Positions 1 to 64,000 are shown, counted from the stretch's first letter. The stretch: DNA of 64,000 bases from Kudoa neothunni (GCA_964304625.1 OZ199839.1:11513036-11577035), one strand, 5' to 3'. The notes: generated by a model not told the origin, from the letters alone. Numbers and translations are program-made.

Positions 1-1254
1 CGTTATTTTTGTTCAATTTAGGTATCATTAATTGACAGTAAGATATAAAAAAATTTTAGTAAATAATTCAAATCTAAATTAACTTATTTTTTTGTAAAGA
101 TATGGATAAATTTTATAACAAAATCCTCAAATAACGCATAGCGAACTGATTCAAACTAGACAAAAATCATTCTTCCATAAATTTTTTTTTATTTATTCCA
201 ATTTTTTTATCATTAATTAAATATCACCTCATTTTGAAACAGATATTAGAAGGCAACGTGATTTTAGTTGATAAGAACCGTTTTATTACAAAGTTGATTA
301 GAATATATTTTCCCAATTAAATATTAAACAAAAATGTTCAATAAAATAATATAAATTAATTTGACGTCAAAACTAAACTAATTATTTAGAAAAAATAGAT
401 TAATTTTGACATATTAATAAGAATTCGTTCCAACCGTCTTTTTAGAATCACTAATTATCAAATATAGTTTTTATTTATACTCATAGATCAAGAATAATAT
501 TAATATTTTCTTATAACTAATTATTTTTTATTTTAAGCGACATTCATGCATAAAATCTCTTATAACTAAAGATGAATACGTTAATTTGTTAACTGACAAT
601 TTATTGGAAAAAACAATTCGTAATCTGAGTTAAAAGGTAGAATCGTCACCGTAATCCAATTCAGCGACCACGATAAAATTCTTACCTGTTGATTATTTTA
701 ATTTTTTGTATTTATCATTGTTTCATCACCAATTGCTTATTTTCGTCACTGTATTTGTTATCAATAATAGTTGCTGTAATCGATCGTATAAATAACTGCT
801 AGTCCCTCGCAGTTATTTCCGTAGGCCATACCATTTTATCGACCCAGTAAAGCATGCTTAATTTATCATAAAATTTGAGTGCGACAACCATGATTTTTTA
901 TCGATTGTCTATTATTAATTTTATGTCTACAAGAATAAGAAATTTATATTTTCTGCAAACATTCACTGATTAATTGTAGTAGTTGTATTAATTTAATGCA
1001 AAAAAAATTTTGTTTGATGAAACCCCGTCATTCCTATCATTAAATGTTTAACTAATCTCACCCTAATTTAATTTAAAAATTTAGTAATAATGTAAGAACT
1101 AATTGTAATCTCTAATTGGAAAATGCAGTCATTATTCTACATTTTAACCGTAATCGTTATTTAGGAATATTTATATTATGCCATATTTATTAAGACCGAA
1201 ATAACTTCAATTATTTAAAAACTCGAATAGGAATCAATTAGCTATACTTTAAGT

Positions 1255-1808
1255 CAGGGGTCGGAAACCTTTTTTGGTGAGACAGCCACCTGACATATTT
1301 TAAGACTAAAAATAGAAGTATCTCTGCGCGTTTTATATAATTCCAACACTTCAATGTAAAACAAGTCAGTAAATTCTTTTTAATATCTTTTTTACACTAT
1401 TGTCAATCAACGAAGAATATTTCTCCTCATCAATATGACTTTGGGTTCTGCATGCGTTTGCAGATAGCTTTATAGTCTGGTCGATATGTGGTAAAATTAG
1501 ACTACATTCAAGTATTGAAACTTCTATTCGTTAAACATCACTGTAGTTTGGTCATAATGTCTTTTAAATGTAGGAGGGTTGCTCACATACATACATACAT
1601 ACATCATACATACATCATACATACATACATACATACATACATACGTAGAGACTAACATTGTCATTACAGCAAAACTCGGACGTTTCAATGTATGATACAG
1701 TAAATAACTGAATCATACACTGTAATCGTTTCGCATATGCATAAAGGATTTAGCGAAACAGTTTTTAAATTGCAAATTTGTCTACGAGCCATAGGCTCCC
1801 GACCTCTG
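1255..1808 (-). mobile_element. Non-autonomous hAT (Charlie/Buster-type) element, copy 1
   Basis: TIRs are CAGGGGTCGGAAACCT ... AGGCTCCCGACCTCTG, with an 8-bp TSD CTTTAAGT/CTTTAATT. The minus strand holds a hAT dimerisation-domain remnant. It is the inverted homolog of 61819-62396. Confidence 0.9.
1586..1644. repeat. (CATA)n microsatellite inside the hAT element
   Basis: Slightly interrupted ACAT/CATA tandem array, read directly. Confidence 0.9.
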
Positions 1809-2589
1809 CTTTAATTTGTAATGCCTTTCATGGTTAACTCAAAATTATTTTTAATCTGACGGTATTTTCAACCTCATTAGCTCTATTATTTAACTCGTTA
1901 TCTATCTTTTTATGTTTCTAATAATAACTATGATGCTAGTTATGCTTCCTAACATAATTGAACAGATGAACCATACTTAAATGGTAATATAAAAATATAT
2001 ATTAATATAGATACAAACAAATGAATACCTCTTTTCAAGTATATAATTATTAAATAGGTTTTAGTTGGAAGGCTCGCATTTATTCCATCATATTATACCA
2101 CTATAAATGGTACAATGCTCAGAGATAAAGGTTTTTGTCACTGGTTTGCTAATTACTGGGGATTAAAGACGATAAGGGTAGTTAAGGTTTAGTAGGAATC
2201 GTTTGTGTACAGTAATGGACGAAGATGTAAATGAGAATTCTATCTTGTGTGTTGATCTACATGCTATCATACAATATTGTCTCGATACCCCCGACTATTT
2301 CATCAACACTGACCCCAATGTAAATCTTTACATCAAAGGGAACAACAAACAAAAGTATTCGCCATTTGACCCATCTCTACATTCTAACTAACCAAAAACC
2401 TTTACATTAGTAAATGTAAAAAGATCATACACAAAATTAAGAGTGTCAGAAAATCTAAAACGTGAATATCCCCAAAACCACGGCGTCAGCATCGAACCAG
2501 CCACAATATAAACACATTCACATAATGTGTATAAACGCACACACAAAATTTAAATGGACATTTTAATATTATATTGCTAAAAAAATTCT

Positions 2590-3043
2590 CTATTTTAGTT
2601 TATTTAACGGTTTGAATTTATTCGGCGTTGACTGTTTGGAGTAGATTTGTGCAGCGGCTCTCACATGTTGCGGTTCAAGTGGCCCCTTATCGCCCAACTC
2701 GTGTTTTATTTGGTAGGCTATATTAACAACACATTGAAACATTCATCATCACATCATCATGTCGTACCAATTTCTAGCAATTGGCACAAATGCATTTTAA
2801 CCAAACCACTCATTACAATAACTGAATTCTGCCCAAACACAGCTTTATCGCCCGATTGAGACATTAGCTATATGATTATTTAATGAAAATCTATTTGAAA
2901 TATAAATTAAACTTTTCCAATTGTTCTCTTAGAAAAAAGAGCTGTTCGAAAGGTCTCGTAGCGCTCCAAACTATCTATTTTAAATTTTGACCAAAAATTA
3001 ATTAATTTTCAAATTTTAGCATAAAAATACCTCTTTTCTCCAT
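2590..3043 (-). CDS. TAF11: TATA-box binding protein-associated factor 11 (histone-fold TAF), 4 exons, about 100 aa
   Basis: Manual splice gives MEKRD|SLERYETFRTALFSKRTIGK|LMSQSGDKAVFGQNSVIVMSGLVKMHLCQLLEI|AYQIKHELGDKGPLEPQHVRAAAQIY...KLK*. This matches the TAF11 motifs RYE.YRR, QNVVIAMSG.K and PL.P.H.REA. Introns are GT-AG. The start codon is less certain. Confidence 0.85.
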
Positions 3044-3182
3044 AAAAATTGTTTATAAATTTTTGTGGATGATGTAGGTAGAGTGATAAGCGATCAAACT
3101 CTCAATGGTATCCAATGCGCATGCTCACATCAAAAATAAATAATCTCAGAAATAAAACTTCCACTACTTTTAGACTCTGAAA
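3044..3182. promoter_or_regulatory. Putative bidirectional promoter (about 140 bp) between TAF11 and GCC2 with an NRF1-like TGCGCATGC motif
   Basis: Divergent ATGs lie at 3043(-) and 3183(+). TGCGCATGCT is at 3116-3125. Confidence 0.6.
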
Positions 3183-6100
3183 ATGACTACTTGTGATACA
3201 ATGGATCCCAGAGATACCAAGCTAGCGCAAGAAAGTTGTTTCAATCAATTGATTAGTACGAAAAACACAATTGAAGGTGTTTTCTTTGGTTAGACCAGAT
3301 TTATTTTTAATTACTACCAATTAAGAAATATTCAAGTCAATCGAAAATATTAATAAACAAGTAAGAAACTTATTATAATCTTATTTAAAATTATAATAAA
3401 GGATTGTGATGGAAAACATCAACTGGAATGTTTAGCCGAAAAAATAACTACATTAAATACCAAAATAACCGTAATTATCATAAAAATATTAAGAAAAATA
3501 TCATTTTATTAATTTAGAATTTGGAAATTATGCACGAAAATAACGATCAAAGAAAGTCAATTTTTTTTGATAGTTAAAATTGATCGTACCAATTTTTTAA
3601 TGGATAAATAGGGAGGAGGATTTATCGGTTGATTTGATTATGCAGTTGGAAGTTGATATCTCGAATCAGGAGGACCTACTGCAGGAATGTGAAATCAATC
3701 AAGCGAACATCGATTATGCAGCCTCCTCAAATTCTAACGGGGAAGAAGAATCAAAATTGAGTCGGATGGGTTAGTTTACGTATGAAAAGAAATATTATAA
3801 TTTATCATAGTGAATCCATGCCTGGTTGAGGAATGTCAAGGTTTGATTGGACAATTACAGGAAGTAAGATTGTGTTGGACAGCCGCACATTTAAATATCT
3901 TCCAATAGTATTGCACAATAAATAAAGCGTTAATGCTTAATAAGGTAGAGTTGCAATCACAATATGATGCTTTTTTGGAAGAGCATAGTAGCTTGATTGA
4001 TTAAATTTAGAATTGGTTGTTCTGATATGTTTTTGTTTTAACGTAGATGCGTTGAAGGTAAAATTTGAAAAACTCAAACAACTCACGATAAAAAGCAGAC
4101 AGGAGGAAAGGATGGCTAAGGAAAGGACCCATTCTGAAGTATTGATTTATGATTGTGTCTATTTTGCCGGATGCGCTTTTTGTCCTAAAATAATAATGAT
4201 TCAAGCGTTACCAATTTTTTCCAAAATTGTCTCCTAAAAGTGAATAGGCCAAATAATTATGCTACACCTTGGTTTCATTTGGATTTTATTGATAAAAATT
4301 ATTAATTACGTTAATGTACTTCCCAGAATTAATGAAACTAAATTTATATTCTGCATTTATAAAATTCTTACAATAAGATAAATATTCACAGGAAAAGATA
4401 TATACAACATTAAAATTTAATAAAATATTGAATATTCAACTTTTTAAATTGTAAATAATTAATATTGTGTAACTTCACATAAAATTATTTTTGAATAATA
4501 TATATCGGTATTAATGTTATATTACTATTATTAGTATCATCATAATAATAAAAAAAAATTTGTCGCTAAAATCTCCAACAGTTAGCAATACATCTTTGGG
4601 TCCACCTCTCACCTTCATTACTGTCGGCAACTTTATTCCTATAATTTCGTGAATCTCGCAACATGGATAAAATTCACATAACCATCAAAGATGGATATTT
4701 AACTGTAGAATCATTCACAATATCTGAGATTCCCATATCAGTTATTTTTTATGTGTTATTGTCTCGAACTGCTTCTCGTATATCCACCCTCTTCGTTGAT
4801 GACTGCTCAGTAACGAAATGTACAATAAAAGTTTTATTAAAGGCACTCTCGTCACATTTTGGATCTGAAATTTCTGGATTGTTGCTGATAATAAATTAAG
4901 TTGATATATGAAAAGTGGAAAAAATGAGCTGCCTTATCCATAGAATCCTCGTTGAAAATAAGTGAGATTAATCCATCCCAAATCTTTTTTTGTAAATCAT
5001 ATTGAGTCTCCGTTTGTTCAGACATCAGTGATGCTATTTTTTGCAAAAAATTTAAGCTTCAAATATCGACGAAATGTAGAATTCGGAGAAGATCATTGAC
5101 TCGAAATTTATGTAATAACTGGCAGCACATTACACAAATGATTCTGAATATGAATATTTTTTGTCATTAAAATCAATATTCGTTTTCTTTCTAATAGAGT
5201 TAATATGTCTTCATGGTAACCTCGTGCTTATGTAGAAGGAACATGTGCAAATATTGAAATAAGTTTCGATTTAATTATTTATTTCAACCTACATAATATT
5301 GTATGCATATGATGTTAATGATGTGTTATATCTTATGTTAAAGTCTGTGTATTATTTTTGAAGAATATCTGATTCAGTAACAAAAGTGTTTCTGCTTTGA
5401 GTACGTATTCATTGATGCTTTAACCTTCCCAAAATTCAAGGATGTATCGCCGACCTTTACGTCTGGTATAATATCTTGAATGAGTAGTGTTGGATCAGGC
5501 ACTCCTTCTATAATGATTAAACTCGGTAGTATCGACGTTACAGCTGCATTCTAAAGGTTATTTTACTCGTTTATGGCGTTACACTACATAAAATTAGCTT
5601 TATTAGAGAATTATACACTGATTCATCGTAAAATTAAAGTATTTTGTATGGATACTTATTCGAGAATTAAAAATATCGTCGATGCTTTTGGATGCCTAAC
5701 TGTTAACTTAAAAAAGAAATGAAACTAAATTTATATTCTGCATTTATAAGATAATTTTTGGAATAAATGATAACCATTGAATTACCATTTTGGAGGGAAA
5801 TCACACCCGGAAAAATAGACACTTTATTTATTCATTATTTTTCATAGGAATTCTCATTATCAACAATTTTTTTTAGCGCGAAAGTTACGAACAATGTATC
5901 TCACAAACAAACCTAAAACTGACCAAATATACCGAACAAATACATCACCTCAAGACAAACAACACTCAGCTGATTCAATTCATAGAGCAATTGGGAAGAG
6001 AAAGTGACTTTTGTTGATATACCAACAAATATAATTGAATATGTACAGATTGCGGAAGAGAAGCGAGCTCATAATGAGCAGTTGGAAACATTATCCGCTA

Positions 6101-7504
6101 ATATTGCTATTAAAACTCAAGAGTTGGAAATGTCTCGTCAAGCTAATGAATTTTTAAACGATGAGCATTTAAATTTGAAAGTACATTAGGTTGAGTTTGG
6201 TGTGGGATTTAATTTGGCTAGTTGACGTTGAAAACTATTCAACAACAGCAACAGCAACAACAACAACAACAACAACAGTTGGATATTACGCAACATAATA
6301 AGTAATTTTAAAAGTTTAATTCGGTTTAATTCTTTGATATTCAGAAATCATTTGGAAGAACACCGAGGAATAGAGCTTAGGTAGATGATGATTATCACTA
6401 TGAATTGTATGAGTTAAAATATGTTGAAGTGAGAAGTTGAAGAGTCTCGAAAATGAGTTGGTTGATAAGAATTCAGAATTATTAAAAGTTAAGAGTGATT
6501 CCGATGAAAAATGTCAAGCTTACCAGGATGAGATTGAAAAACTCAAGTTAAAGTTGGATTTTTTGAGTGGAGACATTTTTATGATTTTGAAATAACTAAT
6601 AGCTTGTGCAAAATAAAAACTCAGCTTAAAAGTATCACCAAGGAGAATTTATCTTTGAAGAATGTGGTTGAAAGTTTAGAACGTCAACTTTCAAACTCTT
6701 CTTCTATTGAAAATAAATGCTTAAATTCAAATGAATCTGTCATTGTGGATGTGGTTTCTCCCACGAAAAAATCCGATTTCAACCTCAACACCATTCTCAT
6801 TCATAAGAATGATAAAGATGAGAAAACCGAGGAGATTGCTGACCCTGTTAATGTTGAATCTACTGTTGTATTATCGCATTCTCAATCACAATCACAATCT
6901 CAATCGATTGATGGTCGTTTTATTTAATTTTCGTTGAGATATATATTTTTTTAGTTGAAGTCGAGTCAAGAGATTATATGGAAGTACTTTTATGGTTGAG
7001 AGAGAGACAAACGTTTAAATGCTTATTCTATTTGTGCTAGATTTTGGCTCAAAGCGAGAACACTTCGACACTGCTTCAACAACAAATCGTTGTACTTCAG
7101 AGGGAAATACGAAGGTTTAATATAATTGGAGAGATTTCATATGTATAATCTAATTTGAATTGTCTCAGACTCGAGAATAATCAAATTCGCGGCGAATCAA
7201 TAAAAAACATGGAATACTTAAAAGATATGATCTTAAAAGTTTGAGCTTTGATATTTTTAATTTTTATTTATATTCGTCTTCATTGTTGTAGTTCATCAAA
7301 ACTACACCCGACGATAAAAAATGTGTCGTTCCCATTCTCTCAAAAACTCTTGTGCTAAACGAATCCGAAGTCGATGTTTTGAACAAATTTGCCGAAAGTA
7401 TTTTTCCCAGAAGAAGCATACTTTAAATTTTATTATTTTTAGTGGAAATTCCATTCGGTTCCGATAATCAATCCTCTTGGTTCTCATACTTGAAACCTTG
7501 GTGA
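3183..7504 (+). CDS. GCC2: GRIP-domain golgin GCC2/GCC185-like, multi-exon coiled-coil protein
   Basis: The coiled-coil exons include a Q13 tract. The C-terminal exons read ILAQSENTSTLLQQQIVVLQREIRR|LENNQIRGESIKNMEYLKDMILK|FIKTTPDDKKCVVPILSKTLVLNESE...|SSWFSYLKPW*, matching the GCC185 GRIP region (EIRRLERN...NLEYLKNV) and its W.SYL.W tail. The 5' exon structure is approximate. A large intron spans about 4139-5876. Confidence 0.88.
4560..5640 (-). pseudogene. Degraded gene-like fragment nested antisense in the GCC2 intron
   Basis: Coding-like composition with broken frames (e.g. LQKIASLMSEQTETQYDLQKKIWDGLISLIF), flanked by a 32-bp direct repeat. I recognised no family. Confidence 0.4.
6240..6278 (+). 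repeat. CAA/CAG repeat encoding Q13 in a GCC2 exon
   Basis: 13 consecutive CAA/CAG codons in frame between ATT and TTG. Confidence 0.85.
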
Positions 7505-8594
7505 CCGATTATCATTTATACTATAAAATTGTGTTTTCTATTCACTATCTTATCATTATTGCTTATTTATTTATCTGTTTTTATCTACCGGTTTCTTTGT
7601 TGTCAAAATCAGTAGTCAATTAATTCATTTACAACGCCTATTACTATTAAATGAATTAAAGATAATTATGTCGATAATTACGTTTTTATTTATAATAAAA
7701 TTTATTAATTATAATAATAAATATAAATATTTAAATAAGTGTGGATCAATTAATGAATTATTTAATATCTTATTTCACATTATCTTAATATGATATTTAA
7801 TTAGCAATTTTTTTTATTTATCGATTTATTTTTGATATCAATTGAATGATAGAATAATTTTATCCATTTTCTAAGATATGATTTTTGTGTATTAGATGAT
7901 AATTTATCTCGGACTGATAAACATTTTATATATATTGGAGGTGGATTGCATTGATTGATAAAGTACAGAAATCGATTAATTCTGGAAATGAGAATGTCAA
8001 TGACTTCTATAAGTAATTTGGTGCAATTTTTTTGGATTATTTATATGCCGATAGTTTTCATGTGTGCTATTGCTATCTGCACTTACACTGTGAGTGGCTC
8101 CAATTTTCTTAGAACGGTACATCTGTTTTATTTATGGTCGATTAATCGAAATTTAAGTTCAATCTCCAAAACCCAAGGACCTATGTTTATGCCGAACTTC
8201 TGAAAAATAATTATGATACTGTTTACACCGATATAGCCCAAAAAGCTTGTGGCTCCAACCAGAGAGACGTATTAAATACGATAAAATCACGAATTAATAA
8301 TTGAAAATCAATAATATCTTAGTGTGTGCTTATGTCAAGCCAAATGAGAAATGGTTTCAGTAATATTGTCAACACATTACTCAAACAAAATGATATTTGT
8401 GAGGAAGGTGTATGCATACAAGATCGAGGTATTACTTAAACAGTAAGTCGGTATTCGGGTTAATTAGACCAAAATTTATAGTGTTAAACGACGGAAAAAT
8501 TCACGATTGCAATCTTTGCAAAGTTTTCACCTTATTTCGGATAAAAAATTATATGTTAAATCTCTTAGGCAACTGTTGAATTTATAAAAAAATA

Positions 8595-8840
8595 TCACAA
8601 CCCCATATACAACCATCTGAATAATAAAACTACGATTATGTCGTTTTGCCCGGGTGACGCCCCACTTGTTAGAAGAATGATGGTTGGCTGATCATTTCTC
8701 TTGTCATACATTGACCCTCTATTTAGTGTAGTCTTAGTGTTAGAATGTTTGCAGTTTTCGTTGAACGAATGACTCGACAAGGCCAAGTGTTGGATAACGC
8801 TTGCAGTTCCATGCGTTTCTGCAATTAGATCTTTAAACAC
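8595..8840 (-). pseudogene. Possible dynein heavy chain-like fragment
   Basis: SMYDKRNDQPTIILLTSGASP resembles the dynein AAA6 P.IF.LSPG.DP segment. I found no further exons. Confidence 0.25.
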
Positions 8841-9438
8841 TATAATTACTCACCTTTTCACCACTAATCGTTTAGTTTGATTACTAGTTTGTTTTTTTGC
8901 GTAATAATATTTTGAATATTGATAAATAATCTATATCTACAATATATAAAATTAAGTTGTCCGCGTGTGTTCACAACTAAGCATGTGTGATAAATTTATT
9001 CCCTTATAGACAAATATTTATGAAATTTTTTAATCATTTAAGATATGGGAAAAATTATTTTCATTGTCATGGCATCATGAAATGCTTCAATAGTAAATAG
9101 GAAATATTTATTTCACCGGGTTTAAATTCGCTTATTTCAAGGTGATAATGAAGTTAACGTTCTTCTTACATGTTACAAACAAAAGATAATTTTATATTAT
9201 CATCTATCTGTATACACAAATTAGGAGAACGTTTTATAAGGGATACGTAAATACATTCCTAATATAGGGGGGGGGGACTTATTAATATATCTTACTTGAT
9301 GAATGCACTTTGAAAATTCTATTTTAATTTAAATAAATTAAAAAGATTTACAAATGTTAAATTAATTATTGAATTGCAGTATTTTGTCATCAGGTAGATT
9401 GGAGTTTTATAACGTTAAGACGATGTTCTCATATATAA

Positions 9439-10602
9439 CCTTTAAGATCAGCAAAAACGGCTACCTTCCTCCAAGGACTTTTTGAGCCCAAGAGACCCCA
9501 GTTTTTTATTTGATGAATTAACTTAATAAATATACATATATTATTTTATTCAATGGAAAAAATTTCTGTCGACTAAATTTGAAGAAAAAAACCGAACATT
9601 TGTGGAATTAATCCGTTATAATCTCCTCGGTATGTTGTCGGAAGTAATCGTTATATAATATCGTTGCTGAATAATCCTAAATTTTTGAGCAATAAAGAAT
9701 TCAAATGAATGATTAATGTTTTTTGGTGAAAATATTCAATTTAATATTCTAAATTACTGCTCAGGAGCATACTGTTACTCTGCTCAAATAATGCCACGCG
9801 ATCCCACTTTTCCTGTACGAAATAAGAATGGAACTGATGAGTGTATTGAAGAATTTCAATATTTTGGAAGTGAATTTGAAGAAAACTATACAGAATCATT
9901 TGAAACGTCCAATGAATCAATGGAATATGGAAATATTGAAGACCCAATAATCATTTAAATGGTATTATGTGGAGTTTTAGTAAACCGATAATATCAAGGA
10001 TCGGTGCAGAAAATGTCATTAAAAACCACTTGGCCCTACTTTCTATTGTATTAAGAACGTTAAAATCATGTTAGATCGCCTTTCATCCTTTTCGCAAACA
10101 TAATTTGTGAATAAATAATCAAATAAATATATCAATTGCTTGGAAGATTTCATTTCTATGTCTAAATTTAATTATTAACTATATTCAAATAGATTATATT
10201 TACTATATATAATTGTATAAATTTATTTTTTGTGGTAAACGAAAGTTTTCCATATCTATTTTTTATTAACGGTCACATGTGAATAATGAAATCCTCACGA
10301 GAAATAAACATTAATTAAATTCATAACATATTTCTAAATTTTTATGTGACTAAAATGTATAATATTAGTATGGCTACATTATAAGTTATTTTTAAAGCAT
10401 ATTGACCAGAAGACCCAAAATGTCCCAGTGGATAATTTCTTTTCTACACCTAATTTTTATTACTCGGCTTAAGATGTTCAAAGAATGATCATTATTGAAA
10501 GTTAGGACTTTAGAATTTTACGAATTTCTGATTATTACATGCATAATACTGGATAAATTAATTATGGTTTGGGGTTCAAAAGATCCCAAAGTCCTTAGAG
10601 GA
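9439..10602 (+). mobile_element. Non-autonomous piggyBac element, copy 1
   Basis: Termini are ATAA|CCTTTAAG ... CCTTAGAGGA|TTAA. It has an acidic N-terminal transposase remnant (ORF 9716) and is colinear with 41164-43822. Confidence 0.8.
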
Positions 10603-11699
10603 TTAATTGAAGCCGCCCTTAATTTAAACTTTCGGTAATTTATCTCCATAACGACGTTTTAATCATAATTTACCCAACTATTTAAATTTTAAATAATTTT
10701 GGTTGAAATTGTTGTGCTGCGTAAATGTATTGTAGTCAAGAGTGTGTTATAGTTGATATCAGATAATGTGGTGTTAATTTGATTTAAAACAATAATCATT
10801 TCAAGTTATCTTCTAGCTACATAGTTTTCGAAATTTTATGATCATTACATAATGATCTTAATTTTAATTTCATATATCATAATTCTGAAAAATAAAATAC
10901 TTTAGTTTCGTCCTTTCTTTGGGATAACTGAGAGTATAAATGTATTTTTTAAATGATTTTAGAGGTATTCATCACCTCATAATATTTGTATAACTGGGAA
11001 ACGACGGGATTTCGTGGTAGTATGTAACATTTTTTTGATCATGAGAAGTCAAAAATTGTGAGAGGCTTGTTTCCCTGCAAATTTCATGTTTATAAAATAG
11101 TAAACCTTAGTGTATCTATATTAAGCGGAGTATATGTGATTGCATAAAATAGTTAATTCACACCGAAATCTGCATATGAAGCGTTTATTAATTAGTCATC
11201 TCGTGAATACCTTAAGAATTGTGTAATACATTTTTTCATGTTTAAGTTGTGATAATATTACCTTAATGCACAAAATTTTATTATGTATAAAAATAGTTTC
11301 ATTACAATAAATATAAAATTAAAATATGAGGGATAAATGCATTTTTAATCGTTCTTTAAAATAAAAATGGATAATTATTAGATATATAAATTGAAATAAA
11401 TCCATTAATGTAATGATAGGTATCTCTTTAGAAAGGATTTGTTTCCTATTTGAATATAATTTTATACAGCGTAATCTTCGATTTTCCTCTTTGTTGTGAA
11501 TAATTTTATAATTCATTATTAAAATAAAAAAAAACGTTTAGAGATCTTATTGGTTACATTTCTGAAACTTGACATTCTTATACTCTATTTTTTATCATTA
11601 TCACACAATAAAACAAATTATTACTTAATGTATGTGTTTCAATAAAGTCATTGAGTTATAAAATTAAGAAAAGTATACAACTAATTTTTTATTATAGAG

Positions 11700-12550
11700 A
11701 TTATTTCCATGATGTTAATGCCCTACATATATCTTGCATCGTTGAGTTTTGATTAACAAAAACAATAACGATAATTCTAGCGAATAATTATTTTTCTATA
11801 TAAATATGTCGAAAGTTTTGGATAATTATAAAACTATTTTTGCTCGTAAATATAATGAAGAAATATTTACTTCCATTTAGTATGAGATTAGGATTTATTT
11901 GTTTCCATTGCAATTACTGTTAATAGAAACTTCTGTGATGATACTCATATTCATTTCTTCAATATCAACATTCGTTGTTATCCCGATTGTATTTTGAATT
12001 TCATTCATTTATTAATCGAATATTTTAGGAATACTTTTCTTTCAGTATTACACAATGGGTAGAATTAATGAGGAATAAAGCTGAAGAATTATTTGATGAA
12101 ACTTTTCATTCTTTATGTATTAATAGTCATATAGATGTAATATTGGTAACATAAGGCCGTACGTATACGTGATAATAGTGCACGCTGTGGGACTGGGATC
12201 TCAGGAACAGTTTCAGACAACTGATCAACGATTCAATTACGACTGAAAGTGTTTGCCGATTAGGAGTATGCATGAACAATAGAAGTATACCGTGTGAATA
12301 ATTCCAAAATAATTTACACATTAAATAGTTATATATACAAATAAAATGGAAACCTGTTATATGTGCAATGTAATTCAATTAATATTAGCGTAACTTTTAC
12401 ATGGTTATAGATATCTACAGACTTTATGAGATTGAAACGAATGCAGCTTATTGACCTGTTGCAAAATGTATTAAGACAAGAAAAGCTATGCTCAGCGAAA
12501 AACACACATATACAAGAGTTTATAGTAATTATTGAATGCGTCATGTTTAA
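11700..12550 (-). pseudogene. Degraded unknown lineage-specific gene fragment
   Basis: Overlapping broken ORFs 12127-12378 and 12329-12544 are protein-like but show no recognisable motif. Confidence 0.3.
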
Positions 12551-14040
12551 TTATGATTTTAATAGTGTAGAGTCGGTGTTAAATCAATTATTTTTTGGTT
12601 AAGAATAATGCCTGAACAGAATAATCACTTTGATGATATGTGCACTTTAATTGACGCTTGCTAATAAAGAATAAAAAAATACATTACTAATTTCTTTGAA
12701 TACAAAAATTTATTCTTTATATTTCAATATTCAGATTTATTTTGCAATATAAAATAGATGATAATTAGCATATTATATTAGTTATTCGAATAATAATAAT
12801 AATAATAATATTTCATGATCTATAATTTTATAAAATTCTATATTGATTTGATTTTAATGCTTTCATTTTTATGTGATAAAAATTCAATTATTTTGAATCT
12901 TAATATAAAGAAATATATAAAATTAGTTATTTTTAATAAAAAATTAAAATTTATTTCTGAGTGTAAAATTAATATTTTTACTACTTTTCGACAATAATTT
13001 GAATAGTATTAGAGAATTTAATCATTTTTAATCTATTTATTGCACACATGCGTGAACTATTTTTGTTCTCAATTTGTTATTATTTATGCATAATATATGA
13101 TATTATAATAATCTTAAAAAGAATTTATATCTTAGTCATTTTTGAAAATTTAATATTGTTTCTATCTGTCGCTACATATCAATTTCATAAACTACAAACG
13201 ATTCAATATGACAAATTTTTAATACCAACGATGATAAATTAGGCAACAGAAATATTGTATAGCCGTTTTACCCTGTGGAATCACTTTCCAAAGAGTTGAT
13301 ACACGATATTATCAAAGATGAACTCAAACTCAATTTTCCTGATAATATTATTACAAAAATGGAATCTAGAGTTTATTTTTCACGGTTATATCTAAAATAG
13401 TAAACCTAGGTATACAAAAATTATCTCTACAAAATAAAGTCAAATTTTAAAAATCCTTTATTCTGTTATGCTCATTATATCATAAATCAAGAATAAATTT
13501 TTAATATGAAATCAAGTCCCAGATATTATTTCATTCTACAATTCTACAAGGGAGAGTAGAGAGAGTTTCTCAAATTTTTATTATTCGATAAATCGAATCA
13601 AAAGTCGTTCTGCGGTTATATCCTCCGCTGTGGTAGTTACAATGTTGATAAACAAACACACGTATTATACATTATAATAACAGATAAGCCAACCCGAAAA
13701 AAAGATTTATTGAAATTGTTCGTTATGCTATTTACGGAAGAGTAAAACAAATGAAAATGTAAAATATAATTCTTATTTATTTTATGAAGATTTCACAAAA
13801 ACAATAAATATAAATTTGATTTACAAATCTAACCTTATTTTAAAAAAATATCACCTTTATTTTCGTTAAAATGATAGAAAAACGAGGAAGGTGTGCCATA
13901 ACAATTTAAATTCAGTCTGAATGGAACTTTTCAGTATTATAAGCAATAATTGTTTTAAAAAAAATATATTTTTAATATCACATTACTTTTTAAAAAATTT
14001 GACCGCTTTCGAGTAAAATTTCTTGTGTGCGCATCTAAAG

Positions 14041-15161
14041 CAGAGTTCCCAACCGCGCCCGATTTAGAACAAATCAACGCAAAATCAAAATTTGCCCTTT
14101 TTTACTCTTTTTCTTCTAAGGTAAGAATTTATTGCAAATTCACAGAAAATAGAAATTAATGGCTGTTGATTTTATTACGAGAAATCTTCAAGTAGACAAT
14201 TTTTTGATTGGAATAATGTTTTATTTCAAACTTAAAATGTCCGAAACTGAGCTTCACCAAAGGCAAGTTACAATTATACATTTTAATAATTCTTCAAAAG
14301 CTCACATAATGCGAAAATTGAGACCAAAAATTTATGAAAATTAACACATTTTAACATATTATGTTCCAGTTGAGACCGATACATAGGATAATGTTTCATC
14401 ATTATTAGCGATAAGACAATTTTATTATAACTATGAGCCATTTTGGAATAATCACGAAGGGTTTTATGTGTTGGAATTTTGAATGCTTGAATTTAAAAAA
14501 AAGACTGATATTGGTGATATCCAATGCTAAGTTATCATTACAAATGTTTGTTATCAATTTTCAAAAAATTCTAATTTTAGTTAATACATGAATAAATTAA
14601 ACTTTAACTAAATATCATCTACTGGACTAACGTCTCTTAATATTAATGACTGAATATTCCTACATAAAATAAAACTTCATCTAGATATATTTATTATTTT
14701 TTATTCAAAAATCGAACCAAAGACCGTAATACAATTGTTTGAAGTAAGTTAAAGGAATTAAACAGGTTCAAAGACCAAGTCTGATTAATTAAATAATCAT
14801 TAATCGCATTTTTGAGCATTGCTTATCGGCAAAATATTTTTGATTCCAACGGAAAATATGGCACATCTTTACTTTTAGCGACTCTGATTAACGCTTTATG
14901 TAGTAGATTTTTATTTTCTAGAAACATCGAAATAATCAGAAGAAATAGAATGGTGTGCTCTACATTAGATGATCTTGTTTCGAATAAGGAAATTTTTCAA
15001 CACATCGACCAAATGATGCCATAACTTTGAAGTTTCTGATTTAGTTATAAATTAACGTAGTATTTATGCGTATAATTAAATATTAATTCTATTTTTACAA
15101 ACAATTCTGATTTTTTCCGATAAAAATTTTGCCTAATGTCCGATATGGGTTGGTAACACTG
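14041..15161. mobile_element. Non-autonomous hAT element (CAGTGTT-type TIR)
   Basis: TIRs are CAGAGTTCCCAACC ... GGTTGGTAACACTG, with an 8-bp TSD ATCTAAAG/ATTTAAAG. Confidence 0.82.
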
Positions 15162-16169
15162 ATTTAAAGGTATATAATACTCGAATTATTTATGACACGG
15201 TTTCCCTCACCCCTAGGGTTGCGAGAGTCATTCTAGAATAAATTAAAAAATTGATCGTAATTTATTCATTTCTTAATTTTTTTAGTCCTTGTTTAAATCA
15301 TGTATTGACATAATGAGTGTAATAATATTTTTAAGTGTGTTTATCGATTGGTTTCTATTAAAAACTGGGATATAAAAATTAATTTAATTTAACTGATTCT
15401 ATGAAATGCCGCGATAAGTCAATAGTTTATATTAAATCTATTCGGCGCACAAAATCTAGAACTCGTTATTTTCATGTAAAATCGTAACTTTATAAACTTT
15501 AAAAGAAAACCACTAAATGAATTTAACTTTATCATCTCTCCACATTTGAGATCCATCATTTAATTTTATGTTCTTTATTATGTAACATTTTAAATTTAAA
15601 GTTATAGTTTGTACTTGGTCTTTGATATGAATTCTAACAGTGTGTATTAGTTAGTTTTATTGGGGTACATTTAGTAGGCATCAGTTTTGAATTTTCTGAA
15701 TTTCTCCAAACACATTGTCTCAATGTTTAAATTAAAATCTGAGTCAATATAGAATAAGGAGTTCGCTAGGATTATCCAGCATATATTGGCATATGAAGCG
15801 GGTCTCTCGAATTTATCGTATACAGATTAAATGTATCTGAATTCCCTGAATACCCAACACAATTTGCATCTATTATTGATAATCAAAGTGTCATACTTTG
15901 AATTTCTTACCAAACCTCGGCGAGAGCGAAAGCGAGAAAGCCGTCAGATCAATTAAATAAAAAATAACATTTTTTTGTTGTTAACTATATGATGGGTTAT
16001 ATTTATTTGGCTTATTTAAATTTCTCATTTAAGCACAGAACTTAATCAATCCGGTATAACTTTTATATTTATATTTTAATTTTACTTTAATATAAATTTT
16101 GTATGTCTAATATTTTGAGATAATTATACTAAAATTTTTTAATTAGAATTATTTATTATTCTACTTCAA

Positions 16170-17409
16170 AATGTCATGCTCAAACAGGAATAAATAATAG
16201 CTTCAATCATTGAGCAAATGATTCCCTTCAAAGGAAAGTACAAACCCAAACAATACCTTCCTATTAAACCAAACAAATGGTGTTTTAAAATGTTTTCTCG
16301 GTGTGGCATTAATGGCTTAGTCTACGACTTTGCTTTGTATGAGGAAAAACCACTAGCAGTTTCACAAACTTGTGGTTAAACTTCAGGTGGTTTTGTAGTA
16401 AAATTGTGCGACACTACCAACTTCAAGAATCTTCTTTTTGAAGTTTGATAATTATTTCACATCTATTCAACTGCAGCAGCTGTTAAAGAATCGAAACACC
16501 TATTTTATTGGACCCATAAGAAGGAACAGAGTTAAAGATTGTTCATTAACCCCAGTAAAACAATTCAGCAAGAAAGGTCGCGGTTCTTACGAAAGCATTC
16601 AGCATACCAAAAATTGAATAATATTAACTCAATGGTGTGACGGTTCTGTTGTTACACTTTCTTCATCCCAACCCCTTGGTGTAGTTAAAAGATTCGATCG
16701 AAGATTTAAAAAGACTGCAAATAATGACTACCCCCAATGTAGTTTCAGAATATAACAAAAACATGGGTGGAGTTGACTTGTCAGAGATGTTGATGGCATT
16801 GTGCAAGTTGAACCACAAATGCCGAAAGTTTTATATGCGAATATTATTTTGGTGGCTCAATACCAACATAACCTATGCTTGGTTATTATATAAACGAAAT
16901 ACAAAGGTCAATGGTGACAACTACAAAGTAATGGACCTTTTGTCATTTACTCGGTCTATAAATGAGAGTTTGATTCACTTCAAAAATCCAATATGATAAA
17001 AAAGCGTGGGCGTCCTTCATTGGATGATTCTAAAGTTGTAGCTGTTAATCATTCGCATGAAAACAATCGAATCCCCTGTCAGAGTCAATAAGATTTGATA
17101 ATGTGTGCCACTATCCCGAAATAGTGGATACAAAAGAAAGGTGCAGATTGTGTAAAAAATAACGCAATTCAGCTGCATTAAATGTGGAATTCTGTGTTGT
17201 ATTTTTAAAACTCGAATCGGATTCGATGGAAATTTTTTTTCGCCTAATGCCCAATGCCCAATGGGCATTCTGGTGACCACGACGAAAAATGTTAAAAAAT
17301 AATATTCAAACATTTAATGTGAATTCAATCTTTTTTGATGTGAAATAAAAAAGAAATCTTCATTAATACAATTTTTATAGCTCTAATTAAAAATTTTGGC
17401 ACGAAAGGG
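16170..17409 (+). mobile_element. 5'-truncated piggyBac transposase pseudogene (PGBD2/3-like) with its right terminus
   Basis: Motifs seen: EQMIPFKGK, KQYLPIKPNKW.FKMF, DNYFTS, GPIRRNR, YNKNMGGVD and a Cys-rich C-terminus, with many stops. It ends ...GCACGAAAGGG|TTGA. Confidence 0.9.
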
Positions 17410-20400
17410 TTGAATATTAATGGTTACTGTGTGAACACAAAAAATAGCGTAAAATAAATACAAATTATTTACTCTTGTAATTAACGAAATGACGATATAT
17501 TTTTGATAAATGTAAGAAAATGATAATATATTAAATTATTAGTAATAGATTAATTATTTCATATAAAAATTTATAAGATTTTTTAATCGGTATATATATA
17601 TATCGCAATATAATAATGATAATAATATCCCTTAAGAATTTAATAATTAGAGTGATACAATATTTATCAGTAATTATTACATAAAAAACTCTCCACACAA
17701 ATTTTTGTATTTATTCATAAATTTTATGCTCAACAAGGCTGTTTATAGTAAAACTACAACATGTTAAATAACTATAAATATCAAATAAATATCAAATAAA
17801 TAAATTAATTAAAATAAATTAAATAAATAAATAATTTGACCTTCAAATGTAGATAATGTAGATGCGCGAAAACAAATATAAACCGTGCGCGGTTATTAGA
17901 AAATGGACGGTTCATATGTGGCCGCGGTCCCAAAAAGGAAATTACTAGCTATTAAACGTATTTTGTGTGATTTTGATGATGAAGGTTCACCTGAACTGCT
18001 TAATATTATTCTAATTGGTTTTCTCTTCTATTAGTATCAATGTTTAAACAACAACGAAAAATTAACCACGAAGAGGCTCAAGTGGAGTTGGAATCGATTT
18101 ATAAAAGTTTATTAGCTAAATTTTCCAAGGTGATACTACAACACATAAACTCTATGGTGAAATAACTTATATAATTAAAAGGTAGCACTGTCATCTAAGT
18201 TTATCGAAACACAAACGATCACCTATAAGAATAGCCCACTGCAGAGAATGACAAAGAAAATAACCAAAAAGTTCTCATCTATATCACAATCGAAATTAAT
18301 CCACCTCTTAGATTGGAATATCACCCCATTACTCCAGGTATAGCGGTGTATTTTTGTAGATTCATATTTGCTATCATCAATATTAGATGTTAAAAATTCC
18401 AGATACAATCTCAGGAATAAAGTAAACAATTGGTTGTTGGATTCCATTGTATTTTTCCGTTCATTAGTTCAGACACGAAATTAATCCGGTTGAAAATACC
18501 GCTAAAACTAATCCCGTATCAAAGTAATATAGATTTTAGAATGAAGCAATATATTGTGTGTATTTAGAAAAAAAATTAAAAAAAGTGAATGGAAAAAAGT
18601 CATATTAATTTTTATTCTCAAATTAAATATTATTTTTAAGGCCTACGATTTCATCAACAAATGTGACGCTGGTGATATTGTTATCCAGGAGAAAAATCAG
18701 ATTCTCGATATTCTTAAACACATACTTGATTATAATATTTAACTTTATCACCATTATTTTGGTGTATTTGTTTTATGTGATACGGATGTTCATATTCATA
18801 CTGTAATGGGGGGATAATATTTTTTTTTTGCAATTCTTCAGAGATAACTTGGTTAACTTTGTTAATTTTTAATGTTAAATAAAATCTACTACATATAAAG
18901 TAGTAGTGTGTGTACGCATTTTTCGTGCTTTATAGAGAGACATATCGCTCCATTTGAGCACACATATGGAAAGATACAATTTTATTTTAACACAGAAAAA
19001 TACGTAAAAAATTATAAAGGTTTGCATCCTATAAAATGACTAAAAACATTTTCACGTGATATAATTTGAAGATTTATGCAAACATACAGATCATTTCACT
19101 AAAATTATAAAAAGTTAATTTTAAATGTATTATAAGGTTTTTTTACTTTAAAATTATTGAAAAGTAATTTAGTAATTGAATTAGTTCAAATAATATAAAA
19201 TAGATAAATAAATTGAGGAAGGTAATATTAGGTTATGTAGCCAAACATTAATATCAAATTTATTTGTTGATGTTTAACAACATTAGTCATATTCCTATGG
19301 TATGGTATGATATGTTTTAGAGATTACTGTGAACAGCAAGGAGAAAATCGATATTTTAGGAGCTCTAAAGAGGAAATTTTAAACGCTCAGTAGTGTTTAT
19401 TCATTTTTAAAAATATTGAATAAGGTTCATACGTCTAATTATTTAAGGTAAGTTAATTAAAATACAATTTAGCGCTAACTACAGTAACTGTATACCAACT
19501 TAGTCTTTTACCGACATACTATCGGAACCAAGCCGTTTCCTACAATTTGTCCCACTAATTGATTTCTCTTACAGAAATTTTTCATTTTTCTTTATTTCAT
19601 AAAAAATTTTAAATTATAGAAAAATGAGAATTTTTTTGAAGTATTTATCAACACTATATTGATTTTATTTATTGATTATATTGATTTCACGTGAATCCCA
19701 ATATACTCAACGTAAGATTTATTCCCATTTTACGAGATAATTCTTGTTGGTCTAAAATTTATTAAGTTACTCTTTTTTATGATAAAAAGTGAAAATTTTT
19801 CAAAAACCAAATGAATTAACAGGACGAATTGTAGGAATCAACATTTCTGGTGGTTTATGTGATACCGCCCGAATTTGGCACACATATTGTAGCTTAGTCC
19901 AATTTTGTGTAAAACCTTAATAGAGACTTTATCGATTGATATTCGCAATATTAATCTTGATTAGACATTTAATAGACCACATGTCGATATTTTCCTAAAT
20001 TCAAGCTGAAATGATCTAAATCTTTAAGCTTTTTATATTTTAGCAAAAATTAAATTTTTATCATAAAAATGTATTTGGCTATTTGAATGACATTTAAAAT
20101 GAAAACGATTGATATCTACTTATCGCATTTTTCCTTTTTTATCCAATATTTATTAGTTTTTACTTTTCCGCATAATATCAGGGTCATATTCAAAATATGC
20201 CATAACAAAGTGCATGAGATTACATGATGTTATATTTAGATGATTATTATTATTATTATTGTTATTATTCTTTTGTCGGAAAGGTGATTATATATTTTTT
20301 TTCACTAACCCATTCTTTTTTTAGGAAAAATAACGTGATCAAATTTAACGAGCGCATGTGGTGATTAATTAGATTATACAATCTGATTATTCGATTTAGA

Positions 20401-22269
20401 TATTCCGATTAATCATTGAAATAATAAAAATACTCCGCATAATATACACCAATGTATTAACATCATAAAACAACACTTAATTTAAATTAAATTAAATTGT
20501 TGGAAAGAATTTGACGGAGACATCAGCTTCAGAATTAATAGTTGAACAAAATATTATGTATTTACACGCGGATAATCTAATTTTTTATTAATCTGATTTG
20601 TACGCTACCAAAATGACTTTACTAAATTAGATTCGTATTCAAGTTGTGATATTTTATTGAATAATAGTAACCTTTCCCCTCTATATTTTATTCATTTTAT
20701 ATTTTAGTAAAATGTTACAAATTACAAATAAAATTGAGGTAATGGTGTAGCTCCACAAATAAAGCCTGTTGTGCATGTTTAATCTTCCCGATTTTATTAA
20801 AAATTGAATTTTCGCGATTTTAAAATGCGGATCAACCACAAATTAGTTTCAAGGTATAATTATAAAATTTTAGCATTAATCTTCATTCGGCTCATATCGA
20901 GATACGCGCATTAGAATGCTCATGCAACATTGATGTAGTTTTTTTACTTAATTATGACTTATAAACTTATATATCATTAAATTATTATTATTTTTTAAAG
21001 ATACTTTCACCTCGCGATAATATTAAACGAGTGATTTATTATCAAACGTCTCTTTCGATATAAATAAGACGATAGATGTAAATTTTGTTGCACTTACCTA
21101 TACATAACATTCACTTAAAAATTGTCTAGCTTATATATTTTTTAATTACTTATATAATGCGTCTACAGTAAGTTAAGCGTCAAATACGTGAATCACATAT
21201 AATTTTTTACGTCATTGACGCAATTTAATGAGGTAATAATAAAAAAAAGGTTTTTGCAATAAATGTAATTATTATAATTTATAACTGAATGATTTTATCG
21301 AATATATAAAGGTTCCATTTGTGTCGTGGTATTATTATCATGATAAACTGCTAAAAGTTTTGTTTGTTTTTATGTAAGCTTTCAACATTTTGTTATTTAT
21401 ATTTGTAAAGTATTGATAAATTTTTTAGGAATATCCTATATAATATTTTAAATACATAAGAAAACGATCAAGAATTAATTTACTTTTAAAACAGGTTTCT
21501 CTATATGCGAAATATGGTTTAGTTTCTAATTATAGACAACCGCTTAACTACTAATTATCAAACCATATGAATTGAACGTTATACTTAATTATGTTTGGTC
21601 CTATATTTCTCACTAACTTAAAAATATCAAATAAATAATTAAATCAAAACAGATGCATAAATTAATATTAAATTTTAGAATAGCCGTCTACTCCATGCAA
21701 ATAAACAAGATATTGAAAGTAAACAAAATCTCATTTTAATTCATGGTTTAATATTAGTATGTCATGTATAGGGTAGGTTACTAGTTAAGAATTGTAAGGA
21801 TTAACAAATAAGTATGTTTACAATAATCGTATTAAATATTTGTTAAACTTGTTGTCTTACAAAAAATTAGAAATACTCCCATTAATCTTTTTATATTGAT
21901 CGTAATCATTCTTCATCGAGATACATATCCAATAGGATTTTTACGTACACTTTGAGCACATATATGAATTTTTTCGGCAATTTTGTTGCTATCTTCAGAT
22001 TATGTATTATTATTTATTATACAATTGATAATTTTTACTTTTAACGAATTACGCCTACGACAAGTTTTTCATCTGTCAGAGCTTCAGAGTAATTTTTTTC
22101 GATTAAAAATGTCATTAGTTTTTCACTATCAAACAGTAAACTGTAAAATTGACGCTGACCCTTGGTTAACACCATGATGTGGAGTGAGTTTAACAACGCG
22201 CTAACAAGGAATCACTGCATTTTCCGAATTTCTATTATTATCAATTGAAATTTAATAATGTGGACATGA

Positions 22270-22355
22270 GTTGAACATGGTATCGGAATGAGTATCGGCG
22301 AGTACTGAAATTTGGAGTACTCGTTTTAAAAAATGTGGTATCGGTGCAACCCCTA
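22270..22355. mobile_element. Solo hAT-like terminus (...GGTATCGGTGCAACCCCTA)
   Basis: Subterminal GTATCGG repeats and a terminus complementary to TAGGG..TGCACCGATACC. I could not find the partner end. Confidence 0.5.
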
Positions 22356-24393
22356 CTTATTATAATGGATGAAAATCGTCTTTTATAGTTCGCATGGTAT
22401 AAAATAATTTAAACCGAGAATTATTGCAAAAGTTATTTTGAAACTTTCAATCTATCAAGGAAAAATCATTTAGTCATATGTATTAGCGGGGAAAAGTATT
22501 ATACAAATACCGAGATGACCAGGGGGAGCTGCAGTTCCACAATTCCATACACGTGCTGCCACTGGTAGATTCTAAAACGATGTATAACTTGAGATATTTC
22601 TTTACGGTTCTTACAACATATTGAGTTATTTTTAGATCATAAAAATTCTATTCATTTTTATCTAGTTACAGAAATTTTTTCGCTGTGGTGAGTTAACGAT
22701 AAAAATTCCGACGATAAGAACAAAAGAACTTTTTTCATGACTTACATCATCGGAAAAATATCGAAAGATCTTTAATTTTTTTATTTGTAAAAACACTTGA
22801 AATAGAAATTAAAAGTCATTTCTAATTGATAATTTTGTGATTGCTGGTGATCCCATCAATAAAGCACCGATATGGATCTTTAGTCTCCTTCAAGAAAACA
22901 GAAAGATTTTAATTGTTCGATTTAAAACGTTTCTAAGAAAATAAAAAGCGTTTATGATTTTAGATCTATTATCTTATGGAATATTAGCGTTCGACTTTTC
23001 CAATTATCTTTACACAGTGACTGAACTTGCCATTGTATTTCTATCCACGGTGTCAGCGTCTTGCATATCTTATTTTAACATTTAATTATTTCTTTCATTT
23101 TAAATTATATTATCGTTTATCTTTGTATTTTTGGTATTAACCGAAAAGCGAACAACGAGTTTGGTTTCTTTGTTACATAAGGCACGACCAAATTTGTTTA
23201 TTAAAAAAAGTCTAGGTCTACTAGGATCTTTATTTTGAGATTAAGACACAAAAAGGCACTTTCGTTTTGGTATGACTTACCGTTCCTAAATATTCCAAAT
23301 AATTTTCAAATGGATTGCTAACAAGTTGAGATGACGAAAAATAATTACATGGCTCAATATCTCTTATAGACTTGAAAAGTATTTTCGAAGATGACCCCAC
23401 AATAATCTCTTCTACGTTTGATATTCAAAGGTCATCATTCCTCTCTTTAAAAATGGTAATTGTCGATATTTATAATAGCCAATATATCAACTTTATTAAC
23501 CGACCAAAAGGCTTTTAATCCATATATGGAAGTATGGTGGAGGTGAACTGTCTAAACTGACATCTGACCAAAATAGCGATTAACCATTTACTGATCATTA
23601 GATTTTCATTTTGGAGAGAGAATTTGCAAGGCGTTCAGGCAACGTTAGCCATAACACTCGGATTAGAGGTAACTTACCATATTTTGTGTTAGGTGCAATT
23701 TTTACGCTATCGAAATAAGATTATATTGAAATCTCTTTTGTAGGACCATCTATCTAGGAATCGCTTAAATTATGAGGATTCGTATGAAAGAGGTCATCTT
23801 TTAAAATCAGAATTCGGAAAATATTAATAGATTTCTATTTATTAAGTTAATTAATTAGATAAAATGAATAAATTTTCCTAAAAGCCAAAAATCATTTTCT
23901 GGGTTGTATTTTTTGTTTATTTTCGAAAGTTAATAGTACAAAATTGAGTTCGATTGATTTGAATAAAATAATCTATTGAAAGATTTAAATTAATAATATG
24001 ATGTTTAGATGTACTAAATGAATTTTAATGTGTAAACAATGGATATGCTAAAATCCAACTCAACTCCAAGGTGTAAATTAGTTACTAATCGTTGTTATGT
24101 TTTGTTCAAAAATAACTCGAAGAGATTTGGAAAATTCAATATATACTTGTGACACTTTCTTTTTAATTCATTTTTACAATAAGAATATTATCTAAAATTC
24201 AGTTTATTATAAATATTTTTTTCAATATATAATATAAACTTTATAAAATTAATAATAAACGATTTTTTTATGAAAACACAATTATCATATTTCCATAGAT
24301 ACAAGCAGTCGTATGGTATAATGATTTTCATACATAACATTTTTAAAACAAGGATTAATGCTTATCTATGATTAGCCGTTCCTTTTTAACCAC

Positions 24394-26747
24394 ATGGGAG
24401 GTGGAATTAAATATTCAAAACAAGTAGCAATATTCCATCCCTATTGGTGTCTAATATTTTGTTTTCTTAAAGTAAGAGGAATTTTATTTAGCAATAACCA
24501 CAAAAATGTTACATAATAGTTTTTTCAGTCTAGCCTATTTCTCTTTCTAGAATTGTTTATAAAAAACAAATTGTAAGGCAGTGATTCTGGTCACGTATTT
24601 AGAATTCAAATTCAAAATCTTTAATCTATTTTGAAGCGTTATGAAACATCTTACCCAAATAATTATTTACAATGTATTATTGTTATCACCATTTTCGGCG
24701 GAAGGAAACAAAAATATAGAGGTAATTGTTAAAGTATTATTATTCTTCGAACTGTATAAATAATAATTACAGCATGGAATTAACGTATTCCAATCTCCAT
24801 CGATCAATTGGATAAAATGTATGAGAGACATGAAATTCCTCATCATGACAAAAAATGGTTCACCAAATTGAATATGCGTATTGACTCCCAGTTAAGTATT
24901 TAATTTCGAATATAAACACTAAAGTTTTATCTTTAAAAATAATTTAGTTCTCTTATACACACATAATAATTTATTTAATAATATTAGATGAAAAACGAGG
25001 TAAATATATGCATAATTATTTTATACGAAAATAATTATAAATAACTTTTTTTAAATATAAAAAAATAAAATAAATTTACTTTATATCAAATTTTATCAAA
25101 AAATATTATTTTTGATTACATTTCTCTAATAGAGCGTTCGTATGGCGATAAGACAGAAGAGATACTTTTCCGTTTGTGTAGCTGGGAAACTAATAATGAC
25201 CCCCTAAAATTTCATTTGTTCTATATCTATTCGCTGGATTTCAAATATAAGTAAAACTCATTATATTTAATATAAAAAAATCTAGATCGCTTAATTAAGG
25301 TACAATGACGATCAATTCAATGAGATTATTGAAAAAGATAAGGACAAAATTTATCAGCTTGAGCATTTGACAGTGCTCACGTTTAACCAACTGAAATTAA
25401 ATGAAACTTCGAGTGGACTATTAGAGTTGCTGCACCAAAAATTACAATTTTGAAGAATCAGTGACAATTTTATTTTAACAATTATGATACAATATTATTA
25501 ATAGAAGATGGTAAAAAATCATTTATTTATTTGACATACTCTGAATTTTCCATCGGAATATTTACCAATAATCTCGACCAATACGACAATTGGATGATGA
25601 GAGAATTTTCGGTTAGGAATCAAAAGTTCACCGCGATTGGAAACAACTTTTATTGTATGGGTGGATTCACAATCTTATTTGCAACACATCACAAGTTGTA
25701 TAATGTATAGGTTTTATTGATTAATCGATAATCACATTATTCTTTGAATCTAGGAAGCAAACCAATCTCAAACGAGTGACCAAAAAATCATTCATCCCTG
25801 TTACGTTAATGGTATACAAGAAATTTTTGACCCTAATAGGAGTGGAGAAAACTGCAGACAACGATTAATATCAGAATATAGAAAAACATACATTGGGAAA
25901 TATGACCTGAACGCCTGCATTAACTTAATTTCTTCAGTTATTCACGATTCAGATTTTAAGACTTGTGGTACTGAAAAACGCTGTAACTTTTCAAGTCTAA
26001 AGAAGGGAATCTTTCCTAGTGATGTCAACGAAGTCATGGTATAAGTAAAATAAATATATGAGTCACAAGAAATGTAGATATACAATGATCATTTCAGTTT
26101 TGATGGTCAGTCGCTTGATTCACTTAAAAAGGAATTGATTCATCATTGGGATCGAAATTGTGTGCTTACTTCGAATGAGGCATACCAAATTTTAAATAAG
26201 ATATGATAAATATTAAATTTTAATGTGGTTGCTTCCATTTGAATGTCATTTTCACGTTATTAAGCGATCCCTTATTAAAGAATAATGAATTAGTCATATC
26301 CTTGACAAAAATGTACATTATTAAATTTAATTTCCATTCATAAAAGGTCGATTGATTACCCCATATCACATTTTCACCATATATTTTTCGATCCATTATA
26401 TGCTTCTATAGTTGTAGATGATGAGAAAATATCAATGTGAATTGTAAATGTGTTTGTGGCCAATTTTGTTTAGAATTGATTTTCAAACTAAAGCTCATTC
26501 TTCATTATATATCAGTTTGGAGTATACGACAGAAACCTGGATAGAACATGAATCTAGCGTTTCAACATTATCATTCAGAGAAGATGGAACCCAACAAAAA
26601 TTCGTTCTATTTTCAATCCGAGTTAAATCGTTTAAAATTCTAACTACGGAATTAACAATTTTTATTCTAGTCTCACAATTTGCGTTGGTTTATGTGGTAT
26701 GCAAAATTCGGCGATTAAACTCAAAAAGTTTGGGCAAAAATTATTAA
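24394..26747 (+). pseudogene. GDA1/CD39 (E-NTPDase)-like gene, paralog A; apyrase conserved regions (ACRs) degenerate, with stops and frameshifts
   Basis: Ordered CD39 landmarks: hydrophobic N-terminus; ACR1-position CKAVILVTYLEFKFKIF; HGINVF; ACR3-position FDSAHV*PTEIK*NFEW; ACR4-position FIYLTYSEFSIGIF; FSVRNQKFTAIGNNFYCMG; IHPCYVNG..C..YIGKYDLNACINLI..C....RCNF; YQCEL*MCLW; TWIE; C-terminal TM (ORF 26448). Confidence 0.75.
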
Positions 26748-27227
26748 TAATTAATATCATATGTATTTCTCGTTAAAGTAGATTATTTAACCAAAAAGTG
26801 TATGACTGTATATTTTTTTGTTTGCACGTTCGAAATACATTATTGAATTGTTGTTGCCCAATTTTAGTATATTTTAAAGGAAGCTGTTCTAAATTTTTTA
26901 TATAGAGAATAATATTTTATTCGAATAAACTATTTTTTAGCAAAAATTTGGTATCAATTATGAAAATATATATTATAAAATCTTTCAACACTTATTTTAA
27001 AGTTTACGTTTTGAAATAATGTTAGAATCGAATTATTCCTCCAAATTCTGTACAATTGTTATATACCGTTTCAATTTAAATAAGGTTTATTTTTAGCACC
27101 GTTCAGTTAACTTTACTAATACTAATACATTCCAAATATATTTTTAATTCTTCGTATATAGATTATTAAAAAAATAAATGTAATATATTTATTCGGAAAA
27201 TGTTATATGGTTTGACAGATTACATAC

Positions 27228-27259
27228 TAGTAATGTGAGTGGTTACACTCACATTACTA
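27228..27259. repeat. Perfect 14-bp hairpin
   Basis: TAGTAATGTGAGTG-GTTA-CACTCACATTACTA. Confidence 0.9.
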
Positions 27260-27496
27260 ATCCCCATAAAACCTTACAAGGCATAAGTCACCAATTCTTT
27301 GGCAACGCACAAAATTAAAACAATTGATTTTAAAAGTAGAAAATGTAACTGCTATGTATTTTAATTTAATTTCTACCTTAATTTATTTTTTTACCATAAC
27401 GAGTTAATATAGAATTCATTTTGAACAATAAACACATCTTTTGGATGAATAATTAAGTAGAAATTTAACTATAATAATAAAATATTGTAAAGGAAA

Positions 27497-27769
27497 TTAC
27501 TCAGTTATAGTAATATTTTTAAGTTTTCTGGCATTTATACTGCGTATTTCTCGTTCAAAATCCGTTTGATGTTTACTACTATTTAAACCATGATATTTCA
27601 AGCAATGTCTTAAATCAGAAAAATGAGCGAGAGGCAATTCTGAATGGAATAATTTTTCGTTTTCTATCGTCAAATTTACGAAATTTGTCATCTCTGTGAC
27701 GGTTACCATCTTACCATCACTTATGAAAACATTAATGTTGGAGTCATTTCCATTATTGTTTGCGCCCAT
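27497..27769 (-). other. Unassigned 90-aa ORF or exon
   Basis: Open frame with protein-like composition and no recognised motif. Confidence 0.25.
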
Positions 27770-29200
27770 GCCTTCGCTGGTTTTGGAAAAATTTTATTAT
27801 TTTATATTTCTCAATTAACGGCCTAACTCAATTTTTATTTCTGTCCTTCATTTCGTCACCAATTGAAAACAAAAATCTCAACGCGTCTGAAAAGTTACGA
27901 ACCACACGTCGCTTCTAAATATCCATAAAAAACATAATTAATTACAAAATTTTTTATTTATATTCATAATAGTTAAAGAAATGTTTTGAAAAGTTAAAGA
28001 GATAAATAATTTATTATAATCATATATGTAAATTAATTTTTAAATATTTCTTCAAATTACGAACCGCACGTGTTACACTGAATGTCAACGACTTCTAAAT
28101 TATATTTATTACTTTATGATAATCAAAATAGTCTGTAATATTTTTAGAATATAATGGCACATTAGAATTCAAACTTTCAAAATTAAACAATATTTTAGTT
28201 TTTTGTGGTCGAATTTTCTACAAAATCCAGCCATATGAGCTTAACTAAAGCATAAATATCTACCAAAAAAATATATAAACTAAACATCTTATTTTATCAT
28301 AATAAACCATAATCAAATTTATTTATTTTATTAAAAAGAACAGCAAAATAATTGGTGATGAAAAGATTAAAACAAATGCGCAAAAAGGTGTATTTAGATG
28401 CGACAGGTTCTACAAATACCTAATATCTTCTATTATTAACTCGGATCTTTCTAACCTATCAAGAAGGAAAATATCTGATTAATTATAGACAATGATAAGT
28501 AACGATTCAAATCCTAATATAATACAGACTTAACTAACACTGTTAGGGAATGAATCAGAAGGTTTCATAAAATTTACAATTAAATTTTGTGGGAATTTAG
28601 TAATCCTGTCCAACATCTATAATAGTAAAAAAATTATTGTAAACGAATAGACGAAAATAAGCTAAGTTTAGCGATAGAAATGAAATAAACGTGCCCTTTA
28701 CAAAAACCACAGTGTTTTTCTTTCTCCCATAGTTATGTACGGTTTTTTTCTTTTGAGTCTACATATTCATAGTTAATAGATATACCAATATTTTTAATTT
28801 AAGTTGCAAAAGCTCAACTTTATTAATTAATAAATAGTAAAAATTGTTTATACATCAACTAAACAATTCTCTAAGTAGAATTTCAAAAATGCGTGCTTAT
28901 ATGACATTGTTTATGTTCGATTAACTGGAACTAAAATTGCTGGTCCAAAATTTTTCAGATAATCGTGGTTCGACTGACTGCATATCGAGAGAAAACTAGA
29001 TTGAAATAAAAAAATTATATAAATTTTTCAAAAAAACTAGGCGAAGTTTAAGAATTTTGTGAAAATAGTAAATTTGTGGTGATTGGCTAAATATCCTACC
29101 TTTTTAAATAGAATAATGACATTAATTAAATCATAAATGTGTTTCTAAGACAAAATAAATATGGAATTGTTTCGTCTACATCTACATCTACATACTGAAA

Positions 29201-29388
29201 TATAGTAAGTCGAAAATAAATCAACGGCATCGAATCAGGTACTCTAAATTAGATTGATTTATTGAGAAAACAATTTATAAGATCAGCGCACACACGATTA
29301 CTCGACTTGGTTAACACAGCTAAGTAAACAAATAGCGGGCATCTTACCGGTGATTGTAATACAACCAATGCAATACACACCTCTAACA
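29201..29388 (-). mobile_element. Possible solo LTR
   Basis: The minus strand starts TGTTAG, contains AATAAA and ends ACTATA (a CA would be mutated). Flanks are CTGAAA/TTGAAA. Confidence 0.35.
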
Positions 29389-29397
29389 TTGAAATTA

Positions 29398-30964
29398 GGC
29401 GCTGGCTATTCTTACGACAGTGAATATCATTTTTCCTACTTTAGATATTTCTAATCTGAATTTGAAAATGTGTGAATACATTTTTTTCATGTAGAATTTT
29501 TACTATTTATAAATTAATGTTAGTTATCTTAGTTCATACGTTTTTGGAATTATCCATTGCATTCACCTAATTATTACGATAATAAACCAGTTATTTTTAC
29601 ATTTATAACAATTTATGTATATTTAAACCACAAGTTTACCTCAGTTGTGACGATGTAACTTTATTTGCACATGATCTCATTGATTGGTCCACGTGTTGAC
29701 GTTATGATCTGACACGAATTAATTGTATGAACTGTTATCATTTTATAAAATGTTTACATCATAATTTAGCAAGTATTGATGATTTTTTTTAATTTTAAAT
29801 AAAATAGACTCAGCCGAAAAAATTATACGCCACCAGTTGATAATGAATGCTATGTAACATTAAAATATAAATCATAAAACAAACATAATCAGGAACCTAT
29901 ATTTGGTCATTTTTATAATCCCTTAAGTTTTTATCAAAAATATATATTAAAATATTTTTAATCAGGAGTCCAACAATAGTTAATCTGCTTCCCCTAGGTC
30001 TTTCGACAAATTTGACGTTGGATTGAATAGGTATATCTCTAAAAATATTATTATAAGCAACCTCAAATTATTTACTTTTATATTTATTATGATTCTTTTT
30101 TTGATTTAACATTTGGTTGCAGTTATGTAGGTAAATACATTGCTATCATCTAATATTATGTGGATTTACGCGTTTTCTTCAGTATAATCATCAACATAAC
30201 TTAACTTTTATATTATATTAATAAAATTCACTCTCAGTTTTAGGAGATATAATTTTTTTGGGAACGTTTGTGTTGGAATTCGTGCTGTGACTACCACATT
30301 ACATTGGTCCAACTTGATCAGTTTATATAGGTTTTATATCTGCATTTAAGTTACTCGAGGGGATAGGATAGATTTGGTTAATTCATATTTGTAAATGCCT
30401 TAAAATTGTATCACATTATTTTCAAAATAATTTATCGCATTTATGATCAATTTCATCTTTGGTCCACATTGGTGGAAACTATCAATAAGCGCTTCATTTT
30501 TTCTAACGCCATAGGGGAAGGATTAATACTAAGAAAAGTGCCAAAAAATTAAAAACCTATACTGCAATTTATTATCTTAATTTAAAAAAATACGCTTTTT
30601 GAATAACATAGATGTTTTATAGACCTTTAAAATTAGACTTAGTAACGCTCTCAATAATCTGATGAAGTCATAGAGCATTGACACGTGGACCAATCAATGA
30701 GTTCATGTGTAAATAAAGTTACATTATCGCAATTAGGAAAACCTGCTGATTTGAATATGCGTAAACAGCAAAAAGAAAGAAAAAGAATAGATCTTTGGTC
30801 TTAGTGAATGATAGGAAGTCAGCAAAAATGCCCACAACTTACAAATTAATTGGATTAAAATAACAATTTGTAAAACCTGAAAATTCTATAACATTTTCAA
30901 ACTCAGATTTGAAACATCTAACGAAGGAAAAAAGACATTCATTGTCACAAGAATAACCACTCGC
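29398..30964 (-). mobile_element. Mutator-like (MULE) foldback element with TIRs of about 350 bp
   Basis: Arms at about 29398-29750 and 30620-30964 are reverse complements (e.g. ATGTAACTTTATTT.CACATGA.CTCATTGATTGGTCCACGTGT). The 9-bp TSD is TTGAAATTA/TTAAAATTA. An internal minus-strand remnant RPRGSRLTIVGL resembles the MULE/ZSWIM RGRPKG..TVIGL motif. Confidence 0.8.
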
Positions 30965-31099
30965 TTAAAATTATCTAACTTCAACATTTTAGCTTAATAA
31001 CAACCAAAATACATCAGAAACAGCATCGCAAAAGTACAGAAACAAATTTATAATTTCAAAAGAATTAAATAACGATGGGGGAATATGACATACAGTTGG

Positions 31100-31786
31100 T
31101 TAGATTGGTTGAATTTTAAAATGAAGACTGATCAACGAAAATACGAAACATTTCAAATCTTGAATCAGGTAATAGAACAATGTCAACCCCTCAGGATCAC
31201 TAAAAGTTATTGTTATGGCAACAATGTCACAATAACGAAAATTATTACTTTGATTTGTTTACATCATTAAGCGTTCCAATTTTGTCGGTGGCGAATGAGA
31301 TATGAGTTGAGCCGCACACAATTTCCAATTCCTAATCGCTGTATCAACAACACCAACCACACAATCAATCATTTACTTGGAGAGCTTCTTCTTTTGGTTT
31401 AGGCCAATTTTCGTCACTTTCATCCAGAATCTACACACAAACACACATATCAATTGATACTCCAAATGGATCCATTAAAATCACCTGAGATTCAACGATA
31501 ATGCGTCTGAACTCATTCATGACAGGTTTACGAACAAAAACCTATAAATTCAATTATTTGTACACATTCCCAGCCATACAATAAGTTTACATTTTTACTA
31601 ATGCAACGTTCTTTTCGATAGTTGGATGAATTGGAATAACGTAACAAGCCTACCGCATGATTATACATTGCTATTGGATGTGATCAGCTCAATTTTACCG
31701 TCAGGTCTCAGCTCAAACTTTAGATATTCGAGACCGTATTTACCGCTGTGGCCAACGTAATACCTCAAATAGAAATCCTCCTCCAT
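31100..31786 (-). CDS. MAGOH: Mago nashi, exon junction complex core subunit, 6 exons, 146 aa
   Basis: Exons 31786-31699, 31649-31591, 31541-31485, 31430-31377, 31331-31249 and 31199-31100 give [30 protein letters not shown]...[13 protein letters not shown]...[32 protein letters not shown]. The introns are GT-AG and 49, 49, 54, 45 and 49 nt long. Confidence 0.97.
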
Positions 31787-31805
31787 GCTCGATAGTGTCC
31801 TGATC

Positions 31806-31829
31806 GTGTGCGCATGCTTACGCACATCG
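31806..31829. promoter_or_regulatory. NRF1-like TGCGCATGC motif within a short inverted repeat upstream of mago nashi
   Basis: GTGTGCGCATGCTTACGCACAT lies about 20-40 bp upstream of the ATG. Confidence 0.5.
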
Positions 31830-32035
31830 TAATATGCGTAGGCATTGTCCAGATGCTTTCCAAACCAACCTGAATCTTAAATTTACTAATTTTACGATTA
31901 AAATTTTTTGAATATTTTCAATTTACTCGAAAAACAACAAAATTCTTGAAATGTTTTTAAAAATAAACCCTGCGCATTCACACGAAATCAGAGGAAATGT
32001 CAGTAGTTGCATTTCGGTGTAAATAAATTTAATAT

Positions 32036-32090
32036 GAATTTAATTAATTAGAATTTAATTAATTAGAATTTAATTAATTAGAATTTAATT
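32036..32090. repeat. 15-bp tandem repeat (GAATTTAATTAATTA), about 3.6 copies
   Basis: Read directly. Confidence 0.85.
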
Positions 32091-32581
32091 TGCGACTTGT
32101 CAAGCGCAAACAATGACGCATGTAAACGTATTAAAAACTAAGAATAAAGTGTTTCCAATCTTATTTCGATCGCGTCCTACTTTTTCTTAAAAAATTCCCT
32201 GCCTCACCTCTTCAAAAGTATTGATTTTTTTAAATTAACCTTCCCTGTACTGCTCGGAAAAAATCACACGCGTTCCGATGAGGTCCGGACGGATCCCAGA
32301 AAAAACTATTTGGATGGCCTTTAATTTTTGTGTCTTGCATTAAACAATTTTTCAACTATTTATCAGCCAAAGTACAGTATAGCGATGGGAGTCGGTATAT
32401 TTCGCGAGAATTCGGCTAGAAGTTCGTAGCGTAAAAAAACATATTTAGTAATGTAAATAAATTTAATTAATAAGATATACATATATATATATATATATTG
32501 GAAGTGTATTATCTGTAATATTTTTTTAAATTGGTGTTCAGCCAAATAGGAACCTATTAGCTCCAATTTTTGTTAGCAATA

Positions 32582-33346
32582 CAGTAAGTAACCAATTTCA
32601 CGCACTTTTTCGGGTGCCTCTTGTTTATTATTTAGTTAGGTCAATATTTAATGCCATAAAACCGCTAATGTATCGCATTTTTAAATATTTATTATCTCGA
32701 CTCCTAATGGCATCCTAGAGATGAAAAATAAAATAATCAAAACCTATAAATGTTTGCAGAATCTAAACATAGAAATTATTTACGTGTAGCACAATTTAAC
32801 TCTTTTGATGAAGATGTATATGAGTGGTGCATTAGGCGGATACGAAGCAAAAAGATTGTAGTAAGCGTTGTCACGATAATCATCCAGAGAAATCAGTTGG
32901 TAAAAGAAAAAGGTTTACCTTCGTGTGCAATTTGTGGAGGGTTCCGTTGTTAACAAAAATCAAATTTTATTAGCTAATCCGATGATGCTACACCTGAAAT
33001 TACCTCAGAGTAGACCAATCAAATCAAAACTTTTTTTAAAAGATACTCTGAAAATTTTATCTACAATGTAGACGAAACTGCCTTATTCTACTGATAACAA
33101 CAAGAAGAATATTGCATAGATCGTTGAAAAATATTTTTGTGCTGTTAATGCATTTATCGAGTTTTAAGTATCGTTTAAAAATTGAGGTATAGTTAACTAG
33201 TCTTTATAAAAGAAATTCAGTCATTATTAAATGCTAATTTTTTTCTGAAATAATTGCGTCTGCGAGTGGGTGAAATTGGATGTGATCGGTTTTATGCACT
33301 TTTTTTCTTGGTCCCGAAGGGATTACGTGAAATTGGTTTCTTACTG
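32582..33346 (+). mobile_element. Internally deleted pogo/Tigger element
   Basis: Termini are TA|CAGTAAGTAACCAATTTCACG ... CGTGAAATTGGTTTCTTACTG|TA. It has a CENP-B HTH remnant (DEDVYEW..RIRSK) and YNVDETALFY. Confidence 0.9.
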
Positions 33347-33443
33347 TAATCGTATTTATCCAATGAATTATTGAGTTAATATTTTTGTGCTTTTGATAAT
33401 CCATCTTCGTCTCAATTCTGCTATTTTGATTGTTTGCTATTAA

Positions 33444-34914
33444 ATGAAACTGTGCTTTTTCAAAATATTTGTTGTGCTATATTTCCCAAATTTGTTTGCA
33501 GGTATATAAACATATTCATCATATTCTGATAATATGTTAGATCCCATATTACCCTCTTACGAAAGAGATGAGGGAGATTGGCCTGTCGGTGTACAAATAA
33601 GTATGGACAATGTCATTGATAGATGGTTCATTGACATCCAAGATGCTAAATGCAAACCTCTCGAATACCGAGGTATCAAAGGAAACTATAATAATTTCGC
33701 CTCAAAGGGACTATGTGAACTTCACGGTATTTTTCTAAATTAGTGTAAATTTCTGATAATATCTTGCAGGAACGTTGACAACAAAAGAAAAAATTCAAGG
33801 ATGCAAAAAACCCATGCATCCAGGACATTGCGTAAAAAACACACAAACAAGTAATCAATTCTACTTTGATCAAACAAACGCCAAATGTGTTTCGTTCCCA
33901 TATAATGGATGTGGGGGGAGCTTTAATCGTTACATTGATGAAAAAGAATGCAAATTATATTGCTTAAGTAAAAAAATATGAACATTTCCATTGGACTAAA
34001 TAATTTTTGTAGATAAAAGGAATGGCGGGCTTACAAATTCTGATGATGACAAAATAAAAGCAGCCGATCCTGAGATCATATTCGCAGTACCAAATACATT
34101 GGATTGCGAACTTAGACCTGATGTTAAAGACAAAGATCCAAACACAGCAATTATTGCTGATAGAGAGAAAAACAAGTGTGCTTATGCAGCAGTCTCATTA
34201 GACTCAAACACAAGAGGGATATTCAATTCGTTTGGCGAATGTGTCAAAACATGTTTTCGTATAATTATTATTCATAATATCTTCGTCTTACATAATCTAG
34301 CATATCCAAATACACAATCTACTGGTGATGGTGTAACGCAATATAACAGGAGAATAGCTGCATGCGACATTGGTCCAACTCAAGTTGCTATAGATAACCC
34401 AGATGACCCATCAGCTGATATTGAGTTCCGATATTATTATGATCGTGAGAGAAAAGTGTGTAAACGCATGGAAACCAAACGAGCTACAGTATCATCCGTC
34501 TTTGTTCCAACAAAAAATGATTTTCCAACTATGGAAATGTGTCATAGTTATTGCGGAGCGGGTACTTACGTTGATTCATTAAAAAAATTAAATTATAAAG
34601 TCTTTCTATGGTTATATCGGATTAAAAATTATTTTGAATTCGGAATAAATTTAGAAAAGTATAAAAAAGAAATTGTGATCGAAGAAACCTGCGTTAAAGA
34701 CAAAATGGGTGAAATCGGCAAAAACGAAAATGCATTCAAAGTTAAAAGATTCTATTATGATGCATCTAATAAGAAATGCAAAGCTTTTTATTACAAAGGA
34801 TATGATGGGAACTCTAACAATTTTAAAACGGGGAATGAATGCATGGCGATCTGTGGTGGTCATTACAACAATGGAGACCCAATTATTGTAGAGGATATTC
34901 CTCAAACAGTATAG
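33444..34914 (+). CDS. Secreted multi-Kunitz/BPTI protein (5 domains, about 402 aa, 6 exons)
   Basis: Signal-peptide-like MKLCFFKIFVVLYFPNLFA. Exons 33444-33501, 33541-33726, 33770-33967, 34013-34258, 34301-34561 and 34655-34914 sum to 1209 nt in frame. Kunitz motifs RF/YYD..C..F.Y.G..GN.NNF....C...C are present. Confidence 0.92.
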
Positions 34915-35345
34915 GTATCATTCATATCGCCTTTTCTTTTCGAAATCATTATAAATTCAATCAATCAACTCTTTACTTCTTGATTTCTTATATATAAATT
35001 ATTATATACAATTTTTGAGCATTAATAAACTTCAAACAAATTATTTAGTAGGTTTGTAATGTTACGAGTGTGTGTTTTTTAACTTGAGAAATACCTTCTT
35101 TGTGATCTAGTTTTGCGTTTCTGTTTAACCACCAATAGAGTATCAATTTCTTTATTATCAAAGCATTATTTTTACGGGAAAATAGCAAATAATAAACTGA
35201 CATGTTTTGTTGTAATGTCACATAGTCGCACTATTTCTACCGCCTAATAATTTGTAACTCTAAGTTAACTCTCACCACGAATAACATATTTAAAAATAAA
35301 CTAAGTAAAATATAAAACCTTCAATAAAAATGGTTAATTCTTCAC

Positions 35346-35505
35346 GTAAATATGATGATGATGATGATGTAAATATGATGATGTAAATATGATGATGTAA
35401 ATATGATGATGATGATGTAAATATGATGATGTAAATATGATGATGATGATGATGTAAATATGATGATGATGATGATGATGATGTAAATATGATGATGTAA
35501 ATATG
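35346..35505. repeat. Compound minisatellite GTAAATAT(GAT)n
   Basis: Eight units with n = 5,2,2,4,2,5,7,2, plus a partial ninth. Confidence 0.92.
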
Positions 35506-36104
35506 TGCCAGGAAATTACTAACGTTTAGGGTAACTCAAACATAAATCGGCTACCTGTATGACAATAAACCATTAGACAATCACGTCATTATAACAACAG
35601 TAGCGCGAACTATTCAGTGTTGCTTGGGAGCGATTTCGCTTAGTGATGTTTCTTAATTATATTCAAAAAATATATTAATGTTTCAAATTAACTTATAGAA
35701 GCGGTAAAACTAAAAAAATTTAAAGGATCATAATTGAAGACTTGGATTTTTAAATTTTAATCCTGATCATTGTAGAACAAGGATGTACTAATCCCGGTGT
35801 TCTTTTAACGGTATCGTGGCGTGGTCCGGCGATAAATAATTTAAGGTCTGCATCATACTTTTCTGCATTCTCAATTTATATAAATTACCGTAAACTGTCT
35901 TACAAAACGTCATTTTCCCCCCGGGGATTTTTCAAAGCCGATTCTGATCCGGCTCAAAAAGTTTAAGCCACACTTTTTGGGTAAGTAACCAAAGATATAA
36001 AGATAGAACAAAATCTAGGAAATTGATTTTTATTACTCAAATTAATCTCTTGGTCTGGCACCAACTTCAGTGCCCTCTTTCTCAAAAACACATAAAAATC
36101 GTGT

Positions 36105-36318
36105 CAATATCAACCTAATTATTTTAAATAATAAGGAATATAAATAAACCGCTCGCACTGAATTTAATCATTGAAAATTCAACTTTACGATCGATTTCAA
36201 CTAAATCTAAGCAATATCAACCTAATTATTTTAAATAATAAGGAATATAAATAAACCGCTCGCACTGAATTTAATCATTGAAAATTCAACTTTACGATCG
36301 ATTTCAACTAAATCTAAG
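36105..36318. repeat. Perfect 107-bp tandem duplication
   Basis: 36105-36211 is identical to 36212-36318. Confidence 0.92.
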
Positions 36319-38199
36319 GACATTTGCTTTTTGACAATACAGTAGCGCAGGGTTATTACTAGGGGTTAAGATCGGTTTTGGTTTTAAAAATTTGTTTTTT
36401 AATTAATATAATTTAGCTTCTAATATTAATATATGCTGTATTTTAAACAACGAATGACTAAAATAATAATCAATCACATTTTATATATTTTTGGTAATGG
36501 TAAAATATGCGGCACTTATAGGACATCCTCTTACGCATGCTTTTTCGTATTTCTTTTTCACGACTCTTGATAATAAAATAAAAGAATACGGAGAGTAAAA
36601 ATTCAGCTGAAAATAATAACTTCAAAATTTTGAGAATTATTCATCCGGACGTGGTCGAATGTCGAATACACGTGTAATCTCCATCTTTTTTCAACAAACA
36701 TTGAATTATTTTGTTTGTTTCTTAGCTATTATTTCAAAAGTTATTTATTGTTATTATTTAGATTTTTTACTATTGATATATAAACAATTTTATACAAACT
36801 AACTTTAAAAATAAACTTTTTGCAAATTTCACCAAAATATCTCTTGTTTAACTATAAAAAAATAGTTTTGAATTTTAAAAAATATATCTTTATGTTGTAC
36901 AATTTGTTTTAGTTTATAATTTTTTTTCCTAAATTTCTTATTAGAAAATAAAAATTTATTCAATTTTTATTATTAAAATTCAGAAACCTATTCTTTTTAA
37001 ATGAAAATAATGAGTTTTTTACCTCGCAGTATCTGTAATATATCGGAAAAAAAATAATACGCTAAAATCTTATTGTTTTATAAGATTTTTTATGTGTCAA
37101 AATTTAGTCACAAATTCGGCAAAATATAGGAATTGAGAATTTTCCAAAGTTAAAACACAAAATATGATGAACCATTATTATTTTTATTGGTACACATATA
37201 GCAGGGTGAAACCAATAAATTTATAAAAATAACAATTCTTTGAATTTATAATAACAATATTTTGCGTTCATCGAATGTTATACTAAATACACACGTAAGA
37301 ATTCTTCTAATAAAGTAATAATTTCATATAATCCATCTTAAGTTATTTACCTATTGAAAGTAAATATTTATCTAAAATATAGTGTTTATTTATTATTAAA
37401 AAACTTGTCACTTCTAAAAAAATTGAAAAAATTCATTTTGAGAGCACGTAGTTATTTTCTCGTTTTGAAACCATTCACATTTAAAACCAACAAAAAAATG
37501 TATAGCTAAATTTGATATTGTAAAATTTGTTTTTATAAGGTATTGGACGCATTTCCCTTATAATATTAGGATTAGCACGACATCCAAAAACTATATAATA
37601 TTAAGGAACAACGCGCGTACTCGATTATATTCCAGTTAGTGTTGGTCTCTCTGTAGCGCATCTTACGCCAGGCCTCGTAGACATAACAACATCGATATAA
37701 AAAATATCATTGTCGGACGTTTGACACCATTTGGAGTTTTGGGTTTACGACAATCATCTATATGAGTCAAATCAATTCAACAATATTTAAATCACCAATT
37801 AACATTATTACATCATTGAATTCATTTTTCCATGAACGTAACACGGATACATCATACGAGAAAATTATTATTGCACAATGCGTGGAGCGAATAAATTTCC
37901 TAATAATGAAAAATCATATAAACATTCTATTTAAATGCTAAAACAAGTTAAATGAAGAAAATTGAATATTTACTCCGCTAAATTACAAGAATGAAGAGGT
38001 TTGGTTTTTCTTAAGTAACGTCTTATATCACTGGTTCCTAAAGACCAACTTCTTTTCTTTTTTTTACATTAATTTATAATCCATTTTCACAATTTTTTGG
38101 TCAATTATGTTTTAAAAAGAATTCTTTAAATAGGTAAAAATAATTTTTTTGGACCTATAGACACTTCTTTACACTCCGTATAAAATATTCTAAATGTAT

Positions 38200-39072
38200 T
38201 TTTATTTATTTCTAGATCATCTTTCTTCATTACGACTACACAAGATTCGTTCAGCTTGAATCATATCAAATGCATGTATCGTATGATGAATCTAAAGATT
38301 CGATCAAATGGTTGTTAAATGCATTAGTTGATGCTGATCCTTTATTGATGACAAATTTATGAACAATAATAACAGTGAAATATCAATGCCTCTAAAAGTG
38401 CTTTAACATAACGTTTGAATCTATTTCCCTATTGATATGTATATGTAGGTTTCATCTCTGTCAAATTTCCAGCGTGAAATTAAATAGGAAAATATGGTAT
38501 CAATTCAGAATGGAAGCTCTTCTATGAACATTTTAAATTAAATAGTTTATATTATTAGTAAAGATCAATTTTATTCCTATGTGATAAATTATGTGGCACA
38601 GAGTCCCCAACGTCTCTATTTATTTTGATAAAATTAGGAACTCAATCGTAAACTAATGGATAATTGGCTTAGGTTCAGCCGAAAATTATAATAACTGCAA
38701 AAATTTTAGATTGGAATCAATAAATGGCAAAATTAGATGCATTATTAAAATTTTTCAGCTCCACATGAAATCTTAATATATTTCTTCAGTTACTTGAAAT
38801 CTATGAGAATTGAAAGAAAATTACCAATAATAATCGGGTTTTTAAAATCATATGTTACCATAACTAACAACGAAACTTTCAGGCATTACTATACTCATAG
38901 GAAACCCAACACATCTAATATTGTTTGGGAGGAATTATCCAAAATAAAAATTAGAAGGAGACTGAAGATAAGTAGAGCATTTGTTATTGGGCTCACCAAA
39001 AAACAATCAATAAAAGTCGAATTAATAATTTTTTTGGATAAAATTTGGATTTATGAATTAAAAAAATTGTGA
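38200..39072 (+). pseudogene. Degraded unknown intron-containing gene fragment
   Basis: Exon-like stretches are bounded by GT/AG and contain in-frame stops; includes ORF 38794. I recognised no family. Confidence 0.3.
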
Positions 39073-39141
39073 CTCATTGAATTTAATAAAACTAACATTT
39101 TAACAAATCAATAAAATTGTTTTCAAGAAAAATAACATAAA

Positions 39142-40240
39142 ATGTGGAAAATATTAAGATTACGACAAACAAAAGGTAAAAACATAGTTTCATTCAAAAA
39201 TACGAGGGAGTTCGGAAGCCTCGGTTTTTTTGCTATTTATAGCCATTGGAATCACTTGTGAAAAGTTAGCTGTTACCTGTGTCACATTAAAATTTGTAAC
39301 GTGCGAGTTGGTGGAAAATTTGAATTAATTGGCCAAGAATGTCGTAAATTAGCATTCATTACTATTATTAAATCAAGAAAAGTACGGTTTTGGTACATGT
39401 GAGATGATTAAGGTATGGTTTTAATAAACAAATTCTCCACTTTAAATTGAAAAAAAACTTTTACACATTTCTTGGAAAAAATATAATCGAATATATTTGT
39501 GGAATCAAATTTTTAATATCTCATTTATTCTAGAAGATATTCCCATCCATGCTTATAGTTAATCCCTAATGGGGATTAAATGGATCCATGAAAATAACCA
39601 CTTCCTTAACCAAATTCCTTTTGATAAATAATAATAAGTGTGGATTAAGATTATTAGAGGATATTCTTAAAGTGCTTGAGTATTTATTATCGGAATATAG
39701 AATTGACGATATTTTAATGTATTCGATTTGTATTTGTCTGAACAATTAATGAATTGTTCGAGTTTGGGGAAAATTTACATATATTATATATTTTGATAAT
39801 ATGCCACGAAAAAATTTCTTTGTTTGATTGGTACTTAGGTATGAATTCCATTCTCTAAGCTCATTGTTTCTAATTCGTATATTTGTTTATATTATATTAT
39901 TACGTCAAATCTTGGTTTTATAACTTTTTGTTGAATTTATTTCCCTTAGTGAAATTAAAAAATTAATTAATTTTTTTAAGAGTTGCAAATAATTTAAAAA
40001 TGAACGATTAACGCTGATAAAATACGAAAATAAAATGAGCCTACGGAATGGAGATGTTTTGTGGCAATTAGGATTCACACCATTGGACAGTCATAGGTAA
40101 TAACAGGACCTGTTAAATATTTCACTAAGATTTTTGTTACGTGTAATGTTTATTCCACCTTATAGGGAATCCCTTTGTTCAATTATTCATATTTTATATT
40201 GATACCTGTATTATCATGATCATCATCCGTGCTTAAAGTT
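39142..40240 (+). pseudogene. GDA1/CD39-like paralog B, internally deleted
   Basis: CEKLAVTCVTLKF (ACR1 position); GKFELIGQECRK (cf. CD39 QVEECRVK); KWIHENNHF (shared with paralog C at DNA level); HEKISLFDWYLGMNSIL (ACR3 position); KMSLRNGDVLWQLGF (ACR5 W.LG); then a hydrophobic tail. Confidence 0.6.
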
Positions 40241-41163
40241 TATTTTTAGCAGGTTAAAGACTTAACTGTAACATGTAAGCTTCAATTTGAGAGTATGGAT
40301 GCTTGTTGGATGATTGTATTTGTCTTTACTCATCAATTATTGATAAAATCGTCCAACGCTGGATCAACCATTAAACTATACGTAAAAACTTTATGAAAGA
40401 CTGATTTAAATTATTTATAGACTGGTATTACATTATTACTGAAAGATGGTCTGATTCACATAACACCATTCACATTTGAGAACAACATTTCAACTACTCA
40501 GAGTATTATTATTAAAATTCAAGATGGAGTGTGTTCATGTATCATCGTCTTTTTATAATTAAATTTCTAATATTCTTAAATTTTAGTGGAACATGTCAGT
40601 AATAATGATGAAATTCTGAGTGCCATAGGACAATGTTTACACCATTCCATACAAAAGTTTGGTCAAATTTATTTCTCACCTTCTTTTCTGCCTGAAGCCT
40701 ATTTTGTGTTTCCATCCACCTTTATGAATTCGATGTAAACAGTTATATATGTTTATAAAGTACATGTGGTAGTGCAAGGATACACGTCAGATTGTTGGGA
40801 TTAAAATAATAGTTAAGTAAATTTGTTTAATGCGATAACCACAGTAAGCGTCTTCAATGATTGAATCATGCATTACCCCCGCAATCAGTTAAAAAATAAT
40901 GTATATTTCAATTTTCCGATAATGTTATCGTGGTTAGCCCATAAAAAAGGATAAGATTTGTGTTTTAATTTTTCTTGTTTTAAAATTCTTCTCATTGTAG
41001 ACAAATAATTAAAATATACAAATATCTAATAGAGATATCATATCTGGATGTTTTTAACCCTCCATGTAAACGAAAATAAGGCATCCTTAGAGTAAAATAG
41101 TGAAATGATAAAATAGAGTGCATTTAGATCCAAGAGACTTTTCTCTTTAATTTATTGACTTAA

Positions 41164-43822
41164 TCCTCTAAGGTGAGCGAAAACGACCATCCTCCAAAGT
41201 CACTTGAGGTCCAAACGACCCAAGTTTTTTATTCGATGAATTAACTTAATAAATAAAGATATAAGGTTTTATTAAGTTTAGAATATTTCTGTCGAATAAA
41301 TTTTAAAGAAAAAGCCGAACACTTGTGTAATTAATCCGTTACTATCTCATCCGTGCCATGTCAGGTTGAATCGAAAGTAATTGTTGTATAAAACCGTTGA
41401 TGAATAATCTTATATTTTTAATAAATAAACAATTCAAGTGAATTGACTTAATGATTAATATTTTTATGGAAAATTTTAAATTTCATATTTAAGTTATTGT
41501 TCAAGAGAGTATTTCTACTCAGCTCGAATAGTTCCCCCGATCAAAAGGTGCCTGCACAAAAAATGAATAAAACTGATAAATATGTTGATTAATATAAATC
41601 TTTGACAAGTAAATTTGTAGATAACTCTACGGAATCATCTGAAACGTTCATTAAATCGGTGGATGTGAAAATACTGAGGACTCAATAATCAGTAAAAGCG
41701 GCATTGTGTGGGGTTTTAGTAAACCGATAACGTCAAGAAAAGGCTCGGCAATACCATGAAAACACCGCCTAGCCCTACTTCGTATTTTACTCAGCAGTTT
41801 GAAAGCATGTTAGTTTGCTTTCATCCTATGTACTATCATAATTTTTTGAATAAATAATCTAATATATCAATTTTATGAAGATTTCATTTCAGAGGTGATT
41901 GAATTCTATTAATAAATTTCTCCAAATAGATTATATTTACTTTTTACGATTCTATAAATGTATTTTATGTGTGTAAATGGAAGTTTGCCATATCTATTTT
42001 AATTAGCGGTCACCTGTGAATAATTAAATTCTTACAAAAAATAAACATTAATTAATTTTATAAAATTTTTATTACATTCTATGTAAGTAAAATGAATAAC
42101 ACAATCGAACCTGGATATTAAGCAATTTTTTGGGAATGGAAATAAATTACACAATGGGGAGATTTTACGCAATACAGGCTATTAGCGCGAGCGCGTTACG
42201 TATAAAAAACAAAAATTTATTCGGGTTTAAAATTTAAAATTACCGGTAATTTCAGTTTGTTTGCATTAATTTTTGATTATATTAAATAGGAACTCCATAA
42301 CTGGATGTGTTTTGAAAATAATGCTGTTGAGTTTTTGAACATAAAAGTTTTATAATTAAATTATTTGAATATTTGAGTTCCGCAATTGACACAAGCGTTT
42401 TATCTTTTACAAGGTTTGGATTGATATTTCATTAAATCTATCTACTATATGCGCTTCAGTTAAAGCTATTGATTCTCCGTTTCTTCAATGTTGTTGATTT
42501 CGTCATAATTTTTTATCGAAAAATTAAAGTTGATAAACAATTAAATAATGTGTCAAATTTTTCAACATTTTTTCGGAAAAATCATGATTTAAGTTTTCAT
42601 TATCAAATAATGTTTAATTTAATATTTTGGAGAGTTAAAATACAAGGTTCAAAAAGTCTAGATTCTCTTAAGAAATTTTAAGTGATAGTCGTTGATACGC
42701 TTTCCGTTGCATGTTTTAAAGTTTAAATAAAACCAAAATGATATTCTTAAATAAATTTGAGTTATTCATATTTATTATGTTTCACTATTTCTATCCTAGT
42801 GACATTGTTGGGAATTTTCCCAAAAAATTAATCATAGTTTGATTATTTACATTGTTGGTTTCACCATAAAATTTTTTATAATTAATTCCAAGCCTATGTT
42901 TAAATCCCAAGAACCAAACATTACTACCGGTGAAATTGTCTATGTTTATGGATTTAACGTTATTTTTGTCTTTTTCACGATGACGTAGATGACGTAAGCA
43001 AGCACAACTTTTTTCTCATTTGCATTTTAGCTATCCATGTAAAGAATAAACTATCTAACTCTGTGTACTTGTCTTCATTTATTTTTTTTTTGAAGCCGAA
43101 ATAGTAGAATTAATGATATCAATTTGGAAAGCTAAAATTATATTAATAATAGGGCGCCTTGAAAATATATTATATTTTGTTTCGATAATTTTATATTATT
43201 AGATGGTTTAGGATGTTTAAAGATCGTTGCATTTTCTCCTTTGAGTGATTTAATCGAATTATAATATTCGATAATTTCAATTTTTTCAGCCACCGTTCGC
43301 TAATTCCTTAACATTTTTTTGCAAAATTCAAAAATAGGATTAATTGAGGATGGAAGTGGACTAGATGTTACGCAGTAGCGAGATTTTAGTTTTAACGATA
43401 TATCTTAAATTTATATTTCTCTAATAAACATTTTCATCTTTTTTCGCTCCGGTAACATTAATTTAAATAATATACAAGCAAAGTGTAAGTAAACAATTTA
43501 AAACATCCGTTATATTTCAACAAACTTGAGAAATTACGCAATATCCAGCTTCGACTGTACTTGTTTAACTACACTCTTATTTATTCTTAGAATATATTGA
43601 CTACAAAACGTCGTGGGTTAAATTGGACCACTAAAGTCCTTAAAGGATAATATTTTTTCAACACCTAATTTTTATTCAATCGGTTTAAGATTTTAAAAGA
43701 ATGAAAAATATTCAAAAATAGGATATTAAATAGAATTTCACGAATTTCTGATTATTACATACATAATACCTGGTAAATTAATCATGATTTGAGGCCTAAT
43801 AGACCTCAACGTCCTTAACGGG
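41164..43822 (+). mobile_element. Non-autonomous piggyBac element, copy 2, carrying a nested insertion
   Basis: Termini are TTAA|TCCTCTAAGG ... CCTTAACGGG|TTAA. The N-terminal remnant reads ISKSGIVW...TPPSPTSY. It is homologous to 9439-10602 on both sides of the insert. Confidence 0.85.
42102..43557. mobile_element. pogo/Tigger-type TIR element nested in piggyBac copy 2
   Basis: TIRs are CAATCGAACCTGGATATT ... AATATCCAGCTTCGACTG|TA. The segment is absent from copy 1. Confidence 0.8.
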
Positions 43823-45107
43823 TTAATGTCTTATTACATGTTTAAAATTTTTTGTACAAAATACGCATGGTTTTGACGATAATTTCACATTGAAATATTC
43901 CCCAGCACGGACACGTTATTGCTAAATGCAGAGGTCACAAAATTTTTTGATTTTCATAAGCTTTTAGGGTTGGATTAAAATTTTTTTGAAGAACAGTTGT
44001 AAAATGAAACAAAAGTAATATAAATATAAAAAATAATGAATATGTATTTGTATGTGAACGTGATTATAACAGGAAATTGAGTCATGTGACAGAATTTAGT
44101 ATATTTCCGTTTTGAGACACCCTATGGGAGATCGGACCATCCGTCGTCTACCGTATAATACCAAAAAAATCGTGATTTTATGTATATTTGTGATTATAAA
44201 CAAGAATTACAATTTTTTCGAGAATAAAATTCACAGTTTATTAATTTTATCATACTCAAATTGTGTAGATTCTAATAAGAAGTTCATTATTCGAGTTTTA
44301 AATATTTTTATTATTTCTTTTCTATCCAACACTCTGAGATAAGTAAATAATTTTGTAAAATACTGTATATGATGCTATAAAATATCTAAGGAACGGTTAT
44401 TATTGCCCATCATTTAAATTGCTATTATCAAATCAATTAAACCCAATCAGATAAAAATTAGAGATATTTGATTTAATTGAATAAGCTTAAACAATTTCAA
44501 ATTTAAAACTCTTAGGAATATAGGAATCAAATAAAAATTAACACATATATCATCGATTTGTACATTTTACATTTAGGACCTTGCTATACTAGTGAGTCGA
44601 TTTTCTCTTCTGTTTCAATTAAAATAAAATAAAAATAAAAAGGAGATTAAGTGTGGATTTTTAATCAATACTCATATAATAAAATAATGCATTGATAGTC
44701 TTTAAGTAAGTTAACACAACTTCACGTGCGTAAGCGTATTCGAGTGTTAGGAGGTTCACCGCGGGTCGGATTAAATGTATCGGAGGTCTGGATTTGGCCC
44801 ACAGTCCGTATTTTCGTGGCCACCGCCAAATGCTAATAAGATTTGAGAATCGTTCATTTCAAAATAACTTATTAATTCGAATAATTAAGATATTTATCAT
44901 AAAAATATCTCTTTATTTTTGGTAATATCTTTAATCGTAACATTGGATTTCCCGATCATTATGAGATATTTTGCAATAACGTAATATTATTTTGTAATAA
45001 TTATTAAATTCTATAAATTAAAGTGATTTTTATATAAATTTTTGTCACAAATGAAGATAGACTTAAACTCTGTGCTAAGAAAAATTTTCAATACCACAAA
45101 ACTAATG

Positions 45108-45948
45108 CAATCAAAACTCGATTATACGGGAAATTTGGAACCAGCGATTTTCACTCCAGATAGCGAGGTTCCGGTTAATCGAATGCAGAAGCTATTTGCA
45201 TAATTAAATTTAATCCTAAACGTCAAGTCCGCTTGTACAAAAAGAAATTTTAATCTAAGCAACTCAAACTTACAAGTTGTTTATAGGTTTAATTTTTTAG
45301 AATCTGCTATATTTAATTATTTCCGGTCCCTAAGAGCGGAACTGTTGATCGGAAAGAATTAAATATAGGCAAAACTAATGCCACCAGAATATTATTTATC
45401 GTGGCAACTGCACGATTGGGTTATTGAAATTTCTACTTAAAGAATTTTTTATTTGATTTATAGATAATTTGGCTTTTAAAATTTAAATTAAATATAATGG
45501 CATATCTATTAACCAATAACATGGAGACTTAAAGAAAAAACAGTACATAATTAAAGAAGGAAAACACGTCTACAAAGAAGTAATCCACTTATTTAAATAA
45601 TCGGTAGCTAATGTTTATTTAAAATAAATACATGTTTACCTTCAAACTAGTATCAATTTATATAAGAACTGAATGCTTAACTTAAATTTTAAATGAGAAA
45701 TTTATGAATAATTAACCTAGAAGTATTTTTGTTTAAAATATTGCATTGGTATATATGTTACATTGTATATATCGGGAGTAGATTGGTGGTACTTTTATCC
45801 AGAATTATGATTAAATAGCTGTTCCAATTTTAGATTATCGAAATTCCGGATAATCGAATATTTATCAACACGTAATTTCAATAAAATCCAAATAAAATTT
45901 AAAATATCTTCTGTATAGTGCGAATTCAAGATTATCGAGGTTGGCCTG
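45108..45948. mobile_element. Degenerate pogo/Tigger-type MITE
   Basis: Termini are CAATCAAAACTCGATTAT ... GATTATCGAGGTTGGCCTG|TA, with subterminal CCGGATAATCGA-like repeats. Confidence 0.6.
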
Positions 45949-47399
45949 TATTAGTAATAGCGAAATAATTTATTTATTTATTATTTTGTTACTCTGTGTT
46001 TTTATGTATTTTGAATAAAATAGAATTAACACAGTGAGAGCCATTAATCCGTCCAAGTTTAAATGGTGTTAATATTTTGGCTCTTTCTCGTTTTTTGTTT
46101 CTGCCCGATAGAGATAATTTCAATTCTATTTTTAAAGAAGAGAAAATGACTGCAGGCAGTTTAATTTAAATTAAGGTAAATCATTTGTTTTGTTAAGTCT
46201 GTTGAAATGATGCATACAAATGATGTTGAGATAAAAATCATTTTTTATATACTTGGATATGCAAACATGTTTTATTTTAATGACATTTTTTGATGTCTTC
46301 ACCATTGGTCATCTTATCGAGAATTTTAAAATATATCATCCCATATTTATTCATGGTCGATTCAACCTGAATATTTATACATCGTTCAAATGTAACAATG
46401 AAATGACAAAATATTTCTAGCTGAGCTCTCCCTTAACTATCTCATATCCGAAAATGAGACCTCAATTTTAAATTTTAAATATTTATCTTTTGTTTCTTAT
46501 TCAAATTTCATGGTCTTTGGCATATGTGAATCTCGTTTTAATGATAGATTCATAGTTTCTTCTCTTAGGAATCTGGATAGTGGATTTAATAATGTAAAGG
46601 GAGTTGCATATAATCCTATAAACTGCGCGTAGGTTTGTCTAAATTCTAAACTTTTCGTTTATTGTTCTTATGTGATTGTTCAGTCGTAATAGGAAATTAC
46701 AGTCTATCAAAGATAAAATATTCAATTTTCTATCATCTCCATGCTTCTGAATCTTTACTACGCCTTTTTTATTGTAATATAATGAAAGCGTCTCAACAGC
46801 TTAAAAATTATCCTTTAAAATATTATTTATTATCAATACATTCTTATCATTTTTTAAACTAATTTTTGAGTGTATTAAACCTTGTTTTAAACTATGAGAA
46901 TAGCTGAAATTCTAAATGAACTGAAAATTCGTAGTAGAAGTTATGTAAGGATTAACTTTCATCTGTGGATTAAAAGACCCCAAAATTGTTAGAGGGTTAA
47001 CCATCCCTGAATGGACTCAGAAAAAATCACGCCCTGTCCGAGGTGGGACCACAGTAGAAACTTACTTTAATCAACTCTTCATATTTCTAAACATAAATTT
47101 TATGATATTTGGAAAATTGATAAATTCAGCAATGAAGCTTTTAGCTCATGTGGGGTAGAAAATGCGAATATTTATGAGTTAAGGCATCACGCAAGTATGC
47201 AAAGTTATGCGCATAAAAATTTAATCAACTAAACATTAAAAAGAATATATAGCAATTAAATTAAATATATGTTATTGCTGAGAAATGGATATTAAATGTT
47301 ACCACTGAAACTCGCATTACCACCACGCCAAGCACAAAACATTCGTTTATCATAGGTTAAAGGAGGTTACGTAACTCGAATTCGAGATTTTCTAATTAA

Positions 47400-50010
47400 C
47401 CTTGCGATTAAGCGTATCAATGATGAATTCATAAAAGTATACAAATTTTTAATTATACCGCATGCTTATGCTGCATTCTTCGTTTTCTCCGATCGTTGTT
47501 ATCCTTCGTTTGAATATTGGATGTTAATTAATCATTTTATTTTTAGCATATAGAAAAAGCAAAATAACCATACCCCAAAATATTACAACAAACATTTAAG
47601 AAATAATCCTTATGTAAGACAACTGCTTAAATAATAAAATTGTCTTTTTTTAAAACAGGATTTAATGCTAGACGTTAAATAATTTAATTTCCCCCACAGA
47701 ATTATAGTTTTTCGTTTCAAAGTGATACAGAACTAAAGATGCAATAAAATCAGTGTGTCAAAAATAGCGCTTACATAATTACATTGAGTAAGATCTATAA
47801 AATGGTTGTTTAAAAAGAAACTATTTGTTGCACTCGGTACATAGAATAATATTTTTTTGACCCAATATTTTGCGCACACGAATTTTCGACAATTGAAACA
47901 TATTAGCTTTGTTTTCTTGTCGACATTTCTTGGTCACAAGGGACATCGTTTTCTATTTGGAAATTGTGGTAAATCTTATTTTGTTGATTAATTATTATAA
48001 TCATCATTATCCTCGAAATGGCTAAAACCATACTTTATATAGCTTGGTATTTTCTCAGAATTTGTTTGGCGACGAAAAACATTTTCCCTAACCAAATCAA
48101 CGGATAGCTCTCTAATAAAATGTTGTTTCCTGCTCTTATTATTATTTTATCATTCAGGATATTTTGTAGTAAATAAAGTATATGAGTTTAAAACTGCATT
48201 GTCTAGCAGATCCACAAAAATTTTCACTGGCCACCTGCGTGTTGGTTTTGAACAGGAATATAGCACAGTCATTTTATCCGCTATATCGACACTGCCGTTT
48301 GTTTTATTGTAATGAATAATTACATTAGGTCGTTTTCTCTCCTCATTTTCAATCGAACTGTCGTTATGCTCGGTTGGGAGAAGAGAAGGTTCACAACGTA
48401 ACTTGTTTTGGTTACATGAGACCAAAGTGAGGTCTCCATGAAATCCAAAAATTGACGAGAAAACCTTACACCTAGGATTATTGAGGGATCCTTTAGGAAT
48501 CTCGCGTTTGTTGTGACGGATAGTTCCAGTCAAAGTTATTTTATTTGAAAATAGTTCCTGGGCGAGTGGAAGAGAAGCAAAAAATTTGCTGATTGTAACT
48601 CCTCGACATGTGTCGTAAAAAGGTGAAATATGGTCTTTTACTACCCTTACACCTTGGTTCATCTCTTTTAATCCACCAACCATTCTCTTATAAGACTGTA
48701 TGTTTAGAAGATATGATGTTTTCACATCTTTGACCACCCATAATTTGATGCCATAACTACCTGGCTTAGACTTCATATATACTCGGAAGGGGCATTTCTC
48801 TCTAAATTTCACCGACCTTTTATCCACAATGATATAGGGTCCCGGCCAAAAATTTTTCAGACAATTATTATTGAAAGATTGAAAAACGTTTCAGATCTCC
48901 TCGAAATTATCATTGGAAATTTTTTTTACGTTAAGTTTTTGTAGCTTTATCATCAAATCGCAACACTTGATAAATTTGTGCGAATCGATCACTCGAAATC
49001 GCTGCCGAAAAAAATTGTTTAAATAATGGATGCTATCCCACACAATTCGAAGTGCAAGAGATGATACATTCGAGCGACTGGAAGCGAGGAAATCACCCAG
49101 AAAGCCTTTAACTCCTCTACCGTTAGTTTGTTACCGTTAAAACCTTTATATTTCTCACAATAATTATTCGTGCGTTGCATTAACTCATCAAGAATATCAC
49201 GACTAAAAAAAATCCCAATTCTTCAGAGATAGTTTTATATTACCCATTTTCTCAATAAATGTAGAGGAAGGGAATGAAATTTTATGTGAGCGCTTTTTGT
49301 TCCCATGCGATGCTTCAAATTCCATTGAAAACCACATCGAGAAATTACAATGTCAGAATTTTCGTTCCAAGTGAAACAATTCAAATCATCGTCTGATCCA
49401 TTATTTTCAGATTGGCTACTTAAATTTTCCAGGAAATCGTCAGTTGATGTATCAACAGATTCAGGGAACTCGTAGTCAGACTCTCTATCAATGTCATTAG
49501 AATAATTGTCAATTAGTTTTTTCTGCTTTGCCGTACATAATGTTTTACAAACATTAAATAATAAAAGTTTATCATAACGTTCAAAAAATTAAGTTTCGCT
49601 TTAAAATGTAAAACAACCAACACAGAACAATAAGCGCATTATTAGTGAGCCGTGATCACATTAATTTTTGCTTATCTCAGATAATACTGATTATTGCAGT
49701 TAAAATTGATATCTACATTGAAATATAGGTATATAATCGATATAAAAATGTTTAAAATAATAAAAAATAATTACATCAATTTGGAAAGTGTTTTATGTAT
49801 AATGTTGTATACAATTAACAACATACAATTTTAAATATTAAAAATTTTCATGTTTCTAATAAAAACTTAAATATATAACTATATTAAAATAAGAACCATA
49901 TCGCCAAAAAAGCATTAACAGGAATAAATGAGGAGAAAATTGTTTTTTAGAAGATATGGAGAAAAAATGTCTTTGGGGTCAATGAGTGACCTCACCTCTT
50001 ACAGCCAGGG
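47400..50010 (-). mobile_element. Near full-length piggyBac element with a pseudogenised transposase (PGBD4-like)
   Basis: ORF 48150-48827 has CPFRVYMKSKPGSYGIKLW, GTIRHNKREIP and YNKTNGSVD. An acidic N-terminus lies near 49500 and a Cys-rich C-terminus near 47850-47950. The terminus CCAGGG|TTAA is at 50010. The left boundary is uncertain. Confidence 0.9.
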
Positions 50011-50014
50011 TTAA

Positions 50015-50470
50015 CACCATGACCTCGATTATGTTTCATCTTATAAAAACATGCACTCGTCTATTTCCACAATTACTCCTTCTCCACCAAGTATGATGTC
50101 TTCAAAATCCAAACTCTCAGCCACCGTTTGTCGACGATAGTGACTGTAATTAGTGATTGTTTGGGGAAGAATGGCCAGTAATTGTGAGCAGAATTATAGA
50201 TTTTACGCCAACCAACCAATAGTAAACTAACTCCAAGAAATCATTAACTTTTAGTTTCATGTTATTAAAAAAAGTTGATTCCAATATTGAAACTCCTTTT
50301 CTACAGTTTTTTAAGCAGCATAGCCAGTTTTTTTGATGAAGCGAAAATCTAGCTTCTTCGCACTTAATGCGATTTGTCGGTTCTTTAAGATTATTATTAT
50401 CAATAAGGTATTTATTAGCGTTATGTTCATTTTCAAAAATTCCATCAGACGACTTCCTCGGTGATATCGT
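50015..50470 (-). mobile_element. Merlin (IS1016/ISXO2-like) transposase 5' fragment, cut off at the piggyBac TTAA
   Basis: Minus strand reads KNWLCCLKNCRKGVSILESTFF...LELVYYW and ILGGEGVIVEIDECMF..KHNRGH, matching the Merlin IGG.G.IVEIDES...KYNRG motif. Confidence 0.85.
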
Positions 50471-50779
50471 TTCTAGCAGGACGTAACTAATCTGGGGTTT
50501 GTCCTTAAGTAATCTGCATTGTGTACCGCATCCCGTTGATGAAGTAATATTATACAGTACGATAATTCTATCATGTTACATGGTATTTCATAATATATCG
50601 AACACATTTTAAAAATAATCGGACACGCGACATAAACAACAAGATTTTTTTCAGTCAAGTTAAAATAATTTATTTTTTTTTGTGATTAATTAGTTTTATG
50701 AAATTATGGTATAGTTTTGTTGATATATTATTAGGGCATAATGGGCGAAAGAAAAAAATAAAAAGCAATCGACCAAACA

Positions 50780-51730
50780 TTATATGATCAAATTGAATGA
50801 CTCCTAAAACGAGAGTCCATAAAAAAGTTCCGAAATTACTGATTTGGTAAGGTCCCAAATATATAAAATCAAATCTTTTATTGAGACCAACCCAGAAGCC
50901 CACAGCTACGATGCATTTGCACAAAAAAAGAGACGTCATCCAAAAATTAACACGATTCTCAAAAACAAAGTGAGAGAAATCGTTGGCCGAGATAACAGCC
51001 TAACAAGTGTCGGCATAAAAAAAACTATTCGCGAGGGAAGAATCGAACCTATCCAACGGTTCTGTACGTCGACTGACAAAATCCGCTGGACTAACGAGAA
51101 AACGGATTAAACTAAAGGCCTCCGTTATTTTGACGGATTCTCACAAAAGAACGGAAGCAGAATATGCTTCCAAAATTATAGGTGTGAGGAGGAAAAACAT
51201 TGTTTTTTGGATGAATGGGGACTTAATCTCCACGTATCGAATAATTATGGTTACTCGGAACCCAACAAAGAAGCTATCGCCATGGTACGCCCTTCTAGGG
51301 GACGAAATATATCGCTACGCACTATTATTTCAACTCAAGGAATAATTGGCCATAAAATTCTGGATGGTGGATTTGATAGGACTCAATTTCTTGTATTTCT
51401 CGAACAAATGATTTTAGAACGAAAAATCTCTTCTGAAGTTGTTCTTGTCAAGGATAACATTAGGTTTCTTCACGTACAAGAGGGAAAAAGGCTGATGAGT
51501 ACTAACTCAACTGAATGCCTATATTTGCCATCGTATTCTCGTCAGGTAAACCCTATTGAACACGTGTTTTCTGTTTTGAAGGAAAAAGTCTCAAGTTATC
51601 CCCCAAGAATCCAAAGTAGAGATGTTACGGTTTATTATATCTTAAAATCCATGGATTAATTTAACCAAAACGACTCTCAATTATTTTTGAAATTTTTCAA
51701 AAAAAATTGGACAATGTATATGAAGGGTTA
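50780..51730 (+). mobile_element. IS630/Tc1-like transposase pseudogene (DD34E)
   Basis: Frameshifted ORFs 50844, 51130 and 51207 carry DEWGLNL, RGRNIS and DNIRF...YLPSYSRQVNPIE, with 34 residues between D2 and E. Confidence 0.88.
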
Positions 51731-51970
51731 AACAATTAAATAAAACAATATTAGCTATTTTCCTTATTTTCTAGTTTATATGTATGACCAGTATTGTTTC
51801 TTAATTTCAAATTGTCTAACGCTTGTTTGATTAATTAAAATGTTGTTGTGATATTTTAAATAATGTGTAATCATTTAAAAATTTTAATTTTATATATCAA
51901 CTTACCGAGAAACTACTAGAGAAATCAATGCAGAACAACTTATATCACTCTGCTTGGTAAAAATAAATAA

Positions 51971-54388
51971 ATGAGTTTAAATTAAGACATATAGGCTTAC
52001 AATTAGATTTAAACCCATGGGCTCTTGTATTTATATGCGCTGTATTTACTAACAGGCGTCTTAAAAATATTTCTCGTACCTCAGATTAAAGTGAATACAC
52101 TGGTAGGAAAAATACAACTAAAATACCCCGAAATTGTGGCGCAATCATCTAGATACATCCGAAAAGTGGTTTAAGTCGATTTAAAAAAATTTGAATCCAA
52201 TTGATAGCCATTAATTAACGACAATTTTTTTAAATTCATATTAAAAAATGTTTAAGACAGAAACGTACATGTGTCGTAAATGATTGGGGATGACTTATTC
52301 AAGTTAAACTGCGCACATTGAGACATATTTTATTAAAAGTTTCTACCTACCACTTGATGTGTTTACGTTTCATTTCAATTATAATTTATATATTACATAA
52401 TATTAGATTCAAAAAATGTGATTGTACTTCTTGAACAATATAAATAGGGCAGACAAGATGATTAATTTTTGTTCTTAGAATTTTTTACTAACTTTTGCAT
52501 AATAAATTAGATTAAAAATTGTTATATTAAAGTAAGAAATCATATTTAAAATATTTTCTCTAATGGAGGAGTTATTTGTTTCCAGGAGAGGAGCCAGTCC
52601 AGAGAAGGGACTAAATGGATCCATGAGGACAGCCACTGTCTTCTTCATATTAACCCTGCACTACTCATTTGTATTTTAAGTTGACTCAAATATTCATTAT
52701 AGTTCCTGGAAAAACACTTGGATATCCATTTTAGTTTCCAATAAAGCCTGGCACATAAATCGCGAAATTTTACTTAAACAAACCAGTATAATTCCTACCT
52801 CTTATTTTGAAGGATTGGTCCATTATGTTTCTGCGAATTACCTCTACTTGAGTCGGGTATATCCACATATTCTAGTGTGCTGAAGGTGTAAAATGGATTT
52901 GTTGACATTAAGAAAATGCTATAATAATGTTTTAGAATCAGAATATAGCTTCTATAGTGTATATTCAAAACGATGGATTAATTTTTGGAACGCTTTCTAA
53001 TAATCCAACCAAAACTTCGGAATCGACATTTTTCCTACGTCTTCATGGAATGGAGTTTTATGTCCTCACAGAAAATTGTTACTGCTATGGGTTGAATATG
53101 CTGAGATATTTGATTCACTTTAAGTTACTCACAGTAATAGAGAAATATTTAAAACCAAAAATATGTTTATAAATTGTAGGATGCAGTCAGACATGATGAT
53201 CACGACACAAATGATAAGCTGACAATCCTTGACCCATGCATTTTAAATTCGAAAGTTCCGATAAATTACCATTTTGATAGTAATTATATTTGTTACAACA
53301 CGAAGAAAATAAATGAGAACATAAAATTTGATTATATGATATATGGCCAATTTGAACCAGAACGCTGCATCTACTTGATGTATTTGGTACTAAGTGACGA
53401 GAACCTGAGTCCAAAAAATAGCCAATGTGCTTTAAAGCAATTAAATATAATTTTTAAGCAAAAATCAGGTATTAAGGTATTCAGATATTTGACTGATAAT
53501 GATTTATTGGAAAATAATTCTTCTGTCATAATCCATTTAGTTAGTATATGATTTGAATGTCAAATTAACGGACGATGAAACAGATATGAACTTATTGATG
53601 TCAAAAATCAACACAATATGTAGTACAACAACCAAAACCGAAATGAACTACGTAAAATCATGTCGAATAATATCTTTTTAACTAATAGATGTTACTAGCC
53701 TACCGAGATAAACAATAAGTGTTTTCTACTCATGTATATGTACGTCATTATCGCGTTACATACAAAATCTGAATCTAAATACCCAATTTTGTTTTCACCA
53801 ACGATCCATAATAGTATGTATGGTATGTTCTTGTTTGACCCTAGGTCGCACGTTTTCGGTTCTCCGTCAGTGTTTGAATCGCTCAGAGAATTAGAATTAG
53901 TAAATAAATTAGGATAATTTATTCTATATATATTTGATGTATAGCCCTCATCAAGCGTCGAGGAAGAAGTGTGGGATTCATCAACCACTCAAGAAACGGT
54001 GTTGGACTCATCGAGTGCTGAAGAAGAGACGACAATAACACCAAGTGTTGAGGAAGAGACTTTGTACTCTTCAAGCACGGAGAAAGTGAGTAAGGTTCCA
54101 TTCATTACATCAACTATACCACCATCAAAACACATTGCGTCTGTTGAAGAACCTTCCAAATATATTCCCTCTAGTTTTACAGTAGTTGAAACCGTTTTAG
54201 TTCCTTTTCAACCCGATAAAATTCTTATTTTGGATATCAACATTAAAACAAAGCTTGATACCTTGGATCGATATACTAGCACTGCCGGGTTTGTTATTTG
54301 TGCAGTAGCGGTGGCGGTAATGATGGTCACGTTGTGGTTTTTGGTCAAGACATCAAAACCTAATCGAAGCAATAATAGGAATCCATAA
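51971..54388 (+). pseudogene. GDA1/CD39-like paralog C with a Ser/Thr/Glu-rich stalk and C-terminal TM; 3' two-thirds intact, 5' part with lesions
   Basis: NPWALVFICAVF; KWIHEDSHCLLHINPALLI (ACR2 position); IIPTSYFEGLVHYVSANYLY (ACR3, EG kept); SVYIQNDGLIFG (ACR4 position); LRLHGMEFYVLTENCYCYG; ILDPC..C..YMIYG...C...NSQCA; ICS; KCFLLMYM; then ORF 53969 with the stalk, TM AGFVICAVAVAVMMVTLWFLV and a short basic tail. Confidence 0.78.
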
Positions 54389-55599
54389 ATCATATCCGTC
54401 GATTTCTCATATCAACATTAAAACATAAAATAAAAACCTATCGTGCATTTTTATGAGCATAATCTGTTTTATTTTTGTTCGAATATATGTCCTCTATTTT
54501 GCAACACGAAATATTACATTATTAGCCTTCGAATACCTAGATATTACCAATCTGCTTCTATTTTATCAATAACTTTCACAAATCAATTTATTTTCGTGGT
54601 TCCCTCTTTTTATTTAATGGTATATTTTAAGAATTAACAATTCTTAAATATTGGAGAGTTTAATTTTGTTATTGCATGTAAACTCCAAAAAAGAAACTAA
54701 GTTACCTAAATATTTTAGAGTGACCATTGTGACTACCTTATAAATAATGGCCTTTAAATAATTTAATATATAAGCGAGTTATGCTAAAATAAGATAAATA
54801 TAATAGAGGTCTTTAGATAAGTTAAAATATCTAAAAGCTGAGGCGTTCTCTTCCGTACATTATTTGGTTTATTTTAATAAAAATATTATACTTATAAAAA
54901 AGAACATTAATTGATGGAAACTCAACACAAGCAATTCTAAATTCTGGCCGAATCCTTCTTCGATCAACGTCAGCTTCACGATTAGTTTCTATTATGTTGC
55001 AATAAACACACACTCATATGTTTTCGTTTAAATGACTTAATTCATTGTTCCAATGTTTAATAATATTTTTAGGATTTGCATCATTCAGAATTAAGAGTAA
55101 GTAAATGAATTATAATGTCTTTTAGTCATTCACTAACATTTAAATTTAGTTATTGTGTAATAATTTTAATAATCTGTATTTAAATTAAAGATACATTTTC
55201 TGATCCATCTATTTTAAGTAGATATTGTTTTTGTGTATTGATTCCCTGAAGAATTTTGACATACTGAATTTTAATTTAACCGGTTCGTTCCTAATGATGC
55301 GATATGGCATCATTTTGTTAATTAGTGAATTTCTCTGTTATTTTAAATTTCTGAAAGACAAAATTTGTCATATTATTAGATGAAAATCAATTTTATCAAT
55401 AAAATTTTTTTAAAATGTTAGATCTATATATTTTTATGGTATAAAATAGATAATAATACTTGCTATTGGGATTAGAAAAGCTGATCCTTTCGAACGATAA
55501 TTATAAGACTGAAGAAACTATTTTATTCAACTAATAAAAATTTATTGTATTAGTCTAATTAAATAACTTTAAAAATTAGATTCAAATAGAGGAAAGTTT

Positions 55600-57826
55600 T
55601 AACATTAAGGCCTAAAATGACAAATAAACAATGATACTATATGGCTCTTTGAGTGTTGTGGTGTCGCTCTTGAACAAAATTTTTTTTAATTCGAATAGCA
55701 CGTTAATTCGGAAAAAACAGAAGAGTTTAAACTATTTATCATGTGAAGAAACAAAACTTTTAATCGTAAACTAGATAATATTTTTGATTATAAAAATAGT
55801 TAAAAACTACCATATAGTTTTAATATTTGATGCAAATCAGAATTGTTACTAGTTTCATTAAGGAAAAAAAATAAAACTAATGTTTATCCATTACCAAAGT
55901 GATAGATGTCGAAAGAATAAAACACGCATTCAAACTTTAAATATGATTCATAATACCAACTCATCAAGCGAATTTTGGAAATACGTTCACGAATCCAAAT
56001 ATTCAAAACTAGAAAAAATTTGCCTCAAACTTGTTTCTATATTTGGAAAAACTTATTGTTGTAGGCTTATTTATTCACCAATGAAGTCTGTAAAATCGAA
56101 GTATCACGGATCTCCCCCTCGCAAACAAACACCTGACGGATCTAATTCGTACAGCGTTAACAACATACGAAGCAAATTATTGTCAGATCACTGATAATAT
56201 GGAAACATAATAAATTGTAACATCAGAAACAATTTCTAGAAAAATTTTTACTAAAGCATTAAACTCTTGTGTTATTATCTTGTTCGTAAATATTTAATTT
56301 TATTTTTGGTGATACTACCATATATGACTAAATATGAAAAATATTTTATTATTATTGCGACTTTTTCCATAGAGAAAATGTCTCTTAGATCATTATCTAT
56401 TAATTTACTTTTTTTGAATAATCATCATAAATTATACCTGTAATAATTATAAGTTTTCTAGCGATTAAGTGAATAAGAAAAAATGGAAAAACCTTTATTT
56501 ATAATTATACAACAATTTATCTTACTGGATTTTACTTCCAAAACCGGATTGCGTCCTAAAGTACGTCTTGTTAAAAAAACATGTCAAGTAGTCAGCACAG
56601 CAACGAAATTAGAGAAATCGCCATTGGTTTGGTGATTAATGAATGGAAATCCCTAAAACAGGTGGCTTACAATCTAAAAATTCCAAGGACTACCCTCAAC
56701 GACATGATAAAAAAATACAGAAAACCCGAACCGACGGAAAAAAGGCCTGTGTGGCGGTGCAAAAAGATTAAACTAACTGAGGATAATAAACGTCATCTTC
56801 TGGAATTAGTAACTGATGATTGCATCATTATGATCACATCAAAGATAGAGAAACTCAACATAGATATTAGCCAAACTACCATTCGGAGACGGCTTAAGTC
56901 ATTGAAGATATCTTTTAAAATGGCACGGCGGATACCTCAGTGCAGGAATTGTATGCAAGTGAAGCAAGAGAGAAAGGACTATGCAACATGGTATACAAAC
57001 CTTCCAATTAATGTAAGGTATGAACAATTAATCTCCATGGACGACGACCCATTTTCCGTCCATATGCTTTGTTCTCACCGGGGTTCTCCTGTTGGAACTA
57101 CACCGACTCCAGTTGTAGTAAATGACAGAGGACCTAATGTCACGATGATTATTGCAGTGCGTGCATTGCGAAGCGATAACCGGTGGAGTAAACTGTTCCA
57201 TTTTTCAAGAATTTTTACGCAAAATCCAAGAAATATTAGGAAAAGGAGATTACATTATTTTAATGGACAATGTAAGATTCCATCACTCAAACCTCAAACG
57301 TGGAATTTTATGATGATTATCCTTATGAGTTTAGATATCTCCATCGGTACTCTCCATTTTTAAACCCAAGTGAAGAGGTTTTCTCACAAAATAAAGGAAA
57401 TGTGAGAAAAGACGGTTCAATTAGTGGAAACTCTAATTTATTAGATACAATGGGAATCTGTGTGCAAGTTGTCATTGAATCCAACAAGAAGAATTACTTT
57501 CGGCATTGCAAAACGTTTTTGACTTCATGTCATATATTAAAGGATATGTTAAGAGATTAACAACAAATACATATTAAAAATATATAATACTTAACACAAT
57601 TGTGAGTTTTTTATAATTTTACCACGTTTTTATAGGACAATCCGGTTTCGAATGTCAGGAGATACGGTTTTGGAAGTAAAATCTGGTAATATTCACCAAC
57701 AATTTCCCAAAAATTTAATTTCCAAATAAGAAAGAGATACATAAATGATTTTAATGCCTTGTGACTCTTGAAAATTTGGACAATCTTAAAGTTGGCTCCC
57801 GATCTGGATAAGTCTAACCACCCCTG
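55600..57826 (+). mobile_element. Degenerate hAT (Buster/GTF2IRD2-like) element interrupted by an IS630-like element
   Basis: ORF 55880 (EFWKYV..SKY..L...IFGKTYCC...S.MK.VKSKY) is a hAT dimerisation domain. The right end ...CCACCCCTG is at 57826. The left end is approximate. Confidence 0.6.
56525..57686 (+). mobile_element. IS630/Tc1-like element with TIRs and a frameshifted transposase
   Basis: Termini are TA|CTGGATTTTACTTCCAAAACCG ... CGGTTTTGGAAGTAAAATCTGG|TA. HTH plus RGPNVT, MDNVRFHH and YSPFLNPSEE motifs (ORFs 56581, 57300). Confidence 0.92.
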
Positions 57827-57949
57827 CCATACGGCATCATTTGGCGGAGGTCGATTACGCGTGGAAGAATGGTGATGGATGCTGATTTTATTATTAAAAA
57901 AATGGAGAGGATGATAATACAGCTTATATTACTTCCAGATCCTGGAAAA

Positions 57950-59109
57950 TCCGATGCTGGTGGTATTTTTTGGGAGAAATAATAATTTTATGTTTGTAAA
58001 TGAATTAATTGATTAACTATGAGAAGGGCATTGATCTAATAACATAAGAACGTTTCTGTTTTCTCTAAAAAATTTATTGTCCAAATCTTTTTGTATCTCA
58101 TAGAAAATAGCCGCTGATATTCAACCATTTTTTTGAGAGAAACACTTGCAAGGAAAATCATTCGCCCCTTTATAACAAGGTGGTTTTTGAAACTTACCAA
58201 AAACAAAGAGCGAAAGTTTTTCTCCAACCAAAGATGCAGTTACCAACACGGTCACACTTTTTTTTGATCGTTTACAATCCCTCTCTTCGATTTCGTCTTT
58301 TGTTGTATATTAAGTAAGTTGGGGAAGTTGTTTGTAAAAAACAGAAAATTCGTCAAGATTAAATATATTTTCATGATTGTAATTACTCATTATATCCGAA
58401 TATAGTCCAACCCATTCATTATTTGCCATCACATCCGCACTACCTGCCTCGCCGTGAAGCTTTGGATTTTTCAAACTGAACGATGTTTTGAAATTACAAA
58501 ATCATCCATTACTAGAATGAAAATCTTCGACTTAAGATCATTTGCTATAATCATCGCCATTTCTTTAATTATAAATTTTCAGATGTTTTTCTTTTTTTCT
58601 CGCATGCTAACTATCCTATTATACAACTTACTTTCAATCTGAGTGTATTTTCCCAGAGAAACTCGTGTTTGGTCAATTGAAACGTTTGAACTAATAAGTT
58701 CATTTTTTTATAACGTTGTATCGAGAGAGGAATGACCAATCCTGATTTGTCAAAAGCTAAAATCTAGTCATTATTTGGCAGGTTAAAATGTTTCATTGTT
58801 ATCATTTTTCCCCAGATATTGTTTTAGTTGCGTCGTAATATTGAATTATTCGAATGTTTTCTTCTCTGCTTCTTTGAGATCGTCCAATCATTATTTGGTT
58901 GGGTCAAATATAGGATTAATCGTATTATTTTATCAAAAACGCCACGCAATAACTAAGCCATCGATTTCGGTAATTTTGAGTTTCATTGAATCAACAACTA
59001 ATAATTGCGATTTTTAAAAATGTTACCTATTAATTAGAATACTTTTTGAAACTTTTTAAGTTAGAAAACAACGAAAAATCTTTAATTACGCTATATCGAG
59101 GCCTCACTG
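57950..59109 (-). mobile_element. Tigger/pogo (TIGD-like) transposase pseudogene with its 5' TIR
   Basis: Minus strand reads HGEAGSAD...NIFNLDE..VFYKQLP, KRSKKSVTVLV and EKL..FVFGK..KP. The terminus is TA|CAGTGAGGCCTCGATATAGCG at 59109. Confidence 0.85.
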
Positions 59110-59267
59110 TAATACGATGGTTGTTGACCAACCTGGTATTCTTAGGATTATCGGGATTATTAACGAATTTATTTGCGCTATAATTCTGTATTCTTTTTTT
59201 CATCCATCAAAATATTTAATATTTCGTCTTACAGAATTTTTTTGTAACAAGCGGTAAAATAAAAATC

Positions 59268-59328
59268 TAGGGTGATTTTCTACCTCAGAGTCCATCAGAG
59301 TGGAGTCCACTTTCTGTCCATCAGAGGG
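59268..59328. mobile_element. Solo piggyBac-like terminus
   Basis: ...GTCCATCAGAGGG|TTAA with an internal GTCCATCAGAG repeat. Another solo AGAGGG|TTAA end lies at about 46996. Confidence 0.5.
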
Positions 59329-60065
59329 TTAAAGTGATTTATAAATTCCCCAACGTAGGTAAATATAAATGATCCAAAATAAGTCATTAGAATTTTATCA
59401 ATGGTTCGGTTTATTTATATAATATAAGAGACTTGGAATACAATATAAACGTATACACTAACAATTCTTCATTTAATATGAATGATTTTGGATTAGTACG
59501 ATTTAACGTTCAAACGTGTTCTAATTATATTCAAATAATCATATTGTCGTTACAAATACTTTATAAGAAATACTTTATTAAAGATTGTTGATGACGCGAT
59601 TTAATTGCGTCCGGTCACTTGCTGATGAATCGTTTAATTAAATCTTTTTCATATTATTAAATGAAATTATAAAAAAATTAACTACTTTCGTAATTTAGAA
59701 AATACATAGTTAAATGTTGATAATTTAGTTTTATTATTTGGCGAATTCTGCTTTAGATTTAAATTAAAAAATTTTGAAAATTTAAAAACTAACGTTACAT
59801 ACATTTTCGTATAATTATTGAATAGAAAAATAATCTGACTATTAAACTGTCATTCCAATAAAAAGTTCCATTTCCCCTTATTGTTTTATGATATCATTTG
59901 TCAATTAATTACTCTCTTATGAATATAAATCAAACATCTCTTCTAATTCTCAAAAATTTGGTTTATTAACGACCGCAGCTTCCTTCTATTGTATTGTGTG
60001 TGCATCATTATGAATGTATCCTTTGGAATGATTGACCGTAATATGGCCATAACCAATTACACTTA

Positions 60066-61700
60066 CCATAAATCCTCGTGTATAAGCCGCATCTATCATG
60101 CCAAACTAATTTTATCGGTCATCCCCAATACATTCTTACATTCATTTAACACATTTAATTTAATCTAGTCACATAATTCAATCGCCAAGTCTACCGTCAT
60201 TGCCTGTCGTCACACGCGCGAGTTGTTGACGGAGTTGCAATCCACCAGGAGTGATCTCACCCTTGCAGAGGAAGTGTTACGCCCGTAGTAAATTATGGAA
60301 AGCAACGAATGACCTAACACATTTTTAAACTATGTCATCGAAAAGGGCAAGCTACGAATCTGCGTTTAAATTGAAAGTTGTGAATGTGTCTTTGGAAACT
60401 ACCACCCGAAAATGCGGCTGCTGGCTGTTTTTGGCATAAATGAAAAGAAAATTCGCAAATGAAAGAAAGCTTAAGAGAGCTTGAAGGATGATTCCACGAT
60501 CAAAGTGTGCGAGAAGAGGAAAACAATGTCAATGACCCAAACTAGAAATCTCCTTAGATGCTTTGGTAGCAGAAAGAAGGAATGTGGGTTTCATCATCAC
60601 TAGAAACAACATTCAAATTGAGGTTATAAAGATGTTCAAGAAGAACCGTGAGTTGTTTCAAAATTTCAAAGCTTCGAGTGGTTGGTTGAACAGATTCATG
60701 GACTAGAAATAATTTAGTCTTACGCCAAACAACGAAAAATTTCTCAAAGCGACCCTAAAGGCTTGGAAGATGAAATAATTTCTTTTATACAATTCATCAT
60801 AAAACATGCAAGCAGCACAATTACTTTCTCAACAATATTGAAATATGGATAAAATTCCCAATTTTTTTTGATATGGTTGGGAACAAGAAGGTCAACAATG
60901 TCGGAGAAAAAGAAATATGCGTGACATCAACAGGCATCAGAAGAAACACTTCACTGTGATTTTAGCTTGTTTAGCCAATTGAATTAAGTTCAAGTCTATG
61001 GTGATTCTCAAGAGGAAAACATTTCCTTAAAAAGAAAAGTTTCCTCTTGGCATCGTTCCCCATGTACAGGAGCGTGGTTGGGATGAATAACGAAGGGGGT
61101 CTGAAATGGATTAATGACGTATGATCTAAACGTCCTGGTGGCTTATTGAAGAAACGTTCGCTTTTGGAATGGGGAAAGTTCAAATCTCATCTTGTGGAAC
61201 ATGCCAAGCAGCATTTGCAGAAAAAAAAACACAGACATTGCTGTTATACCTAGTGGTTTGACAACAATTCTCCAGCCTCTCGATGTTTCACTAAATGAAT
61301 CTTTCAAAGAGAGGCTTCGAGCAGCGTGAAACGAATGGATGAACATGGAAACCATCAGGTTATTCGTGGTGGAAACTTCAAAGTCCCCTGTTTACCCCAA
61401 TGTGTTTCAATGGATTCTGCAAGCCTGGGAGGATTGAAGCCGAAATAATTTTAAAATCCGTCAAGAAGTGTTACCATCAGCATTGCAATGGATGAATCAG
61501 AGTACCCCGATGTTTTATGGGAGCATGACGAAGAAACTTCACGTTCTGGATTCCGATAAATTCGATCCTTACGACGACTCAGTTTTTGGAATCAAGTGTT
61601 AAAGATATCGGATGACAGTGACTAACATTAATTATCTCATTACTTGAGTAAAAATGCCGGATATTCCCTAGTGTCTTATGGTTGAATAAACTATTTGTAG
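60066..61700 (+). mobile_element. pogo (POGK-like, Brinker DBD + CENP-B HTH + DDE_1) element, pseudogenised
   Basis: Left end is TA|CCATAAATCCTCGTGTATAAGCCGCA. Motifs: MSSKRASYESAFKLKVV, FKASSGWLNRFM, NMDKIP.FFDM, IPSGLTTILQPLDVSLN.SFK. I did not find the right TIR. Confidence 0.9.
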
Positions 61701-61818
61701 CATTTGTACATTCCAAAAGGTACGTTAACCATCAAACATAGTGACAAGTTTCTAGATATAATTTTTAGACTGTGTGTATGTCATTATATAAGGCTCATTC
61801 TATGCTATAATCTTGGAC

Positions 61819-62396
61819 CAGGGGTCGGGAGCCTATGACTCGCGAGCCAGATATGGTTCTTTTGATGACAGCGTTTGACTCGCAGACAAATTTTCAAATA
61901 AAATTTCTTCGTTAAACTCTTTTTATCAAATGCGAAACGTTAACTATGGGAAATCGGTTACTAACTATATTACACATTGCAGCGTGTGAGTTTTACTGTA
62001 ATAACAATGTTTGGCTCTACGTATTCATGTGAGCAGTCTTTCTACATCTAAATAACATTAAGACCAAACTACGGTCAAGTTTTAAAGATGGAAGTCCCAA
62101 TGCCTGCATGAAGCTTAATCGTGCCACTAATCAACCAGATTACAAAGCCATCGTGCAAAATCACGCTGAACTAGAAGTAACACTGATGATGAAAAAAATT
62201 CTTCATTAGATAGCAATAACGTAAAAATGACATTTAAAAGAATTTGGTGACTTATTTTAGTTTAAACTGTTGGAATTATATAAAACGCACACACGTTCTA
62301 TTTTTTATTTTAAGGCATGTTGTATGGCTCTCATGGAATAAGATTTAACAATATGCGGCGTAGGTCTCTCTCATCAAAAAAGGTTCCCAACCCCTG
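61819..62396 (+). mobile_element. Non-autonomous hAT (Charlie/Buster-type) element, copy 2
   Basis: TIRs are CAGGGGTCGGGAGCCT ... AGGTTCCCAACCCCTG, with TSD TCTTGGAC/TCTTAGAT. The remnant reads TMFGSTYSCEQSF...IKTKLRS...NACMKLN..QPDYKAI. Confidence 0.9.
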
Positions 62397-63461
62397 TCTT
62401 AGATCCCTTCAATATTTCATTCTGAATTATTCGTAGTAAAATATTGATATTTCTCAATTATTTATTAGCCTAGGGACAATTAATTTACGCTTTCTCAATG
62501 AAAAACTATTAAAATTTTCACAAATACTACATCTAACAGTGATGTATTGGTAGTACATCTTAACAACTATAGTGTTGAATAATTTCTCGTAGTCATGTAC
62601 GAGTAAATAATCATTGTCCTGGCATTTAAATTCTATGTAATCCATATTGTATAACAAATGCCAAAAAAGAATATTTATGATTAAATTTAATTTAACAGTG
62701 AAGGAATAATTTTCGAGTATTTTAAAACTATTAATATTACAAAATATGTTAAAATTATAAAATGTATTGTTTAATTGTCACAATTGAGGTTACACAATTA
62801 TTAGACTCACTTCGAATTGAGGTTTGGTCTAAATTAAAAATTTTTTTATATAAACTAAATGTTTTCACTCAGTATTTTTTTTATACATAAAACAATCTTA
62901 AATAATTGGAGAGTAAATAACATGAACAAAAGAGTGTTTTTTCTTGGTCACAGACTTCTAAAATTATCTATGATTAATGTTGTTATTCAACTTTCTTTTA
63001 ATAAATTACTCTCGAATGTTGTCAATCAATAATAATTTTTATTTAAGGTCGTTACATGAATTAATAAAATGGGATAGATTTACATCCTATTTTTATTGCA
63101 AGTTGTAATTTTTACTATTACTTATAAATCAAGTGACGAATAATATTCCATTAGAGCTGATCCGAATAATAATTACATTGAAAATAAGAAGAATATACGA
63201 AAGAAATTCCGTATTACCAATAACACTCAGATGCGAAATTTTTAACAGGTAATGTGTTGGTGAGAAAGTGTTAAAGGCGTTTCCAAAAATAGGTATTAAT
63301 TCTCACAGTCTCGCCACTCGGATAGGACGTAGTATATATTTGATAAAGCGTGATGCATACAACAGAGTCAATTGAAGACAACTATGATTTAGAGCATACC
63401 AGCTATAGAGAGAAAAATGACAGTATATTTAAACAAAAATAGTTACCTAAGAGTTATTAAA

Positions 63462-64000
63462 ATGGTTTCAGATATTCCAGACTCAAACGTGGAAATCAAA
63501 CCAAAAAGTAATGGACAAGAACATATAAAAGAAACAGAAAAACATTACCTGTGTGTCAAGCATGATTGTAAATCTAAGGCAATGTTTTTCTGTATAACTT
63601 GTTTGTTACTGGGGCCATACCTTATGGGAATAATTGTATCCACTGGTGATGATTTAAGAGTATGTGCTGTTCTATCTATTTATTAGTACAATGTGCAATG
63701 ATATTCTCTATATTAGAGACTACAAAAAGTTTTTCTTTTCCCATTAAAAGACGACTACAAATATTATACGCTTAATAGCCTCTTTCCAATATTTGGTGTA
63801 ATTGGATCATTTTTTAGTGCAATTGTATCAAATTCGTGCGGAAGGTAGCGTTTTAATATTAGTCAGGATGATTCAAAATATTTTTAGACAATACACAACC
63901 ATGTTCTCCACTCAACTAATTATCATCTCCAGTTGTTTCATCCTTATTTCCAACAAGAAATCATTGACCTTGTATTATATTTCAAGAGCAATTGATGGGT
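63462..64000 (+). CDS. MFS sugar transporter (SLC2/GLUT/Tret1-like), 5' part, continues beyond the window
   Basis: Spliced with GT-AG introns: TM1 AMFFCITCLLLGPYLMG|...NSLFPIFGVIGSFFSAIVSNSCGR|QYTTMFSTQLIIISSCFILIS...YYISRAIDG. This fits the sugar-porter TM2-GR-TM3-TM4 R..G pattern. An alternative start lies at 63417. Confidence 0.8.

Follow-up and report, generated by a model that had tools for sequence, protein, structure and literature searches.

A probable lineage-specific family of disarmed ecto-NTPDase-derived membrane proteins in the myxozoan parasite Kudoa neothunni

Introduction

A stretch of the genome of Kudoa neothunni in which several loci appear to carry the landmarks of CD39, with other residues in place of the catalytic motifs, raises the question of whether these loci descend from cell-surface NTPDases and whether their products could still act as enzymes. 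K. neothunni is a tuna-muscle parasite and belongs to the myxozoans, fish parasites of economic importance whose lineage-specific genes are mostly unexplained and whose immune avoidance is little understood. The window analysed here, a stretch of 64,000 nucleotides (GCA_964304625.1, OZ199839.1:11513036-11577035) from whose first base all positions are counted, was the subject of an original prediction that placed in it three CD39-fold genes with remodelled motifs, read them as members of an expanded surface family still under structural selection, and proposed Foldseek, Pfam PF01150 and a genome-wide count of paralogues as checks. A literature search found no paper on catalytically inactive GDA1/CD39 members or on any myxozoan NTPDase family.

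Results

Homology with cell-surface NTPDases

Judged by profile comparison and exon order, loci A and C are members of a genuine family descended from cell-surface NTPDases (CD39; NTPDase1/2/3/8 type), and on this point profile-level homology and colinear exon matches agree with the GDA1/CD39 descent originally claimed. The profile of the Cys-rich exon aligned with canonical NTPDases in hhalign at 97% and an E of 1e-10, and its top match in the PDB was rat NTPDase1 with the cysteines in register. The C-type ACR4/CYG exon aligned at E 6e-5 and exon 8 at E 0.006 and 0.02, at NTPDase positions 426-459; in locus A the latter exon (CFHLNVIFTLLSD) aligned with positions 426-445, and exon 5 was placed at positions 225-284. 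The best NTPDase matches of exons 2, 3 and 4 fell at 60-65/73-97, 109-124 and 187-199, colinear with the exon order. Taken singly the N-lobe exons are non-significant (E 0.04-0.6), and they are assigned because these weak best matches are colinear, the significant homology being that of the C-lobe. In the reverse search an HMM of canonical NTPDases gave matches to at least 17 paralogues, in each case at the same position in the Cys exon (3e-11 to 7e-4); run against every six-frame piece of the window, it picked out the Cys exon of locus A (E 2.3e-6). Across 23 paralogues three cysteines are invariant and further ones near-invariant, in register with 3zx0 and NTPDase3.

When the profile was searched against 1.84 billion representatives, GDA1_CD39 was found in eight of the ten single-stretch matches put through Pfam (model positions about 204-302), five of the eight exceeding the gathering score; many of the multi-stretch matches resemble composition artefacts. 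The proposed Foldseek search, carried out with an AF2 model of the ACR3+ACR4 exon of one paralogue, returned NTPDases as all of the top 48 PDB matches, the VIA-align Z of the same fragment model being at most 2.9, level with unrelated folds. The Cys exon modelled by itself gave a poor model and zero structural matches. The Pfam check turned out otherwise, PF01150 giving zero matches among ten exon pieces of the reconstructed loci at E up to 1, and a six-frame scan of the genome with the same model matched only a canonical gene at C2:7.28 Mb and none of the family loci. Standard Pfam annotation overlooks this CD39-derived Kudoa family.

Gene structures in the window

All features described here lie on the + strand unless stated. 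On the evidence of its exons, locus A, with its three disabling lesions, is a young pseudogene. Its landmarks HPC, CMG, G....C and CNFS follow one another in CD39 order (25505-26038). Exon 1 (24641-24721; GTAATT donor at 24722) supplies the start codon and a hydrophobic N-terminus resembling a signal peptide, whose 'MKHL...' start is common to paralogue L014; the start at 24394 proposed earlier is unsupported. The ACR1-equivalent strand is encoded by exon 2 (24773-24890, 3' border approximate), in which the first lesion, a one-base frame change near 24818-24823, leaves two halves that match paralogues L009, L014 and L021 in two different frames. Exon 3 (25133-25250; AG acceptor, GTAAAA donor), with a C..CxW segment and the ACR2-equivalent strand, is matched by at least ten paralogues. 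The second lesion is an in-frame TGA at 25451-25453 in exon 4 (25300-25460; ACR3-equivalent helix), a place at which eight paralogues are open, and no GT-AG intron possible in locus A removes this codon while sparing the conserved SSGLLELL. Exon 5 (25505-25704), with at least 15 paralogues, comprises the ACR4-equivalent strands up to CMG, the DLGG loop being replaced, and exon 6 (25754-26038) is the Cys-rich C-lobe exon, HPC...C...G.Y....C...C....CNFS. Exons 7 and 8 (26078-26312) bear the third lesion, since the intron between them (about 26180-26223) lacks both the GT donor and the AG acceptor; paralogues L012, L015, L017 and L020 have there a clean GT-AG intron of about 40 nt. Exons 9 (26347-26436) and 10 (26474-26747), with canonical splice sites and agreeing phases, encode the ACR5-equivalent, a short stalk, a transmembrane helix and a basic tail before the stop codon (26745-26747), so that the predicted end at 26747 with a hydrophobic C-terminal segment was exactly right. 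The turnover that had been proposed is deduced for the family from this pseudogene and its three lesions.

The three-gene cluster is only partly sustained. Loci A and C are real family loci with the Cys landmarks in CD39 order, beyond what chance would give in view of the many paralogues and the NTPDase profile matches, whereas locus B (39142-40240) shows no resemblance to the paralogues or to the family profiles. It consists of dispersed repeat to about 39615, its first ~470 bases belonging to a repeat of at least 40 copies, followed by unique DNA upstream of the first exon of B', and was rejected as a family member. The actual 5' exons of C (40295-40734) adjoin it; the cluster thus consists of two loci instead of three, namely a pseudogene and a split gene. 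An isolated relic of about 30 codons at 20866-20961 resembles the latter half of exon 2 in C-type genes (HMM E 3.9e-5; BLASTP 7e-4 to L006), with no neighbouring family exons found around it.

On paper, B'+C reads as a single nine-exon gene of 585 codons, apparently intact. Exons 1-3 (40295-40381, 40421-40538 and 40587-40734) match the 5' exons of the C-type paralogues L004 and L006 and encode a start resembling a signal peptide, followed by the hairpin that corresponds to ACR1 and the strand that corresponds to ACR2 (PSTFMN for ATAGMR); their junctions are GT-AG throughout, and exon 3 closes in phase 2 with a GTAAAC donor. The start of locus C earlier put at 51971 lies inside a dispersed repeat and is unsupported. 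Exons 4-9 (52703-52856, 52936-53133, 53180-53476, 53541-53651, 53699-53899 and 53945-54388) encode in turn the ACR3-like FEG....ANYL, the ACR4-equivalent to CYG, the Cys-rich exon, a CF..Y helix, the ACR5-equivalent, an S/T/E-rich stalk and a transmembrane helix, the landmarks DPC, CYG, G....C and CA being in CD39 order (52936-53476). A hydrophobic helix and a basic tail precede the stop codon at 54386-54388, and here too the predicted end, 54388, was exact. The nine exons are open over 1758 nt, with GT-AG at eight of eight junctions, fitting phases and zero internal stops. Intron 3 (40735-52702) measures 11,968 bases, some 240 times the genome median of 49 bp (PMC12239612), and holds at least four dispersed repeat families, piggyBac-like and Tc1/mariner-like remnants included, with Pfam matches to DDE_Tnp_1_7 at 48153-48890 (- strand) and DDE_3 at 51111-51656 (+ strand); further genome copies of these repeats are 74-88% identical.

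Replacement of the catalytic motifs

As had been claimed, the phosphate-loop motifs are replaced family-wide by other conserved residues. DxGS of ACR1 is absent from the six paralogues aligned, which have KNQLF, MDTSE, KKMTT, LKDG, LKDT and IHDN after a (K)YGIxL strand, in a comparison that is positional and based on a weak alignment (E 0.04); locus A has QSPSI at this position and the hairpin of B'+C has LKDG in place of DAGS. ATAG(M/L)R of ACR2 is replaced by YSLDFKY in locus A and PSTFMNS in C, both placed by colinearity and statistically non-significant. The ACR3-like region of C (FEGLVHYVSANYL) aligned with EGlygwItxNYL at E 0.38 only, A-type copies having NE.SSGL.ELL; a Glu is present in this region, and its equivalence with the catalytic Glu of G.EEG...W...NY is putative. 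DxGG of ACR4 (DLGG(A/G)S) was found in none of 15 paralogues aligned, the site reading for example LTYSEFSIG or YIQNDGLIFG. At the colinear position of ACR5 (W.LG) there is MYGMFLFD in C and DPLYASIV in A, in a non-significant alignment. The residues at the motif sites are conserved in the family but differ between the A-type and C-type subfamilies.

The loss of the motifs appears ancient rather than due to pseudogene decay, because DAGS, ATAG and DLGG are replaced in every paralogue examined; among the copies aligned, intact paralogues with canonical DAGS/DLGG did not appear, and a single canonical NTPDase gene is present genome-wide, so that the refuting condition set by the original prediction did not come true. 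In this gene (L001; G000:C2:7278745-7279569), which reaches 119 bits against PF01150, DAGS, ATAG, ELGGAS and the Glu of ACR3 are all retained. The profile of the family Cys exon barely matches it (E ~0.02), and therefore the family is not a recent copy of L001; its closest sequence matches are CD39/NTPDase3-type enzymes.

Size, location and selection

The proposed genome-wide count confirmed the expansion: the family comprises at least 57 loci, with at least 57 paralogues of the Cys-rich exon, or about 1% of predicted genes, and its paralogues are 15-56% identical in amino acids. Within 1 Mb of scaffold ends lie 25 of the 57 loci, against 8.5 expected (about three-fold enrichment, tandem clusters counted as separate loci), and 26 of 57 have a family neighbour within 50 kb; the window itself is on a chromosome-scale scaffold, ~0.5 Mb from one end. 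Selection on structure, another part of the original claim, is borne out by invariant cysteines, by exons that have stayed open, by canonical splice sites and by a dN/dS of 0.21-0.33 among older paralogue pairs, one young pair giving a non-significant 2.1. Hardly any transcript reads of the parasite are reported in the genome paper (PMC12239612).

Discussion

The explanation that we hold to be likely is that of a lineage-specific, disarmed ecto-NTPDase-derived membrane family, probably a host-facing surface repertoire, with A dead and B'+C apparently intact in the window. The products are predicted to be type I membrane proteins that begin with a short hydrophobic stretch, probably cleaved off as a signal peptide, and continue with an NTPDase-derived ectodomain of ~400 residues, a variable stalk (S/T/E-rich in C) and a single membrane helix at the C-terminus, before ending in a short basic tail; the N-terminal hydrophobic stretch and the C-terminal helix with its basic tail are legible from sequence and the signal peptide is putative. 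The ectodomain would preserve its core strands, an ACR3-like EG....NYL helix and, in the membrane-distal lobe, the disulfide scaffold, with DxGS (ACR1), ATAG (ACR2) and DLGG (ACR4) swapped for other family-conserved residues in the copies examined. The phosphate-binding loops of the ASKHA fold hold the phosphates in NTPDases. Both loops and ACR2 being replaced, we infer that the family no longer hydrolyses nucleotides in the canonical way and has probably lost the ability to bind them tightly too. Architecture, copy number, nearness to scaffold ends and divergence suggest a non-catalytic, host-facing surface or adhesion repertoire under birth-and-death turnover, of which the window would display A as a young pseudogene and B'+C as a gene whose intron 3 was enlarged to 12 kb by transposon insertions.

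Several other readings must be weighed against this one. That a lineage-specific family, Cys-rich and AT-biased, came to look like CD39 by chance or convergence is extremely improbable: the failure of Pfam and the artefact-like multi-stretch matches would fit it, but it is already contradicted by the hhalign alignment of the Cys-rich exon, the reverse HMM matches at one position, the exon-by-exon colinearity and the Foldseek result. The family might instead bind or hydrolyse nucleotides through unconventional residues, as an atypical ecto-apyrase or a decoy sequestering ATP/ADP from host purinergic signalling, and the glutamate-containing FEG....ANYL of the C-type copy lends this some colour, as does the modulation of host responses that is widely reported for parasite ecto-NTPDases (PMC8630654). 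Against it stand the replacement of both loops and of ACR2 in all aligned copies, from which, given known NTPDase structures, binding would be expected to suffer, and the different replacements in the two subfamilies; we regard it as very unlikely.

The remaining alternatives concern where the proteins act and whether the genes of the window are alive. Non-catalytic derivatives could work inside the parasite and not where it meets its host: for instance, they might act in the secretory pathway or between plasmodium cells, or serve in spore valves or polar capsules as structural or adhesive components. A signal peptide, ectodomain and membrane helix suit lumenal or cell-cell roles equally well, and the purifying selection in older pairs is unlike that of an antigen under strong diversifying selection; however, ~57 highly diverged, clustered and end-enriched copies with pseudogenes fit the usual picture of a host-interaction repertoire better than that of structural proteins, which makes an internal role quite improbable. 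B'+C may itself be dead because of its exceptional intron, in which case B' and C would be the stranded halves of a transposon-broken gene, with the family functional elsewhere; the four or more repeat families, the neighbouring pseudogene and the repeat-rich surroundings close to a scaffold end point the same way. A dead gene of any age should nevertheless bear lesions, as A does, whereas here all nine exons are open and the phases agree across the long intron, and we consider the death of both loci unlikely, though by no means negligible. A bolder version of the host-facing reading, rather unlikely in our judgement, is that this dead ecto-ATPase scaffold forms the main variable coat of Kudoa, with ~60 CD39-fold, variably expressed, sub-terminal members that help the parasite in fish muscle to evade immunity or to make contact with host cells; if true, this would be the first case of an animal parasite having built an antigen-family-like system from a purinergic-pathway pseudoenzyme.

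Among known systems, the cell-surface ecto-NTPDases (NTPDase1/CD39, 2, 3, 8; PF01150) are close to the Kudoa family and have the order of elements in common with it; the membrane-distal Cys pattern (xPC...C...G....C...C....C.F, CYG, CF..Y..LL) falls in register with that of rat NTPDase1 and of vertebrate NTPDase3, and both groups are extracellular and anchored by a C-terminal helix, as predicted for Kudoa. The differences are the missing ACR1 DxGS, ACR2 ATAG and ACR4 DLGG in the copies examined, an N-terminus resembling a cleavable signal peptide in place of a second membrane anchor, a stalk between domain and membrane, a divergence below Pfam detection, and a copy number of ~57 where other animals have a handful. 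L001, of the same superfamily and in the same genome, has kept the phosphate-loop and ACR2 motifs that are replaced in this family.

With about 1% of the gene set, a recognisable ancestry and the loss of catalytic loops, the family offers testable candidates for the host interface, and it would clearly exemplify how an enzyme fold can be put to new use as a scaffold. The window adds a dated picture of turnover, one locus having become a pseudogene and one gene having absorbed 12 kb of transposons into an intron. Multigene membrane-protein families proposed for immune evasion are described in Sphaerospora molnari (bioRxiv 10.64898/2026.02.11.705288); like the Kudoa family they are expanded, lineage-specific, single-pass membrane proteins of a myxozoan read as host-interface molecules (predicted in Kudoa), but they are described as VSP-, RIFIN/STEVOR- and ETRAMP-like, whereas the Kudoa family is CD39-derived, and the terms NTPDase, CD39, apyrase and GDA1 are absent from that text. 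The secreted or surface ecto-NTPDases of other parasites, reviewed in PMC8630654, are GDA1/CD39 proteins at the host interface, as proposed for Kudoa; that review describes them as active enzymes, unlike the Kudoa family with its replaced catalytic loops.

Relationship to CD39-type ecto-NTPDases

The Cys pattern that the original prediction described for loci A and C, the two window loci of the NTPDase-like family, was found in the stop-free pieces 25754-26041 (A) and 53180-53548 (C). All homology searches were run exon by exon. Pfam gave no GDA1_CD39 match for the individual exons, the Cys-exon pieces of A and C included, and a six-frame scan of the whole genome with PF01150 returned a single match, the canonical NTPDase at C2:7.28 Mb, which carries DAGS, ATAG and ELGGAS. 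Across the genome the Cys exon of A has 21 matches and that of C has 5, nearly all of them in open frames. An alignment of 23 copies of this exon (A1), used as a genome-search profile, gave 59 matches that merged into 57 loci; the family has therefore at least 57 loci, equivalent to about 1% of the predicted proteins.

In the PDB the A1 profile matched rat NTPDase1 best; the cysteines of the two align in register, but the E value is 0.22. Against 1.84 billion representatives, eight of the ten single-stretch hits checked in Pfam were GDA1_CD39 proteins, matching at about model positions 204-302, and five of these eight reached the Pfam gathering score. Profile-profile comparison of the Cys exon with an alignment of ten canonical NTPDases (A2) gave a probability of 97% and an E value of 1e-10 at positions 286-370. 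In the reverse search, with an HMM built on A2, at least 17 paralogues were matched in their Cys exon, always at the same position (E 3e-11 to 7e-4), and among all six-frame pieces of the window the top three matches of this HMM were the Cys exon of A (2.3e-6), the ACR4 exon of C and the Cys exon of C. For the 96-aa exon the ESM Atlas returned low-scoring bacterial clusters only, which is uninformative for a fragment, and AlphaFold of the Cys-rich exon alone (pLDDT 63), for which Foldseek found nothing, was equally uninformative.

The remaining exons extend this relationship along the domain. Just upstream of the Cys exon lies another that at least 15 paralogues have conserved; it aligns to NTPDase 225-284, from DLGG to CYG, with an E value of 0.0044 for all copies and 6e-5 for the C-type copies, those resembling locus C; exon 8 (CF.L..IY.LLSD) aligns to 426-445/459 (E 0.006 and 0.02). 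The N-lobe exons are individually non-significant, with their best local alignments where colinearity predicts them: exon 2 on the KYGIVL strand directly before DAGSS (60-65, E 0.04) and also on 73-97, exon 3 on 109-124, and a trimmed exon 4, through EGxxxxxxNYL, on ACR3 (187-199). For A-type exons 3, 4, 7 and 9 and C-type exon 7, hhalign gave non-colinear placements (E 0.14-0.8), which are no evidence either way. As judged from these alignments, there is good support for the descent of the C-lobe from a CD39-type ecto-NTPDase, and the colinearity of the exon alignments supports the same origin for the whole ectodomain.

Replacement of the catalytic motifs

The family keeps the NTPDase scaffold and has lost the phosphate loops. 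At the ACR4 position, none of the 15 aligned paralogues has DxGG, and the A-type copies carry instead a conserved F[SFT][IV]G.FT.NP. The retained YGIxL strand is followed, in place of the ACR1 loop, by KNQLF, MDTSE, KKMTT, LKDG and similar sequences, and the ACR2 position is occupied by YSLDFKY in A and by PSTFMNS in C; C retains an ACR3-like FEG....ANYL. Since the motifs are replaced across the aligned paralogues, their loss is family-wide and old and not a decay of these particular copies. The finding that, according to the original prediction, would have spoken against it, canonical DAGS/DLGG in all intact paralogues, did not materialise. Given what these loops are known to do, nucleotide hydrolysis has probably been lost.

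Locus A and the proposed composite gene B'+C

Locus A (24641-26747, + strand) has ten exons; introns 3-9 measure 34-49 nt, and introns 1 and 2 are 51 and roughly 240-275 nt long. Its predicted product opens with a signal-peptide-like segment and carries a helix and a basic tail at the C-terminus. Three lesions interrupt it: a one-base change of reading frame relative to the paralogues within exon 2, near 24818-24823; an in-frame TGA at 25451-25453, whose removal by any intron would delete a conserved segment; and an exon 7/8 intron (about 26180-26223) with neither GT nor AG, at a place where four paralogues have a clean intron of about 40 nt. At the assembly quality of QV 48.5 (PMC12239612), three errors within 2.1 kb cannot credibly be put down to assembly noise, and locus A is a pseudogene.

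The third gene originally proposed, locus B at 39142-40240, does not belong to the family: it gave no match to it, and it starts within a dispersed repeat (38700-39615, about 0.9 kb) of which the genome has at least 40 copies, 69-80% identical. Directly after it, 40295-40734 (B') contains three exons matching the 5' exons of the C-type paralogues at loci L004 and L006, exactly those absent from C. No separate 5' exons accompany locus C, and no separate 3' exons accompany B'; exon 3 ends in phase 2 at a GTAAAC donor, and the acceptor of exon 4, at 52703, is likewise in phase 2. Copies from at least four dispersed repeat families, piggyBac-like and Tc1/mariner-like remnants among them, occur in the 11,968 bases that separate these two exons. 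Complementary exons, matching phases and a repeat-filled gap make B' and C most simply one predicted gene with a transposon-swollen intron. A copying of A and C exons within the window was also considered and rejected, there being no long internal repeat.

The nine exons of B'+C amount to 1758 nt, all eight of their junctions are GT-AG and no internal stop interrupts them, and the 3' end encodes an S/T/E-rich stalk and a membrane helix before the stop codon at 54386-54388. The rival reading, that B'+C is dead, has this intact frame against it and, in its favour, the length of the intron in a genome whose median intron is 49 bp (PMC12239612).

Family distribution and proposed role

The family has expanded and is clustered. 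Twenty-six loci have a family neighbour within 50 kb, and 25 of the 57 are found in the terminal 1 Mb of a scaffold, where 8.5 would be expected, in a test that treats tandem-clustered loci as independent. Two older tandem pairs, in which dS is close to saturation, gave dN/dS values of 0.21 and 0.33 on the Cys exon, and one young pair gave 2.1, with too few changes for significance.

A search of public collections for a full-length family protein yielded only fragments of 80-91 aa, from one ENA metagenome. Two of its contigs (L033 and L034; ERZ28624939, sample SAMEA5316497) encode family fragments, P0001 and P0007, whose DNA is about 80% identical to K. neothunni paralogues over only 95 and 127 aligned bases. 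These fragments place the family also in a related organism and, judging by the two contigs, the sample contained a related myxozoan that carries it.

We propose that the family proteins would be displayed as type I membrane proteins which, with catalysis lost, may act at the host interface as non-catalytic binding or coat proteins. The signal-peptide-like start of A and the stalk and membrane helix of B'+C are consistent with such display. Alternatively, the proteins may have an internal or structural role, to which the predicted architecture would be equally suited, or may still bind nucleotides residually, a reading that the ACR3-like segment of C favours and the replaced ACR1, ACR2 and ACR4 motifs speak against. 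A literature search found no paper on myxozoan GDA1, Kudoa apyrase or NTPDase pseudoenzymes, and the K. neothunni genome paper makes no mention of gene families, nucleoside or paralogues (PMC12239612). In a 2026 preprint on Sphaerospora molnari other multigene membrane families are proposed for immune evasion, whereas NTPDase, CD39, apyrase and GDA1 are all absent from its text.

Genome background and other features of the region

The window occupies G000:C2:11513036-11577035. The assembly comprises 40,260,978 bases in four contigs (17.15, 12.04 and 11.05 Mb, and 18.2 kb) with a GC content of about 27-30%. The published curated assembly, from yellowfin-tuna data, has 40.2 Mb, an N50 of 12.0 Mb, 30.4% GC and 5,316 predicted proteins, in three chromosome scaffolds plus a circular mitochondrial genome (PMC12239612). 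The best relative of an intronless HSP70 in the protein collection searched is 79% identical, as would suit a rapidly evolving lineage with no proteins in that collection. A Strongyloides-like nematode origin, suggested by the shape of the introns, was rejected on this lack of a close HSP70 relative and on the agreement of the assembly figures with K. neothunni.

Past the window end (G000:C2:11577036-11605035; L028, L029), after a 200-N gap, window positions 24816-32615 recur about 39.4 kb downstream at 100% identity, pseudogene A included; further on 38700-46936 recurs at 100% (C2:11591013-11599249), and after a second 200-N gap 54839-60423 recurs at 99.7%. These blocks look like unpurged haplotypic or assembly redundancy and not biological duplication; haplotypic duplication is mentioned in the genome paper (PMC12239612).

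Decayed piggyBac-like (DDE_Tnp_1_7) and Tc1/mariner-like (DDE_3, HTH_Tnp_Tc3) transposase remnants lie at 48153-49588 (-), 16685-16993 (+), 50823-51656 (+) and 56575-57360 (+), and these elements have many genome copies at 74-88% identity. Another repeat element is present twice, at 9463-10607 and, within the long B'+C intron, at 41186-43827; its two copies share several segments of 70-190 nt in the same order at 77-81% identity. A 107-nt unit occurs in two tandem copies (96% identity) at 36096-36309, and Rfam gave no match in the window. At 20866-20961 (+) there is an isolated relic of about 30 codons that is similar to the latter half of a C-type exon 2 and stands apart from other family exons. 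Between the two NTPDase-like loci, a 304-codon open frame at 34000-34911 (+) encodes, besides a Pfam Kunitz/BPTI domain (E 2e-13), other Cys-rich segments, and its product is a candidate secreted protease inhibitor.
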